From: a virus
Taxonomy: Duplodnaviria; Caudoviricetes
Virus record (IMG/VR): IMGVR_UViG_3300027740_000003
Coordinates: 256,001 to 320,000 of that record
Direction: 5' to 3' (one strand)
DNA length: 64,000 nucleotides
Made by a program: the position numbers and the translations under genes. A model generated the notes under the pieces. It searched no databases, was not told where the DNA came from, and was given only the letters and a program-made list of their open reading frames with translations. Shown here piece after piece: positions 1 through 64,000 of this stretch (within the stretch, counting starts at the first letter, position 1; every line of letters begins with the position of its first letter).

Positions 1-645
1 AATGGCAGATAACATTGCCATTAAATTCTCAATAATACATAACAAACTCGCTAGTTTAAATGCAATTGCCGCTGTTGCTTCGGCATCCTGTGAAGTGACA
101 CACTTGCCAAGCAACTCCAAGTTCTCCAAAATATCATTTATAAGCTCAAGTATTCTTGCTATAATATATGAAATTAATGCAATTAATAAAAGAATTATTG
201 ACAATATCATTGCAATTAAAGCCAGCCATGGAAACAGATTTAAAAATGGAGGCAAACATTCTTTTATTAATTTCCTAACTGCTTTGATTAATTTATATGG
301 ATTAGGTATTGCACACAACACATCTATAATACACAGAATCATATTTAACAAAGCTGTTATAAAACTATACATAGATAAAAATGGACTTAACATACTAAAT
401 AGGTTCATTATGCCATTTAGTAATGTTGCGGCAAAGTTATCTATTTGTGGGTTAAGAATGCCTCCTGGCCAATTTATTTTTAATGCATTAAGTATCTCTA
501 ATACTTTTTCTGGAAATCCTTCTGGAAGTTTAAATCCTGGAATAGGCAACTGTATCGGAGAAAATGGTATACCAAATCCGGGTATAGGAATGCCTGGAAC
601 AACAGGAGGATGAAGATTGTTTGTAGAAGGTGAGCAAGGCGCCAT
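1..645 (-). CDS. Hydrophobic, Pro-rich N-terminus protein downstream of baseplate spike (3' end runs off window; not in ORF track)
   Basis: ATG at 645 overlaps the TAA of the upstream gene; the frame is open for 215 codons to position 1 (MAPCSPSTNNLHPPVVPGIPIPGFGIPFSP...FPWLALIAMILSIILLLIALISYIIARIL...). Same strand as neighbours. Confidence 0.8.
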   Translation of the reverse strand, partial: MAPCSPSTNNLHPPVVPGIPIPGFGIPFSPIQLPIPGFKLPEGFPEKVLEILNALKINWPGGILNPQIDNFAATLLNGIMNLFSMLSPFLSMYSFITALLNMILCIIDVLCAIPNPYKLIKAVRKLIKECLPPFLNLFPWLALIAMILSIILLLIALISYIIARILELINDILENLELLGKCVTSQDAEATAAIAFKLASLLCIIENLMAMLSAI

Positions 646-2774
646 TATATAGCCTTTCCAGGAGTTCTTTCAACAAACCTGGGACAATTTTTGTAATAAA
701 ATCCAATATTTGGAGCTTCAAAAAGTATATTAGTATGCGAATTAAAAACCATATCTTGCTCAGACATTATCTCAACCCTGCCAGGACAAGCAACTGTTGT
801 TCCTTTTTCATCAATTCTTACCACAGTAAGTTGCCCATCGCTCTTTAATACCCTTATATCTAACACACCTGACTGAGCCAAACTAATCTCTTTTTCAAAT
901 CTAGTATCGGTTTTCTTGTCAGATTGAGTGTCTATGTTTAACCCACCTATCTGAACAAGAACATGCCCGTCAAATTGGCCAAGATAACTTACTCCCCTTC
1001 TATCTCTTCCAATTGTAGATACCATACCACCAGCCGTATCAAGCCACATAGATTGTCTATCTACTGTATTTGCTCCAACACTACAAGAAATAAAACCATC
1101 TAAATTAATCGTTCCGCTTCTTCCACCAGCATTAGCATTTGGCCCAGCTATGTTTATTTCAGATGTTATAAACTTCTCATATTGTATTTCGTTTTGTCTT
1201 GTATTTATAGATGAATCTAATTGATATCTAATTAATTTTCCACCAGAGTCATCTGTAATTCTCTTTTTAGTAAACTGATATCCTGCTGATAAAATATCAT
1301 GATATACAAGGTTAAGTTTTGTTGTGTCTCCAGTAAACCTATCTATTGGACCAACTTGACCCTCTTGTCCCATCAATGATATTCCAGAAGAGTTATTTGT
1401 ATAATTCTCAATATAAATATCTCTACCCTCATCTTCCAAAACAAAATCATTAGGCCCTGGAGTATCTTTTTCAGAAAACGCTAATACAGAAGAGTTTACA
1501 TATCTTGTATGTAAAGGTATGTTTCCAATTTCCGATGACATTGGAACATTAAGTTTAAATTGGCCTTCTTTATCAATATCTAAAAATAGCCTAGATCTAT
1601 CACGAGCATAATTATCTACATCAGATACATCTAATGGTTCATATGCTCCAAGAATTGATCCTTCAGTTATTGAGGGTTCTGGCAAACCATCTAATCCCCT
1701 CGGAAGTTTTTGCGCCGCTCCATTCTCTTTTCTTGCATTTAATTCAAAATGATAAGCTATTGATTTTCTATGTTCATTTCTTATTTTGATAAATGCATCT
1801 GAGGTATCAGCATTATCTATAAATGACAAGTCTCCTTTTCCAATTTGTAGAATAGATCTGTTTATGTCTAGAATATTTCCAAATGTATCAACCCCTGTTC
1901 CTAAAACTTCTTCAAATAAATGATTTGGATAATATAAATTTAATCCAAATGAAACAGATCTCATTTGTTGTCTTTGAACAATAGTTTGATTTGTTCTTTT
2001 ATAATTTGGGTCTAATTTTAATAACTCAATATTGTCCAGTTCAAAATCTACTTCATTAGAAGAAGATCCAAACTCATAAATAATTTTTCTATTTTCTATT
2101 AAAGGTAAATTTCTAACCAACCCTAAAGACGTAGAAATAGAAGGTTGTATGGTTGGTTCCATTCCAACAGTCCACAAATTATCATCATATTCTCTGTCAT
2201 TTAAAGATGAATATTCGATATTTCTAAATGAATTATCGTTAATATCTCTTTTTATTTCACCTATTATTTCTCTATGAGCTGATGTAAAAGAATATTGTTT
2301 TGCAAAATCGTGAGAAATAATATCTCTTTTTATATCTAATTGCAAAGATGATAGTGAATTGCCTGCCACAATTTCATTTGAAGAATTTGGGTCATTATCA
2401 TTTGGGGCTTCTAGATATATTCTATTGGCAGCTTTTTTACTTTGAATAAGTATTCTGTTTGGCTTAAAATCAGCCATTAAATTTCCGAACACACCACTTA
2501 GACCAGAAGTATTTGTATTACTAAAAATATCATCTGGTCTCAAAAAACCAGAAATAAACCAACTTCCCTGGCCCTGTTCAACCATAACAGCAGTATTTTC
2601 TTCAGGATATCCGGCAATAACTGCGCCATCAGGAGAAGCAAAAGCCAATGGCAGATCTACAACGTATTCGTTATCTTGATTAGCTGGACCCGTGCCATCA
2701 TCAAGAACAACATGGGCCTTACCATTTCCCACATATTTTATTATTCTTCCTCTGCGTTTAATACTAACTGACAT
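645..2774 (-). CDS. Putative baseplate central spike (gp5/gpV/VgrG-like)
   Basis: N-terminal OB-fold-like segment (GRIIKYVGNGKAHVVLD...AGYPEENTAVMVEQGQGSWFISGFL), C-terminal short beta-strand repeats; directly follows hub gene. Confidence 0.55.
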   Translation of the reverse strand: MSVSIKRRGRIIKYVGNGKAHVVLDDGTGPANQDNEYVVDLPLAFASPDGAVIAGYPEENTAVMVEQGQGSWFISGFLRPDDIFSNTNTSGLSGVFGNLMADFKPNRILIQSKKAANRIYLEAPNDNDPNSSNEIVAGNSLSSLQLDIKRDIISHDFAKQYSFTSAHREIIGEIKRDINDNSFRNIEYSSLNDREYDDNLWTVGMEPTIQPSISTSLGLVRNLPLIENRKIIYEFGSSSNEVDFELDNIELLKLDPNYKRTNQTIVQRQQMRSVSFGLNLYYPNHLFEEVLGTGVDTFGNILDINRSILQIGKGDLSFIDNADTSDAFIKIRNEHRKSIAYHFELNARKENGAAQKLPRGLDGLPEPSITEGSILGAYEPLDVSDVDNYARDRSRLFLDIDKEGQFKLNVPMSSEIGNIPLHTRYVNSSVLAFSEKDTPGPNDFVLEDEGRDIYIENYTNNSSGISLMGQEGQVGPIDRFTGDTTKLNLVYHDILSAGYQFTKKRITDDSGGKLIRYQLDSSINTRQNEIQYEKFITSEINIAGPNANAGGRSGTINLDGFISCSVGANTVDRQSMWLDTAGGMVSTIGRDRRGVSYLGQFDGHVLVQIGGLNIDTQSDKKTDTRFEKEISLAQSGVLDIRVLKSDGQLTVVRIDEKGTTVACPGRVEIMSEQDMVFNSHTNILFEAPNIGFYYKNCPRFVERTPGKAI

Positions 2775-5700
2775 TATTGAGCCTTAGGTTTAAATGATAC
2801 CCAAACATCTAGCACTGTCTTATATAACACCTTTTCTTCTACTGTAGCTACGGATTGTAAACTAGAATTCATAGTATCTGATAGAGACGCCCAAGGAGCT
2901 GGCCCATCCATGGATCCTTGAGTAATATCATTATACGTTCCTAAAGTGTCTATGGCTTCTCCAGATGATTCCCTTGCTGCTAACCATGCCCTGCCTGATG
3001 GGCCTTGTGCTTCAATTGATGTTATGTTTCGTATGCTTACAAGCCTGTCAATATCATCTATTTTTAGACCTTCTGATATTCCGCTATCAGGAACCTCCTT
3101 GCTCTTTCCTAATAATTTATTTAATCCTGAAGAAGTCATATCACTAAAACTATTTGTTCCTGGTGGGAATTTAAGGGAATCTCCCTCTGCCAACCCATCA
3201 ATTCCAAAAGTTTTTCTTGACGGATTTTTTAACCATGTTTTTATTAATTCTGCTTTATTTTTAATATTTTGATCTTCGGGGAAACCTTTTTCTGGATTTG
3301 AATAATATCTAATTTCTACAAATGCCTCATCATCTGTTGATGCCTGAGATCCTTTCAGAGCTAATATAACCTGTGTTAATGTTGCCCGGTTCTGGTCTCC
3401 ATATTTTCCAACCACAATAGAATTTATACCAGAATTATTATCTATTACAATTATTCCAAGATGCTGATCTCCATTAGAATATCCATGTCTTGCATTACGA
3501 ATCTTATTTGCTTGATTTCTTTTTGAATATAATCCTTTACCAATAATATCAAGCATTGTTGGGAAATATTCTCCAGGATTATGACCATATGTTAAAGTGA
3601 GATTAGTTGTAAAACTGCTTCCGAAATTAAAATTATGACTAACAGATTCTACATAGAAAAGAAGATCTCTATCTTCCATATAGATTACTTCTCCTGGTTG
3701 CATAAATTCATTCCCGGCAATTTGCATATTGCCCGAAATAAGTTTCCTTCTTTGCTCTGTTAATAACCAATTTGCCAATGGCGCTGCTTGAGCATCTGCA
3801 TCTGAAATATATGGAGCAGAAACATTGCTGCCTACTTTAAATCCATACATTCTCCACAAATCATAATCAACAGCAATTGCTGAAGACTGCATGTTTCCAT
3901 TGAATCCAATTTCTCCAACCGGAGGTACAAATCCTTCTCCTACCAAACCGTTAACTTCTATTGTTGTAAAGTCTGGCTTGTTCTCACTTATTGAAAATGA
4001 TATTATTTGATTGTCTTTAATTATATATCTTCCACCAGAACCAGGTCCTAAATCATCTTCATCCTCATTCTCTATTAAATGCTGAATTACTGAAGGAGCC
4101 TCTTTCTTACCTTGGAAACTGGGGAATATTGCATTCCTCCTTGTTGTAGGATCATTGTCTATCAACGATGCTTGTTCAAGATTCTTTAATGAATTTTTTA
4201 ATAATTTCAATACGCTCTGTCTTTCAGAAACATAAGAAGAAATTTCTTTTGTTAATTTAAGAATAGATGTTTGCGAATTTACGCTGCCTAACCCTTGATT
4301 TATTCTTTCTCCAACAAGATCTTTAATTGTTGGAACGGGCTGACCTGTTGTATTGTGTATTCTTGTACTAACTCTATCAAAAGCAGTTTTTATAACATCA
4401 TCTGCGGGCATAAATCTGGTGCTATCAAAAACAGCAGATACTTGAGACGATGTATCAAATAATGCTCTGTTCCTTATTTGCTCTGCTATCTTTCCAGTTG
4501 TTTCTTTTAATGCTTTAAATTCATTTTCTTCTCTTTGAGAAGCAGAATCCTGTGCTACTAAAGCCCTTATTGTAGAGGGCTTTACTCCAAATTGCCCACG
4601 TTCATTTGTTATAAATTTAAAAGAGAAAGATGCGTCTCCAAAATTTGCACCACTTAAAAACTTCTGAGCTTCAAAATCATCAGTTAGTCCCATAACTAAT
4701 GTTCTTAATCTAATCTGATCTTCAACAATACACAGTCTGTCAATTAGCCCATCCGCCTGATCTATAAATAATGTCTCTAATGTTTTTGGATATATTTTTC
4801 TTCCATCAGAAATCATTTTATAAAATACAGAACTTGGAACTTTATTGTATCCTGGCGGTTTAATTTCAACATGTCCTTGTGAATTTGCAAATACTTCTAA
4901 ACCAAGAATCTTAGCAACGCTACTTATTTGTGTTGCAATATCTGTATAATCAGATTTTAGCAAACTCATCTTGTCAGCCAAAGCTCTTTCAAAAGCCTGT
5001 ATGTCATAATCTTTATCATACTGATCGTCAATAATAAGAAGATTTTGATCGTCATTTGCACTTACTTTCCACAGCCTTCTCTGTGTCAAAAGCTTCATTT
5101 TTCTTCGCATCAAGGCTCTTGTCTGTTCTTTCTCTTCTTCTCCAACCTGATTCCCAAGCCCATCTAAATCTGGAGAATATGATATATCATCTCCAAATAC
5201 TTGCATAGAACCGTCTTCTATTGTTTTATATACTTGGTTTTGTAAACTGTTTATTTTTGTATCTAGTTCAAATAAGGAAGTAGATGCCGCCGCTACTAAA
5301 CCTCTATCATCTTGATTTGTTAAAGAAGTTTGCGGCATATTGTCTTTATTCATTTCTCCATTAAGAGATAATCCATAAATATTTGGGTTGCCAGCAAATA
5401 CCGCATCTGCCATAGATAATGTGTCATATAATTTTGCCCTCTCTGACAACAGCCGGTCAAGCTCAGCACTGTTTTGCTGATAACTAAACTGTCCTGATAT
5501 TGAGAACCTTAATGCAGCATCATCCATTACAAGACGTTTGAACGGAACAAAGTTTCCCCATAACGTATTATCTATCTGCAAATCAGAAATAAAACTACGG
5601 AAAAATGACCTGGCCATTTCTGTATTTGATAATCCGTCTTTGTTTTCTAAAAATGATAGATTTGAATTCTTAACAGAAGAAGTAATAAAAGTATTATAAT

Positions 5701-7777
5701 TATATGGAACTCCAGAAATTAATAATGACAAAACATTCATTACATCTTGTCCAGCAAATGGATTTTTAGTCAATAATGGAGATGCAGACTTTCTAAATGC
5801 ATTATTGGGATGTCTAGAACTATTGTATGTAAATGTTCCTATTCCAGACTTCCATCTATAAACAAATCCATCAGGATCAAAAAATACTCGCTGTGTTTGA
5901 TTAACCCCATTGGCTGCTTTAATATTTGTATCCCCTAATAAATACAAAAATTCAGTCATCGGAGAACCGATAAATCTAGAGCCGTTTTTAAATTTAGCAA
6001 TTCCACTAAATAATAACCTCTCATTTTCAGACAACAATTTAGGATGATCATTTACTAAAAATCCCGTAGCTCCATCAAATTCTAAATCAAATGGTGTTAA
6101 TGGATCAAATATAGACCTCTCAGGAACATCTACCGCAGGCTTTATATTTATCTGGCCCATTTTGAAATATTCTGTATTGTCAGCACAACTAACACTTAAT
6201 TCATATTTACCCGAATTATAACTTTCATTAACACTTATTACTAATCCACCAAATACATGCGTCCCAGCCGCCTGCCTAGTAAAATCATTCCTTATCGCTA
6301 CCCATAACCATGTAGGGAAATCTGCTCCAACAATTGCTTCTTTTTCTACATCTGTATAAGAATACTTGCTGCCTCCACCAAAGAACCCACCAATATTATT
6401 AAATGATTGTTCTAGATTTTCTATAGAACTATTTAACATTGATAATATGTTGTTTCCAGGATCTACAATAGACCTAGAATCAAATCCAATTATCTTATTA
6501 TCAACCATTGTTTTTGATGTCATAAAAATATGAACGCTATCCATTATCTGAATCATATTTTTATTAACATAATGTAATCTCATTTTTGATCTTAAATAAT
6601 CTATTTCTCCCTGGTTGTCTTGATTTATTACATCGTCTATTTCTTCTTCTTTTTGTCTTTGTAAATTGATAATCAAATATATGTTTTTAGTTATTCTGTC
6701 AAATAAAATTTCTTCTGATCTAATAAGACCGTTTTCTCCTTCGGTTGCAGAAGGATCCAAATTAACTTTTGCTCCAATTCCCATAACACCAGGATCAAAA
6801 CTAAATATTAATTCTCTTCCTTCCTCATCAATAAAAGCTCTTACCTTTGCACTGATAATTGCATTGTCATTTACCCTCCAAACAATTGGAGCAGCTCCAC
6901 GCAGAAGCCTTGCTTTGTTCAATTGTGCCCGCATATCATTATTCTGCTTGGATAATTCACTTTCAGAAAATTGGAATAATGAAGAAGATTGTTTTCTATT
7001 GTAAATATCTGCAATAGCTCTATCTATATCTAACTCACTAATGCTCATTAAATGATAAGGATCTTCTATTGTTATATTACATTTGCCAGCACCAAATTGA
7101 ACAGAAGATGTTGTGTTGCAAGAAGCTGCCATTGTTAGAGAAAATGTTCCCGTTCCTTCCCCTAAATCATACGGCATATCAGGACTAACAAACCATGTTG
7201 TTAAATTCCCAGGATCTGAAAATGCCTGCATTTTTCTTACTGTCTCTATTGTTCTCTTTGTCTTTTGATCTACTATGTTTACACCAAATGCCTCTAATGT
7301 CTCTATGCCTGAAATAAGAAGTGGTGTGAAAAAATCATCAGCAATACCACGGTTCTGAATTACTTTCTCTATCTTTGCTAATCTTTCATATGTGGCAACA
7401 ACTTGACATTTGTTCTGAAATAATCTTTTACTTGCTTTAATAAAGTTTCTTTCAGCTTGTTCCATCATGTCAATTCTATAATTATCAACAAGAGATGAAA
7501 ACATTCTCTTTTTAATAATTATCGTCATGTCAGGCTCTTGCAATAATGCTTCAAAAGACCTGGGACGAATATTACTAATATATCCACTTTCTACATAAGA
7601 CCGTTGTGCAGAATGATCTATCTTGTTTGCAAATTCTCCCAATAAACCAACGTCAGCAACCTGATCTGGATTGTTAGGATCAGGAGTATACAAACTGCGC
7701 GGAGTATTCTCCCCAGCATTTGCATATGTGTTCATTTGTTTAATGAACTGATTTCCAACGTCCTTTAAAAAACTCAT
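2774..7777 (-). CDS. Putative baseplate hub protein (gp27/gpD-like), 1667 aa
   Basis: Hub-like C-terminal motif GNMQIAGNEFMQPGEVIYMEDRDLLFYVESVSHNFNFGSSFTTNLTLTYG; position after tape measure and tube initiator; AAGGA RBS. Confidence 0.6.
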   Translation of the reverse strand: MSFLKDVGNQFIKQMNTYANAGENTPRSLYTPDPNNPDQVADVGLLGEFANKIDHSAQRSYVESGYISNIRPRSFEALLQEPDMTIIIKKRMFSSLVDNYRIDMMEQAERNFIKASKRLFQNKCQVVATYERLAKIEKVIQNRGIADDFFTPLLISGIETLEAFGVNIVDQKTKRTIETVRKMQAFSDPGNLTTWFVSPDMPYDLGEGTGTFSLTMAASCNTTSSVQFGAGKCNITIEDPYHLMSISELDIDRAIADIYNRKQSSSLFQFSESELSKQNNDMRAQLNKARLLRGAAPIVWRVNDNAIISAKVRAFIDEEGRELIFSFDPGVMGIGAKVNLDPSATEGENGLIRSEEILFDRITKNIYLIINLQRQKEEEIDDVINQDNQGEIDYLRSKMRLHYVNKNMIQIMDSVHIFMTSKTMVDNKIIGFDSRSIVDPGNNILSMLNSSIENLEQSFNNIGGFFGGGSKYSYTDVEKEAIVGADFPTWLWVAIRNDFTRQAAGTHVFGGLVISVNESYNSGKYELSVSCADNTEYFKMGQINIKPAVDVPERSIFDPLTPFDLEFDGATGFLVNDHPKLLSENERLLFSGIAKFKNGSRFIGSPMTEFLYLLGDTNIKAANGVNQTQRVFFDPDGFVYRWKSGIGTFTYNSSRHPNNAFRKSASPLLTKNPFAGQDVMNVLSLLISGVPYNYNTFITSSVKNSNLSFLENKDGLSNTEMARSFFRSFISDLQIDNTLWGNFVPFKRLVMDDAALRFSISGQFSYQQNSAELDRLLSERAKLYDTLSMADAVFAGNPNIYGLSLNGEMNKDNMPQTSLTNQDDRGLVAAASTSLFELDTKINSLQNQVYKTIEDGSMQVFGDDISYSPDLDGLGNQVGEEEKEQTRALMRRKMKLLTQRRLWKVSANDDQNLLIIDDQYDKDYDIQAFERALADKMSLLKSDYTDIATQISSVAKILGLEVFANSQGHVEIKPPGYNKVPSSVFYKMISDGRKIYPKTLETLFIDQADGLIDRLCIVEDQIRLRTLVMGLTDDFEAQKFLSGANFGDASFSFKFITNERGQFGVKPSTIRALVAQDSASQREENEFKALKETTGKIAEQIRNRALFDTSSQVSAVFDSTRFMPADDVIKTAFDRVSTRIHNTTGQPVPTIKDLVGERINQGLGSVNSQTSILKLTKEISSYVSERQSVLKLLKNSLKNLEQASLIDNDPTTRRNAIFPSFQGKKEAPSVIQHLIENEDEDDLGPGSGGRYIIKDNQIISFSISENKPDFTTIEVNGLVGEGFVPPVGEIGFNGNMQSSAIAVDYDLWRMYGFKVGSNVSAPYISDADAQAAPLANWLLTEQRRKLISGNMQIAGNEFMQPGEVIYMEDRDLLFYVESVSHNFNFGSSFTTNLTLTYGHNPGEYFPTMLDIIGKGLYSKRNQANKIRNARHGYSNGDQHLGIIVIDNNSGINSIVVGKYGDQNRATLTQVILALKGSQASTDDEAFVEIRYYSNPEKGFPEDQNIKNKAELIKTWLKNPSRKTFGIDGLAEGDSLKFPPGTNSFSDMTSSGLNKLLGKSKEVPDSGISEGLKIDDIDRLVSIRNITSIEAQGPSGRAWLAARESSGEAIDTLGTYNDITQGSMDGPAPWASLSDTMNSSLQSVATVEEKVLYKTVLDVWVSFKPKAQ

Positions 7778-7784
7778 TTCTTCC

Positions 7785-8708
7785 TTAAATCATAAATGCA
7801 TCTATAGTGTCAAACGATGTTAGCATATCTAATCTAGATTGATTAGAGCCTTGTAGAGGCGGAGAACTTGCAGGCAACCCGTCTGTTAAAACGCCATAAC
7901 TTAATGGAGGCCCACCTTCTCTCCAATTGCTCTGACCATATGACGGATGATGGTGCCATGGCATAAAATTGTTCCTAAATCCTCTACGCTGTGTTGCACT
8001 AAATGTAAAATTATAATCAAATAACCCAAGCCTGTCTACAGAATCTTTATAATCAAAGTCTTCAAAAAATCCCCTAAATACCTCTCCCATCCAATACATC
8101 TCTACCGTAAATGCTAAAGATGCAAGTGTAGGCTTGTTCCTAGCATTTATAGCATTAGATGTTAAAGAACTGTCTATTTGATCTGCAACAAATGGAACCG
8201 CTCCGAGAAATGGAATGCTTCCAATTCCAAATGGCCCGCTTCCACCAAATATGGTGTTATCAAATGATTCTTGGTTTTTCTTGTCTCTCTCAGCTTGCAA
8301 CAAAAGAGCATACGGATCAAACATAACTTGTTCATTTCTATATACATCTAATAAAACATTTATTCCTTCAATGCCAGATGTTCCAGTGGTTCCATTAACC
8401 GAAATTCCTATCAAATCCTCGCCCCAATATTGTAAAGAATATCCTCCTTTTACTCGGGTTTTTGTAGTTAGTTTTTTATACTTGTAAGACACTTGCTGTG
8501 GGTTAATATACATCTCAACAATAGGCTGCTCTGGCACAAGCCATCTCATAACTTGTCTGGTTGTCCTTCCGTCTATTCTAGGAGGAACTTGTGCTTGCCG
8601 AGACATTGCTCCACTCTGAGCAGGTGGCAACTTCCCAGTTAGATTGCTGGCCATTGAAGTGGCTGTATTTGCAATAGAATCAAAAAATTCAAAAGGTAGT
8701 TTCGCCAT
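7785..8708 (-). CDS. Putative tail tube initiator / baseplate protein
   Basis: MYINPQQVSYKYKKLTTKTRVKGGYSLQYWGEDLIGISVNGTTG resembles the tube-fold initiator proteins that follow tape measures in myoviruses. Confidence 0.55.
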   Translation of the reverse strand: MAKLPFEFFDSIANTATSMASNLTGKLPPAQSGAMSRQAQVPPRIDGRTTRQVMRWLVPEQPIVEMYINPQQVSYKYKKLTTKTRVKGGYSLQYWGEDLIGISVNGTTGTSGIEGINVLLDVYRNEQVMFDPYALLLQAERDKKNQESFDNTIFGGSGPFGIGSIPFLGAVPFVADQIDSSLTSNAINARNKPTLASLAFTVEMYWMGEVFRGFFEDFDYKDSVDRLGLFDYNFTFSATQRRGFRNNFMPWHHHPSYGQSNWREGGPPLSYGVLTDGLPASSPPLQGSNQSRLDMLTSFDTIDAFMI

Positions 8709-10912
8709 TATCTAACCCCGCTTGATGCCCTAGAGGCCTCTATTTGTGCTAATTCCATGCTCAATTGCTGAGTGTCTATAACCTTTCCTTCAGTATTCTT
8801 TACTATTACAGTTAAAGGATCAATTGTAAAATTTATTCCCGTTGTTCCAGATGCCCTCGGCGCCATTCCTGGCAATGTAGGTCCTATACCTACTTCTTTT
8901 GGTGCCGACGGAAGAACAGGGCCGGCTGGAATTTCTGGAACAATATTCTCCATTGCCTCTGTATCTGGAGCATTCTTTGCCGCAGTCATTCCAGAAACAT
9001 ATTGGTTTATTTTTCCTATTGTGTCAGATACTGTTGCCATTACTGCTGATGCCGGAGTTTCTGTTGCTAAAAACCCTTTCCCAGCCGTGCCAGCCAAATC
9101 CATCGCTTTACCCCTTTCTCCAGCATATAATTCTCTCAGCTGGGATCCTTCAAGATTCATTCCTCCAGCCAAACTCCTAATATACAAAGCATTTCCTATT
9201 TGCTGCTCTTGCAATAATTGTCCAATAGTATTCTGAATATTTATCAATGCATTAGCCTGCTTCTCCTGCATCTTTTCATCTGTCTTAAGAACACTAGACA
9301 TTGCATCACCAGTTTCTCTTCCAATTGCTTCTGTATCAATCCCGCCAGGACCAGCTGTTTTAAATGCTTCTAATAATCTATAAGCCTGATCTGCGTTCTT
9401 TACAACAGCTCCAAATGGTCCTTGTGTTAAAAATTGAACTTGCCTTGTTAACTCAGCAGCCGCTGTATCTGATTTTGAGCCCTCTTCGAGGGTAGTCACT
9501 CCACCAAATTGTCCTTTTAATGACTGCTCCATCTTTTTATAAACTTCATCAAGCTTTCCTTGACGCATTAACATGTCTACTTCAAAAGCCCCTCTTAACC
9601 CTCCTGCCCCTCCAGTCTGTTGAGACATAAACGCTTTCTGAGCTAAACTCATATTACCAATAGATTGTGTAATGCTCTCTATTATTGCCTTAGTAGGTTC
9701 TATACCTAGCCCTGTACTTTTTAAAGCACCAGCTAGTGCTCCAACCAGATTAATAGATGAAGACATGTTGTCTCCAAGCATAGCAAATTGCTTTACAACC
9801 CCACCAATTATATTATCTACATCTTTAAATCCTATTCCCAATCTCTGAGACAAATCATATGTTTTTGTCATAAGATCTAAAGCGTGTTCGTTGGTGGTTC
9901 CAAATTGCCTAAATTGTAAATTCAAATCATTAACAACGTCTTTAAAATCTCCAGTGGTTCCTCTGGCTACTCGAATTGCTCCTTCTAACATTGACATTTG
10001 ACCACCAGCAGCTCCAGAAAGCTGAACTGTTGAATTAAATGCTCCAGGCAACTTCATTAGTTCTTGGCCAAATTTATTAACCTCATCTATTGCTAAGTTG
10101 GTAGACTGAGCAACGGCAGTGTTCTGGTCTACTATTCTTATTAACTGGTTTTCTAAATTGCCGGTAAAATTCATTCTATTAATGTTTTGGAACCCAGCAA
10201 ATTGGCCAAACAATCCCATTATTGAACTTTCAAATTTTCTTACACCGGCTGTTTCTTTTACAAGTTCTTCAACTCCGCTACCCATTGCTCCTGCTACTTT
10301 GGTAAATGGAGCCAATACTTGGTCTATAATTCCTTTCCCACCAGTGAATTTTTTAAATACACCTTCTAGTTTTTCTATTCCTTCTTTTGTGGATTCAAAT
10401 AGTTTAGTAGAGCTTTCTATTCCAATAGCAGATGTTTCTCTAGATACTTGCCCATAATTTCCTACAGCGTCTCCAAGACCTACAACAACACTGGCAAGAA
10501 GCCCCCCAACTTGGGCGGTTTTCTCCATTTTATCTCTAAAATCAATATTCTCTTTTCCAGCTTTATTTATAGCATCTGACATTCCTAAGACGTCCATGGC
10601 TCCAGACTTCATTCTTTGTGCAAATTTTCCAAGAACAGAGTCTGAATTTGAAGCGCCAGATGTGTATGCTTTTAATATGCTATCCTGATCTTCTACTGAT
10701 TTTGAAAATATATCAAAGTTTCCCGCTGTTTTTTTGGCAGTTTCTCCTGCTTTTTCAGTTGCTTCTGTTGCCTTTCCGGCCGACGTGGTTAATTGGTCTA
10801 ATTTTTCAGGAGCTCCAGTAAATAAATCTGTTATTCTTGTGCTTACTGATGCTAAATTTGCCTCAATACTCTTTAATAACGCATTTATCTTTGCTAATAG
10901 TTCCGGATCCAT
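8708..10912 (-). CDS. Tape measure protein
   Basis: 734 aa, Ala/Gly/Gln-rich, helical-looking; immediately downstream of the frameshifted chaperone pair. Confidence 0.7.
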   Translation of the reverse strand: MDPELLAKINALLKSIEANLASVSTRITDLFTGAPEKLDQLTTSAGKATEATEKAGETAKKTAGNFDIFSKSVEDQDSILKAYTSGASNSDSVLGKFAQRMKSGAMDVLGMSDAINKAGKENIDFRDKMEKTAQVGGLLASVVVGLGDAVGNYGQVSRETSAIGIESSTKLFESTKEGIEKLEGVFKKFTGGKGIIDQVLAPFTKVAGAMGSGVEELVKETAGVRKFESSIMGLFGQFAGFQNINRMNFTGNLENQLIRIVDQNTAVAQSTNLAIDEVNKFGQELMKLPGAFNSTVQLSGAAGGQMSMLEGAIRVARGTTGDFKDVVNDLNLQFRQFGTTNEHALDLMTKTYDLSQRLGIGFKDVDNIIGGVVKQFAMLGDNMSSSINLVGALAGALKSTGLGIEPTKAIIESITQSIGNMSLAQKAFMSQQTGGAGGLRGAFEVDMLMRQGKLDEVYKKMEQSLKGQFGGVTTLEEGSKSDTAAAELTRQVQFLTQGPFGAVVKNADQAYRLLEAFKTAGPGGIDTEAIGRETGDAMSSVLKTDEKMQEKQANALINIQNTIGQLLQEQQIGNALYIRSLAGGMNLEGSQLRELYAGERGKAMDLAGTAGKGFLATETPASAVMATVSDTIGKINQYVSGMTAAKNAPDTEAMENIVPEIPAGPVLPSAPKEVGIGPTLPGMAPRASGTTGINFTIDPLTVIVKNTEGKVIDTQQLSMELAQIEASRASSGVR

Positions 10913-11263
10913 TTATTCCTCAATAACTCTTCTGGCCCTTCTGTGTAATTTTTGATCTGCTATGTCGTTGAATTTACTAACCATTTCATATGACTTCTCA
11001 TATTCCTCGTCAGATGTAGCATAATCTGGGTTATCTTGCTTAGATGCCCTGTTAGCCATTTCCCAATTAAAAAATGACCCCATATATAATGCATAACTTT
11101 TATATATTTTGTGCATATCTTCTTGATCCTGGAGCCAGCTCTGATACATCCACATCCATGTGAATTCATCCATATCCTCAAAAAATGAGTCGCCTGGCAA
11201 GAATTTGTAGGTTTTACATAAAAACCATATAAACCTATGATCCGGCTCCTTTATTATTTTTTT
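10913..11263 (-). CDS. Tail assembly chaperone, frameshift (GT-like) extension
   Basis: The -1 frame relative to the upstream gene is open from the slippery site (KKIIKEPDHRFIWFLCKTYKFLPGDSFF...) into the listed 95-aa ORF, which only has a TTG start. Confidence 0.75.
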   Translation of the reverse strand, partial: KKIIKEPDHRFIWFLCKTYKFLPGDSFFEDMDEFTWMWMYQSWLQDQEDMHKIYKSYALYMGSFFNWEMANRASKQDNPDYATSDEEYEKSYEMVSKFNDIADQKLHRRARRVIEE

Positions 11264-11862
11264 ATGTTTTCAACTATCTCCTTTGGCTCTCCTCCCAGAT
11301 CTTCCACCATGGCCTTCCTGTGCTCTACAATCATATTAGAATACTCTTCCCATAGTCTTCCAATAACTGACTCCTCCATCTCATCAATCACATCCTCGGC
11401 CGTCTCAGACCCCAAGAAATGCATGAACGGAACTCCATCTATTTCAAAGATGGATCTTGCTAATGTGCACTTTCTTATTGTAAGAGCTTCTCCTACATTT
11501 GTTTGAGATAATGCCGCAGCTTCAATAACTTCTCTTGTTTCTTTATTCTTTAATGATCTTAATGAGAATGTAATTCCTTCTATATCTACATCCTTTACTA
11601 ATCTTCCAATTCCTGTTAATATCTCTAATCTATTAACTGCATTCTTTGGAGCTCTATTTGTTCTTTTTTCTTCCCTTGCTCGTTTTATTTCTTCTTCTAA
11701 TTCTGCATTTGTTTTAAATGTTTCTTCTGGTTCTGAAGAAGAAAAACTTAAAATAGGTTGTGGCTCTGGCTCTTCTACTCGTAATACTTCTTTATTCTTA
11801 GCTTCGCCTAAATCAATACGACCTAGGGAAGATGATATAGCTCTTCTCCTATTAATCTCCAT
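11254..11862 (-). CDS. Tail assembly chaperone (G-like)
   Basis: Lies between tube and tape measure; ends ATA AAA AAA TAA; RBS AGGAG. Confidence 0.7.
   Translation of the reverse strand: MEINRRRAISSSLGRIDLGEAKNKEVLRVEEPEPQPILSFSSSEPEETFKTNAELEEEIKRAREEKRTNRAPKNAVNRLEILTGIGRLVKDVDIEGITFSLRSLKNKETREVIEAAALSQTNVGEALTIRKCTLARSIFEIDGVPFMHFLGSETAEDVIDEMEESVIGRLWEEYSNMIVEHRKAMVEDLGGEPKEIVENIKK
11257..11263 (-). other. Programmed -1 ribosomal frameshift site A AAA AAA
   Basis: X XXY YYZ heptamer immediately before the stop; the -1 frame is in register with the ORF ending at 10913. Confidence 0.75.
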
Positions 11863-11909
11863 ACACTTTCTCCTATGTTAATAAACCTACTCGGCTTATA
11901 TATCACTGG

Positions 11910-12557
11910 TTATAGAGCACTGCCATCAAATGCATTAATAAGGCCAGCTGCATCCAAAGCACCACGGTAAATGCCAACATCCGCTTGCTGCTCAAATGGA
12001 TTAACCACAAGTCTTGTAGGATCTGAAATGGCCGACTGCCCACCAGAACGGAAGCTCTTTATCGCTTCTGCTTCAAGATTCATATTATCCACAATAACAA
12101 AGTTGTCAGAATCATATGTATAACTAATCTGTGTAATCCAACAGTTCTGGATAACGGTCACTACCGTAGCCCCAGCTACCGCCATTCCTCCAGATCCTAT
12201 CGCCCCACCTTGAATTAAATCATATATCTCAATATCAAATGGAACCCGCTGAGATCCCACATGAACATATGATCGGTAGAAACCTTCCGCAATTCTCTTG
12301 CCATCAAAACGGGTTCTCTGACAGGTCACGTTATATTCTGCTGACTTATTAGGAGCGGAATCTATAACGCCATCTGTCCCAACTTCAGAAATCCTAGTGA
12401 CCGATCTTTGTTCTGTCACCTGAAGTTGTTTTACCGCCGCAATTGGGTTTCCAGCAATAGCAAGAATTATGTTTGTTGATAAATGCGTGCCAGTCCGGTT
12501 CCTACCTTGAAGCGTAATCTGAGTGGCATTTGCTGATTGAACATTTCTTAATGGCAT
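11910..12557 (-). CDS. Tail tube protein
   Basis: 215 aa directly after sheath; tube-like motif QLQVTEQRSVTRISEVGTDGVIDSAP...QRTRFDG. Confidence 0.75.
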   Translation of the reverse strand: MPLRNVQSANATQITLQGRNRTGTHLSTNIILAIAGNPIAAVKQLQVTEQRSVTRISEVGTDGVIDSAPNKSAEYNVTCQRTRFDGKRIAEGFYRSYVHVGSQRVPFDIEIYDLIQGGAIGSGGMAVAGATVVTVIQNCWITQISYTYDSDNFVIVDNMNLEAEAIKSFRSGGQSAISDPTRLVVNPFEQQADVGIYRGALDAAGLINAFDGSAL

Positions 12558-12600
12558 TTTTATTTCCTTAAGGTTAATCCTACTTATTTGTTTTTATAAT

Positions 12601-15075
12601 TTACTCTAGTAATCCAACAGAAACTCTAATGAAGATAAAATTAACCCCGTAAACAGGCTGTATTTTTACCGTAATATTCCATTGAGTTGGATCTACTGTA
12701 TCCCTAGCAATCTTAAGATCCTTCCATGTTGTTATCAGGCCTTGTCCAACAAAGCTTGACAAAGCAGATTGTCCACGAGTTTGTAAGGCGCTCTCAAACA
12801 CTGGAGAATCAGTTAATCCAATAAATCCATCAAATGCTGTTCTGAGCTGCTTAGCAACACTGTCCCTAATAAAGATAATAGAGATTTCTCTTTCCTCTAC
12901 GAAACCACTATTGGTTGTGGTCTGGCCTCTAATAACTTTTCCACCACCAGTTATTGGCTGAAGAACAGTAATGCCTGCTGCTGTTAAATTCTGTAGAATT
13001 ATTGGACGATATGTCTTGTCTCTGAGAATTGTAAACCCAGTTAATGACTTTCTTGTCAATGGCATTGCTATGTTGGTCACTCCTGAGAGATATCCTGCTG
13101 CTGCCGCGGCCTGATAGAATCCGTCAATTAATGTGTTGTCCGCCCCTATCTGAACCACAATCTCATCAGGATAGAAATAAACAACACGATATGTGGTTCC
13201 ATAAGAATTCTGGACACCATAATCAGCAAGATCTTCTACAGACCCTGCTAGAATCTCAGTGACATCGTCTCCTTGAATTCCTTCAAGAACGCCAATGTTC
13301 TCAACTGCTGCATCTTCTGTTCCTATAACGTTGGCTGGTGTCAATCCTGCAATTGCCCCAATAAACAGAACTCTTTCTTTTCTATTCTTAATATTACTCA
13401 TATATCTAACATGGGCAACACCATTCTGGAATATTGCAGAAATTGTTTGTCTTGGAAGAGGAACGACTATATCAACATCAATTCGCTCCAATTCCTCATA
13501 AGCTGATATCCATCCTGCATCAAAGAAATCCGCATCGCGAGTATCAACTACTGTTGCCCTAATCTGGGTTCCAGCAGGAATTTGTGCAGCAAGATCCTCA
13601 GTAAACAGAATCTTTATTCCCTCTTCAATTGAATCAATTACCTCGAATTGCAAAGCTGTCTCATTAACGAAGGTTCCGCTAACTCTGCTGATTGTTAATA
13701 CGCCAGCACTAACTCCAGTAATTGCAAAAGTTCCGTTATTATCAGGATTAGTAGCGTTAAATACATGAACGCTTCTTGTGCCATTTATATCATCCTGACC
13801 AAAAATCTGACCAACACTTGAGAACGTTGCATGAGTTGCGTCAACAAAAGTAAGCACACCATCGTTGTCAAACTTTACAACAGCAGTATTTGTATCAACA
13901 ACTGCTGTGTATGAGAATGAAAACACTGGATTCAATATGAAGTTTGTATCCGGGTTTGCGGTAATTGTTGCATCATAGAAAGCAACCTTGTTTGGAACAA
14001 TCTGTGATTCCACACCTGTTATTGGATTTGTTAAAAAGAAGTTGATATTGCTATCAGCATCCGGAACAACTCCAAGTGGAAGAGGGAATGTTAAATCTTC
14101 AGGATCTGCATCTCCCGAAGCGCTTTCCATTATGATATAAGAAACTCTTCGTGGAATTGAAGGGGCTGCTTGAAGAGCCCAAACGCCAGGAGTTCCGTTT
14201 GCAAAGGCTAACTGAGCACCTAAAGACAAGGTATTGGTTGTACTTGGCGCACCATGCTTTGTCTGTAATTCATCAAAATCCGTAAAAAATTCAGGATCAT
14301 TTATATCCGTCACAGCAATGTAAGTGGCTGTCAAACTGTCTCCAGCAAGAAGCACGCCACCTTCCACTTCGATTATGAACCTATCTCCCTCACGGAAAGC
14401 AGTTGTTCCTTCGCTAATTGAGAAGGATAAGATTCCATTGCTAACCACGGTTCCATTTGACTGCCAGAAAACCACATTTCCATAACCATCAAGAGGACTT
14501 CCGCTAACAGAACCATTAGCAATAAATCTAGCATATCCATCAATTGGATTGCCATAACCATCTCTTATAATCGAGGATACACGAATTGACCAGGTTTCTG
14601 ATGGGGCATTAACGTCAACCAATGTAAGATTGCCAATTGTTCCATTTCCTGTATTCAATGAACTGGCGGAATAATACTGACCACCCTGATCAACAATAGA
14701 AGCTGTTTGCAGCTCAATTTGTCCGGTTTCAGGATCTACTCTGTAATCATAGCTGCTACTAAATGTTCCAGTTATAACACCTTCTGTTCCGGCAAGCAAA
14801 ATGCCATTTTTATAAAGACTTGTTCTGTTCTCAATAATAGGAGCATGGCTTAGCAAGAAATGACGGCCATCTGATCCATTTGGACCTGCATAAGTCGGAT
14901 CAAATCCATCATTACCGTCTCCGTTTGCCGAACTAACTAAAGTTTCTTTTCGGGCACCTTCTCCAACTAGAACAGCAAGCCGCGTTCCAGCTGGAATAGA
15001 CAAACCACTAGAGAAAGTCTCAATTGACGTATATACGCCGGGAAGTGCATTCTGCGATTCTGGGAAGCTAGGCAT
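12601..15075 (-). CDS. Tail sheath protein
   Basis: N-terminal PGVYTSIE motif; C-terminal sheath domain (AAAGYLSG...PLTRKSLTGF...REISIIFIRDSVAKQLR...WNITVKIQPVYGVNFIFIRVSV). Confidence 0.88.
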   Translation of the reverse strand: MPSFPESQNALPGVYTSIETFSSGLSIPAGTRLAVLVGEGARKETLVSSANGDGNDGFDPTYAGPNGSDGRHFLLSHAPIIENRTSLYKNGILLAGTEGVITGTFSSSYDYRVDPETGQIELQTASIVDQGGQYYSASSLNTGNGTIGNLTLVDVNAPSETWSIRVSSIIRDGYGNPIDGYARFIANGSVSGSPLDGYGNVVFWQSNGTVVSNGILSFSISEGTTAFREGDRFIIEVEGGVLLAGDSLTATYIAVTDINDPEFFTDFDELQTKHGAPSTTNTLSLGAQLAFANGTPGVWALQAAPSIPRRVSYIIMESASGDADPEDLTFPLPLGVVPDADSNINFFLTNPITGVESQIVPNKVAFYDATITANPDTNFILNPVFSFSYTAVVDTNTAVVKFDNDGVLTFVDATHATFSSVGQIFGQDDINGTRSVHVFNATNPDNNGTFAITGVSAGVLTISRVSGTFVNETALQFEVIDSIEEGIKILFTEDLAAQIPAGTQIRATVVDTRDADFFDAGWISAYEELERIDVDIVVPLPRQTISAIFQNGVAHVRYMSNIKNRKERVLFIGAIAGLTPANVIGTEDAAVENIGVLEGIQGDDVTEILAGSVEDLADYGVQNSYGTTYRVVYFYPDEIVVQIGADNTLIDGFYQAAAAAGYLSGVTNIAMPLTRKSLTGFTILRDKTYRPIILQNLTAAGITVLQPITGGGKVIRGQTTTNSGFVEEREISIIFIRDSVAKQLRTAFDGFIGLTDSPVFESALQTRGQSALSSFVGQGLITTWKDLKIARDTVDPTQWNITVKIQPVYGVNFIFIRVSVGLLE

Positions 15076-15153
15076 CTGATAATTCCTTATTACCTTGGTA
15101 AGAAAACTACTATCTTTTTATATGCAAAATTATTGCTTACTATTTTTAATCTA

Positions 15154-15954
15154 TTATTCCCCAATTTGTTCCTCCGAAAACGATACGTTTTCTAACTCAA
15201 GTTCCGTATGAACTTCAATATTTGGTGCGTAATTATCTGCACTTACATCTCCAAATTCTACACAAAATGTAATTAATTCAACAAAATTAGATATTGGGAT
15301 CTCTCTTCTCCATTCTCCACGTATATTTATTGTTATTATCCTATGGTGAAGCTTATCATTGCGGTCTTCCGATTCGCTAGCACCAGAAACGGAAATATCA
15401 GGTTTAATGGACACGCCAGCCCTATAAAGATTATTCCAATTAATATCAATTAAATAAATAGAAATAAGTTCAGCAAGATCATCAGCTTCCTGAATAGCTC
15501 TTGATTGCACCTCTATATTTATTGAACCTTCCCAAGCACCAGCCATTACAAATTTATCTGGTGTTGGTAAAAACCGTCTTTGATAACCATCAGTAAATTC
15601 AGTTATATTATTTTCTACATAATACAAGTTTCTATTTAAAGAAATTGGGACATAACGAAACGAACCTGCTTTTACAAGAATAGCAGGATATTGAATTATA
15701 TCATACCTGTTATTTTCTCCAATAAAAACGCGGGTAGTCAATTCATCATAAAGACCAGCATCGGCAGGAACATCAGTAAGATCTACAGTTTTATTATATC
15801 CGAAACTGTCTCCGTGCCAGGAATATTTGCTATCCTGCCCAAAAAAATCTTTTAAAGAAGCTACTATAAGATCTTTTGGATAGCGCAACATTGTATTTTG
15901 AACTATATAATAAAGATCATATAGTTCTGTATTATAAGAAAATCCGGCTGCCAT
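15154..15954 (-). CDS. Putative tail terminator / neck-tail completion protein
   Basis: Immediately upstream of sheath; YPAILVK and WEGSINIEVQSRAIQEADDLAELI pattern typical of tail completion proteins. Confidence 0.5.
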   Translation of the reverse strand: MAAGFSYNTELYDLYYIVQNTMLRYPKDLIVASLKDFFGQDSKYSWHGDSFGYNKTVDLTDVPADAGLYDELTTRVFIGENNRYDIIQYPAILVKAGSFRYVPISLNRNLYYVENNITEFTDGYQRRFLPTPDKFVMAGAWEGSINIEVQSRAIQEADDLAELISIYLIDINWNNLYRAGVSIKPDISVSGASESEDRNDKLHHRIITINIRGEWRREIPISNFVELITFCVEFGDVSADNYAPNIEVHTELELENVSFSEEQIGE

Positions 15955-15984
15955 ATAAGAAATACTATAATATGCGGTAAGGGC

Positions 15985-16013
15985 TTGACAAAAGCTGATT
16001 CTAGACCTACACT
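15985..16013 (+). promoter_or_regulatory. Sigma70-type promoter for lipoprotein gene
   Basis: TTGACA (15985-15990), 17-nt spacer, TACACT (16008-16013), then AAGGAGG RBS and ATG at 16037. Confidence 0.75.
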
Positions 16014-16036
16014 GTGGTCAGATAAGGAGGAACATC

Positions 16037-16630
16037 ATGACTCGCATTGCAACAATTACAACGATCCTACTGCTTTACGGCTGTGGGTCGTCTACGACCA
16101 TCGTAGAGGGCACTGCTGAACCAGGAGAAGCCGGCCAGGCTCCCATTGATGAAACAGGTGGGTTAGAAGAAACGGGCGGCACAGGAGGCTCCACAGGAGG
16201 AAATCTTCCTACTGGCGGATTTGCTACTGGTGGAGAGCTCCCCACTGGAGGAACAATTACTGGCGGTGCTGCCGGAGCTGTTTCTACTGGAGGTCAAGAA
16301 ACTGGTGGAACACCAGAAATTCCAGGATGTACAGTATTAAAAGAAACAGAAGGCGGAGCTTGCACACAATATAAAGCTTGGGATAACCCTCCAAGTCCAC
16401 GAACAGAATGGAACAACGAATTAAACTGCACAGAATCCACATATCTTTCTGATGAAAATTTCTGTAATGTAGGAGCTATTCCTGCCAATCCAAATATTTG
16501 TGAAGACGGAGATACAATTTTTCCATTAGAAAATTTAAAATGTATGTTGTTGGTACATACTTGGCAAATTACCGAACCAACTGTTATTACATATAAAGAA
16601 AAAAACTGGTGCTGTCAATGGTTGGTTTAG
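16037..16630 (+). CDS. Lipoprotein with TGG-rich linker and Cys-rich C-terminal domain
   Basis: Signal peptide MTRIATITTILLLYG-C lipobox, G/T/E-rich repeats (TGG), nine further Cys; opposite strand to neighbours. Confidence 0.8.
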   Translation: MTRIATITTILLLYGCGSSTTIVEGTAEPGEAGQAPIDETGGLEETGGTGGSTGGNLPTGGFATGGELPTGGTITGGAAGAVSTGGQETGGTPEIPGCTVLKETEGGACTQYKAWDNPPSPRTEWNNELNCTESTYLSDENFCNVGAIPANPNICEDGDTIFPLENLKCMLLVHTWQITEPTVITYKEKNWCCQWLV

Positions 16631-19600
16631 AACCTATATTTAATTATAAGAGTAAGATTTATATCTGAAACAGCACTGGTTTGTAAATCAGCAAGAATTT
16701 CTATTTCAACATTTTCTTCAAGTTTTCTATTTATATCTATTGTTGCATTTGCTATAGTTGTGGCAGCAAAATTCATTGGGTTAGTACCAGAACTAGCAGT
16801 TGTAATAACGGTGCCATAATCTCCAGCGAGTTCATTATAAATTGCTCTTAATGTTATATTTCCTGTTGTTGCAAATATAACTGACGTCTCACCATAAATT
16901 GTTGCAGACATAATATATGCGCCACTTGGAATAAATCCTTTAAGTGGCAAACACCACCTTGATGTTGCTGCGCTTGTACTTATTGCAGAATCATATCTTA
17001 ATTGAATAGTCTCACTATTATTAGTTGCCGCTGTGTTTTTGCCCCAATAAATTGGGCTGTTATTCCAATGCGTCCATCTATATGTTCCATATGTCCATAT
17101 TGGCGTACCTTGGGTTGTTTTAACAGGGAATGTAATAACGTGATTTATATTTCTCTCAACTATAGTTGGTGAAGCTCTTCCCATTGCTACATCAATAGTA
17201 ATTTCACTTGTTCCGTCTACTGTAGTTTTATCTAAATAGTTGTCTGTAATTATACCTGCCCCGGATCCTACAATATAATAAGTTATGCTATTTGTTCCTC
17301 TGAACAAATAGTTGTTGCTTATTATTGATCCTGTTGCTTCAGTATATGTTGAAATAACAGTATATATTCCGTATGTTGTAAAGGCACGAATAGTATTTCC
17401 AGTAATTACACATGGGGACAGAGCTCTAATACCATATGTATATTCAAGAACAGTAGCGCTACTATAAGTGCTTCCTGACTGGAATGAGTTATTTATTATC
17501 TTGGCTGGGATAAGTTGCGGTGCTGCCGAAACATTATCATACACATTTATTCCATAATTAACATTTAAATGAGTATCATATGCACCAAACGTGGTTGTAA
17601 ATACAGATCTTGTTAGAATGTTCCCATCTAGTATTACTGCACTCTGCCCAGTTCTTGGTGTTGCATTAGAGGTGTAATTAAAATTAATAGTAGAACATGA
17701 GTTGTTTCTAACAATTGTAGATGCAAGTGTTTTTGGAACAGTAATATATATTTGACCATAAATATCTACTGCGCCATAAATTGCATTACATGCATTTTCA
17801 GATATAAATAACCCAGGCTGATTATTGCTATCTTCCGGATCAATGTTAGATCCGGCAGATACACCAATATATCCACATTTGTTCTTGCTGATATGAACAT
17901 TAATAGCTGTAATTGGTGGAAGAGCTGTAGAAGATGTTCCAACAATAAATATACCTTGTTCTTGTGCACAAATATTTTTTTCAATAAACACATTGTTTAA
18001 TATAGAGTGAACAAGGCCGTCTGTATTTGAATTTGCAATAACAATAGCAGCAGAAGTGGTTGCATAAGTATCAGAAAATGAGTTGCCAATAATTGAACAA
18101 TTTTCGACAATATTATTATTCAATATCATATAAATAAATGGATAACGATAAGGATTGCCGGCTCCAAAAAAACTACAGTTTTCAATATTTATATTATTTA
18201 TTGTAGAAGAAGAAAGTGTTGGTTTAATAAGAACACAGGCCAAAGGAGCCGACAAACTAATATTTACATTATTTCCCGTTGCTAAAGATGGCCCATATAT
18301 AAAATTAATGTTTCTTATAGAAACACTGTCAGCAACTTTAATTCCAACCGTAGAACTAATAACAATTGTTGCTGATTCTATGCCGTCAGCTTCTAAAACC
18401 AAATTTGGTATTGCTGAGAAATCTAACGCAGTAGATAATACTATTGTCCCTCTAACAATTACTTTTTGTTTAAATGACTGGCTTGTTGCTGTTGCAGCTA
18501 ATGTTATCCAGTTTTGTAAAGCTTCTGCGCTTCTAAACGAAGCTGAGAAGTTGGTTTCATCCTCTGCCCAAACAAATGGAATATTAAAAGATTCATCAGC
18601 GGCAAATCTTCTAATATCAAGAATGCTAGACAATAACGACCCTGATGCAGTCAGTGTTGCTAATGGCAAAAGATCTTTTCTTTCCGTAATTAGTTCTGTA
18701 AACGTGACGGAAGGAACAAAATAAGACGTTCCACCACCAGAACCAGCCTGTGCAAAGAATTGCTGTTTGGTTGCAGTTATAGGGAGAGATACAAGGGCGC
18801 CATCTTCGTTTACACAAACAACCCAATTAACAGCAGCGCTGCCGCCACTTTCTATTAATCTAGGAATAAGTATTTTACTGTTATTTACAGATACAATATT
18901 GCCATTAATAAAAGCCAGTCCTCCATTAAAATATAAAGCTCTTGTGTCTACAACATCTGTAGCTCCAAGACAATCCAGATCCCTAATTACCCCATTAGCG
19001 TGAAGGGCTCTATCACCGGCAGTTATAAAGCTTTTAGCCGATGCGGTGAATTCTTTTTCACTAATCGATCCTACTTGTCTTTGGTCCCGAACCCTTTCTA
19101 CCAGAAGTCCTCCAGACCAATTCATTTCACAAGTAGATATTAAAGTTAATTCATCATCCTCCATTAATGAAGGCATAACTTCAATATCTACAACTCTAAC
19201 CGGGACTATAGTTGTTGGTGAAGTAGACGTCTCTACATACTCTAGTTCAATATAATCATTCCCGGTCTCATCAAAAACCTTGAACGGAACATTCTTTTTT
19301 CCTGTTGCTGTAATACCAGTGTTAGCTATTGTTGTAGTGCTAGGAGGTTGTGTATCGCCAGCAACAGGCCTTCTGCCTATTCTTGCTGTAAATTCACCAG
19401 TGGTGATATCATATGTATCAATTGATAATCTTATGTATTTATTAAAATTAGCAGTATTATCTCGATATCCTCTTAGTTTCGACGAAACATAATTTATATG
19501 CCAATAAGTAGAATCCAAAGCCGTTGCGGTAGCTCCATGAATTGGCATTCTAGCTCTTTCATGAGAAACTGTCTTTGCGCCTTTGTTGGCATATATTTCA

Positions 19601-21813
19601 TGGAAACGATGATAGTTATAAGCTGATGGGGTAGAGCTGTCGATCATATTATTTAGATCGAAACCAACAGTATCGTTCCCAAAATGTATTCTTACTTGAA
19701 TTCCCATTCCAGGCCCAGTTGAAGAACTAGATGCGCTACCTGTTGCATGAATGCCATTTAATACAGTAATTATTGTATTTGAAGTATCACCTGGACAAGC
19801 TGGCTGATATACAACAGACTCTATAATAAATCTACCATAATCAGCACTATTATAACTAGCCGAATTCACACCGATATTTGGCAGAACGGTAATTGTCTTT
19901 CCTGGTTTTAGACCAGCCGTATTAAGACAATCATATATGGTGTATGTTGTGCTTACACCTACGCCAGAAACGGTTCTTGCTGTAATATCAGCAAGCCAAT
20001 ATCCATCATAAACGCCTATTGCCGATCTTAAATAATCTCTTGCAGAACCATCTGCAACATAATACCTTTGTTTTCTAGGCATTATTATTTTTGATGGATT
20101 TTGTGCATCGGTTGAATTTGTATAAGAAGACCTATATGCAGGGCTGGCCCAATTTCCAGCATTAAAACTTAGGCCTAAAGCGTCCCAATATTTATTATCT
20201 ACGTTATAATCGCCAATAACATTTTCAGTAAAACTTCCTTCAACTCCAGATCCGGAACTCCAATCTCCATTAATTATTGAGAAAGCTGCTCCATCAAAAG
20301 GATCAGTCATTGCTATTCCAAAATTCCCGGCATATTGGAATGCCAAGAATCTCATGTTGTATCCTGACTGTCTAAACACATTGTTTGTGGCCAACACAAC
20401 ACTGTCTAAAGTATACTGTCCAGGAGTAGCTCCAGAGTTGCCAGAAACATCTACAGCAGGCATAACTATAGCTTTTTCAGCCGGATTTCCTGTTGGATAC
20501 AATTCTAAATATAAATTGTAATGTGTAGAATCAATTTGGTTTGGATCAAATCCTATACCAAGAACAGATGCACATCTTGGATCTGCAACAGTGACGCTTG
20601 AATAAAATCCCGGGAAATATCCTGTCGGAGTGGCATTACATGGTGCAGATATTGCTATGCCGTACACATTTGGATCATAAAGAGCCCTGTCTATTCTTGC
20701 ATAGGCATCTGTTGTATCAAGAAGGTTGTTAGAATCTAATCTTACACAGAACTCAATTCCAGGACTATATCTTAAAGATTCTACAATATATTGTGCCTCA
20801 AAATTATAACCGTCTCCATATACAATTCTAAGAATATCTCCCGGTTTAACTTGAGAGAATTCTGAATCTAATTGATATAATTCTGTTGAACTAGTAGGAA
20901 CATTAAATCTGACAATTTGATCGCCATCATTTACATCATCAACCGGTCCTGTCCCAGGAAAAGCTGCCACATAAGCCTGAACTTGTCTCAAAGAAACAAC
21001 AGCATCTCCATAACCATCCGTAATTAAACTCGAAGACCTAGCGTCTCCTGGAACACCCGATGAATGTTGAATTGCCCTATGCAAACCTATTCTCAAATCT
21101 TCAGAGGCATCTAGCTCTTCAAGAGCTGTTTGAACATCTATAGCTTCCTCCGACAACTGCATAAAATTACTGGTATCTACAGATATGGCCGTCGCTGGAT
21201 GAGAACCAGTAATTGCTATTTCATGCCCAACTAATTCGTTATTAATTTGCTCTAAAGCTCTTCCAACATTAGTTGCACTACGTATATTGCCGCTGGTATC
21301 AAGCAGTCCTGACCAAACAAAAGAAGGGTCTCTAGAATCTGAAGGAATGGCATTAATATCAACATGACTTGCTACATGTCGAACCGAGGCAGAACCTCCA
21401 CCAATATGTAAACCAAGACTGGTAGTGAGACCATTAACCGCTGTTTGAAGAGATGTTATAAGTGAAGAATTTGTTGCAATTAAGGATCTTAAACTAGAAG
21501 TGCTATAATCTAGATTAAGTTTCGATTCAGCGATGCCAGCACTGACACCAACTTGAGCATTATCAATAGGAAGGGTGACCAAACCAATAGCGGTTAAAGC
21601 GGCGGCTTTAACCGTTCCATTTGTATTGAATGAAACATCAAGAAATTCTTTCAAAGAATCAAGTGTGCCAGACGGTTTTATGCCAAGCTCTTCTTCAATT
21701 TTAAATACAGCATCGCGCACCTGGTTAAAATTCTGACCACTTATCTCGGAAATGTTATCATTGACGACATAAATAGTAGAGTTGTCATCGTAGCTGTAAG
21801 GGTAGGTTGACAT
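16627..21813 (-). CDS. Large tail fibre / tailspike-like protein with C-terminal beta-helix region, 1728 aa
   Basis: N-terminal H-x-A-x-x-I...NVxxALE fibre repeats; C-terminal Asn/Ile-rich repeats (IENCSF, IIGNSF, ISKNKC, ITGNTI, ISNNYL) typical of pectin-lyase-like beta-helices. Confidence 0.6.
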   Translation of the reverse strand: MSTYPYSYDDNSTIYVVNDNISEISGQNFNQVRDAVFKIEEELGIKPSGTLDSLKEFLDVSFNTNGTVKAAALTAIGLVTLPIDNAQVGVSAGIAESKLNLDYSTSSLRSLIATNSSLITSLQTAVNGLTTSLGLHIGGGSASVRHVASHVDINAIPSDSRDPSFVWSGLLDTSGNIRSATNVGRALEQINNELVGHEIAITGSHPATAISVDTSNFMQLSEEAIDVQTALEELDASEDLRIGLHRAIQHSSGVPGDARSSSLITDGYGDAVVSLRQVQAYVAAFPGTGPVDDVNDGDQIVRFNVPTSSTELYQLDSEFSQVKPGDILRIVYGDGYNFEAQYIVESLRYSPGIEFCVRLDSNNLLDTTDAYARIDRALYDPNVYGIAISAPCNATPTGYFPGFYSSVTVADPRCASVLGIGFDPNQIDSTHYNLYLELYPTGNPAEKAIVMPAVDVSGNSGATPGQYTLDSVVLATNNVFRQSGYNMRFLAFQYAGNFGIAMTDPFDGAAFSIINGDWSSGSGVEGSFTENVIGDYNVDNKYWDALGLSFNAGNWASPAYRSSYTNSTDAQNPSKIIMPRKQRYYVADGSARDYLRSAIGVYDGYWLADITARTVSGVGVSTTYTIYDCLNTAGLKPGKTITVLPNIGVNSASYNSADYGRFIIESVVYQPACPGDTSNTIITVLNGIHATGSASSSSTGPGMGIQVRIHFGNDTVGFDLNNMIDSSTPSAYNYHRFHEIYANKGAKTVSHERARMPIHGATATALDSTYWHINYVSSKLRGYRDNTANFNKYIRLSIDTYDITTGEFTARIGRRPVAGDTQPPSTTTIANTGITATGKKNVPFKVFDETGNDYIELEYVETSTSPTTIVPVRVVDIEVMPSLMEDDELTLISTCEMNWSGGLLVERVRDQRQVGSISEKEFTASAKSFITAGDRALHANGVIRDLDCLGATDVVDTRALYFNGGLAFINGNIVSVNNSKILIPRLIESGGSAAVNWVVCVNEDGALVSLPITATKQQFFAQAGSGGGTSYFVPSVTFTELITERKDLLPLATLTASGSLLSSILDIRRFAADESFNIPFVWAEDETNFSASFRSAEALQNWITLAATATSQSFKQKVIVRGTIVLSTALDFSAIPNLVLEADGIESATIVISSTVGIKVADSVSIRNINFIYGPSLATGNNVNISLSAPLACVLIKPTLSSSTINNINIENCSFFGAGNPYRYPFIYMILNNNIVENCSIIGNSFSDTYATTSAAIVIANSNTDGLVHSILNNVFIEKNICAQEQGIFIVGTSSTALPPITAINVHISKNKCGYIGVSAGSNIDPEDSNNQPGLFISENACNAIYGAVDIYGQIYITVPKTLASTIVRNNSCSTINFNYTSNATPRTGQSAVILDGNILTRSVFTTTFGAYDTHLNVNYGINVYDNVSAAPQLIPAKIINNSFQSGSTYSSATVLEYTYGIRALSPCVITGNTIRAFTTYGIYTVISTYTEATGSIISNNYLFRGTNSITYYIVGSGAGIITDNYLDKTTVDGTSEITIDVAMGRASPTIVERNINHVITFPVKTTQGTPIWTYGTYRWTHWNNSPIYWGKNTAATNNSETIQLRYDSAISTSAATSRWCLPLKGFIPSGAYIMSATIYGETSVIFATTGNITLRAIYNELAGDYGTVITTASSGTNPMNFAATTIANATIDINRKLEENVEIEILADLQTSAVSDINLTLIIKYRF

Positions 21814-21823
21814 TTTTTTCCTT

Positions 21824-22204
21824 CTATTTATTCATTTCGCCGGGGGTCTTTATTTGATTTCTAATATAATACATTATTCTAGGATAAGCCCAAGCAGAAA
21901 CAAACCCCGCAAATGTTCCAACAAACATCCTCGACCACATTGACACATTAAAAGGATCGGGATAAGGATATTCGGAAATAAAAGCACCAATTAAACAACC
22001 AAGAATAACTGGCGCCGCTGGAAGAGCCACCTCTCTCCATAACCATTGATTGGTTGGTTCCCATTTATCTGGGAAATAGTTAGCCACTCTTAATGCTATT
22101 TGTTCTACTAGAAATTTAAATCCTTGTATTATCAAACCAATTATGATAACCAAAATCCAAAAAGCCGGTGTAAACAAACTTGAAAATGCTTGTGTTGGGT
22201 CCAT
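21824..22204 (-). CDS. Small membrane protein, putative holin
   Basis: 126 aa with 2-3 hydrophobic segments and a basic C-terminus; GGAGG RBS. Confidence 0.45.
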   Translation of the reverse strand: MDPTQAFSSLFTPAFWILVIIIGLIIQGFKFLVEQIALRVANYFPDKWEPTNQWLWREVALPAAPVILGCLIGAFISEYPYPDPFNVSMWSRMFVGTFAGFVSAWAYPRIMYYIRNQIKTPGEMNK

Positions 22205-22239
22205 AGCTTCCTCCGAATTAATGCTTGATTATGCATCCT

Positions 22240-22629
22240 TTAGTTTTCATTATCTTTTACATAAACATCAATCCAGGCTCGCCAATAAAATCCACTAAAA
22301 TTAATTGGTAAAGCAATAGAGAATCTTGCACATCCTGTCCCAGAAACATATGAGCTTGATAATGATGCTGACGTATATCCTCCATCATCCCAAACAACTG
22401 TAGCTCCAGCAAATACAACTGTCGTATTTCTTTTATTAAAACAATCAAATGCTTTCATGGCAAAATACTCAGTGGGCTCCCGACTATGTGCAACAATATT
22501 TATTTCAAACATATATGTTGCGTCTACCTCAAGAAGAGTGCCAGATGTAAGAGGAATATCTATAGTATTACCACTTGCATCGCTTGGAATATATCCGTCC
22601 ATTGTAAAATGTACAACTTTATCACTCAT
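22240..22629 (-). CDS. Hypothetical virion protein (beta-rich)
   Basis: 129-aa ORF coupled to fibre gene; contains DGY. Confidence 0.55.
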   Translation of the reverse strand: MSDKVVHFTMDGYIPSDASGNTIDIPLTSGTLLEVDATYMFEINIVAHSREPTEYFAMKAFDCFNKRNTTVVFAGATVVWDDGGYTSASLSSSYVSGTGCARFSIALPINFSGFYWRAWIDVYVKDNEN

Positions 22630-24440
22630 TATAATACCTCATATCCATGGTAATGCACCATCCTTACACTTCCAGATTTATATACTGATATTAACATTCT
22701 AGGATCATCTTCGCCCAAATGGTTAAATTGAAAATATCCGCTATTTGCAAGGTTAGATTTTAACGAAATTGGACCAGACGTTCCAGTTGAAGCTCTATAT
22801 CCTGTTATTAAATACATTTGACCAAATGCTCCGGCAGCACTACCATCACCACAAGAAATGCTAATATTTCCAGCGTTTCCAGAAGCCCCAGCATTACCAG
22901 TATAAATATTAACACTTCCGGCATCGTCCCCAGTTGCATCACCAGTATACATTGAAATGCTTCCAGAATCTCCAGATTGTCCACTATATGTATAAATAGA
23001 AATATCTCCAGAACTATAAGTTCCACCAGCCAAAGATCTGATAATAATATTACCAGACCCTCCACTAGAGGTTCCTTCACCGCTTTCTATTGTAATATTT
23101 CCTCCAGGAGCTGAAGTACCAGAGCTTCCACCGGTACCACCAGTTAACGTAATGCTTCCACCACCAGCAGATCCCCCTGCTCCATATCCACCAGTTAATG
23201 TAATGCTTCCACCAGCAAAACTACCACCTCCATATCCTGCAACCACTACAATATCACCAGGTTTTGTCGTTCCTCCACTGTTCCCAGTGGTTATTTCAAT
23301 ATCCCCAACGTTAGATCCTCCACCATCTCCTGTGGCCAATCTAATGTCTCCTGAAGCGCCTACACTCCCACCATCACCAGTTGTAAAAATTATATGGCCA
23401 GAACCACCGTACAAAGATCCGTGAGTTGATAGTGTAATGTCCCCAGAAGAGACGCCTTCTTCTGTAGAAATTGTTATATCTCCGGATGCAGCTCCAGTGA
23501 TGCCTGTTGCCGCAGATCCAGATGTAATAGTTATTGGCCCTCCAGTGCCACCACCGCCGGCCCCACCAGACCCACCAACAATACTTACAAAACCACCATT
23601 GCCTGTCCCAGCACCACCACTACCGGCCCAAACAAATATATTTCCACCAGCATATGCTCCAGAACCAGTCCCAGGATTTAATGTGATCTCACCAGTAGCT
23701 CCTGACCCACCATTATTTCCAGTAGTAATACTTACAGCCCCTGTACTATCAGAAACCGATGTCCCCGTTCTAATTGATATATTCCCGCTTGAACCAACAT
23801 CAGCGTTGCCAGAATATAAAGAAATCGCACCAGTTAATAATAACCCGTCTCCTGTATATAAAGATAATGTTCCCGAACCAAAAACTGAAAGTCCTGAAGA
23901 TAAAGAAACATCCCCCGACGCAGAAGATCCTCCATCTCCAGATTTCACAACCAAATCACCAGAACCACTTCCTGCTAAAGACCCCCCGGTTCTAAATGAA
24001 TATGTTGCCCCTTGTCCCGCAGAATAATAATTAGAACCAATTGTTGCTGTTAAAGATCCTGCGTGATAAAATCTTACAGCCCTAGACGTAATAGCTTTTA
24101 AATCTATATGCTCATTAGAGCTAGTTATATACGATCCATCATTAAGATCTATAAATTCACCATTTGCCTGATTGTCAACAAGAAGAACATCTTCCAATCC
24201 TGGATTAAATAAATATCCATCAAGAATAGAATTAACACTCTCTAATGCTTCTTGAACATTAATGCCAGGAATATTGATTAATTCTGGATTCATGTTGATG
24301 TCGTCAGCACAATGATTAAATTGCTCTCCAGATGCATGTGCTAAGAAATCACGCTTATGTACAGCAATATATCCACCCTCAGGGGTTCTTGATGTTGCGC
24401 TTGAAAATGGTGTCCTTGGCGGTGTGCAACCTGATGCCAT
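22629..24440 (-). CDS. Glycine-rich repeat fibre protein
   Basis: About 26 G-x-[IV]-x-[IL]-x-[ST]-G repeats; N-terminal NVQEALE fibre motif; GAGG RBS. Confidence 0.7.
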   Translation of the reverse strand: MASGCTPPRTPFSSATSRTPEGGYIAVHKRDFLAHASGEQFNHCADDINMNPELINIPGINVQEALESVNSILDGYLFNPGLEDVLLVDNQANGEFIDLNDGSYITSSNEHIDLKAITSRAVRFYHAGSLTATIGSNYYSAGQGATYSFRTGGSLAGSGSGDLVVKSGDGGSSASGDVSLSSGLSVFGSGTLSLYTGDGLLLTGAISLYSGNADVGSSGNISIRTGTSVSDSTGAVSITTGNNGGSGATGEITLNPGTGSGAYAGGNIFVWAGSGGAGTGNGGFVSIVGGSGGAGGGGTGGPITITSGSAATGITGAASGDITISTEEGVSSGDITLSTHGSLYGGSGHIIFTTGDGGSVGASGDIRLATGDGGGSNVGDIEITTGNSGGTTKPGDIVVVAGYGGGSFAGGSITLTGGYGAGGSAGGGSITLTGGTGGSSGTSAPGGNITIESGEGTSSGGSGNIIIRSLAGGTYSSGDISIYTYSGQSGDSGSISMYTGDATGDDAGSVNIYTGNAGASGNAGNISISCGDGSAAGAFGQMYLITGYRASTGTSGPISLKSNLANSGYFQFNHLGEDDPRMLISVYKSGSVRMVHYHGYEVL

Positions 24441-24489
24441 AATTCATTACCTCTCTATGCAATATACAATAATAAGCCCAATTGCCTTT

Positions 24490-26130
24490 TTAAGGCATAA
24501 TGATGTTGTGAACGTGGCCACGACCCTCAATTCCAGACATTACAGCTGGCATAATTTGGCCGTTAATCACATCATGCAAATGAGACTCAGATATATTTGT
24601 TGTATTATTAATCTGAGATAATGCAACAGTATTATTGCTAACAACAAGCTCGTGCGTGTGCGGTATAACCGTTCCGTTTGGTCCCCTTAGCAAACCAACT
24701 GTTGTTGTCAATACAACGGGGAAATCTGCTGTGCTTCTTAATGCTCTCCATTGATATATTGGACTTGTCTTCCTTATTCTCTGAACTCGGAAATGCTGGT
24801 TTCCTGTCTGGCCATACAACAACACACCCCTAGTGACGTCAAGAATCTCATATCTAAATTCTTCTGTTCCATCAGGATTAAATCGGATCAATACGTCTCT
24901 GTCCTTTAATGCCGGATAACTTAATGTCCAACAATCAAAATTAGCTGTGCTCTCCAATCCTGCGTCTTCCATCTTTAGGTCTTCTGCTGTTGGTGTAAAC
25001 CTAACTAAAATCCTACTATCTCCTCTACGCGGGTTATAATATTGCTCATACCCCCCGACAAATCCTACCCCAATACAGCTCGGGCATCTTGCATCAGGAT
25101 ATTCTTGGTTCACAGACATACAACTGCAAGTAATTCCTTTCCACAACCTTCTCAGCAACACACACAAAGAACCTGTTCCGAGTTGTTCCAAAAGAAATTC
25201 TTGCAACCTATCTGCTTGATCAGAGAAAGATACATTTCGAAGCTGTTGGTTAACTCCATTATAACCATCGGCGCAAAAAATCTCACCGCCAAGATAACTG
25301 TCCAAACAATTCCCACCAAATAACAAAGAAGGATCTGTTCTGTGCCATCCTACTTGATCATATGCTGGGAAATCTGATCTATCATCGTCATTCAAAGACA
25401 AATCAGCCATTAACATGCTTGTTCTGTCGATAACCCTATAGCCATCGGATTCAACAAATACTCCATTTGGCGGGCCGTATACGTTTTGTTCCTGAATAAT
25501 AAATGCATTATCTTCTTCGTATCCTTTCCAGAATGTTATTACAGGATTTCTATAACCATATCCGTCATAACCATCAGTTAAATGAAGCCTAGCATTTGAA
25601 TTTAAAAAGCCTCTTTGCCCTATTAGGGTACCGTTGCCTAAATCTCTTGAAGTATATCTAATAAGCTCGTAGCCTACCTGTATGACCCCATAATTAGGAA
25701 ATATATCTACATCAGTTATTGGAATAACCGTCTGAGTATCATCAATATCTTCTGATAATAATGTTTCTGGGTACACATACAAATTTGTATCAATTTGTGC
25801 CGGGTCTCTAGGAAGAGTGGTAATATCATACCAGGCCGGATCATATTCAGTTGCCCTAACAACAAAGTAATATGTGTCTCCAGGTTTAAAATCTACAATT
25901 TCTGCTAATAAACCACTTGTGTTAGTAGAGACAAATTTAGGACCTTCAGAAATTTCATGGTCTTGTATTGATGAGTAATAAATATTATATGCAAGAGAAT
26001 AGTCAGAAGGACTAGCAAAGGCCCGCCTAAAATGAACAACCATCTTGTAGCCGTCTGAATTTGAAGCCACAAGTTTTATTCCTGCACTTGTCCAAGGAAT
26101 ATAAAATGGTTTTGGTTGTTCACATGCCAT
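24490..26130 (-). CDS. Putative neck/head-completion protein with Ig/FN3-like N-terminus, Cys4 motif and His-rich C-terminus
   Basis: Start reassigned to ATG 26130 (AGGAGAG RBS). CSC...CPSCIGVGFVGGY zinc-finger-like motif; HTHE/HLHD/HVHN at C-terminus. Confidence 0.5.
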   Translation of the reverse strand: MACEQPKPFYIPWTSAGIKLVASNSDGYKMVVHFRRAFASPSDYSLAYNIYYSSIQDHEISEGPKFVSTNTSGLLAEIVDFKPGDTYYFVVRATEYDPAWYDITTLPRDPAQIDTNLYVYPETLLSEDIDDTQTVIPITDVDIFPNYGVIQVGYELIRYTSRDLGNGTLIGQRGFLNSNARLHLTDGYDGYGYRNPVITFWKGYEEDNAFIIQEQNVYGPPNGVFVESDGYRVIDRTSMLMADLSLNDDDRSDFPAYDQVGWHRTDPSLLFGGNCLDSYLGGEIFCADGYNGVNQQLRNVSFSDQADRLQEFLLEQLGTGSLCVLLRRLWKGITCSCMSVNQEYPDARCPSCIGVGFVGGYEQYYNPRRGDSRILVRFTPTAEDLKMEDAGLESTANFDCWTLSYPALKDRDVLIRFNPDGTEEFRYEILDVTRGVLLYGQTGNQHFRVQRIRKTSPIYQWRALRSTADFPVVLTTTVGLLRGPNGTVIPHTHELVVSNNTVALSQINNTTNISESHLHDVINGQIMPAVMSGIEGRGHVHNIIMP

Positions 26131-27349
26131 TAACTCTCCTTCTGTTAACACTTGTTACAATTCCAACCGCCGCTTTAACAGAAATTCCGAATTTTTTTGC
26201 CACCACTGAATAATCTTTCAAATCATTATATGCAAATCTTACATCCTCTAAAGAATATCCGTTAACTAAAGTATAAAATTCAGATTGTATTTTATATTTT
26301 CTAAGCCAAATATCTAAAGTTATTTCACTACAATTTAAAAATTTTACTATTATAGATTTAGATTTATATTCTTTAGCAAGATATAATATTTGATTTTTTT
26401 TAATTTCTATATTTTTTTCGGCATTTATTTTTTTTTCAAATTTTATATTTTCTCTATTTTTTTCAAATTCTTTATATTTTTCTGCAATTTCTTTTTTTCT
26501 ATTTAAAAATACCGTAGCATTAGCATATAAATAATTATATAAATTGTGAATCGACAACGTATCACTATAAACCAAATTATCAAATGCTAATTTTATTTTT
26601 CCATATCTTTTTTCTATGTTTCTTTTTTTCTTTAATCCTATGTTATTTTTTTTCATTATATTATTAAATGAATTTAAAAAATAAACATTCCCATAAATAC
26701 TAAATACAACAATTTTGTTATTTATGGAAAAACAACCATCACCACCTATATATCCTCTTATAAAATGTCTAACTAATTCGTGATTTTTTAACCATTCTGG
26801 AATATCATAGATATAAGTTTTAGCAGAAATAATTCCAAATCTTTCTAATGATTTACAAATATCTATGGAATTAATCATTAATGAGCACATATTTGAAGAA
26901 TTGCAATTTTTTTTAGTATTTTTTATTTTGTGTCCTTTTTTACATATTTTTCTTATTGGATGTTGTGATTTTATATCTTTTTTAAATTTATTTAAATGAT
27001 TTGCATCCTTTTCTGCCAACTCAATTCCTAAACGATGAGGTATCATTTTTGGTCCTATAACCCAACCATCAGCAGCTATAAACCCAGCCCAATAAAATGA
27101 TTCTTCTGTATCTCTATTAAAAAAATCAAAATCTACATTATAAATTCTTTTTTTAGAATAACAACATTTAGGGCACCAACTTCCACCAAGAATTTCTAAT
27201 GGTTTTGCTTTCCATTTATGTTCTTTATTACATTTAAAAAAGATTTTATCTTTGCCAGTTATATATTTTTCTAATACCTCTCCGCCTTTGCTATTAACAA
27301 TAGCTATTAATCTTTTTTCACATTCTTGTCTACGTTCTTCATTTGTCAT
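26120..27349 (-). mobile_element. Free-standing LAGLIDADG homing endonuclease gene
   Basis: Two motifs (YWAGFIAADG, FIRGYIGGDG), N-terminal C-x3-H...WCPKC zinc-ribbon, Lys-rich, markedly lower GC than flanks. Confidence 0.85.
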
Positions 27350-27401
27350 ATTCGCCTGCTTGTTAGATTAATATCTAACAATTGTTCTTACAGATCTCGA
27401 T

Positions 27402-27920
27402 TTATTTGCCATTCTTAACCCTATTCATTCTCATTTTTGCGATATTCAATAATACTTCGGCTTTCTCTTCCCTTTCCTTACCTTTTATCTTATGTTTGTC
27501 AAGCACTCTTTTTACATATTGTTCTGCTTTATCTTGGCTATATTCATTTGCTATATATTCTGTCTGATTTTGAAATGCTTCTTGCTCATATTCGTTGTCT
27601 AAATAATTATCACCATCATTAGAGCCTTTTGTTGGCTTATCTCCTGTAGTTTGTTGAATAACATGAGATAGTTCATGAATTAGATAATGATCATTATCTA
27701 TATTAGGTTCTTTTTTATTTTCCAATACATTATATGATAAATAAATTATTCCATGATCTGTTCTTGCGGAGACATCAAGGTCGGCAAAAGCAATTGGAAC
27801 CAGATCTAATTCAGATGGGTCTAGGCCATATTCTTCATACATATTTCGAAGAACCTCATGACCTCTTATTTTATCCTTAAGATCATTAATATATTGCAAT
27901 AATTCTTGTCTTGATGTCAT
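27402..27920 (-). CDS. Putative zincin metalloprotease (HExxH; DUF4157-like motif)
   Basis: YLIHELSHVIQQ followed by YLDNEYEQEAF (third-ligand Glu pattern). Confidence 0.6.
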   Translation of the reverse strand: MTSRQELLQYINDLKDKIRGHEVLRNMYEEYGLDPSELDLVPIAFADLDVSARTDHGIIYLSYNVLENKKEPNIDNDHYLIHELSHVIQQTTGDKPTKGSNDGDNYLDNEYEQEAFQNQTEYIANEYSQDKAEQYVKRVLDKHKIKGKEREEKAEVLLNIAKMRMNRVKNGK

Positions 27921-27937
27921 ATCAATAATATGCAGAA

Positions 27938-28189
27938 TTATTCCACCTTAGGACAGGCTGAGGGAGATATCTTAAAAGCGCTAATAGTTAAACCACATTT
28001 TTTACAATGGGTTGCCATAAGCATTCCGGAGGCGCCGAAATTATTTGTGGATAACTGGGAAGCCCAATCGTGGGTTTTCTTCAATTGACCAATTTCAACA
28101 AGTTTTTTTCCTTGGGCCATTTTTCTATTCTGTGTATTTGATGCATATTCTTTCTTCCATGCATCAATTTGTTCTTTCGTCCATCCCAT
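27938..28189 (-). CDS. Small hypothetical protein with C-terminal CxxC...C
   Basis: Start likely MGWTKEQ at 28189 (GAGGA RBS); HCKKCG...SACP. Confidence 0.5.
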   Translation of the reverse strand: MGWTKEQIDAWKKEYASNTQNRKMAQGKKLVEIGQLKKTHDWASQLSTNNFGASGMLMATHCKKCGLTISAFKISPSACPKVE

Positions 28190-28190
28190 T

Positions 28191-28523
28191 TTATTTATCC
28201 TCTCTTTCGTATATTGCTGCCGGGCTCCAAAAAGCATCACTGGGAATTTTCCTTTTCTTTGGTTTTTTTGAAATTAATTGGAACTTCTCATGGTTTCCAC
28301 GAAGGTGCATATCATCTACAATTTCATCATCTTTTTTTAAATAATATTTGTTCCTAGAAAAACCATCTCCAATTGAATAACCAAACTTATTTAATATTCT
28401 TTCAAATGCATCAAATCCTTTAACCTTAGATAAAAGACGATTGATCTCCAAAATCTTTGTTTCGGAAAATAATAAAGAGGATAGTTTAAGAAGAATATTA
28501 TACATAACAGATAATTTTGTCAT
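28191..28523 (-). CDS. Hypothetical protein
   Basis: 110-aa ORF tightly packed between neighbours. Confidence 0.5.
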   Translation of the reverse strand: MTKLSVMYNILLKLSSLLFSETKILEINRLLSKVKGFDAFERILNKFGYSIGDGFSRNKYYLKKDDEIVDDMHLRGNHEKFQLISKKPKKRKIPSDAFWSPAAIYEREDK

Positions 28524-28526
28524 ATT

Positions 28527-29426
28527 TTACCAGATTTGACGCTGTCTTAAAAATCTTAAACGCCTTACTTGAGGGGATCCAGACATTCCAGAAATTCCAC
28601 AAAGGCCTAAAGGCGCACTTTTCATGTTGCTCTTAATCAACTGGCACTGATCCTTCCACATAGTATATTCATTTGAATACTGAGTCATCAACACATCCGA
28701 TACGGCAGGTGCTTGGAAACTTACCCCATTATCATTGATCTGAAATTCTCTTCCCCTCTCAATTAAAGCCTTGCTTGCCAAAGCCCATATTAAAGCAAAT
28801 CTTACAATTATTTCCCCGAATATTCTAAAGAATTCTGTATCCTCAAATGTATAATCAGTAAAATGAGGAATCATATTAAAAGCATCTAGTCCAGAAATAA
28901 GAAATATAACCAACTGAGGAATGGTATAAATATCACAATCGACCATCTGTTGGTTGCCATACTGATCTCTTATCAATGCTTTGCCAGCAGAGTTCAATCT
29001 TGCCTTTAACATTGCTAATAGTTTATTTATATTTTTTATTGCGTTTTGTGAAAAATCGAAACCCGGTTCCTCACCAAGTCCGACATAGCCATCAGAATTA
29101 ATAATAGGAGCCTGTGTAGCATGAACCACAAAGTTATGTGTATTATAAAGAGTATTGGATCCATATACGCCTCTCCAATAATCTGTCCATACACCAAGAG
29201 AAGGAGTTGCCCCTACAGAATAATCATATCCATAATAACCGACTTGTAGTCGATAAACACCTGTGCTAGAGAAGTCAGAAAGCACATTCCCGCTAGGTTC
29301 CTGGATTGAAATCTGTGGAAAATAATCTAGATCAACAGGCTCACCAGTAGTAGGAGAACGGAAGTAAGTTCTTAATTGTATAATATCGCCTAATGTAGCG
29401 ATTTGTCCTCTAGAAACTATTGCCAT
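28527..29426 (-). CDS. Putative head-tail adaptor (neck) protein
   Basis: Ig-like N-terminus; helical C-terminal domain with FQINDNGVSFQAPAVSDVL...W...IK pattern of head-tail connectors. Confidence 0.55.
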   Translation of the reverse strand: MAIVSRGQIATLGDIIQLRTYFRSPTTGEPVDLDYFPQISIQEPSGNVLSDFSSTGVYRLQVGYYGYDYSVGATPSLGVWTDYWRGVYGSNTLYNTHNFVVHATQAPIINSDGYVGLGEEPGFDFSQNAIKNINKLLAMLKARLNSAGKALIRDQYGNQQMVDCDIYTIPQLVIFLISGLDAFNMIPHFTDYTFEDTEFFRIFGEIIVRFALIWALASKALIERGREFQINDNGVSFQAPAVSDVLMTQYSNEYTMWKDQCQLIKSNMKSAPLGLCGISGMSGSPQVRRLRFLRQRQIW

Positions 29427-29440
29427 AATTTAATGGCAAA

Positions 29441-29785
29441 TTATTGCTCCTGGTCTTCATTCTCCATAATAACATCAGAAATATCTTCTGCTATTTGTTC
29501 ATCAGACTCAATTAGTTCCTCAAACTTCTCTTCTCTAATCTCTACTTTGGAATAAAGAGGTTTTCTGGCCCACTCTAAAGGATCTTTAGATATTTCAATG
29601 GTTTTCTGTAAATGAGGAGGAAGAACTTTTCTAACTTTAATTTTATCACGTTTTGCAAATATAGAACCTGATTCAGCAGATTTTTCTAATTGTTCCAAAG
29701 TATATTTATAATGTTGAGAATCCAAAAGATTAGCGTGAGATTTCGCTTTAACAGTTAATGCCAAATCTCTTAGACAAACATTCAT
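29441..29785 (-). CDS. Hypothetical protein (start uncertain)
   Basis: The listed 181-aa ORF overlaps the csp gene; ATG at 29785 gives a non-overlapping 114-aa protein. Confidence 0.45.
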   Translation of the reverse strand: MNVCLRDLALTVKAKSHANLLDSQHYKYTLEQLEKSAESGSIFAKRDKIKVRKVLPPHLQKTIEISKDPLEWARKPLYSKVEIREEKFEELIESDEQIAEDISDVIMENEDQEQ

Positions 29786-29822
29786 TTTAGAAATATTTGT
29801 TATCCAGAAATCTTTTTTATCA

Positions 29823-30038
29823 TCATTCAATAATTGAAACCTCAATTGCTTTTGGTTGTCCTCTGTTATTTTCACCAACCTGAAAATTAACTCGTTGGCC
29901 TTTTTTAACAGTTTTGAAACCTTCCATAGAAATATCTGAGAAATGTAGGAATAAATCTTCCCCACCTTCCCAATCAATAAAACCATATCCTGCTTTAGGA
30001 TTAAACCAAATTACTGTTCCTTGATATTCTTTCATCAA
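29823..30038 (-). CDS. cspA: Cold-shock domain protein (CspA family)
   Basis: GTVIWFNPKAGYGFI (RNP1), DLFLHFSDI (RNP2), GFKTVKKGQRVNF; GGAGG RBS. Symbol is family-level. Confidence 0.95.
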   Translation of the reverse strand: MMKEYQGTVIWFNPKAGYGFIDWEGGEDLFLHFSDISMEGFKTVKKGQRVNFQVGENNRGQPKAIEVSIIE

Positions 30039-30062
30039 ACTTCCTCCAACAAGGATATGATA

Positions 30063-30365
30063 TTATTGCCCATTTGGCGGAATTACTTCTACACCGTCTA
30101 CAGATAGTCCGCCTTGAACATTTAATAATCTATGTAATTCAGCAACGGCTAAAACAGTAATTTGTTTTCTTTCAATTAAATTAGAACAATTATATAGTAA
30201 TTTATCTGTTCTATCTAAAATTGCCAGCGCCTCACCTTTACACCCTTGTTTTTCTGCAAGGTCTAGCATATTTTTTCGGCTTTGCGCTTCATTTACAATA
30301 TGCTTTTCATTTTGTTTAATGAGTCTTTTATTTGTCTCCATCTGTCTTGCTATCTTTTCGTTCAT
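30063..30365 (-). CDS. Hypothetical protein
   Basis: 100-aa ORF in operon with HNH and csp. Confidence 0.6.
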   Translation of the reverse strand: MNEKIARQMETNKRLIKQNEKHIVNEAQSRKNMLDLAEKQGCKGEALAILDRTDKLLYNCSNLIERKQITVLAVAELHRLLNVQGGLSVDGVEVIPPNGQ

Positions 30366-30705
30366 GGATCCTCATCTCTTTCTTTTGTGGTTGTAAATAT
30401 GGAACATCAATATCGATATTCTTTTTTCCATATAATTCATATACCAAAGTAAACCCTGTTGGGTCCGTGCTAGGAAAAACGCCCAATATTTTTAAAGATC
30501 CTGAATGTAATTTGCTATGACAATTTGAACATAACACGGCAATATTCATATCATCATTGGTACAATTTAAATCTGTCCTTGGAATAATATGGTGTTTTTC
30601 AAGAATTTTAACATCCTTTTCTCCACAAACTTCACATTTAATCTTTGGTCTTGACATAAATTTGCCGAATCGGGCCATAATTGCCCGATTCATTGCCCGA
30701 TTCAT
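30328..30705 (-). CDS. HNH endonuclease (start may be ATG 30657)
   Basis: CEVCG...LEKHHIIPR...NIAVLCSNCHSKLH. Confidence 0.85.
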   Translation of the reverse strand: MNRAMNRAIMARFGKFMSRPKIKCEVCGEKDVKILEKHHIIPRTDLNCTNDDMNIAVLCSNCHSKLHSGSLKILGVFPSTDPTGFTLVYELYGKKNIDIDVPYLQPQKKEMRIHERKDSKTDGDK

Positions 30706-30715
30706 GGCCTGATTA
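30667..30715. repeat. Three 12-bp direct repeats plus one inverted copy
   Basis: ATTGCCCGATTC at 30680 and 30692, ATGGCCTGATTA at 30704; inverted GAATCGGGC at 30667. Confidence 0.8.
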
Positions 30716-30720
30716 TTATT

Positions 30721-31668
30721 TTATACAAACCTGGTATATTCTATATGTTTATGTTCTGGAACAAACCTTCTTCTACTTCTAAAGCCTATTCTTTTTTGCT
30801 CGACATCTTCTCTACGAATTCTTCCTTTATCTGTTTCCATTCTTGGTGTTTGTCCTAGACTAATAAAATTCTTTTTATCACCTGGAAAAGCAGAATGTGT
30901 TTCTATTTCTTCTTGATTTCTAATTTTAGAACGTAAACTTGTCCACCATTCATATTTTACTTGAACAATCTCTGAAAACTTTGGTCTATTCAATCCAGAT
31001 GTTTTTGTAATAACTTGTTCTGTATAATCACCCGCTCCAACAGCAGGGCCCGGTTTGGAACAATCATCAGAAATAGTATTACTACAATATGTATCACTAA
31101 GTGAAAAACTATTCGAATCAAATGATTTTCTTTCTGACATTTTTTGATGATCAGATTTACAAATAACAGTTGTTTTTTTAAAATTATAACAATCTGGTTC
31201 ATAATGATAGTAATCTATTGGATTAATAACAATTGGATTAACAATAATTGGATTTCTAAATTTTATAAAATCAATTTGCTCTTCTTCAAATACAGCAACG
31301 GCGATTAATCCTTTTGCAGATAAATCGCCATGAGTATTTGCGGCCACTGAATTTTTTGTTTTTCCAAATAATAACTCGGCCCCTCCTTCATTTGTTTCCG
31401 GCCAAGCTTTAAGCTCCATTGAACAATATGCATTTACTACCCACATTCCATCAGCTATAGGTTCTGTATGTGCCAAATTTCCCGTTAATACGTCTGTCCC
31501 ATCTACCGATATTCTTACCTGAACTTTATTATATGTATTATTTTTAAACTTTATTATAAATGGTTCATTTTCATATACTCCAATTACTTTCTCTCCATCT
31601 ATATCGTACTTTTTAAATTGTCTATTATCTTCTTTATTAATAATTTCTAAACTATATTTGCTACTCAT
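30721..31668 (-). CDS. Conserved hypothetical protein
   Basis: FIIKFKNNT...VRISVDGTDVLTG...SVAA...KGLIAVAVFEE matches a recurring uncharacterised family as I recall it; no search run. Confidence 0.6.
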   Translation of the reverse strand: MSSKYSLEIINKEDNRQFKKYDIDGEKVIGVYENEPFIIKFKNNTYNKVQVRISVDGTDVLTGNLAHTEPIADGMWVVNAYCSMELKAWPETNEGGAELLFGKTKNSVAANTHGDLSAKGLIAVAVFEEEQIDFIKFRNPIIVNPIVINPIDYYHYEPDCYNFKKTTVICKSDHQKMSERKSFDSNSFSLSDTYCSNTISDDCSKPGPAVGAGDYTEQVITKTSGLNRPKFSEIVQVKYEWWTSLRSKIRNQEEIETHSAFPGDKKNFISLGQTPRMETDKGRIRREDVEQKRIGFRSRRRFVPEHKHIEYTRFV

Positions 31669-31670
31669 CT

Positions 31671-32774
31671 CTAATTGTCCTTATATTGTTTTAATAATTT
31701 AAAAATTTCATCGGCCAAATAAATAGCATCATTACCATTATAGTTTCCTTGCTGAGAAATTCTTAAAAAATCATGGGCATCTCCATTGATACCCAAAGTT
31801 GTCATTGTTTTAGAAGGCCCGGTGTGCATTGATCCACAAGCAGAACCCATTCCTACATATATTCCTTTTCTACTTAAATCATTTAAAATCATAAATGCTA
31901 AACCAGGAATCTGCACAAATGTGGTATTTGCCACTCTTGGAACTTCTTTTCCTATTATTTTCAAATTCATATCTTGAAGTCTATCTTCAAGAATAGTTTG
32001 AAACTGTTGCATATTTTGAAGATGCCGTGGCATTTCTGCTATAGTTTCTTCTAATGCTGCTGCTGCTGCAACTACACCGGCAACATCTGGAGTTCCAGGT
32101 CGGTCATTAAAATACCTTGGCCCGGTTCCATACTCTTTATATAACGCAAAGTTTTTCAAATATAACAATCCTATTCCTGCCGGCCCTCCCCATTTATGAG
32201 CTCCAAAAGCGGCTATATCTACCGGTAATTGTTCAATATTTATTGGGGTTTTTCCTGGAGCCTGACACATATCAGAAAAAAGTAGGCCAATAATTTTTGG
32301 TTTCAATTTTTCAATGGGTTGTATTATACCAATTTCATTTTGAACATGAGAACAAACTACACAATTAGTATCAATATCCGCCATTTCAGAAATTAAACCA
32401 TTTTTATTATTTAGAATTTTTATTTTATTTTTTCTAAATATATTTTCTAATTTTTGATATACGGCAGAGTGTTCAAGTCCAGAAGAATAAATAAAACAAT
32501 TATCGTCTTGTATTGATTTTTTTAAAATATCTAAACCCCAATCACAAGCCTGAGTGCAACCGCTTGTTATTATTAAATTGCCAGGATTCGTTCCCAATAA
32601 TTGGGCCAATTTTGCCCTTGCTGTTTCAAGAGCAAGAGAGGCTTCTTGACCAAGACGAGACGGAGCTGAGGCATGTCCCCAACCAGCTCGAGAAGATTGG
32701 AAATCAGAGTATATTTTTATTGTAGCTTTGCTCATTGGAATATGGGCATTAGCATCTAAATACAGTTCTTTCAT
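31671..32774 (-). CDS. iscS: Cysteine desulfurase (IscS/NifS-type, PLP-dependent)
   Basis: YLDANA, TSGCTQA, EHSAV, VQNEIGIIQP, AHKWGGP (PLP lysine), RPGTPDV, GSACGS (catalytic Cys). Symbol is family-level. Confidence 0.9.
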   Translation of the reverse strand: MKELYLDANAHIPMSKATIKIYSDFQSSRAGWGHASAPSRLGQEASLALETARAKLAQLLGTNPGNLIITSGCTQACDWGLDILKKSIQDDNCFIYSSGLEHSAVYQKLENIFRKNKIKILNNKNGLISEMADIDTNCVVCSHVQNEIGIIQPIEKLKPKIIGLLFSDMCQAPGKTPINIEQLPVDIAAFGAHKWGGPAGIGLLYLKNFALYKEYGTGPRYFNDRPGTPDVAGVVAAAAALEETIAEMPRHLQNMQQFQTILEDRLQDMNLKIIGKEVPRVANTTFVQIPGLAFMILNDLSRKGIYVGMGSACGSMHTGPSKTMTTLGINGDAHDFLRISQQGNYNGNDAIYLADEIFKLLKQYKDN

Positions 32775-32801
32775 GTTCGTTGATATATCAACACGTTTTT
32801 A

Positions 32802-34550
32802 TTAAATCGGAATTTGATTTACGTTGCCTTGAGACAATATTATACGCCTAACTGTTCCTGGAATATGCCAATCAAAAGTGCTATTATCTCCAGAAACAAT
32901 AACGCCAGTTAGATCTACAGATTGAACCAAAAAATTAGTTGCGGTTCTTGATGCCTCTGGAGCTTCTAAAATTCCTCTAGCAACACCTATTCCTGTAGCT
33001 TTTGAAACAATTACCCCTTGACTATTTGCATTTCTAGCAGAAACCACAATATATCCATCATCAAGCGTTCCTATTCCTTTTTGTTCATTTGAATTAAAAG
33101 GAGTCTGTGCCCATGTTAAATCTATATTTGTTGAACCAGATATTCTGATAGAAGCTGTTGTTCCTAATAAATTTGGCTTATCTGAAGCGTCCGACCAATA
33201 TAATGATTGCTCACCAAGAGCTTCATCAGAACTATCACCAATAAGTAATCCATAAAGATTTCTTGTTCCAGACATTCCGTATCTAGTCCAAATTGTTCCA
33301 GATAGAATAAAATCAATTGCTGAACTTGCACTGTTAAATATTTGCGAGTCGTATATTTTTATATTTACTTTAAGACCATAAGATATACTTCCCTGTGTTA
33401 TTGAACCAGATCCACCTGTAGTTCCATATGCTAATGATTGATAAAAATTAAAAGTTTTATCATCTGTTAAATATATAGATTTAACTAACAAACTGTCTCT
33501 AAAATTTATATTGCCAGAACTTGAAGGCGCAACGTTAGCACTACCACCAAAACGACAACGTGTTAAATTGCAAGCAGGAAAAGACTCAGATCTAATATGA
33601 GAATCAATACTGCATCCATCAACCATTGCTATAAACATTATATTAGTAGATATTCCCAACCTAGACTGAGCAACCCCTCCTAAAGCCAAGTCTTTTATTA
33701 AAAAAGCGACTTGTGTGGACACTGATGTAGGAGTTCTTGATGGTTTTTGATTTATTGAAAGATTTTGAATTATTGGCAAAGACTCAACAACATATGTGCT
33801 TGTTCCAGCTGGAGATACAATTGTTGGAAGATATACAGGTGCCGCTGGTACTCCACCAAATCTATTAACCGCCGCAACATTTACTCCAACGCCCCCGGGG
33901 CTTGTTGCAGCAACCCAAGCTACAGATTGTGCAGATGCCCCAGAAGTAATACGTATTCTTTGCCAAACATTTGCTATCCAATCTGCTACACCAGAATCTG
34001 TTAACATTGACACTTCTGGTGTAATATGGGACCTTTCTGTATAAGTATTTACAATGCCAGTTCTAACTGTTGTTGGCACTCCGGCAATTGTAAACAAATA
34101 TCCATTAGTGTCAATTTCAAGCATTGCATAGGAAATTACAGATTCCGCTACAACATAAACCGTTATGTCTTGTTTTAAACCTCCAACAGATAGTCTTCTA
34201 TTTAATTCAGCAAAAGTTGCAAGAGGTGCTGTTGCACTTCCAATATTTTCATCATTTCCAGTTGAAGGATCTATATACCAAGTTGCTTGACTTAACCAAT
34301 CAGGAGCTGTTGTTGATATTTCTCTTTCCCAATTTCCGCCACCAACAGCCGCAATTACAGTTATCCCATCTGGAGTAAGGCTAGAACTAGTATTTCTTTT
34401 CCAAAAACAAAGCAAACTATTTATCCAAATATATCCAGATGATGCAGAACTCAGTGCAGCTAATGTGGTTAAATTTTCAGCAACCCCAACTCTGTCAGTT
34501 AATCCTGAGCTTCCACTGCCACCAGATGTTGTATTAAAAAATGAAGACAT
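32802..34550 (-). CDS. Tail fibre / receptor-binding-like protein
   Basis: WYIDPSTGNDENIGSATAPLATFAE motif typical of tailspike/beta-helix N-caps; start likely ATG 34550. Confidence 0.55.
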   Translation of the reverse strand: MSSFFNTTSGGSGSSGLTDRVGVAENLTTLAALSSASSGYIWINSLLCFWKRNTSSSLTPDGITVIAAVGGGNWEREISTTAPDWLSQATWYIDPSTGNDENIGSATAPLATFAELNRRLSVGGLKQDITVYVVAESVISYAMLEIDTNGYLFTIAGVPTTVRTGIVNTYTERSHITPEVSMLTDSGVADWIANVWQRIRITSGASAQSVAWVAATSPGGVGVNVAAVNRFGGVPAAPVYLPTIVSPAGTSTYVVESLPIIQNLSINQKPSRTPTSVSTQVAFLIKDLALGGVAQSRLGISTNIMFIAMVDGCSIDSHIRSESFPACNLTRCRFGGSANVAPSSSGNINFRDSLLVKSIYLTDDKTFNFYQSLAYGTTGGSGSITQGSISYGLKVNIKIYDSQIFNSASSAIDFILSGTIWTRYGMSGTRNLYGLLIGDSSDEALGEQSLYWSDASDKPNLLGTTASIRISGSTNIDLTWAQTPFNSNEQKGIGTLDDGYIVVSARNANSQGVIVSKATGIGVARGILEAPEASRTATNFLVQSVDLTGVIVSGDNSTFDWHIPGTVRRIILSQGNVNQIPI

Positions 34551-34834
34551 TATAACCCCCAAGCTTCAATTCTAACCGTTCCACTACCAGAAACCAACCT
34601 AAACCAAATTGCGCTTATATTTCTATTATCAAAAAACATAGCTTGCGTCGGTTGTCCATTCTCCATGTCTCCATTTACATCAACTCCATTAAATGAATAT
34701 TCTATAATCCCAGATCCCTCCCAAGCCAACGAAAAACTTAAATTAGAATGTCTATAATTAAACACAACATCAGCAGTTGTATTAAATGTATATCCGTCAA
34801 CTGCTACTCTTGAAAAAGTATTATAATTAACCAT
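34550..34834 (-). CDS. Small beta-rich virion protein
   Basis: Start likely MVNYNTF at 34834 (AGGTGG RBS); contains DGY. Confidence 0.55.
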   Translation of the reverse strand: MVNYNTFSRVAVDGYTFNTTADVVFNYRHSNLSFSLAWEGSGIIEYSFNGVDVNGDMENGQPTQAMFFDNRNISAIWFRLVSGSGTVRIEAWGL

Positions 34835-34899
34835 TTCCCACCTAAAACATTTGGCGCCATACTTATGCCATTCTATCCATTGCATATTTTGACATTTTT

Positions 34900-36042
34900 G
34901 TGATTATGGCAACACTTGATAATATGGCCGACCAGGCCCTAGATATTGCCGGAACTTTATACCAAACTGATGATTTGGATAAAGTAGACGAAGCAGCACA
35001 ATTAGGAAGACCTATTCAGGTCGGTGCCACTGCATCTATTTTAGGAATTGCTCCGAATTTTACATTATCTGGTCTTGTCGGAATGTCTCAACAAAGCGTT
35101 GGTCATTTCATTACTATAGAAAATGCAAACTCTCCAGGTAATAATAATACTTGCCGTGTTCTAGCTTATATTAATCCAACTACAATAACTATTTTAAATC
35201 CTGCCGGCTCCGGCGGAGATCTAAATAACGGATCTTTGTACTGGATCGAAAGATATCCTTGGTCAGCAGAAGATGACCATAACTTCCACAGAACTGATAG
35301 AGCAGATATTAAAGGCGTCGCTTATGACCAATCTGTTCCAACGTATGTTAGATGTGTTAACCAAAATGCACAAGTTCCGGCTAATCTAGCCAATATTGCT
35401 GGAAAAACAACAGATGCCAAAGCCTTCGTTGATAATATTAAATTTTTAAATGTTAGTGTTAGTATCAGCAACACATTTATTACATTAAATAGTCCTGGAA
35501 ATTTAAAACATGCCAACGCAACAGACATTACAGGTGTTCCCATCAGTGATGGATATGACTCTGGAAATGATGAAGCTACATTTGTTGGTATTATAAAAGA
35601 CGGTTATGGATCGGAACTGACTGTATTAAGAACCGTTGATGGTTATGTTCAGGCTGGTTGGAGAATTTTCGGAAAAACAAGGGCAGGATCTGCACTGTCC
35701 CCTAACTCTGTTGAAATTGAATTATTTGCTATGCAAAATGGCGGGTCTTTAGATAACGCACTTCCTTATACTTGGGAAATAGGACAACCAACATTAGTTC
35801 ATCTAATTATAGGATATAGAAGTTGTTTATATAATCTTTCTGAAATAGCTTTTAGAAAAGCGTTGATATATTCTATGTTATATGGAGAAGAAGATCTTCC
35901 TGCTCCTAATGGTATTGGGCAGGTTTTAATGGCAATAGACGGAACAAGATTTATTCCTGCAATGCCGGTGACATCAATTAACGGATGGCTGGTTAATGAC
36001 GAAGGTATATTAATTGTTAATGATATATATGGAGAAGTATAA
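34900..36042 (+). CDS. Putative virion structural/appendage protein
   Basis: First gene of plus-strand island; three DGY motifs; ATG at 34906 is an alternative start. Confidence 0.6.
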   Translation: MIMATLDNMADQALDIAGTLYQTDDLDKVDEAAQLGRPIQVGATASILGIAPNFTLSGLVGMSQQSVGHFITIENANSPGNNNTCRVLAYINPTTITILNPAGSGGDLNNGSLYWIERYPWSAEDDHNFHRTDRADIKGVAYDQSVPTYVRCVNQNAQVPANLANIAGKTTDAKAFVDNIKFLNVSVSISNTFITLNSPGNLKHANATDITGVPISDGYDSGNDEATFVGIIKDGYGSELTVLRTVDGYVQAGWRIFGKTRAGSALSPNSVEIELFAMQNGGSLDNALPYTWEIGQPTLVHLIIGYRSCLYNLSEIAFRKALIYSMLYGEEDLPAPNGIGQVLMAIDGTRFIPAMPVTSINGWLVNDEGILIVNDIYGEV

Positions 36043-37730
36043 TGGCATTTCCTGGTGATAGAGCTTGGAAACTTAAAAGAACTGTTCCGTCTGCTAAAAT
36101 TTACGGAACTCCTTCACACGATTGTTGGTTAGTATTAACTCACGACAATTTGCCTGATGCAATGATTACCCTTGGCGGAGCACAAGGAATGCAACAATAT
36201 GCTGCTGATTTAGCAGCCAGCTCAGATTCCGAAGGATTAACACGAATTCCTCTATGGGTTTGTAGGGCAGATTTAGACGCAACCCCTGCAAACAGTCGTG
36301 TAGAAATATGGATACGTAGACAAGATGTGTCAGACACTTTAGATACAGATGTTTGGTTGTGGTGGGGATCTGCCGTAGAAGTTGCACCAGGAGTGACAGA
36401 AGATTATGGTCGAAATGATGTTTGGAATGGAACTACAGGAACTGGAATTCCAGTTGTATCATGGGCAGTATGGATGTTTGACGAGGACCCTGCCGCTCCG
36501 GCCCCGGCATATACAGACGTTTCTGGAAATGGACATCATGGATATGTTTTTGGAACCATAACACGTGTTGATTGTGCTCCTGGTAGAGGTTTAAGCACAG
36601 TTGCTGGAGGTGGCTGGGTAGATACAGCAAGCACAACGTGGGCTCCCGGAACAGGAGACTTTTCCGTAATAGAAGTATATCAACGCTCCGATGCAACCAG
36701 AGCTGGTGGTTCATATTTTAACGTCAATGAATTTGCTTTAGGCCCTGATTTCATATCTGCTACATTTAATACTGGAAACTATACATGGATGGTAACACAA
36801 CCTGTAGGAACCCCATATTTGGTTGGAGGATCTAGAGATGGCGATAATTTTACCATGTATTTAGATACGGCAATTCAAAATGATACAGGATGGTCAGAAG
36901 TTAATGCTTCTAGTTCTGGAGCATTAACTGTGGTTTGGGATTACCATTCAGATACTAGATATTGTTCTTTCTTAGGACTTCTTAATAGTGCCCCCAATTC
37001 ATATTGGTGGCGTACTATGTATGAAAATATTATTGCTGGTTCTTTTTGGGACGAAACAGGAACTATCCAACCAGCAGCAATTACTGCACAAATATATTTT
37101 GATGGTTTACAAACAAATTCAGAGGTTAGAATATATGAAACCCCACATACTCAAATCTGGACCGCAAATTTCGCCGGCCTCACCTCACCATTATTATGGG
37201 GAGATTATATAGCTTTTCAAATCCAAAGAGCCTCATCAACAGAAAATCATTATGCTTGGTTTACTAATTCAGAAGACGGATATGCAGACCCTGCAATAGC
37301 AGAAAGTATAGGCCATAAAGTAGTAGTAAATGACGGATATACAACAACACAAATTGCAACAAAATTTGCATCTGCAATTGATGGTTATGCAGATGTATCA
37401 GCTGTATCATCAGTTGCAATTGCAACTATTACTAATGATAGAAATGGACAAACAGATGAACCTACCGATGGAGGAACTTTAGCCACTTTAACAGTTGTAC
37501 AAATAGGAGGAACCGCTACAACTGAAATAGATGGCATAGAAAATAGCACAGGATCATCATGGACAGCAGAATATCAAGTTATTAGACCAAGACGCGCTAT
37601 TATCCATATAATACACTTGTTATATCAAAATAAAAGATATAGCACTATTTTAAACACATCGGGGTTGGTTGTTCCAGCCGGTGCTCTGCAAATTATAGAC
37701 AGACAATATTCAAATCCAGCAGGTCCATAA
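36042..37730 (+). CDS. Putative appendage protein with DUF2341-like N-terminus and concanavalin/LamG-like domain
   Basis: DSEGLTRIPLWV...EIWIR...TDVWLWWG pattern; WMFDE...TDVSGNGHHG LamG-type motif. Confidence 0.55.
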   Translation: MAFPGDRAWKLKRTVPSAKIYGTPSHDCWLVLTHDNLPDAMITLGGAQGMQQYAADLAASSDSEGLTRIPLWVCRADLDATPANSRVEIWIRRQDVSDTLDTDVWLWWGSAVEVAPGVTEDYGRNDVWNGTTGTGIPVVSWAVWMFDEDPAAPAPAYTDVSGNGHHGYVFGTITRVDCAPGRGLSTVAGGGWVDTASTTWAPGTGDFSVIEVYQRSDATRAGGSYFNVNEFALGPDFISATFNTGNYTWMVTQPVGTPYLVGGSRDGDNFTMYLDTAIQNDTGWSEVNASSSGALTVVWDYHSDTRYCSFLGLLNSAPNSYWWRTMYENIIAGSFWDETGTIQPAAITAQIYFDGLQTNSEVRIYETPHTQIWTANFAGLTSPLLWGDYIAFQIQRASSTENHYAWFTNSEDGYADPAIAESIGHKVVVNDGYTTTQIATKFASAIDGYADVSAVSSVAIATITNDRNGQTDEPTDGGTLATLTVVQIGGTATTEIDGIENSTGSSWTAEYQVIRPRRAIIHIIHLLYQNKRYSTILNTSGLVVPAGALQIIDRQYSNPAGP

Positions 37731-37733
37731 TTT

Positions 37734-38261
37734 ATGGTTACAGCTCTACACAAAGATCATGGCGTTCCAGAAGGTATTCATCAAATATATAACTGGAATT
37801 TTGTCAATGAATCTACAAGATTATCACATATTTATCTTTCTAAAGATATAGGCAAAGTAGCAAGACAAACAAATGACAATACGTTTTGGCTGCTAACAAA
37901 TTATTTCCCCACAACATTTGTTCAAATTGGAGGTTCCGGCTCATTAACCCCAACAAATCATCAAACTCTAAGACAACTAATTCATTTGGCCTTTGGAGGC
38001 CCATTCGAGGGTTTCTCAGGTGCTTATAAAGAAATTTTACCAGTAAGCGATCCCTTCCCAACAAATATTACTTGGTGGACTAATTCTAGTAAAACAAATA
38101 AAATTATTGAAAAAATAATAATAAGAAACGACTCTCAAATACCAATAGTAATAACATATAACGTTTATGAAATAGATGGAATTACTATTGAAGCGTCTGC
38201 AATTGATAATATTGTTTATAATGGAATATTCGAAATTAGCAGAGAAAGGATTATTATATGA
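37734..38261 (+). CDS. Hypothetical virion protein
   Basis: N-terminal domain resembles the 71-aa ORF at 40541-40756. Confidence 0.6.
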   Translation: MVTALHKDHGVPEGIHQIYNWNFVNESTRLSHIYLSKDIGKVARQTNDNTFWLLTNYFPTTFVQIGGSGSLTPTNHQTLRQLIHLAFGGPFEGFSGAYKEILPVSDPFPTNITWWTNSSKTNKIIEKIIIRNDSQIPIVITYNVYEIDGITIEASAIDNIVYNGIFEISRERIII

Positions 38262-38629
38262 GTGATAGCCCTGCTGTAATATTATATGACGGATACAGTA
38301 ACCCGGTTGTTATTGAAAATAATACCGAATTTCCATCGTCTCAAGGAATTGTTCCTGTGGGAGGAATTACTACAGACGGTTATGCATCTGTTATTTTATT
38401 AAATAATGACGGAACTCTATCTTCTTATAAAAAAACAGAAAGATTTGAAAAAATCACAGTTGGAACAACAGATACTATCTATATGGGAGAGGCTGTGCCA
38501 GGATCTGCTGAAGGATCTTCGGTATGGCTAATTAGACGAGTAATAATTACAGATAATTTTCCAGTATCAATAATGATATCTAACGAAAATGTTTCTTGGA
38601 ATAATAGGAATATTATCGAATATTATTGA
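38258..38629 (+). CDS. Hypothetical virion protein
   Basis: C-terminal IYMGEAVPGS...VWLIRRV...WNNR motif seen in small phage structural proteins; two DGY. Confidence 0.6.
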   Translation: MSDSPAVILYDGYSNPVVIENNTEFPSSQGIVPVGGITTDGYASVILLNNDGTLSSYKKTERFEKITVGTTDTIYMGEAVPGSAEGSSVWLIRRVIITDNFPVSIMISNENVSWNNRNIIEYY

Positions 38630-38650
38630 ACAATAATATAAGGTGAATAT

Positions 38651-40057
38651 ATGGCTTTAATTGTAGACCCAGATTATCTTCATGATGCTCCAAATTCCAG
38701 CTCTTTAGATGGATATGAAGTTTTTATAGATACTACTAATTTATATATACAGCTTAATATTGACGGATATCTATCAACCGATGGCGTCACCATTAAATGC
38801 TTATATTCATTTTTAAAAGAAGAATGGCGGCTTGATCCTAATGCAAAGAATCTGGCGGCTTTTCCTTTCCCCATGACGCCAATTACGGATGAATCTTTCG
38901 AACTCACAGATGGGTGGAATTTTGACGGATATCAATCACAATATTTGATTAGAACAGGTGGCTGGACTGTAAGAAATATTTCTGGCAACGTCACGGAAAA
39001 ATGGTCCGGAATTATCGGATTAGGCACAATCCAAGCCGATGATCAGCTATATTTCTATCAGGGAGTTGATGCCGAAAACGTTCAGCTACAGGGGCAAGTA
39101 AACCAAGCAGTAACGGTCCTCAGTGACCCAAATGGTGACGGAACCTTTACTGACGGCTATGATTATAGAACTGCATTTACTATATTCTGCCGCGAGTATC
39201 AGCAGACATATGACTCATCAAATCTTGCTGACATCGGTGTTACTACCATGGATTCGATTGCTTATCGTTTCCCCCTATCAACAGCAACAGATTTAAAAAT
39301 CACTCATAACGATTCAACCGTTTCCACAACAGCTCCTTATACAGGAATGAGCATTACTTATTATGCAACTCCACAATCAAGAACAATTGGAAGTTCAAGT
39401 TATAACTTTGGTATTATCATAAATGGAAATAGTGGAACCGCAGAACAAATATATGAATTTGTTCAATATAAATTAAGACAAAATTCAGATATCGATGCTG
39501 GTGCTGGTATTGTTATTGGTAAAACGGCAGATGCTTTGTTGGGATTTGTCGGAGACACATTATATACCAAGACTGCAACAAACCCATCTGGGGGCGGAAC
39601 AGGTGTGTTTATCGACAACTATCAGGTCGTAGATGTTAACAGACTGGTGCTTACTGACAACACTGAAACAGAAAGAACCTTCCCTTATGTTGCTGCTTTA
39701 ACAATAAACGTCGGCGCAAACCTTACTGGAGATGCGGCTGCTAAATATTGGGTATATTTCACAACTTTACCAGGTGGAGCAGATTACGGAACATCATTGG
39801 CGGTTATTACTGAAGACGCAGATGGTTATGATATGTCTGGAGATATAAGCGGAGACGCCTCAATTCAGCATTCATTTGCTTATGATACAAATAATCAAGG
39901 GGGCAGAACTCCAGCAACAGATGCAGTAATAACTGTAGTGGCAATTGGACTTAGTACCGGACAATATGTTAGAGCAACTGGAACAATTGCCAGGTCTACA
40001 TCTAACGTAGTTTCGTTGGTTGCTGCTCTCGAAAGAAACTACTCTAACCCAGCTTAA
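38651..40057 (+). CDS. Putative virion structural protein
   Basis: 468 aa, AAGGTG RBS, Thr/Gly-rich beta-type sequence; five DGY. Confidence 0.65.
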   Translation: MALIVDPDYLHDAPNSSSLDGYEVFIDTTNLYIQLNIDGYLSTDGVTIKCLYSFLKEEWRLDPNAKNLAAFPFPMTPITDESFELTDGWNFDGYQSQYLIRTGGWTVRNISGNVTEKWSGIIGLGTIQADDQLYFYQGVDAENVQLQGQVNQAVTVLSDPNGDGTFTDGYDYRTAFTIFCREYQQTYDSSNLADIGVTTMDSIAYRFPLSTATDLKITHNDSTVSTTAPYTGMSITYYATPQSRTIGSSSYNFGIIINGNSGTAEQIYEFVQYKLRQNSDIDAGAGIVIGKTADALLGFVGDTLYTKTATNPSGGGTGVFIDNYQVVDVNRLVLTDNTETERTFPYVAALTINVGANLTGDAAAKYWVYFTTLPGGADYGTSLAVITEDADGYDMSGDISGDASIQHSFAYDTNNQGGRTPATDAVITVVAIGLSTGQYVRATGTIARSTSNVVSLVAALERNYSNPA

Positions 40058-40078
40058 CCAACCCGAGAGTAAGATATA

Positions 40079-40540
40079 ATGGGATATATTTTTGATGGAT
40101 ACAATGCTATAATTATATTAGATTCAATTGAAGAATTTAATATCGAAGATTTGTATTCTCGTTGGAAAGAATGGGTTCTAGACGGATACTCACAATATCC
40201 TGTTGCCTTCCGAACTCTTGGTGGGGACCCTATCTCTGCAACTCAAGAAATTGCCCCCTATTTTTTCTTAAATACAACTGATGGTTGGAGAATAAGACCT
40301 TATGAATCAGATCATGAACTCCATATCATAGGAAACTTATATCCAGAAAACCCATTGGATCCTATGTTTACTCCAACATTGGGAGAATATACCGTATTAG
40401 TCACTATAGAAAGATCTTCATCAGCCATAGCTTTTGAGGTAAATACAGGAAGTGGATTAACTCCAACACAAAGTATGTGGCTAGAAACCCTATTTAAAAA
40501 TATTCCACTTCAAACCATTTTATCATTAAGGGCAAAATAA
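40079..40540 (+). CDS. Hypothetical virion protein
   Basis: 153 aa, DLYSRWKEW...AFRTLGGDPI...YFFL..GWRIRP; two DGY. Confidence 0.65.
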   Translation: MGYIFDGYNAIIILDSIEEFNIEDLYSRWKEWVLDGYSQYPVAFRTLGGDPISATQEIAPYFFLNTTDGWRIRPYESDHELHIIGNLYPENPLDPMFTPTLGEYTVLVTIERSSSAIAFEVNTGSGLTPTQSMWLETLFKNIPLQTILSLRAK

Positions 40541-40756
40541 TTAAACAACAATAGTTGCCACTAGCCCCCAGGAAATTGTTGCAGTGTCCAATAAAATATA
40601 AATCTCATTTGTATCTAATTGTATTGCCAACTTATATTTATCATATGCTTCAAATGGCCCGGCGGCTAATCTTTCTACAGAATCAATATACTCAAACGAA
40701 ATAGCCGAGTGTAATCCTTCTAATATCGTCTGTGCTGTATGTCTAGCTTCACTCAT
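40541..40756 (-). CDS. Small hypothetical protein, paralogue of 37734 N-terminus
   Basis: EGLH...RL...DKYKLAIQLDTNEIYIL versus EGIH...RL...DIGKVARQTNDNTFWLL. Confidence 0.6.
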   Translation of the reverse strand: MSEARHTAQTILEGLHSAISFEYIDSVERLAAGPFEAYDKYKLAIQLDTNEIYILLDTATISWGLVATIVV

Positions 40757-41349
40757 ATTGCCACCACATAATCTGCCACTAATACACTACTCTCCTTAGG
40801 AGAAAAATTCAATATTATTGTGTCATACCCAGTCCCGGAACCACCACTCTCTACAAGATAATAATCAACACTCTCCACTAAAACTCTACCATTATGCCTA
40901 AGCAATATACGAAAATCGTTGCTTTCATGTATTCCATTAATAAATTTATCCGAAGTAGTAAATGTTCTATTCACCCCATCTAATACTCCAATAAGATCTT
41001 CTCCCTGTTTAAATGCATAATCCAAATCAGCCGTTCCTCCGCCAGGTGTTATTCCAACCGTTATTCCTGCATCTAATAAAAACTGCCTATGGCATTCATC
41101 AAATTGATACAATTCTATGTTGCTCTCAACTACACGTATTTCTCGTGCCCTTATCTTAATATTTAAATCTCCTTTCAATAATGAATGACGAATAACGTCC
41201 TCAGAAACATTCGGAATAGCTAGCAAATCCCTAACCATACCATTCCCAATAGGTGTGTGAAAACACTTTATACGTTTCCCTTCTGGCGCAATGTTTTGAA
41301 CCTTGAATACTACAGGACATTGCTTGTGTACAAATGTCCGATATCCCAC
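40753..41349 (-). CDS. Putative virion structural protein
   Basis: GTG start with AAGGAG RBS; C-terminal EDLIGVLDGVNRTFTT...HNGRVL..SVDY domain typical of phage structural proteins. Confidence 0.6.
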   Translation of the reverse strand: MGYRTFVHKQCPVVFKVQNIAPEGKRIKCFHTPIGNGMVRDLLAIPNVSEDVIRHSLLKGDLNIKIRAREIRVVESNIELYQFDECHRQFLLDAGITVGITPGGGTADLDYAFKQGEDLIGVLDGVNRTFTTSDKFINGIHESNDFRILLRHNGRVLVESVDYYLVESGGSGTGYDTIILNFSPKESSVLVADYVVAI

Positions 41350-41350
41350 T

Positions 41351-42148
41351 TTACTCCTTTACTTCATCGGTTATTGTAATAGTCACGGTTCTGGAAACTT
41401 TCTTCTCTCCATCCCTACGAATATTATTGTTCCCAAATATTGCTTCAATTATATTCTGCTGTGCAGTCTTGTCTCCGGTTATTACCATAGGACCACTAGA
41501 TGCTTTACTAACCCCGCCAGTGTTCTCTAAATATACTCCCCTCTTCAATAAATCCTCGTCCTTATTCAATATAGCCTTTTTAAGATCTCTTGAAGACATC
41601 TTTTTTATTTCTTCCATGCTTAATCTATATCTGGCAAATAATAATTGTTCCAAATATGATACCTGAGGTGCAGATATATCTTGGTCTCCTTGTTTTATCC
41701 TCAAAGTCCTTCCTACATGATCCGATAATACACGAGCATAACTGTCATGATATTCTGCCTCTTTACCATAAAATTCTTTAATATCATCCAATACATTATT
41801 TAATTTGGCAAATATAGCAAGTTTCTCCTGCATATCCTCATCTATAAATTGATCTGCCCTGTGCCAATATTGTAATGCTTTACGAGGATTTCTTTGCTCT
41901 TCTTGATCAATATGTCTAGTGTCTATTGCAAATTTCTTTATTGTTTGTGAAGACGCTATCTTTATAAGAGCTGCTTTTCTGGCACTTCTACGAACCGAAG
42001 CAGGCTCTTCTTCGCAATCAATTATATAAATGCGTTTTGCAGGTATTTCTACAGCTCCAGCTTTTGCCATCTCATAGAAATCTTCTGAAATCCTTAATAA
42101 AAGCTCAGCATTACCAGATAATGTAAGTTTCTGATCACTAATGGTCAT
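41351..42148 (-). CDS. Hypothetical protein
   Basis: 265-aa ORF downstream of capsid gene. Confidence 0.65.
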   Translation of the reverse strand: MTISDQKLTLSGNAELLLRISEDFYEMAKAGAVEIPAKRIYIIDCEEEPASVRRSARKAALIKIASSQTIKKFAIDTRHIDQEEQRNPRKALQYWHRADQFIDEDMQEKLAIFAKLNNVLDDIKEFYGKEAEYHDSYARVLSDHVGRTLRIKQGDQDISAPQVSYLEQLLFARYRLSMEEIKKMSSRDLKKAILNKDEDLLKRGVYLENTGGVSKASSGPMVITGDKTAQQNIIEAIFGNNNIRRDGEKKVSRTVTITITDEVKE

Positions 42149-42165
42149 CTTATAGAAATACGACT

Positions 42166-42468
42166 TTATGCGTCCTCAGATACATTTCCAACTGCTTTGG
42201 CAGCATTAATGATACTTCCAAATTCATCAACAGATAATCCTGAGGATCCTAAAACCTCTCTCCTAATATGCAAAAAGAAACTTGGTCCATACAGTCGCCC
42301 AAATTCCTTTTTTAAAACGCTTTCACCACACTGCAAGGCGTGAGTGGCAGCATCATCCGAACCATTGTCAAACAGCCTTTTGGCTAGTTTATATGCAACG
42401 TAAGCTAACTCCTGGCTCTCTTGCAAAGACGCATACTTGGAAAATAATTTTGATAATTTATGAATCAT
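42166..42468 (-). CDS. Hypothetical helical protein (start likely ATG 42468)
   Basis: The longer listed start lies inside the terminator hairpin; carries the helical-hairpin module. Confidence 0.6.
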   Translation of the reverse strand: MIHKLSKLFSKYASLQESQELAYVAYKLAKRLFDNGSDDAATHALQCGESVLKKEFGRLYGPSFFLHIRREVLGSSGLSVDEFGSIINAAKAVGNVSEDA

Positions 42469-42493
42469 ACTATTATATCTTTTTATTAGTGGA

Positions 42494-42531
42494 CAAACAA
42501 AAACGGCCTCCCTTTTCAAGGAAGCCGTTTT
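42494..42531 (-). terminator. Rho-independent terminator after major capsid gene
   Basis: AACGGCTTCC...GGAGGCCGTT stem followed by TTTGTTT on the minus strand. Confidence 0.75.
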
Positions 42532-42569
42532 CAATTTTTATCCATCACTAGGATTTGTTCCTAAGAACA

Positions 42570-43583
42570 TTATCCAACTAGCGTGCTCTTCCGACCTGCC
42601 GAAATTCCTCGCGGGTTCACAATGCCGATACCAATTATTTCTGATACCACCCAACCGAGTTTTAACTGTTTTGGTTCGTCAGCTGGTAAAACTTCAATTT
42701 CCTGTCTAACAGGCATAACACCAACGAACTCAGGATCTGCACAAGCATATACTGTTCCTGGGGGAACAATCTTGCTAACCATTATGTCTGCGCCCCAAAT
42801 ATGAGCATAAAGCCCTGTCTGGAGAATTTCACGCTGGCTAACAGGATCAATCTCGCCCTGTCCAACAGTACCACCACCGGATGCCCAGTTAAGAATATCA
42901 GTGTACTCACTGATGTTCATGAAATACTTGGTTGTGACGTTGTCCCAACGATCAATTTGAACCTTGAGCTCAACAAGATCACGCTTAAGCATTCCCTGGT
43001 CAGCAATGTCCTGAATGGTATTTTCAACACTTGAAGCTGCATCAATAGCCGCAAAGACGTTAGCGTCTTCCTGGGCCATAATTTCCTGACGTGCCTTCTG
43101 AACAGCACGGTCAATGATGTTAAATCTGCGTCTCTTTACTTCCGCAATTCTAACAGTTGGATTCGAGAAAATCTCGAATTCAGGAATGGTCACTCTGTCG
43201 CCGAATACACGGCTTTCTGGACCGGTACCATTTGAGGACACAACTACTGCTGTGACATCAATATCACGGTCATACACAGGGAGAGCTCCCTGAGGAAGAG
43301 GATCAACAACCAGTGCTCTACGAGCAATTCCCTGGTAATCTAAGTTACGACGGATAGGATTTGCCATTGCTTGAGCAAGAGCAATTTTGCCTTGCTGCGA
43401 CATAATGGCAGACTCTACTAGCTGATCTCTACGATCTGCCGAGAGTTGAGGCTGACCAGCAAGAGCTAGATTAGAAGGAGCGTTCTCCTCTAGAATAGCT
43501 GCGAACTTTGCCAGCTGCATGAATGCATCTTGAAGATTGCTTGCATTCATCTGACCTTTGCTATTAAACAGTTGACTATACAT
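42570..43583 (-). CDS. Major capsid protein (HK97-fold)
   Basis: 337 aa; IARRALVVDPLPQGALPVYD...IPEFEIFSNPTVRIAEVKRRRFNIIDRA...EDANVF pattern; AAGGAG RBS; follows decoration gene and precedes terminator. Confidence 0.85.
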   Translation of the reverse strand: MYSQLFNSKGQMNASNLQDAFMQLAKFAAILEENAPSNLALAGQPQLSADRRDQLVESAIMSQQGKIALAQAMANPIRRNLDYQGIARRALVVDPLPQGALPVYDRDIDVTAVVVSSNGTGPESRVFGDRVTIPEFEIFSNPTVRIAEVKRRRFNIIDRAVQKARQEIMAQEDANVFAAIDAASSVENTIQDIADQGMLKRDLVELKVQIDRWDNVTTKYFMNISEYTDILNWASGGGTVGQGEIDPVSQREILQTGLYAHIWGADIMVSKIVPPGTVYACADPEFVGVMPVRQEIEVLPADEPKQLKLGWVVSEIIGIGIVNPRGISAGRKSTLVG

Positions 43584-43688
43584 ATTTTTATTTTCTCCTT
43601 ATTTGCCTGTCATAAACCGGCTAATAATTTATATTGGGGTTAAATGAGGGGCGGACAGAAAATCCGGCCGCCCCACAAGTTTTATTTA

Positions 43689-44357
43689 TTAATACTCTGG
43701 ATCGAAATGAATTACGACCTGAGTAAATGCTACCTGAACAGGAGTCTGAACTAGGTAATTAGGTGTAGTCACCAAACTGCCATTTGTTGAGAATTCAACA
43801 AGTCTTGCAACAACAAGGTTTGCTGCGTCAAATGAATCACCAGATGAAACTGGAGTCAAAAGACCTAAAGCTGTTGCTGTAAGAGGTTCGCCAACATCAA
43901 GTAAAGCATTGCTTGGAACAAGACCATCAGCTGAAGTATCAACAGATGCTAATGTCACTGCATATAGACCGGGTTTATCCCAAAGGGTAACCTTGCCGGA
44001 ACCAGCACCAGTGTGTGGACCATAGTTATTACCAGTTGTATTCTGACCAGCAATTGTCCCAATTACTGCACCGAACAGAGTTCCATAACCAGTTGTTCCT
44101 TCATCAGCAAGGAATACGGGTCGTTGACCGTCTGGTAGGAAGCGAGTGACGATAGGACGATATTTTGTGGTTGTTCCCACATAACCGTCAGATCCGTTTG
44201 CATCAGCAGCAGCTTTATCTGTTCCAGTAATGTCATAGTTAACTAAGGTAACTACTTCACCACCAGTAAGAGCAAAAATGCTGCCTGTAGTGACTAGAAT
44301 GTCATAACCATCGAATTGACCGAGTGGATATATTGCCTGTAATGGTTTAAGAGCCAT
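43689..44357 (-). CDS. Capsid decoration/cement protein
   Basis: Directly upstream of MCP; TGAGSGKVTLW motif; two DGY. Confidence 0.65.
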   Translation of the reverse strand: MALKPLQAIYPLGQFDGYDILVTTGSIFALTGGEVVTLVNYDITGTDKAAADANGSDGYVGTTTKYRPIVTRFLPDGQRPVFLADEGTTGYGTLFGAVIGTIAGQNTTGNNYGPHTGAGSGKVTLWDKPGLYAVTLASVDTSADGLVPSNALLDVGEPLTATALGLLTPVSSGDSFDAANLVVARLVEFSTNGSLVTTPNYLVQTPVQVAFTQVVIHFDPEY

Positions 44358-44442
44358 AATATTTTCCTTTAGATTCTTTTATTTGTCTTTCTCTATTGTC
44401 TTACATATTGATGGATTTTCAAACCATCCAAAAATTATACTA

Positions 44443-45669
44443 TTATATTCCCTGTTTTTGTATTAAAATTTTTCCTAATTTAAAAAATCTTTCATCCTTG
44501 GAACAATTAGCCAAAGAAAGCTTATATTTCTGGGCTTTTTGCAAAGCGGATTCGATATCATCTGGAGTTGTTGTTAACAAAATTCCAGAAAATTTTCTTG
44601 TTTCTAACAGATTATTTAGATTAGTTTCTATTATAGACACAAGTTCTTTTATCTGAGGGTTATATTTGCCATCAATAATTCCGGTATATTTTTTACCATT
44701 TAGGAAAGCTTGTGCCGCGGGGGTTGGATTTTGCAGATATAATTTCAGAGAAGATATATTTTTTTCGGAAGGTGTTTCAATTTTTGGTTGTTGAACAATA
44801 ACAGGTTCTGGTTTCGGTGAAACAATTGGTGGTGTTGGCGGAGTAGTAGTTTTATCAATTATACCTACATTTTCCAATACAGATTTTCCTATATCTTTTG
44901 CACCTTCCCAAATATCAGTCAGAGAAAGATCGTTAACATCTTGTCCTGGAGTTGTATATGTTTGTTTCCAAGCATCTTGTGGTTTATCAACAAAATTAAT
45001 AAAATCTATAACTCTATGTTCTTGTTGTCTTTTTGGCTCAACCTGTTCTATATATATTTTTTTATTTAATTTTTGTTTATCAACATTATTTTTTAAAAAT
45101 GTTTTAATTCTATTTAAATTACTATCGTTTAAAATATAAACTTCAAATGAATCTTCGTTAACTCTAATGGCGTTCTTATATATCATAAATGTATTATAAA
45201 CGCTTTTTCTCAAACTATACCATATTTCTTTAGAACCTACACACTGAATTCCAATATCATCAGGTAAACTTCTAACCACAGATAATGGCAAATTTCGATC
45301 TTTTGCCACTCGGATAAATAGTTCTAAATTATCAATCAAACGTTCGTTATTTGAGCTATTAATTTTTTTTTGTGAAAGAAATATTGCCTTATCAACATCA
45401 AACAAATGATGCAAAGCCGCTTCTTGATGCCACCAACCTTTGGTTTCTTCATCAATTTCTGAACCAACAATTATCCAACCTATCCAACCAAATTGATCAT
45501 TCCCATCATTAACATCAGAATGTTCTGGATAAGTGTTCATAATCTGTGGGTGATTTCCATGAGTTCCATAATAATCAGATAAAGCAAATTCCTGCACATC
45601 CGGTTCTTTTACGAAAGAATAAGAACCAGTATCTCTGGTCATATCAATAGAAGTGCCTTGATTAACCAT
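44443..45669 (-). CDS. Putative internal head protein with peptidoglycan-binding-like C-terminus
   Basis: LKLYLQ...YTGIIDGKYNPQ resembles PG-binding-1 repeats. Confidence 0.45.
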   Translation of the reverse strand: MVNQGTSIDMTRDTGSYSFVKEPDVQEFALSDYYGTHGNHPQIMNTYPEHSDVNDGNDQFGWIGWIIVGSEIDEETKGWWHQEAALHHLFDVDKAIFLSQKKINSSNNERLIDNLELFIRVAKDRNLPLSVVRSLPDDIGIQCVGSKEIWYSLRKSVYNTFMIYKNAIRVNEDSFEVYILNDSNLNRIKTFLKNNVDKQKLNKKIYIEQVEPKRQQEHRVIDFINFVDKPQDAWKQTYTTPGQDVNDLSLTDIWEGAKDIGKSVLENVGIIDKTTTPPTPPIVSPKPEPVIVQQPKIETPSEKNISSLKLYLQNPTPAAQAFLNGKKYTGIIDGKYNPQIKELVSIIETNLNNLLETRKFSGILLTTTPDDIESALQKAQKYKLSLANCSKDERFFKLGKILIQKQGI

Positions 45670-46781
45670 TATTCCTCTTTTACAGATTCTGGAGTTTCTT
45701 CTCCGCCCAATTGTTCTTGCAATTTAGCATATACATCTTCTTGTTTTTGTGCTGCCATTGCTTTGCCTTCTGTAGAGGCTTCTGCGAGCTTTTGAACAAA
45801 GGCTTGTAGGGAGTTGCGTAGAGCTGCTAAAGAGTTTATAGCATTAGATTTGGCACCACCAAAGACACTTTCCCAAGCCCCCTCTGCCATTTGCCACCAT
45901 TCATTCTCAGCTTCTCCTCCTTCTTCCATCCCGTTAATTTCAGCTAAAAGCCCTGAATCACTTATTCCAGTTGCTCCAATTTTTGAAGCAACATAAGTTG
46001 CCATCTGCTTGAATTTACTAAGAAAATCAATGTCTTCTTTAGTTGCAGCAAGTTTATTTTGATCTAGATTAACATCCATTCCGACATCTTGTTGTTCGGT
46101 GCTGCCGGCAATTCTCTCTGCTTTTTCGGTATTTTGATAAAGCATTTGCAGAGCTGTTGTCCATTTATCAATTAGGCCATAATTAGCTGAAGAAACGGAT
46201 TGTCTTAGTTCTTGAAGGGAAGTGATAGCTTTTTCTGTATCTGGCTTAACGCCCTGTGATATATGTCCATAAATTTTAGTTTTAATCCATCCGGCAGTTG
46301 CAATACCAGCAAGAACCTTTGCTGTCCAAACAAGAGCCACGGGCCAAAAGGCTTGTTTTACTAATTTATCTGCACATTCATCAGCCATTTTTGATAAATC
46401 TTCATCGCCTTCATTATCAAATTGGAAACCTAATCTAACAAGTTCATCAAGGAGTTCTTTTTTGGCATAACGGTGTTGAGTATGCATTCCTTTTGGTTTG
46501 CGGTTTACAATACCAACCATAATATCATGTCTTTCATTGATATTCTCAACTAATCCATTTAATCGATCATAAGAAGGAGCAATAATAACTTTTTCTGGAT
46601 GAGCTTGATCAATAATGTTTTTAGTTGAATCATTGGTTTTAATTTCATTTCCATAAAGTGCCTGTATGGTTTCCTTATAATCTTCATCTGATTCTTTATC
46701 TTCTTGTGTCATAACATCGGCTTCTTTTACAAAGCCTTTTTCTGTCATAATTTTTACATAATTATCAAATATTTCGCTCAT
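45669..46781 (-). CDS. Putative internal head/ejection protein
   Basis: AHP module, helical-hairpin module, KQA site, then hydrophobic segment FWPVALVWTAKVLAGIATAGW. Confidence 0.5.
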   Translation of the reverse strand: MSEIFDNYVKIMTEKGFVKEADVMTQEDKESDEDYKETIQALYGNEIKTNDSTKNIIDQAHPEKVIIAPSYDRLNGLVENINERHDIMVGIVNRKPKGMHTQHRYAKKELLDELVRLGFQFDNEGDEDLSKMADECADKLVKQAFWPVALVWTAKVLAGIATAGWIKTKIYGHISQGVKPDTEKAITSLQELRQSVSSANYGLIDKWTTALQMLYQNTEKAERIAGSTEQQDVGMDVNLDQNKLAATKEDIDFLSKFKQMATYVASKIGATGISDSGLLAEINGMEEGGEAENEWWQMAEGAWESVFGGAKSNAINSLAALRNSLQAFVQKLAEASTEGKAMAAQKQEDVYAKLQEQLGGEETPESVKEE

Positions 46782-47863
46782 TTGTTTGCCTTTATGTTTC
46801 CAACAAATCTATCAATGACATCTTTCATTGTATGCATACCAGAATCTGGGGGCATTTTAAAAAATTGAGAGATTCCTTGCGGATTAACCTGATATATAAT
46901 AGATGCCATCTTATTGAAAGAAGCATCATTTAAAATATCCTGTTCTCTCCCCGCTAATTCTGGATAAATATTAACAGCCCATTTGACAAGAGTATTTTCT
47001 ACAGATCCTAAATTATCCATTAACCATATTGTTCCGGAAGAATTAATATGATATTGGTTTCCTCTTCCCGACGATTTTAGATTATGTGAGGTTGGTTGAG
47101 GAAGATCGTATTTAGGAGCTTGAATTCCTGTAGGCTTTGGAACAGTCATATTTGTTATAAACTGCGGTACTCCTATGAAAGAGATTTCTCCTTCCGGTTT
47201 TTCTTCAGGTTTTGTTTGCTCCGCTCCCGCACCAACACCAAAAAGAACTTTCGGTCCCTCAAAAGCAGCAACGCCTACAAGAACCGACATAACAATCCAT
47301 CTTAAAAATCCACCAAATAATACTTTTTGAGAGCTCCTTCCAAGTCCTCTAAATATATTTAATAAACCACTTCTTGATCTTGTGGCAGCTTCTTTACTAA
47401 ACCCCCGCATATAATAAACAATTTCGCCATTCTTTTCAATTTCTCTCAAAGGATCTAGTGAAGCTGCTTTTATCAAAGAAGAAGTTGATTGATCTGCAAT
47501 TCTAGCCGCATCATCTTTGGTAAAGTCGCCAGTATCAGTAATTACGGATTGGACCATATCTACAACTGATTTGAAGAAACCACTTATATCAAAACCAAAT
47601 AAATTTGCTACCACTGGAAGAATACCAAGAGGCCACCATATTTTTGCCAATATTGGAATTGAAAAATATGTTCCTAAAGTTGGAATAATTCCATAGGTTT
47701 TTATTCTATCAGAAACGGCTTGATATAATGTTTGCGCAGCTCCGCCAAGTTCTTCAGCAATTCCCGCCTGTTTAATAATTTCAGGATTTTTAGACAAGCC
47801 AGCATTGATAATAATAAGTTTATCAATTATCTGGCAGTCTGCTTGATAATCTTTATAAAACAT
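46778..47863 (-). CDS. Putative internal head/ejection protein with hydrophobic segments
   Basis: Two hydrophobic stretches (ILAKIWWPLGILPVVANLFGF; GGFLRWIVMSVLVGVAAF) and K-x-A sites. Confidence 0.5.
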   Translation of the reverse strand: MFYKDYQADCQIIDKLIIINAGLSKNPEIIKQAGIAEELGGAAQTLYQAVSDRIKTYGIIPTLGTYFSIPILAKIWWPLGILPVVANLFGFDISGFFKSVVDMVQSVITDTGDFTKDDAARIADQSTSSLIKAASLDPLREIEKNGEIVYYMRGFSKEAATRSRSGLLNIFRGLGRSSQKVLFGGFLRWIVMSVLVGVAAFEGPKVLFGVGAGAEQTKPEEKPEGEISFIGVPQFITNMTVPKPTGIQAPKYDLPQPTSHNLKSSGRGNQYHINSSGTIWLMDNLGSVENTLVKWAVNIYPELAGREQDILNDASFNKMASIIYQVNPQGISQFFKMPPDSGMHTMKDVIDRFVGNIKANK

Positions 47864-50715
47864 TATTTTCCTGAGTATAATTGTTTAAGCTGTTGATTTG
47901 CATAATCAGTCAAAGAGTCTATTGTTCTACTCCATGCTGCAAGATTGGATTGAGCGGCTTGGACAGAGGCTTCCTTTCCATCCCATTCATATTCTGCACC
48001 AGTTTCGTACCAATCATTAACAATCTGATTTAATGCCAGTTTCAACTGAGGAAGAGCAACCATTAATAAAGCCACACTAAACACCTTATCAATTGCTGTA
48101 TTTGCTGGAACTGTATTCTCTAGATTTGCAAGAGGGATATTGCCCTGAGGAGTTCTAATTATTCTATTTGGATTATCTCCAATAAATCTAATTCTATCAA
48201 CCCAAGAAGCAACATCATATCTAAAAATAGGTGTCTGAGCAGGATTTGACCATCCTCTGCTTATATCCTGCAAACTTATTGATGGATTTAATATTTGAAA
48301 TAAAGATTTTCCAAGGTTTGTGCCCGATTTAAGGCTTTTAATAGGTTTGTCAAAAGCGCGTGGATAAGCATTAGCAAGCTTCCTAACGTTGATTACCGAA
48401 CCAAATGGTGGATAAAACAGCTTTTCTCTTTGTGCCCTTTGAACATCATATCCTTCATTTGGTTGTCCCGAGGTGGCGACTTCTCCTGGCTTTCCTGGTT
48501 CTTTACCAGCAGTTGGAGATTGTTTTATAACTGACTCTAATCCGGCGGCTGAAGCAGCTGTTTGATTACCAGTTGTTCTGCCAAGTTCTCTAAATCCGTC
48601 AACCAATCTACCAATTAATTTAGTTATAGCATCTACATATGATTTTAATGTTCCATCGTCTGCATCCTGAACATCTGCTCCAGAAACTGATTGTAGAAGT
48701 AATTTGGCCCTATTAAGGAAATTACCTAAAAGAGTTTTCCAATTTTCAAATGACACAGCTTGATTAATTATATTGCTAAAGTTGGTAGAGAACCACCTCT
48801 CAAATGCAACCAAGTCTGTAAGATCGGCAGCGGTTAATGGGGCCCCCATATCATCTTTTGTAGTATACCAAGCTTCACTAAATAAAGGAACATTAACTGG
48901 AATTTTATCATACTCTGTTGATGAAGAAACATTATTATTAATAGTAGTTTTAATATTAGCATCATATAGAATATTATTAATCAGATCAATGTTAGCTTTG
49001 GCTATGTTGGTCACTTCTAATTGTTTTTCTTTAGAATTAGCATACATAAGATAGCCATTTGGCAAACCTGTATTTATATCCTTTGCTTTTCCACTAATAG
49101 TAGAAAGGATTTGTTTTGCAGCATTTAATGCGCCAGCTGTTGCTTTGCCCCATTTGCCATCAAAATCAGCGGATCCTTCAAAATCTTCTCTGGCTGTTTG
49201 TCCCAATCTTGTAATAAGACTTTGATCTATTGGTTTTCCAGAAATTCTTGCTATTGAAGGAACTGCATCAGTTATTAGATTATGAAGTGTCCTTTGCATG
49301 TTCTCAACATTCTGCCAATATTCTGGAAGAACTGATGCTTTCCATTTTGAATTCTCTTTTCTCCAATCCTCATAGGAAAGTTGTCTTTTTTTTTGAGCAA
49401 CCGGCTTTGTTGCAGCCGGAGTTGTTGTTGGAGAAACAGAAGGTGCAGTTTTCTGTGGCGTTCCAGTAGGGCCTCCAGCATTTTGTGCCACTTTCATTTT
49501 TCCACTAAATGCACCAGCTTTCTGCCATTGTCCAATCCATGTCATTAAAGACTGAATAATATCATCTGCACTTGCTTGTGGCATGTCATATGCTGCTCTT
49601 GCCTGTTCTAGTGTGTTTATTTTTCTAAATATAATATTTGGATTATGTTTTTTTTGTAAATTAAATAAATCTACAGATAACGATCTAATTTTTTCATTTT
49701 TTTCATTAACCAAATCAGTTTTTACTCGGGTTAAAATTAAAATCATATTTTCAATTTTTTTCTTAATTTCTCCCTGAAGCTCATGGCCAATATAAAAAAT
49801 ATTCCAACCGGATGGACCATTTAACTGATGTAATGTATTTAAAATAGAATCAATTTGTTTTTCATTAACATTAGCTGGCAACCCTTGCTTTGGAAGAGAA
49901 TTTATACTAGCGTCAAGAATTTGAGTGAATTTATTTGCAGAATCATTAACTACATTAACATGAGCATTATAAAACTCATCAGTACCAGAAGCTCTAAGAT
50001 CCGAATCACTTAATCCCCCTCCCCAAGACCTTATTAAATCATATAGTCCCGGCCAAGCCACTTTCCATTCATAAGCATATTTCCCGAAAATTCCGGGATC
50101 TATGGGGGCAACGTCTTTTCCTCTAATAATTACATCTTTAACTCCGGCACCTATATTATCAAATATAATTCCAGTTATTGTTCCTCCAACTCCAAATAAT
50201 TGATTGAATTTAAATACGGGTGGGGTCGCCCTTCTTGCAGCCATCTGTTGTTTTACCAATCTTAATTCTGAATTAAAATAATCAATTTCTGAAACTCCCT
50301 GTCCAACCTTCAAAATTCCGGCAAGATCATTCAATAACCCTGCCGTTGCGCCTTTTCCCCGGATCATTTCCACAATCTTCTTATGTTGGCTTACTTGTGT
50401 CTCAACTTCTCCTAATCCTTCCTTCGCCGGAGCTATCTCAACATCACCATCAGGATGTGCAAAATTAATCAAATCTTCGCCACCATCTGATGCAGTCATG
50501 TATAATGCTACCTTCTCATCTAATCGGCTTGCCTCAACTACTCTGCCAGACCTCTTTAAACCTTTAGATAATCTAATTAATTGAGAAAGAATATCGTCTG
50601 GAACAGTTTCGGCCTTCTTCTCAATAGGCTTCTCACCTGTTCCATTCTTTGCTATCTCTTGTCTCTCTAGTTCTCGCATTACAGAACTATTTCCAAATTC
50701 ATAAGAATTTCTCAT
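47863..50715 (-). CDS. Large putative internal head/ejection protein, 950 aa
   Basis: Helical-hairpin and AHP modules; DFDGKWGKATAGAL PG-binding-like motif. Confidence 0.5.
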   Translation of the reverse strand: MRNSYEFGNSSVMRELERQEIAKNGTGEKPIEKKAETVPDDILSQLIRLSKGLKRSGRVVEASRLDEKVALYMTASDGGEDLINFAHPDGDVEIAPAKEGLGEVETQVSQHKKIVEMIRGKGATAGLLNDLAGILKVGQGVSEIDYFNSELRLVKQQMAARRATPPVFKFNQLFGVGGTITGIIFDNIGAGVKDVIIRGKDVAPIDPGIFGKYAYEWKVAWPGLYDLIRSWGGGLSDSDLRASGTDEFYNAHVNVVNDSANKFTQILDASINSLPKQGLPANVNEKQIDSILNTLHQLNGPSGWNIFYIGHELQGEIKKKIENMILILTRVKTDLVNEKNEKIRSLSVDLFNLQKKHNPNIIFRKINTLEQARAAYDMPQASADDIIQSLMTWIGQWQKAGAFSGKMKVAQNAGGPTGTPQKTAPSVSPTTTPAATKPVAQKKRQLSYEDWRKENSKWKASVLPEYWQNVENMQRTLHNLITDAVPSIARISGKPIDQSLITRLGQTAREDFEGSADFDGKWGKATAGALNAAKQILSTISGKAKDINTGLPNGYLMYANSKEKQLEVTNIAKANIDLINNILYDANIKTTINNNVSSSTEYDKIPVNVPLFSEAWYTTKDDMGAPLTAADLTDLVAFERWFSTNFSNIINQAVSFENWKTLLGNFLNRAKLLLQSVSGADVQDADDGTLKSYVDAITKLIGRLVDGFRELGRTTGNQTAASAAGLESVIKQSPTAGKEPGKPGEVATSGQPNEGYDVQRAQREKLFYPPFGSVINVRKLANAYPRAFDKPIKSLKSGTNLGKSLFQILNPSISLQDISRGWSNPAQTPIFRYDVASWVDRIRFIGDNPNRIIRTPQGNIPLANLENTVPANTAIDKVFSVALLMVALPQLKLALNQIVNDWYETGAEYEWDGKEASVQAAQSNLAAWSRTIDSLTDYANQQLKQLYSGK

Positions 50716-50985
50716 TTATTCCTCTCCAAGTTTTAGGAGCATAACGCCTCTGACAAAAGCTTCATTATTAGCATTTCTATAATTAGGATCGTTTATCATC
50801 CTGGTTTGGATTTTCTTAAATTGCTCTTTTAATGCAGCATTCGAATTGATTCTCTCCTGAAGCTGAAGGAATTCATCTAAAATTGTTTCCTCAGATTTTT
50901 TCTCCGCCGCCTCTTTCGCAAGCTCTTGATTAGCCAAATTTTGAAAGACTTCCGAGCCAAATAAAGCCAGATCATCCATGTCCAT
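50716..50985 (-). CDS. Small hypothetical head-cluster protein
   Basis: 89 aa; FGSEVFQNL N-terminus similar to the 950-aa and 370-aa proteins. Confidence 0.6.
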   Translation of the reverse strand: MDMDDLALFGSEVFQNLANQELAKEAAEKKSEETILDEFLQLQERINSNAALKEQFKKIQTRMINDPNYRNANNEAFVRGVMLLKLGEE

Positions 50986-51037
50986 AGTATTATCCTAATT
51001 TTGCAAACATCTAGTAATATACTGTATTATGCAGCTA

Positions 51038-51730
51038 TCAAAGAAGCAAAAATTCGACTGTACTAAGTGTAGATCCCGGAGTTCCAGTGACTATTGCAAT
51101 TCCAGGATGATCTGGAGAAGGTTGCCTTGATGTAAACTTCGCATCCTCTCCAACAAATAAGTTTGCATTTATTGGATACCGTTGTGTTGAATCAAACTGA
51201 TCGGTTTGTCCAATGAACCTCTGAAACCATACCGTAATCCTTCCAGAACCTACCGTAGAATCATCTCCAGGAACATTTGGTACCTGATACGTATAACTAA
51301 CTACCGTTTGTATGGCGTCAGGAATCCCGCTTCCTGTCATATCAGAATTTAATTCTGTCCCGGCCAAAAATGTTATTACTCCATTCCTGGCGTTTAAATA
51401 TACATCCACAGGATCTGAAACGAATGTTCCAGGTAAAATAGAAGCATTTGCCAATTCTGCTTTTACATCAATTGGCGTTATCCACCGTCCAGCTGACATC
51501 ACTCCCTGAATTGGGCCAGCCACAATTACTTCATTTATAGCTACTGTATAAAAAGAGTTAGTTTTTATATCATCAATTACCCCAATAGGACAAGTTCCGT
51601 CTGATACACCACAAACTACGTTATTTCCCATAACTTTTAGTTGGGCTATCATTCCTGGCTGAAATTCAGCTGCCGGATCTACTGGAAATGAAAAAGGAAG
51701 TGAATTTCCGGATTGTGTAATGCGCAACAT
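51038..51730 (-). CDS. Second capsid decoration-like protein
   Basis: DSTVGSGRITVW motif parallels TGAGSGKVTLW of 43689-44357; PIGVIDDIK. Confidence 0.55.
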   Translation of the reverse strand: MLRITQSGNSLPFSFPVDPAAEFQPGMIAQLKVMGNNVVCGVSDGTCPIGVIDDIKTNSFYTVAINEVIVAGPIQGVMSAGRWITPIDVKAELANASILPGTFVSDPVDVYLNARNGVITFLAGTELNSDMTGSGIPDAIQTVVSYTYQVPNVPGDDSTVGSGRITVWFQRFIGQTDQFDSTQRYPINANLFVGEDAKFTSRQPSPDHPGIAIVTGTPGSTLSTVEFLLL

Positions 51731-51757
51731 AGTTAAACCTCTTCTTACCTATATATC

Positions 51758-51792
51758 AAAAAGATGGCCCTTCTGTAAACAAAAGGGCCATC
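51758..51792 (-). terminator. Rho-independent terminator
   Basis: 10-bp stem GATGGCCCTT/AAGGGCCATC followed by TTTTT on the minus strand. Confidence 0.75.
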
Positions 51793-51814
51793 CAAAGTTA
51801 AGTTATTATTTTAT

Positions 51815-52225
51815 TCACCACATAGCTGCCAGCATTTCCGCAGAAGGCACATCTGTTTCCTCATCACCTTTTTCATCTACCGCTACTTCTAACGCCACAT
51901 TTGGATCCGACATCAATAATTCGTATAACTCTCTCTCTTCTGGAGACTCCGTTTCCTCTATCTCAATATCTGGTTCTCTCTGTGCTTTTTTCGCTAATTT
52001 TGCAACCGGTTTTTCTATTTGCGCAATTTCCATCATTCTAACTATTGCATCTGCTTCTTTTGTAAATCCTGCCTTTTCAAAATTATCCGCAGCCTTATTT
52101 AACAATTTTAATGCTTGTAATCTGTTATTTGCTCTGCTTGTTTTTTGTTCAAATGCACCTTTTCGGAGATTTTTATCCATCTCAACAAGAATTTCATCAA
52201 GATTTACAGTATTGTTGCTCCACAT
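51815..52225 (-). CDS. Small acidic head-cluster protein
   Basis: 136 aa with helical-hairpin module. Confidence 0.65.
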   Translation of the reverse strand: MWSNNTVNLDEILVEMDKNLRKGAFEQKTSRANNRLQALKLLNKAADNFEKAGFTKEADAIVRMMEIAQIEKPVAKLAKKAQREPDIEIEETESPEERELYELLMSDPNVALEVAVDEKGDEETDVPSAEMLAAMW

Positions 52226-52441
52226 TTAGTGCCCTGCCATTTTTTCTAATAATACAGTTATTGCCTCGGAGGCCTGAACGTCATTCAATCCATCAAATAT
52301 CTCCGCCGCTCTTGATATGCAACTAATTGCCTCAGATATATATCCAGCCTTTGTTTCTTCTTCGGCCGCATCTGTTCTCATATACCTATCCATTAAACAG
52401 GCTAAATCCTCTGAGGCTTGTTTTATTTTATATTGAACCAT
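52226..52441 (-). CDS. Small head-cluster protein
   Basis: 71 aa, consisting largely of the helical-hairpin module. Confidence 0.65.
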   Translation of the reverse strand: MVQYKIKQASEDLACLMDRYMRTDAAEEETKAGYISEAISCISRAAEIFDGLNDVQASEAITVLLEKMAGH

Positions 52442-53343
52442 TATTTCTTAATCCACTCGTTGATCTCATTCATCAAAGCAATTGCTTTCTTGTTTGTAAT
52501 CTTGCGATTCGCAAAAATATTCAGATCATTTTCGTCTTCTTCCTTCTCTTCGTCCTCATCTTCTTCTTCTTCGTCTTCATCCTCTTTTTCGTCGTCGTCT
52601 TCTTCTTTTTCTTTCTTGTCTTTCTTATCCTTCTTTTCTTCTTTATCATCGGCCGCGAAAAGCTCCGGATCATAAGCATCTATATCTATAGAATCATCTT
52701 CACTTTCTTCTGGAAGCGAATCGGTTTCTAATCCGTGAAATCCGGAAACTCTGCCACCAAGTTCATCTAAAAGCTCAGGATCTTCAAGATCTTCTTCGCC
52801 TTCAGAATCTTCATTAAGTTCCTCTTCAAATTCTCCACCAAAATCACCAAATTGTGCTTCTTTAAGAATTCCATTTAAAAGACCAAGAGCAACAGTTGCA
52901 CTCTTGTCCAATCCAAGATTATCAAGGGCCTCTGAGGTTGTTATTAAGCTATTAACTATATATTCTATAGCCTGTGCTTTTACCTTCTTGTCTACCTCTT
53001 TTTTGTCCTTCTTATCTTTATCCTTCTTATCTTTATCCTTGTCTTTTTTGTCCTTCTTGTCTTTTTTATCTTTCTTATCCTCTTTTTCTTCCTTCTTGTC
53101 TTTCTTTCCAAAAGGAGGAGCTTTCTTACCCTTCTTATCTTCTTTCTCATCCTCTTCGTCGTCTTCGTCGTCTTCATCCTTCTTTTTTGCTACTCGGATG
53201 AATGCCGAATAAGTAGGATCAGCATTAATAACCTGTGAAAAATCTTCTGGCTCAGGTTCAAAAACAGATTTAAATGCAGGATCGTTCAGGATTTTATCCA
53301 TTTCTGCTGCAACAGAATCACCAATTTTAGAATTTTTTAGCAT
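52441..53343 (-). CDS. Highly charged K/D/E low-complexity protein (scaffold or internal head protein candidate)
   Basis: KDKKDKK and EDEEE tracts flanking a helical-hairpin module; AAGGA RBS. Confidence 0.7.
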   Translation of the reverse strand: MLKNSKIGDSVAAEMDKILNDPAFKSVFEPEPEDFSQVINADPTYSAFIRVAKKKDEDDEDDEEDEKEDKKGKKAPPFGKKDKKEEKEDKKDKKDKKDKKDKDKDKKDKDKKDKKEVDKKVKAQAIEYIVNSLITTSEALDNLGLDKSATVALGLLNGILKEAQFGDFGGEFEEELNEDSEGEEDLEDPELLDELGGRVSGFHGLETDSLPEESEDDSIDIDAYDPELFAADDKEEKKDKKDKKEKEEDDDEKEDEDEEEEDEDEEKEEDENDLNIFANRKITNKKAIALMNEINEWIKK

Positions 53344-53393
53344 TGTTTAATCCTTGTTTGGAATATGGGGGCCTCTCGACCCCCACAATTCAA

Positions 53394-56300
53394 TTAATAC
53401 TTACGTCCCGCAAATGCCTGGTCAAATGCATTCTTTAACTCATCGTCATTACTTCTTGGAGAAATATAATCAGTTGATAATGCAACAGACTCTTTAATAC
53501 CTACCTCAGGAAGAGAGGCTGTTTTGGAAGGAATCCTTCCAACTGTCTCCTGAAGATATGCAAAGTTCTCATCAGAACAATTCATAATCTTCTCGACCTG
53601 ACTGCGTAAACTACGTGGGTCCCTGGCAACTAGGCCTCTTGCAGCCATGTCATAAGCAAGTTCATATGCCCTTGCTACCTTGACTTTAAGAGCCTCTTCA
53701 TTTGCAGCTGCTTTCTTTTCAGTTGTCCCTTTAACAAGCTCACTTACCCATCTGCTAGCTTCTGGATCCTTTGCTTCTCCCCAGAACTTCTTCCAATAAG
53801 ATACCGCTGCCGCATCAAGCCCCTCAGCAATCAAACCTGGGAAATCTGTCTTTGGATCAATTGTTCCTGCAAGAACTAGTTTCTGAATCTTCTCAGCTGC
53901 TTCCCTAACCTTGCCAGGTGCTTTAGTTGCTACTTCCATTGCCTTTGTATGGACTTCTTCAAGATCCTCTACCTTGGCAAGATCACCAGTTGGCTTGGTA
54001 TCAAGGTCGGTTGTAAACCCGCCCTGAGGATGTGCTTTCGATAACATGTCAGAGAAGGTAGTTCCTTTTTGGGCAAGTTTGGTCCGTAAAATATCTCTCT
54101 CTTCTCTTGTCATATTTGCAATCCTCTTTGTTGATGCTTTTGTCTTAAGTGTCTCTGCTACCTCCGTTGGAGTACCTTCTAAATCTGCTGAACCGTCTTC
54201 GTTTACCTGTACCTTGAGATCATTGCTGTCTCCACAACCAATACAGCCTTCTTCTAATACGTTCATTAGTTCATCAAGATCGTTGCTGTCTGATGCTCTC
54301 TGACCAGCTGTTGGTCTTGGTGTAATACGTTGTCCTGCATCTGGGGCTACTGGAGGAGCCACTACTGGTGCTTTTCCAGAACCTTCTTGCAAAGAATTAG
54401 AGCCCGTTGAACCTACTGGAAGAGTTCCTGTTGGCAACCTCTGTGGTTTTTGATCAATAACATCTGGAATCTCTTGAGCAGTCTTCTTAAGATTAGTAAT
54501 AGCATTTGCATATCTAACAAATGAAACCATCATCTTGTGTCCAGCCGATTTTGCTTTCTCAATGTCTGGCGATGCGTCTACAAGAAGTTCCGTAGTCATT
54601 CTAGCAGAGCTAGCTGTTCCATCACTATTAACCTTCTCAATTAGCTTTAACTCATCAGTCATATCAGAGATTTCAGCAAGAGCTTGCTTAATTCCCTTAC
54701 GAAGACCATAACTAAGAGTCTTACGCATTGAACCAAGAGTAGTTGATGCTGTTGCTACTGGTACCTCTGGAACATCCAGATCTCCTGCCTGCTCTTCTTC
54801 ATCAAGAGCTTCAACTGCTTTTTCAAGATCAGCAGAAAGATTACCTAGTTCACGAACCTTATCTTTAACCTGATCTGCTGGAGAACCCGTCTCTCCTGTT
54901 GGCTCAAAATCACCATCCGGAGGAACCGCAGCTGCTGGATTTGCAGCAGGTGTTTCGCCTGGTCCAGGAAGTGCCGGAGCAGGAGCCTGTGCTCTCTTAA
55001 CAGAAGCATTTGCTAATACTCCCTGTGATGCAGGAACTACTGTCCCAACATCTTCAATTTCAAATGGAAGATTATATCCCTGAGCAGCAAGATCTCCCCA
55101 TTCGTCAGTAGATAATGGTCTAGTTTGACCATTTGGCATCTTTACAACGAAATCGGAAGATGTATATGCTGTTTTTACTGATGCAGTGGCGTTTATTGGT
55201 CCAAGATTAACAGCTTGCCTTGCGGTATTAACAACTGCTAATAGCTCCTGCATTTCATTAGACATAAGTATTGTTCTTGCAGTAGACAGTTCTTTATTAA
55301 TTGAAGCTGATATGTCTTTACCCTGCATAAAACTAATAACTTGTCCCCAATTTCCATTAGTGTTAGCTACCTGAACTTTATAATGCAAATTAACAAGTGT
55401 CATTAAATTTGCGGCGCGGAGTTTATCACGAAGGCCTGTGCCTGCTCTATTTGGTTGGAAAGCTCCGGGACCAGCCGACTCACCAGCATCAGAATGTCTT
55501 CCTGCATTAAAGTCGCCACCAGCATAAGGATGTTCACTAGGGCTCTGGGCACCTTTAAAAATTGCCTTGGCTGTATTCACACCCTCACTTCGGATTACAT
55601 CAATCATCTTTAGACCGTAATCTTTAGTAGCAATGCTAGAATAAAGAGAAGCAACTCTTTCCTGTCCAGCTAATTCTCCAACTGTTGCAGAGAATACTAG
55701 GCGGCTCTTGCTATCATCGCCCTTAGCATATACTTGCCACTGCGAATCAGCAAGGTTATCAGAACCATCTTCATTAGAGGCTTTAATGAACTTTGCATTC
55801 AGTTTAGCTCTATTAATAAGTTTCTTGGTTTTCTCATCGTCTCCATAAAGGCCATCAATTTTTCCGACGCTGGGGAATGGAGAAGCTCCAACCATCTGCT
55901 TATCTTCTTTATCACGAATTTTATCTGAATCTTCTTTTGGATACTTTGGCTTGCCAGGAGTTGGCTCATTAACATCCCCACCACCCTGGAAGTAAGCTTC
56001 TCGCTTCCTTTGAATATTTTGCTGAGCTTTTTCTAAAGCAGCTTGTCTGCGAAAACTTCTTGCCTCAGCCTCAGAAGCAGCCCTCAGAAGCTCTTTCTTT
56101 TTCGCTTCGTCATCACCCCAAAGACCATCAGAACCTTCCTCGGAAGTCCCGAGCATCTGCTTGTCTTGAGTATTACGAATCGAGTCAGCTTCTTCTTTTG
56201 GATATTTGACCTGACCGGGAGCTGGTTCATTTACTCCGCCACCACCCTGAAAATAAGCACTCTTCTGATTAGCCATTACTGTATCCTTTTTGTTTTTGTT

Positions 56301-57404
56301 ATTGCTCTCTTTAACAGAAGCCATTTTATTGATAAACAAATCTAATTTTTCTATCTTTTCTTTCAAAATATTTAACTCACTTGCATATCTGGCCGTATTT
56401 GCAGCCTGAGGAACATTTCCTTCTGGAACCTGCTCTCCTGAAATTTCTTTCATCTCAGGACTAACTCCCCTTTGAGCATAAGGGTCCTCTCCTACTAATA
56501 TCTCATTATTAGCTATTTGCTGTAATTCTTTTCTAATTTGTTCTGCTTCTATAATTGCAGCATCAGTTGTTATACCTGCTTCGTCCAATTTTTGCTTATC
56601 ATCATAAGCTGCAACTTTATCAGCTGCTGCAATTACTCTACGAATCTTTGCTCCAGGATCCGCTCCATTTACAACAATAGATAATTCAATTGGAGAAAGG
56701 TCTACGTTAATCTCTCCATAACCACTTTTTGATTTCATGTGTTGACAAAAATCAGACTCAACTCTGGCAACACGATGACAGCCTTTTTCAGTACATATTG
56801 CTCTACCAACAGCTACTCCCATCGAGACGTCAGCAGAATATCCACTAGCTACCTTTCTTGCTAAATCAGGATAATTCTCTTTATCCAAAGCACATAAAGC
56901 AATAATACGCTGTCTCTTGTCATCCCAGACAGTATCAACAATAACTCCACGAATATAATCTACAGAACTTGATTTATGATCTAGACAAAGGGGTTTTCCA
57001 ATCCATTTCTTGAATGCTTTTTTAAGCTCTTTTGCTGGGAAAATATCTCTATTTGCATTTTTATAACCGCCAATAGAAGAATCGTTGCAATGCCATATCC
57101 AACTTCCATCTGTAGTTTCTTCCCAACTAGATTGAACATCCTCTCCATTAGCAGTCTTTTTTAAATTCCCATCGTCATCTAGCAAAGCAGCTTCAGCTGC
57201 GTGCATCATAATACAAGTAAAATAAAGAAAACCATTTGCTTTTGGAGCAATTCTCTTTCCAGAAGCATCTACGGCTTCTTTCTTTAAGAAGGCAACTTTT
57301 TCTTTAAAATATTGAATTACTTCAGGATCTTCATCTAAAGATGATGAATCAAGAAATCTATTATTTGCAATATGTGCGCTTGCAATTTTGATAATTCTAT
57401 TCAT
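53394..57404 (-). CDS. Prohead protease fused to long scaffold-like region
   Basis: Protease-like motifs NANRDIFP..EL, KPLCLDH, VSMG, ELSIVVNGADPGAKI; start reassigned to ATG 57404 (GGAG RBS). Confidence 0.8.
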   Translation of the reverse strand: MNRIIKIASAHIANNRFLDSSSLDEDPEVIQYFKEKVAFLKKEAVDASGKRIAPKANGFLYFTCIMMHAAEAALLDDDGNLKKTANGEDVQSSWEETTDGSWIWHCNDSSIGGYKNANRDIFPAKELKKAFKKWIGKPLCLDHKSSSVDYIRGVIVDTVWDDKRQRIIALCALDKENYPDLARKVASGYSADVSMGVAVGRAICTEKGCHRVARVESDFCQHMKSKSGYGEINVDLSPIELSIVVNGADPGAKIRRVIAAADKVAAYDDKQKLDEAGITTDAAIIEAEQIRKELQQIANNEILVGEDPYAQRGVSPEMKEISGEQVPEGNVPQAANTARYASELNILKEKIEKLDLFINKMASVKESNNKNKKDTVMANQKSAYFQGGGGVNEPAPGQVKYPKEEADSIRNTQDKQMLGTSEEGSDGLWGDDEAKKKELLRAASEAEARSFRRQAALEKAQQNIQRKREAYFQGGGDVNEPTPGKPKYPKEDSDKIRDKEDKQMVGASPFPSVGKIDGLYGDDEKTKKLINRAKLNAKFIKASNEDGSDNLADSQWQVYAKGDDSKSRLVFSATVGELAGQERVASLYSSIATKDYGLKMIDVIRSEGVNTAKAIFKGAQSPSEHPYAGGDFNAGRHSDAGESAGPGAFQPNRAGTGLRDKLRAANLMTLVNLHYKVQVANTNGNWGQVISFMQGKDISASINKELSTARTILMSNEMQELLAVVNTARQAVNLGPINATASVKTAYTSSDFVVKMPNGQTRPLSTDEWGDLAAQGYNLPFEIEDVGTVVPASQGVLANASVKRAQAPAPALPGPGETPAANPAAAVPPDGDFEPTGETGSPADQVKDKVRELGNLSADLEKAVEALDEEEQAGDLDVPEVPVATASTTLGSMRKTLSYGLRKGIKQALAEISDMTDELKLIEKVNSDGTASSARMTTELLVDASPDIEKAKSAGHKMMVSFVRYANAITNLKKTAQEIPDVIDQKPQRLPTGTLPVGSTGSNSLQEGSGKAPVVAPPVAPDAGQRITPRPTAGQRASDSNDLDELMNVLEEGCIGCGDSNDLKVQVNEDGSADLEGTPTEVAETLKTKASTKRIANMTREERDILRTKLAQKGTTFSDMLSKAHPQGGFTTDLDTKPTGDLAKVEDLEEVHTKAMEVATKAPGKVREAAEKIQKLVLAGTIDPKTDFPGLIAEGLDAAAVSYWKKFWGEAKDPEASRWVSELVKGTTEKKAAANEEALKVKVARAYELAYDMAARGLVARDPRSLRSQVEKIMNCSDENFAYLQETVGRIPSKTASLPEVGIKESVALSTDYISPRSNDDELKNAFDQAFAGRKY
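55806..56264 (-). repeat. Internal duplication (about 65 aa, 87-codon period) in protease gene
   Basis: AYFQGGGGVNEPAPGQVKYPKEEADSIRNTQDKQMLG versus AYFQGGGDVNEPTPGKPKYPKEDSDKIRDKEDKQMVG. Confidence 0.9.
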
Positions 57405-57539
57405 ATTACTCCAATGAACTGCCCCCACTTAAAAGTGGGACTTCCTATTGATATAATCTCAAGGCATTTTGATTCGGGTTGTTCCAACCCGAATTGGATT
57501 ATTTCTAATCCTTTTATTATGTCCTATAATGCCCTGTGT

Positions 57540-57662
57540 TTACTTGTCTTTCTTCTCCTGAGCTTCTTTAATTTTCTGACGAGTTTCTTCATCATCGACA
57601 GGTTTAACATTTTCTGGCAATACGTCTATTACTTCTACTTTTCCACGTTTGATTATTGGCAT
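57540..57662 (-). CDS. 40-aa small protein (not in ORF track)
   Basis: AAGGAG RBS; MPIIKRGKVEVIDVLPENVKPVDDEETRQKIKEAQEKKDK; fills the gap between two genes. Confidence 0.65.
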   Translation of the reverse strand: MPIIKRGKVEVIDVLPENVKPVDDEETRQKIKEAQEKKDK

Positions 57663-57672
57663 ATACTCTCCT

Positions 57673-58305
57673 TTACATCATCTTCTTCAATTTTTCTTCT
57701 CGATCTTTATATAACCTACTTATTGATGGTTCTTGCTCAGATATGTCTAGATGATATTTTTCACTTGCCCCATCTAGCCAGCTCTTAGACAACACATTAT
57801 TATTTATATGATCTATCATTCTGTCTTCAATAAGTTTTTTAAATTCAGCTATTTCTTTTTTTAAATTTTCCATTCCTGAAATAACCTTATTTCTAAAATC
57901 ATTTGATTCCCAATCAGATAAAATATGGGTCAAGTTATCTTCTTGTTTTTCAATATCTCCAAAATCATCTGTAAAAGTAGAAATAATCTCTGTAATATCT
58001 GTATCAGAAGAGAAATGTTTTAAATCTTTTATGCACAAAACAGCCATTTGGCTTAATTCATCAAAATTTTCATTAATTTGATTAATATATTTCCACAGAG
58101 ATCCTCTATATTTATTAACCGATTCTTCTGAAACAGTTTGATGTTCTTTAAAAGGATTATATAATAGATTAAGATGCTTGTTAAAAGAGTCTAATTTCTT
58201 TACTAATTTTTCAAGGCGCAGAACAAGTCTAGCTGCAACTTTTTTATCAACATCTGGAATATCCATTGACAATTCAATTGTCTCTGCTAATTTACGAAGG
58301 GTCAT
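57673..58305 (-). CDS. Hypothetical coiled-coil protein
   Basis: 210-aa helical-looking ORF. Confidence 0.65.
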   Translation of the reverse strand: MTLRKLAETIELSMDIPDVDKKVAARLVLRLEKLVKKLDSFNKHLNLLYNPFKEHQTVSEESVNKYRGSLWKYINQINENFDELSQMAVLCIKDLKHFSSDTDITEIISTFTDDFGDIEKQEDNLTHILSDWESNDFRNKVISGMENLKKEIAEFKKLIEDRMIDHINNNVLSKSWLDGASEKYHLDISEQEPSISRLYKDREEKLKKMM

Positions 58306-58316
58306 GATATAATACC

Positions 58317-60005
58317 TTATAATTGCACGTAGCCGGCTGATTCAGAATTACTGGCAGCATTTGGTGATCCAGATGCTCCACTTGGTGTCATAAATGTATT
58401 TGATAACTGTCCTCCGTCATATGTTCTACCAAGTCCTACATCAGATATGCCTTTGGGTTGATGTGGAGGATTTTGCTGTTCTTTTTCTTCAAGAAGTTTC
58501 ATGAGCTTTTCTCTACGTTTCCTTCTTATTTCTGCTTTTTCTATATAACCCGGAATAAGACCAGCTGGCAAAGACTCTGCATATGGAGATCCAGGTGGCC
58601 CTCCACCAAGAAATGCATCATTCTTATCTTCTTCCATTTTCTTTTCCATTTCCTCTAAATAATCATAATACTTATCATTTTCTGTTAAATGATCTTCGGT
58701 TATTTCTTTTCTTAATTTCAGATCTGGAGTATGTTCTTTTTCTATTTTAATTCCTTTTTCAATCTGTTTTGGATCAAAAAAATGTTTTTTTGAATTATCA
58801 GATAATCCACCAGGCAACTGGTCTGCTATCTTTAATAGTCTATTTATAAACCTTCTTCTAGCAATTTTATTATTAAATAATGTTTGTTGTTTTTTCAATT
58901 CACCAATTGTATAGCTTAAACCGGGATGAAGATTTCCCGGCAATTGATTCAGTGGAAACCATTGATAATCATCATTTTCCCAATTTAATTTAATCATTGG
59001 CGCCCACCTTTCTTTTTCATTTTTTGTTATATTATAGATAAATGTTTTGTATGTAAAACCGCCATCAGAAAAGGTTGTTTCCCCTAATTTTTTTTCTATT
59101 GTTGGTAAAGATCCTAATTCTTCTCTAACTTCCTCTTCCGCAGAATTAATAAATACATTAATTTCTGGATCTGGAAGGTTCTCTTCAGAATCTGAGTAAT
59201 GATCTCCTAGTTCTTTTACAGCACCCCCCGCGACCCCCCAATTCCCACCCATATGAACATATTCAGATCTTTTTAAAAGCAATATTGTATTGTCTTCAAG
59301 ACAAATAAAAATTATTCCAGAAGCTTTCTTTCCCCAATAAGAAGCAGCCGTTTTTGGTGTTGGATATTTTTCCTTCAAAGGATCAATCCACTGATTTCCA
59401 AAACCTATATTATCCGCCCAAAATCCCCCATCAGAATTTGTTGTAGAAACCAAAGAGCCTTGACCATATCCCAAATCCTTAACAGCAGAAACAACATCAT
59501 CGGCCTGATTTGTTTCTACAGTTTCTTTTGTTTTAGGAACACAACCTAGAACACGATCCATACTAGCTTTTGCCACCGGCGATATTCCACCAGTTCCATA
59601 TCCAATATTTTTTTCGACTTCTTTAATAGTTTGACAAGGTTCGTGTCTTTTTACTTTAATCAACCATGAAGCAACAGCAAAACCAACACGATCTTTTCCA
59701 GCCCTACAATGTATCAATATAGGTCTTTGTGGTGTTCCGGGAATATAATCCATTATATTGTTGAATAATGTTGAGGCCTCTCCTGCTGGAGATCCCGGAT
59801 TAATATGAAACATCATATGGTGGAATAATCTTCTGTTCTTCCCACTCATATCGTTAATTCTCTGAGACACTCTTTTTGCAGAATCCCTGTCTAAAGACAA
59901 TATGTCTCTGATATGATAAGTTCTATAAGCATTTATTAAATCAGCAGACATTGGCTCTTCGCTGGTAAATATGCCATATTGTTGATAAGTTGTATTAATT
60001 GGCAC
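58317..60005 (-). CDS. Fusion: Cys-based (PTP/DSP) phosphatase + NUDIX-like + DUF5661-like domain
   Basis: HCRAGKDR P-loop; ILLLKRS..V..GGNWGVAGG...EEEVREELG; QIEKGIKIEKEHT...EITEDHLTENDKYY. Confidence 0.8.
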   Translation of the reverse strand: MPINTTYQQYGIFTSEEPMSADLINAYRTYHIRDILSLDRDSAKRVSQRINDMSGKNRRLFHHMMFHINPGSPAGEASTLFNNIMDYIPGTPQRPILIHCRAGKDRVGFAVASWLIKVKRHEPCQTIKEVEKNIGYGTGGISPVAKASMDRVLGCVPKTKETVETNQADDVVSAVKDLGYGQGSLVSTTNSDGGFWADNIGFGNQWIDPLKEKYPTPKTAASYWGKKASGIIFICLEDNTILLLKRSEYVHMGGNWGVAGGAVKELGDHYSDSEENLPDPEINVFINSAEEEVREELGSLPTIEKKLGETTFSDGGFTYKTFIYNITKNEKERWAPMIKLNWENDDYQWFPLNQLPGNLHPGLSYTIGELKKQQTLFNNKIARRRFINRLLKIADQLPGGLSDNSKKHFFDPKQIEKGIKIEKEHTPDLKLRKEITEDHLTENDKYYDYLEEMEKKMEEDKNDAFLGGGPPGSPYAESLPAGLIPGYIEKAEIRRKRREKLMKLLEEKEQQNPPHQPKGISDVGLGRTYDGGQLSNTFMTPSGASGSPNAASNSESAGYVQL

Positions 60006-60006
60006 G

Positions 60007-60318
60007 TTATAACCTCTTTACTACTTCGTTAATTACAGATCTTACATATCCAGATTGTTTTCCATTTAATAATGTTTTCATAAACGTTATTGCTTGACCG
60101 ATTGCTGCTGTATCTGGGGACTTCTTAGAAGATATATCATATTCATTTAAATTCCATATTTTGTGTCTAACTCTCATTAATGCATATGGTCTTTTTTGAT
60201 AAGATATTTTGCTTAGTATAAATCTAATTATTTCAGCAATATTTTTTCCAGTTATTTCTATATCAGATGCTGCCATTGCTGCTTGGCCAAGCTTTAAAAT
60301 GCGCCACACTTGACTCAT
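60007..60318 (-). CDS. Hypothetical protein
   Basis: 103-aa ORF in head cluster. Confidence 0.6.
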   Translation of the reverse strand: MSQVWRILKLGQAAMAASDIEITGKNIAEIIRFILSKISYQKRPYALMRVRHKIWNLNEYDISSKKSPDTAAIGQAITFMKTLLNGKQSGYVRSVINEVVKRL

Positions 60319-60611
60319 GGCAGCTCCAAATTAATTTCCTTTACCGCTTGCAACATAGCTACATCATCTATATTATCTAATCCAGCTAAAAAAGCCTCAT
60401 CAAATGCTTTTTTAAATGCAATTTGAAACTCTTTTAACTTTTCTGGATTTGATTTTCTAAATTCACGACATACAAAAGAATATGACAGATCAGGTCTGGC
60501 ATCCTGAGCATTTATCTCTGAAGAAATAGCAAATACAATTTTGTTGCAAATTTCATCTTCTCCTTGAATACGAAATTCCTTTGCTAATTTTTTTAAAACA
60601 GATAAGTTCAT
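60315..60611 (-). CDS. Hypothetical protein
   Basis: 98-aa ORF; N-terminal helical-hairpin-like module. Confidence 0.6.
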   Translation of the reverse strand: MNLSVLKKLAKEFRIQGEDEICNKIVFAISSEINAQDARPDLSYSFVCREFRKSNPEKLKEFQIAFKKAFDEAFLAGLDNIDDVAMLQAVKEINLELP

Positions 60612-62431
60612 ATCCTCTCCATTGCAAACTTTCTTCTTTCCCTATCTATCTTTTCTTCTTTAATAATACTAAATTTAGACTTTCCTTCTTTTATTGTTGA
60701 AATAACGGGGCATTTGTAATTATTTAAAAATGCTTTCGATATTATTATATCAATAGCTTGAACAGCATCTTTAATATAATTTATGTCTCCAGTTGTATTA
60801 CAATTAACCTCTACACTATTATTATTAACACAAATATCAGTATCAGCATCTATTGTTCTTGAAATTGCATTAGATAATATATAAGCGTATTCAATCATTG
60901 AAGAAAGTTTATCTGCTTTTATTTTTATATTAATATCATTTCTGGGAAGAATTTTATCACTAATTGCATTAACAACCATTTCTGTTAAATTATTTGCCAC
61001 TAATTTAATTCCTAAAGCTTGTTCTAATTCTGCAAGTTCATTATCTGGTTCGGAATTATTTCCAATAATTCTATTAAGCTCTTTTAGATAAGCCTCTGGT
61101 TTTGCTGTATAATAACCTTGTTCATGTAATTTATAAACAAAATCTTCTACATTTCCTTGCGCCGCAGCTTCTAATGCTGGTCTAAATCTTTTTGTTAATG
61201 TTCCAAGATAAAATGCCAAACCTTCATCAGGTGTATCAAAAGCCCTAAAATAACACATCGGATGTCTTTCTGTAAATTTATAAGATTTTCCATTTAATCT
61301 TTCGCCACAAGGATAACTTGTCCACTTCCCAGACTTCGGAGACGCCTTTATATTTCCAAAATTATAATTATACATAGAACGGAAATTCCCCGTTTCCAAT
61401 GAAACCTGTCCCCATAATATATTAATACCCTCTTCTGACATTGGAATATCAGGAATAACTTTTTGCCATATATTTCTTATTGAATTTATAAATTCTTCTT
61501 TAGAAAAAGTTGTTTTCTTAGGAGAAATATAATTAGCTCTATCATATTGTGCTTTTCTTTGTTTTATTCCTTCGGTTGATAAATACCAAGGTTGTGTTTG
61601 AGCCATTGCTTTCTTTGGTTCCGGCTTAACTCTAGCTTTTGCCCTTGGTCCTTCTCCGACTGGAATTATTGTTCCAATTTTTTGAAATACCCTTCTTTCA
61701 CTTGGTATTGTTTTATTATATTTCTGATCCACAACAAATACTTCTACTTGCAATGACAACGGAAGATCAGGTACAGTAAATACAACTGATTGCACATAAT
61801 ATATATAATCACCAGCTAAATTTTTCTTATCATCTGATGTTTCTCTTTCAAATACTTTTACAACTTGCCCTGCTGCTACAGCCTCTTTAAATTCTTTCCA
61901 AAATTGTGGATTTTGAACAACTTTTTCAGCCTCAATAGGCATAGCATATGGATCGTTTCCAATAGATAAAAATCTAACAAATCTCTGATGCGCATTCCGT
62001 TTAAATCCTTCACCAATAACAAGGTTGTCCATTCCAAGAACATCATTAATATTTAATATTCCTTCTGGAAAACCTTCTTTATGTTTTGTATTTGGAACCA
62101 CAGCTTCTGTAGCTTCTTCTGATAATTTATCTAGTTCTTTACTTAAATATGAAGCGTTGTGTTTTATTTCTTCTAATGCTTGATTGTATTTGTCAACATC
62201 CCCGTTTTCTATTGATAAATTAATTTGTTCAAGATATTTATCTAAATTTTTTAAATAAGAACTTATTTGAGCAGAATCATTTTTCAACTGATTTACTCTT
62301 TCTCTGTAAGCAGGGTCTGTAAGGCTTTTTAACCAATTCTGAATTCTTTGCAAAACTCCAGCAACCTTGACAACCTGTTTGTCATCAAGCGCATTTAATT
62401 CAATTGCTGCATTTTTAATAATCTCATTCAT
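60608..62431 (-). CDS. Protein with GH73-like glucosaminidase (peptidoglycan hydrolase) domain
   Basis: GQVSLETG...NYNFGNIKA...FRAFDTPDEG...LHEQGYYT; start likely ATG 62431. Confidence 0.75.
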   Translation of the reverse strand: MNEIIKNAAIELNALDDKQVVKVAGVLQRIQNWLKSLTDPAYRERVNQLKNDSAQISSYLKNLDKYLEQINLSIENGDVDKYNQALEEIKHNASYLSKELDKLSEEATEAVVPNTKHKEGFPEGILNINDVLGMDNLVIGEGFKRNAHQRFVRFLSIGNDPYAMPIEAEKVVQNPQFWKEFKEAVAAGQVVKVFERETSDDKKNLAGDYIYYVQSVVFTVPDLPLSLQVEVFVVDQKYNKTIPSERRVFQKIGTIIPVGEGPRAKARVKPEPKKAMAQTQPWYLSTEGIKQRKAQYDRANYISPKKTTFSKEEFINSIRNIWQKVIPDIPMSEEGINILWGQVSLETGNFRSMYNYNFGNIKASPKSGKWTSYPCGERLNGKSYKFTERHPMCYFRAFDTPDEGLAFYLGTLTKRFRPALEAAAQGNVEDFVYKLHEQGYYTAKPEAYLKELNRIIGNNSEPDNELAELEQALGIKLVANNLTEMVVNAISDKILPRNDINIKIKADKLSSMIEYAYILSNAISRTIDADTDICVNNNSVEVNCNTTGDINYIKDAVQAIDIIISKAFLNNYKCPVISTIKEGKSKFSIIKEEKIDRERRKFAMERI

Positions 62432-64000
62432 CCAATAGTTCCTGAGCTTTTGCAAGAAGTTGACAGCTTAACTCTTCATCTTTATCTTCAATAACTTCTG
62501 AATATTGAAGCATCATTTGTGCCATAAGATAAGGGTCATTTAATTCGGCAGCTTTTTGTAAACGATTATAAAATCGCCTATTGGCAAGCTTTAGAACAGC
62601 ATTGTCTACTGTTGCTGTGATTGATGTCTGTGTTTCTACTTTGCTAAAATTCATTACACTCCTTAAATCTTCTCTGCTCCACACATACGCAGCAACTGAT
62701 TTATTTTTTCTGTCTGCTTTTTCTAATGCGGAATTGGCAATTCCTCCATCAGCAGTTAAAATTGTTTCTTTTCCAAAATAACTTTGGAAAGCGGCACTAG
62801 CAGACATCAACTCTGCTCCCGTAAATTGTCCCCTTACCCAGATAACAACAACATCTGCATCTTTTGCTACAATATTAGATTGAGACGTTTTTGTAAAATT
62901 GTCAATATTTTCAATGTTAACTGTTGCAATCAAATTTTCATATTGAGCCTTTCCTGGCTCAAGAACTTTAGCCTCATCCCATGCATCATTTTTTGGAACC
63001 TCTTCCTTTTTTGGAGCCTTTATTGGCTCCACTTTTTTAGGCTCAACTTTAGCAACAGGCTCTTCTTTTGAAGGCTCCTCTTTTTTTGGAGGCTCAACTT
63101 TAGCAACAGGCTCTTCTTTTGGAGTTTTATTTTTTACAATTTTAAATATTTCTCGTAGCTTTGCTTTAGTATCTTTTGTCAACTTCTTTTGTAAAAGATC
63201 AAATGCTTCTTTGGGGAATATATTTTCTCCTTCTTCCGGATCTATTCCAAGAACATAATATTCTGCATTTGGATAATCTTTCTTTACCCTCCTATCAGAT
63301 GCTGTCATTACATTTACCGGTTTACCTAAAGATTTAGACAAAGTCTCTATGGCCTTTTTTTCATCTGCCCTCTTTATATTTGAAAATATAATTATTCTAT
63401 CAGAACCAACGTCTTTTTTAACTTCTTTTGGCGAAACGTTTGGTTGAACCTCTTTAATTTCAGTAGCTTTTGTCGGCTCTTCTTTCTTTGGTTCCTCCGG
63501 CTTTCCTGGCAACAAATTTGGCTCTTTTTCGGCAGCAATGGCTGGCGGCTCTTCTGTTTTTAATTTTTCTAACACAGTTGTGGCTTCTTCAACAGGAATT
63601 TCTATTCCTTCAACTGATACGACTCCATCTTCAACAGATCCTACAATATTACCATCAGAATCTTGAACAGTTTCGTTCTCGCCTTTATTTTCTACAGCAG
63701 CCTCTAGTACGTCAATTACATTCAGTATCTGAAGCTGACCCATCTGATCAATTTCATCAAGATATTTTCTTGTTGTTAAATCAAATGGTTGATTTTCTTC
63801 TTGTTCTGTGGTAGGTTCAGAGGTTGTATTTTCTACAACAGGCTCTTTTTTCACAGAATCATAATCTAGACCAACCATTTTGAAAGCCTCTCTCATTTCT
63901 TCTTCCGACTTTCCTTTGGTTTTTAAATATGAATAAAGCTGATTAGGATCTACACCAAATGTCTCTTGAACCTTCTTTGGAGGTCTTCCTGGCCCAGGCA
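62424..64000 (-). CDS. Pro/Lys/Glu-rich head-cluster protein (5' end beyond window)
   Basis: Frame stays open upstream of the listed ATG 63896 to the window edge (PGPGRPPKKVQETF...); EEPVAKVEP repeats. Confidence 0.7.
   Translation of the reverse strand, partial: PGPGRPPKKVQETFGVDPNQLYSYLKTKGKSEEEMREAFKMVGLDYDSVKKEPVVENTTSEPTTEQEENQPFDLTTRKYLDEIDQMGQLQILNVIDVLEAAVENKGENETVQDSDGNIVGSVEDGVVSVEGIEIPVEEATTVLEKLKTEEPPAIAAEKEPNLLPGKPEEPKKEEPTKATEIKEVQPNVSPKEVKKDVGSDRIIIFSNIKRADEKKAIETLSKSLGKPVNVMTASDRRVKKDYPNAEYYVLGIDPEEGENIFPKEAFDLLQKKLTKDTKAKLREIFKIVKNKTPKEEPVAKVEPPKKEEPSKEEPVAKVEPKKVEPIKAPKKEEVPKNDAWDEAKVLEPGKAQYENLIATVNIENIDNFTKTSQSNIVAKDADVVVIWVRGQFTGAELMSASAAFQSYFGKETILTADGGIANSALEKADRKNKSVAAYVWSREDLRSVMNFSKVETQTSITATVDNAVLKLANRRFYNRLQKAAELNDPYLMAQMMLQYSEVIEDKDEELSCQLLAKAQELLDE

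Follow-up and report, generated by a model that had tools for sequence, protein, structure and literature searches.

The virion genes of a 435-kb, phage-G-like genome (G000) raise the question of why one bare tripeptide, Asp-Gly-Tyr (DGY), recurs in proteins with unrelated flanking sequences, and whether anything reads it. The window analysed here is a stretch of 64,000 nucleotides of this genome, and coordinates refer to it unless the genome is named; the virion region as a whole spans 195–321 kb of the genome. An initial annotation of the window had proposed that DGY is a modification sequon or docking site that marks the outer virion proteins.

Enrichment and specificity of the tripeptide

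The 34 DGY tripeptides that had been counted in 15 proteins of about 7,000 aa were recovered with every per-protein count unchanged, the carriers totalling 7,007 aa. The earlier estimate of about two chance occurrences agreed with the composition of the carriers, which predicts 1.9, and 3.5 were expected in all 54 open reading frames of the window. Shuffling residues within each protein (n = 1000) gave 3.54 on average and never more than 10. DGY had also been described as absent from the protease, internal head proteins, major capsid protein, tube, tape measure, hub and spike; the other 13,709 aa indeed contained none, but this does not amount to a depletion, as only about 1.7 were expected (Poisson P ∼0.18), and the contrast within the window therefore comes from enrichment within the carriers. 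Across the virion region, 82 DGY were found against 7.9 expected from composition and 16.8 from a first-order Markov model, with a shuffle maximum of 18, making it the top-ranked tripeptide by a wide margin. The excess thus survived both controls, whereas the remaining ∼91,000 aa of the genome were normal (19 observed, 12.9 expected). Across the clade of giant phages to which this genome belongs, which is large and uncultured, proteins of the tail, neck, baseplate, fibres and head decoration hold DGY about ten times as often as chance predicts.

The signal resides in the protein rather than in the DNA. The three codon triplets quoted as examples of synonymous variation were correct, and 11 distinct 9-mers encode the 82 sites. 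The pattern GAYGGNTAY occurred 82 times in frame 0 of the virion region, four times in the other sense frames and once in antisense; these 82 in-frame against five other occurrences, together with the 11 codon combinations, rule out a DNA-level motif of the restriction/modification, recombination or regulatory kind.

Residue order and identity were equally specific. The remaining five orderings of the three residues occurred only 9–14 times each in the virion region, and the near-variants DGF (12 against 8.1 expected), NGY (9 against 7.9) and EGY (1 against 7.1) were not enriched, so that turn propensity and aromaticity both fail to explain the signal; DGW was slightly enriched (6 against 2.3). 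The loci of 58 IMG/VR relatives contained 304 DGY against 39.6 expected. NGY was depleted in the relatives' loci (21 against 43.9), as was EGY, and DGF was enriched 2.3-fold. DGF also stands in place of DGY at some alignment columns of the homologue families, so that the tyrosine hydroxyl is dispensable at some sites. A generic Asx-Gly β-turn motif was rejected, as NGY is not favoured and neither the rest of the genome nor T4, phage G, Tunturi_5 and LR745208 show enrichment.

The flanking residues had been called unrelated, and masking bore this out: with DGY masked, the number of similar 63-aa segment pairs between proteins fell from 23 to 0, against 4–13 in random controls. The contexts of 128 of the 133 sites were non-redundant, and the flanks showed weak preferences only, namely a depletion of charged residues at −1 and −2, which is compatible with a strand end as well, and a mild enrichment of β-branched residues at +4 and +5. 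A repeated domain or duplicated module was likewise rejected in the absence of flank similarity between copies, the sole true repeat being a tandem unit within a 1208-aa fibre that adds a few duplicated sites. The sites themselves cluster, with a median gap of 37.5 aa against 77 aa under random placement, and spacings of 15–19 aa recur.

Carrier proteins and structural setting of the sites

The tail sheath (824 aa; 12601..15075, minus strand), whose fold was matched by Foldseek, bears DGY at residues 172, 179 and 196 in an inserted outer domain. All three sites lie in coil in its AF2 model (local pLDDT 82–91); their columns hold DGY in 26–30 of 49 homologues, and subsets of the homologues gained it at other columns. 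The neck/connector-like protein (553 aa; 24490..26151, minus strand) carries five sites (33, 193, 196, 236 and 295). It matched neck proteins and contains an FN3-like part and three C-terminal HxH motifs. Its family averages 4.98 DGY against 0.17 expected over 111 homologues, with DGY at five columns in 75–109 of them. The AF2 model of this protein (pLDDT 84.6) places the sites in turns or coil, DGY295 falling in a conserved loop modelled at a pLDDT of less than 50. Adjoining the major capsid protein (MCP) is a putative head decoration protein (222 aa; 43689..44357, minus strand) with sites at 16 and 57. All 119 homologues have DGY57 and 69 of them have DGY16, where the remainder read DGL, DGV, DGK or DGQ; in the orthologue from G001, a complete 442-kb relative, the N-terminal DGY is displaced three residues further on. 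The MCP itself (42570–43583) and the tail tube (11910–12557) contain no DGY.

The other minus-strand carriers include two fibre-like proteins, one of 1728 aa (16627..21813; sites 266, 334 and 603, with three also in the G001 counterpart) and one of 586 aa (32802..34562; site 502), and a Gly-rich protein of 603 aa (22629..24440; site 74). The rest are a 266-aa protein with no assigned role (15154..15954; site 122, found also in the G001 orthologue), a 129-aa protein (22240..22629; site 11), a 299-aa protein initially termed an adaptor (28527..29426; site 112, where G001 lacks DGY) and a 111-aa protein (34550..34885; site 30, common to G001, which carries a second).

A plus-strand cluster (34900–40540) encodes five further carriers, for none of which an annotation was obtained. 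Four of these have more sites than their counterparts in the close relative L105: a 380-aa protein (34900..36042; sites 217, 234 and 247, against two), a 562-aa protein (36042..37730; sites 412, 431 and 447, against one), a 123-aa protein (38258..38629; sites 11 and 40, against one) and a 153-aa protein (40079..40540; sites 6 and 35, against one). The fifth, a 468-aa member of a very widespread family (38651..40057), bears DGY at 20, 38, 92, 168 and 391. Five sites occur only in this protein and two relatives at 83–88% identity. A 76%-identity relative has one, two of the other sites reading EGY and DGV, ∼100 homologues at 58–72% identity have 0–2 each, and homologues from DGY-poor phage contigs have none. 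On these comparisons, the five sites are a recent gain confined to the protein's own sub-lineage. The outer-virion label given to the carriers thus holds in part: the sheath insertion domain and the neck-like protein were identified, as were the MCP, protease, tube and lysin-bearing tail protein, but the plus-strand cluster remains unannotated.

Mapping on predicted structures, considered at the level of secondary structure, placed the modelled sites in loops and indel-prone regions. By DSSP, none of the eight lay inside a regular strand or helix; most of their residues were coil, and three were isolated bridge residues. They often stand at hairpin turns or in coil, directly before or after a strand or an isolated bridge residue.

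Clade distribution and the glycosyltransferase locus

The virion module of G001 contained 52 DGY against 6.2 expected, with normal numbers elsewhere in its genome, and the enrichment recurred in independent genomes at 35% and 44% GC. It was absent from phage G, T4, Tunturi_5 and LR745208, their β-rich virion proteins included, and is a lineage-specific gain, the possibility that had been put forward as a check. Among cultured relatives, the nearest has a Bacillota host, from which, as a weak inference, the host phylum is likely Bacillota.

Within the clade, orthologues in G000 and G001 had DGY counts of 8/5, 7/5, 3/3, 3/3, 5/5 and 2/2, yet only six sites were common to the two genomes, 25 and 23 being private. 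The counterparts of private sites in the other genome were xGx turns or gaps, and 28% of DGY touched indels, against 6.6% of all residues. DGY sites nevertheless rank among the best-conserved residues of their families. The alignments indicate that sites are kept within families and replaced between deep lineages, while the count per protein persists. The densest carriers in G000 and G001 were the fastest-evolving, non-orthologous fibres, with 19 sites in 1208 aa and 8 in 420 aa.

The search for tailoring enzymes that the initial annotation had advised revealed a large glycosyltransferase locus within the virion module. This locus lies immediately upstream of the baseplate genes that are rich in DGY, and its gene order is the same in G001. 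It encodes at least eight GT2-type enzymes and one GT4 enzyme, along with sugar-nucleotide genes: three epimerase/dehydratases, an RmlD-like and an RmlC-like protein, a UDP-GlcNAc 2-epimerase and a methyltransferase. PF00535 matches above the cut-off numbered seven in G000, three in G001 and four each in G002 and G003, against none in phage G and LR745208 and two in Tunturi_5, a correlation that compares one clade with three outgroups and is not phylogenetically independent. A GT2-like gene between the fibre genes had no homologue in G001–G003, so that no specific writer is assigned. Alternatively, the targets of the locus could be the host surface or DNA.

Possible readings of DGY

A sequon or docking site is the leading inference, and most of the tests named at the outset favour a selected recognition motif, a conclusion that is partly supported. 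Enrichment, lineage gain, loop location and the glycosyltransferase locus speak for it; the unconserved fibre glycosyltransferase speaks against it. The strict Asp-Gly-Tyr order amid unrelated flanks is consistent with recognition by a trans-acting factor. We tentatively favour, at somewhat less than even confidence, a selected short linear motif that most likely serves as a putative Tyr modification (glycosylation) sequon. The phage lineage would select DGY by number, and less by exact position, in loops of accessory and surface proteins, namely the sheath outer domain, neck, baseplate wedge, fibres and the protein adjoining the capsid protein. A trans-acting factor may then read the motif, with the Tyr hydroxyl as the putative covalent acceptor. 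The best candidate modification is a glycan, which the phage's own glycosyltransferases would attach by O-glycosylation in the cytoplasm, leaving the tail, baseplate and fibre set coated. The DGY-free MCP and tube and the substitution by DGF at some columns tell against glycosylation. The fuller proposal, in which DGY would be the acceptor code of a phage-encoded cytoplasmic Tyr O-glycosylation coating sheath, neck, baseplate, fibres and head decoration throughout this very large clade of phage-G-like jumbo phages, is possible but doubtful.

A functional, unmodified surface patch shares the same signatures of selection, and we regard it as an unlikely but serious contender. Asp carboxylate and Tyr ring would be presented on a tight Gly turn as many weak binding sites for host or matrix polysaccharide (lectin-like), metal ions (Fe3+ or Ca2+, through hard-oxygen ligands) or another virion protein. 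The peak of DGY density in the fibres, the clustering and recurrent spacings described above and the mild enrichment of DGW are consistent with this, as are the ConA-like lectin paralogues that sit between fibre genes and a DGY within a dockerin-like Ca loop of a 1003-aa baseplate protein, where G001 has DGE. In trimeric phage fibres of the T4 gp37/gp12 type, HxH metal-binding repeats lie within regular strands on the three-fold axis. Like DGY, they place two ligand-capable residues at i and i+2 and are repeated along fibres, and the two co-occur in the neck-like protein. Unlike HxH, however, DGY is found in turns or coil in the models, none of the eight sites having the regular strand that an axial metal site requires, and it is present also in the sheath and small proteins, which together with the neck are unlikely to share one ligand. 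A lone tripeptide is moreover a very small binding site, and its strict order, with exclusion of Asn, Glu and mostly Phe, is more typical of enzyme recognition.

Another covalent modification of Tyr or Asp would also suit the sequon-like behaviour, and it is given a low probability. Sulfation, phosphorylation, DOPA hydroxylation with oxidative cross-linking and Asp-Gly isoaspartate chemistry are the candidates, and the enzyme might be another clade-specific one, such as a FAD-dependent oxidoreductase near the fibre cluster (genome 195579–196817). All four of the DGY-rich genomes examined have this gene, and phage G and Tunturi_5 lack it; it adjoins the DGY-densest fibres in G000 and lies 5 kb away in G001. 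In seven further relatives, however, it often did not stand beside DGY-rich genes, and its family has no known protein substrate.

It is also rather improbable that the role of DGY is structural alone. In that case an Asp-Gly turn followed by a Tyr would stabilise hairpins and loops of β-rich virion proteins, and it would have been fixed repeatedly for particle stability and be read by nothing. The location at hairpin turns or coil flanking strands, the xGx turns in relatives, the residue preferences around the motif and the tolerance of DGF at some columns would suit such a role. Set against these are the failure of NGY, the better type I′ turn former, to be enriched, the depletion of EGY, the normal counts in the rest of the genome and in the β-rich virion proteins of T4, phage G, Tunturi_5 and LR745208, and the DGY-free MCP and tube. 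One strongly conserved site, in addition, lies in a low-confidence and probably flexible loop of an AF2 model, and the 468-aa protein has homologues that fold with no DGY at all. An artefact of composition, DNA motif, gene miscalling or duplicated domains, to which the tandem repeat lends a few sites, has a negligible probability and was rejected by the shuffle, Markov, frame and masking tests, by the non-redundant contexts and by replication in independent genomes.

Returning to the putative glycosylation sequon, mycobacteriophage virions are reportedly glycosylated by phage-encoded glycosyltransferases adjoining the structural genes, the capsid and tail-tube subunits being modified with no defined tripeptide code. 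Glycosyltransferases lie among the virion genes here likewise, the covalent modification of the particle being putative, and the locus, which comprises nine or more glycosyltransferases together with a sugar-nucleotide pathway, is much the larger of the two. The substrates would differ if DGY marks them, as it is missing here from the MCP and tube and is carried by sheath, neck, baseplate, fibres and a decoration-like protein. Tyr O-glycosylation is established in Bacillota S-layer proteins, with β-Glc or β-Gal linked to Tyr (PMC2943079). In these, as proposed for DGY, Tyr is the glycan acceptor on a self-assembling surface array, and the rhamnose and ManNAc of S-layer glycans (PMC2943079) match the RmlC/D-like and UDP-GlcNAc 2-epimerase enzyme types found here. 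Unlike in the cytoplasmic proposal, an oligosaccharyltransferase attaches S-layer glycans to a few specific Tyr on the outer side of the membrane, and the text of that review contains neither "consensus" nor "sequon". The three-residue sequons N-X-S/T, the Bacteroidota D-S/T-A/I/L/V/M/T and the atypical sequons of chlorovirus capsids (PMC9614988) are minimal and order-specific like DGY. They share with it free flanks, enrichment in surface proteins, positions that drift while the number is kept, and glycosyltransferases in the same genome. The differences are that DGY would be modified on Tyr, preceded by Gly at −1 and Asp at −2, a sequon that is undescribed in the literature searched, and that phage structural proteins would have to be modified within the cytoplasm.

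Thousands of metagenomic relatives conserve DGY, and proteins acquire it convergently once they enter the lineage. To our knowledge, and in the literature searched, a bare tripeptide marking one functional class of virion proteins is undescribed for phages; the search returned no paper on a DGY motif in phage and, among the Asp-Gly-Tyr papers listed, none concerning phages or glycosylation. Should DGY prove to be a binding or structural device, selection on a motif of three residues across a proteome would still seldom be seen so cleanly. As a modification sequon, it would provide a sequence-readable map of modified phage surfaces and indicate a Tyr-directed transferase specificity that is new and might be useful in glyco-engineering. 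Under the glycosylation proposal, if true, no earlier glycosylation system of bacteriophages would have been defined by a sequon, and the Tyr-directed sequon itself would be new, with site gain and loss resembling the glycan shield of animal viruses. Environmental jumbo phages may, if the motif is such a sequon, shield or functionalise their tails in a manner comparable to the glycan shields of eukaryotic viruses.

Enrichment and specificity of the Asp-Gly-Tyr tripeptide

The 54 long open reading frames (ORFs) of the window were translated and searched for the Asp-Gly-Tyr (DGY) tripeptide. A total of 34 DGY were found in 15 proteins (7,007 aa), which reproduced every count and residue position of the initial annotation. 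The enrichment it had claimed withstood composition control, with 1.9 expected in the carriers and 3.5 in the whole window, and 1000 within-protein shuffles of the window gave a mean of 3.54 and a maximum of 10. The remaining proteins held none, as described there for >9,000 aa of them; this is no depletion, as about 1.7 would be expected in their 13,709 aa, an ordinary result. The contrast between carriers and non-carriers is therefore one of enrichment in the former and not depletion in the latter.

Crude gene calls on the whole genome gave 627 ORFs (132,279 aa), in which DGY was the most over-represented tripeptide (101 against 20.8 expected). The region at 195–321 kb held 82 DGY against 7.9 expected (16.8 under a first-order Markov expectation), with all other tripeptides far behind, and the rest of the genome (91,000 aa) held 19 against 12.9. 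Tyr followed 29% of the Asp-Gly dipeptides in this region and 5% of those elsewhere. The large carriers outside the window included two fibres, of 1208 aa (19 DGY) and 943 aa (7), along with a baseplate protein of 1003 aa (8) and a wedge protein of 2230 aa (7). Beyond 195–321 kb, the most over-represented tripeptides were DII (139 against 37.6), KDI, IKD, IIE, MIK, KNP and NPS. Composition as a cause of the DGY signal is ruled out by the shuffle and Markov expectations.

The other five orderings of the three residues occurred 9–14 times each at 195–321 kb, against 7.9 expected. Conservative variants were likewise unenriched (DGF 12 against 8.1, NGY 9 against 7.9, EGY 1 against 7.1, SGY 10 against 9.3), with DGW slightly raised (6 against 2.3). 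A generic β-turn preference is ruled out by the tests on variants, on the genome remainder and on outgroup phages. At the DNA level, GAYGGNTAY was found 82 times in frame, four times in the other sense frames and once antisense, and the DGY sites use 11 different codon combinations. This frame bias and codon variety exclude a DNA motif as the cause and show that selection acts on the peptide, as had been proposed. At the DGY sites of 195–321 kb, 43% of the Asp codons were GAC, compared with 22% for other Asp-Gly dipeptides (P about 7e-4) and 20% overall (P about 5e-6); the over-use was not seen in the complete 442-kb relative G001, and it was given no weight as evidence.

The flanks of DGY showed weak preferences, with charged residues depleted at positions −1 and −2 and β-branched residues slightly raised at +4 and +5. 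When the 63 aa around each DGY were compared between proteins, 23 pairs were similar, and none once DGY was masked; random segments of the same proteins yielded 4–13. The flanks are thus unrelated, in agreement with the initial annotation, and a shared or duplicated domain is rejected, the sole exception being a tandem repeat in the 1208-aa fibre.

Genome setting and structural context of the carriers

The window spans bases 256001–320000 of a single virus record of 435,004 bp with 35% GC. Its major capsid protein (42570–43583) is 51% identical to the counterpart in Bacillus phage G, the closest relative in culture. The sheath (12601–15075) gave only weak matches to cultured phages, at 25–31% identity in its C-terminal part, and its predicted fold is that of a contractile sheath. 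Together, the capsid and the sheath fold indicate a jumbo myophage that is phage-G-like and uncultured. No family emerged when the DGY carriers were searched against Pfam and PHROGs, hence the roles assigned to them rest on folds and position. A Protein Atlas query with the 468-aa protein (38651–40057, plus strand) returned no usable match.

The 553-aa protein (24490–26151, minus strand) matched phage neck proteins in part and contains an FN3-like part; as a marker, it matched none of 50,697 phage records, and no cultured member was found. The family consensus of its C-terminal third holds a CxC...CPxC cysteine cluster, together with three HxH motifs (PHTH, GHNH, GHTH) that resemble those binding metal at the tips of trimeric fibres. 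The start of the gene is overlapped by a 409-aa ORF (26120–27349, minus strand) bearing HTH and LAGLIDADG_3 domains; its product is probably a homing endonuclease of the free-standing type. Several homologues of the neck-like protein in other phages are ~950 aa long and carry Hint/intein and LAGLIDADG domains.

Other genes of the window were also noted. A class-V aminotransferase/cysteine-desulfurase-like gene (31671–32774, minus strand; PF00266, E 2e-35) lies amid the virion genes; its synteny is retained in L105, a close relative, but its homologue in G001 occupies a different place in the genome. A 1344-aa protein (53394–57428, minus strand) has a head-maturation-protease-like segment at residues ~124–320, and a 562-aa protein (58317–60005, minus strand) a MutT/NUDIX-like segment; in Tunturiibacter phage Tunturi_5, a NUDIX annotation is also placed on a large virion-module protein.

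The sheath was modelled with AlphaFold2 from 32 aligned sequences, at a mean pLDDT of 75.6, and the 553-aa protein from 66, at a pLDDT of 84.6. None of their eight DGY sites fell within a regular strand or helix. Their residues were mostly coil, three being isolated bridge residues, and the sites were located at the turns of hairpins or in short loops that isolated bridges close off. DGY295 of the 553-aa protein is highly conserved and lies in a loop with pLDDT <50. The sheath sites fall in a domain that interrupts the conserved core of the sheath, and in established sheath structures this inserted domain faces outward. Residues ~595–680 of the 1003-aa baseplate protein (genome 239300–242311, locus L090) appear to include dockerin-like Ca-loop sequences of the DVNGDG-x-[IV] type, in which the residue after DG is Tyr here and Glu in G001.

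Distribution and turnover of the sites

The sheath query retrieved 58 IMG/VR loci (41–77% identity), whose genes held 304 DGY against 39.6 expected; NGY (21 against 43.9) and EGY (10 against 32.5) were depleted in them and DGF was raised 2.3-fold. The relative G001 (441,904 bp, 44% GC; sheath 45% identical) held 52 DGY in its virion module (260–380 kb) against 6.2 expected, with normal counts elsewhere. DGY was unenriched in the T4 virion proteins (5 against 2.5, rank 761 among tripeptides), the phage G tail module (2 against 1.7), Tunturi_5 (scored unenriched, 5 against 1.9) and the uncultured 485-kb phage LR745208 (0 against 1.5). Since relatives are enriched and outgroups are not, the trait is a lineage-specific gain, a possibility that the initial annotation had raised. 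The trait is very widespread in metagenomes, three carrier families having 481 to >3,400 database relatives each.

Within families, the sites can be strongly conserved. The 111 homologues of the 553-aa protein (45–90% identity) held a mean of 4.98 DGY against 0.17 expected, placed at five alignment columns in 75–109 of the sequences, and 13 of the 15 motif residues were at least 90% conserved, with a mean column identity of 53%. In the decoration-like protein, DGY57 was present in all 119 homologues. Orthologue pairs of this genome and G001 held similar numbers (8/5, 7/5, 3/3, 3/3, 5/5 and 2/2), with six positions in common, 25 private to this genome and 23 private to G001. The counterparts of private sites were mostly xGx turns (SGS, SGT, NGT, DGH, DGE, GGH) or gaps; DGY sites touched an indel more often (28%) than residues in general (6.6%), and the N-terminal DGY of the decoration-like protein was shifted by three residues between the two genomes. 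In each of the two complete genomes, DGY was densest in fast-evolving, non-orthologous fibres (19 DGY per 1208 aa and 8 per 420 aa). The syntenic L105 was also DGY-rich (13 against 1.0), with different counts per protein.

The family of the 468-aa protein occurs in many kinds of phage. Five DGY were found only in this genome and its two closest relatives (83–88% identity). A 76% relative had one, with EGY and DGV at two other sites, and ~100 homologues at 58–72% identity had 0–2; in other homologues the sites read VGN/TGN, LND, EGS/DGF or SAA. Contigs of other phage types encoding 66%-identical homologues were DGY-poor overall (1 against 0.5 and 0 against 0.66). The alignments thus point to a recent convergent gain. 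The family has at least 3,433 database matches, with at least 58% identity among the best, and in an unrelated 89.6-kb phage contig its gene immediately follows the portal gene; the protein may thus belong to the head or connector and not to the outer proteins. Conservation within families, turnover with the count kept and recent gain together imply selection for the presence of DGY, largely independent of position.

Candidate machinery and readings of the motif

Glycosyltransferases (GTs), which had been named as enzymes to look for elsewhere in the genome, were found in a glycan locus of ~18 kb inside the virion module (genome 220903–239233, loci L089/L090), upstream of the window, with the fibre cluster on one side and the baseplate genes on the other. 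The GTs encoded there comprise at least eight of GT2 type (one a 925-aa multi-domain protein) and one GT4; the other products of the locus are three NAD-dependent epimerase/dehydratases, RmlD-like and RmlC-like enzymes, a UDP-GlcNAc 2-epimerase and a methyltransferase. Both this genome and G001 run from the FAD oxidoreductase through the DGY-rich fibres, the ribonucleotide reductase block and the glycan locus to the baseplate. PF00535 matches above the cut-off numbered seven here, three in G001 and four in each of two further DGY-rich relatives, against none in phage G, none in LR745208 and two in Tunturi_5; this correlation is suggestive but represents only one phylogenetic contrast.

A GT2-like protein (genome 198048–198800) is encoded between two DGY-rich fibre genes. 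It had no Pfam match, an Atlas features score of 0.98 and TM 0.73–0.75 against GT2 models; no homologue was found in the three DGY-rich relatives, and it is rejected as a universal writer. Its predicted complex with residues 1–170 of the adjacent 404-aa protein scored 0.00, which speaks neither for nor against binding. The two DGY-richest fibre genes enclose three tandem paralogues of 230–242 aa (genome 201641–203777; L088 6641–8777); the one scanned is ConA-like lectin/Laminin_G_3, and all three lack DGY. The FAD-dependent oxidoreductase beside the fibres was found in each of the four DGY-rich genomes but in neither phage G nor Tunturi_5. This phyletic pattern fits a linked writer, but in seven further relatives the gene did not consistently adjoin DGY-rich genes, and it was set aside.

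DGY is a bare, order-specific loop tripeptide, restricted to one functional protein class in one lineage. By analogy, its maintenance in number, drift in position and convergent gain are the behaviour of a short linear motif or modification sequon, as was first proposed. That Asn, Glu and, for the most part, Phe are excluded points to the Asp carboxylate and the Tyr hydroxyl as the groups of importance. Because a large GT locus lies inside the virion module, putative Tyr O-glycosylation is tentatively placed first, though short of an even chance, with some enzyme uncertainty included in this estimate. Tyr-linked glycans are known in Bacillota surface layers (PMC2943079). Against glycosylation stand the capsid and tube proteins, which lack DGY, and the tolerance of F at some DGY columns. 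An unmodified binding patch for a glycan, metal or protein is the first of the alternatives and distinctly less probable. Another covalent modification is unlikely, and a purely structural habit is just as doubtful.

The behaviour of DGY is like that of three-residue glycosylation sequons, and its positional drift like that of glycan shields. The genes are arranged in a way that recalls mycobacteriophage virion glycosylation, in which the capsid and tube are the substrates, whereas the putative substrates here are the sheath, neck, baseplate, fibres and decoration-like protein. The literature searched contained no DGY motif in phages or glycosylation, and the observation itself appears undescribed. 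Further differences from known systems are the putative acceptor, a Tyr after Asp-Gly, and the scale of the locus.
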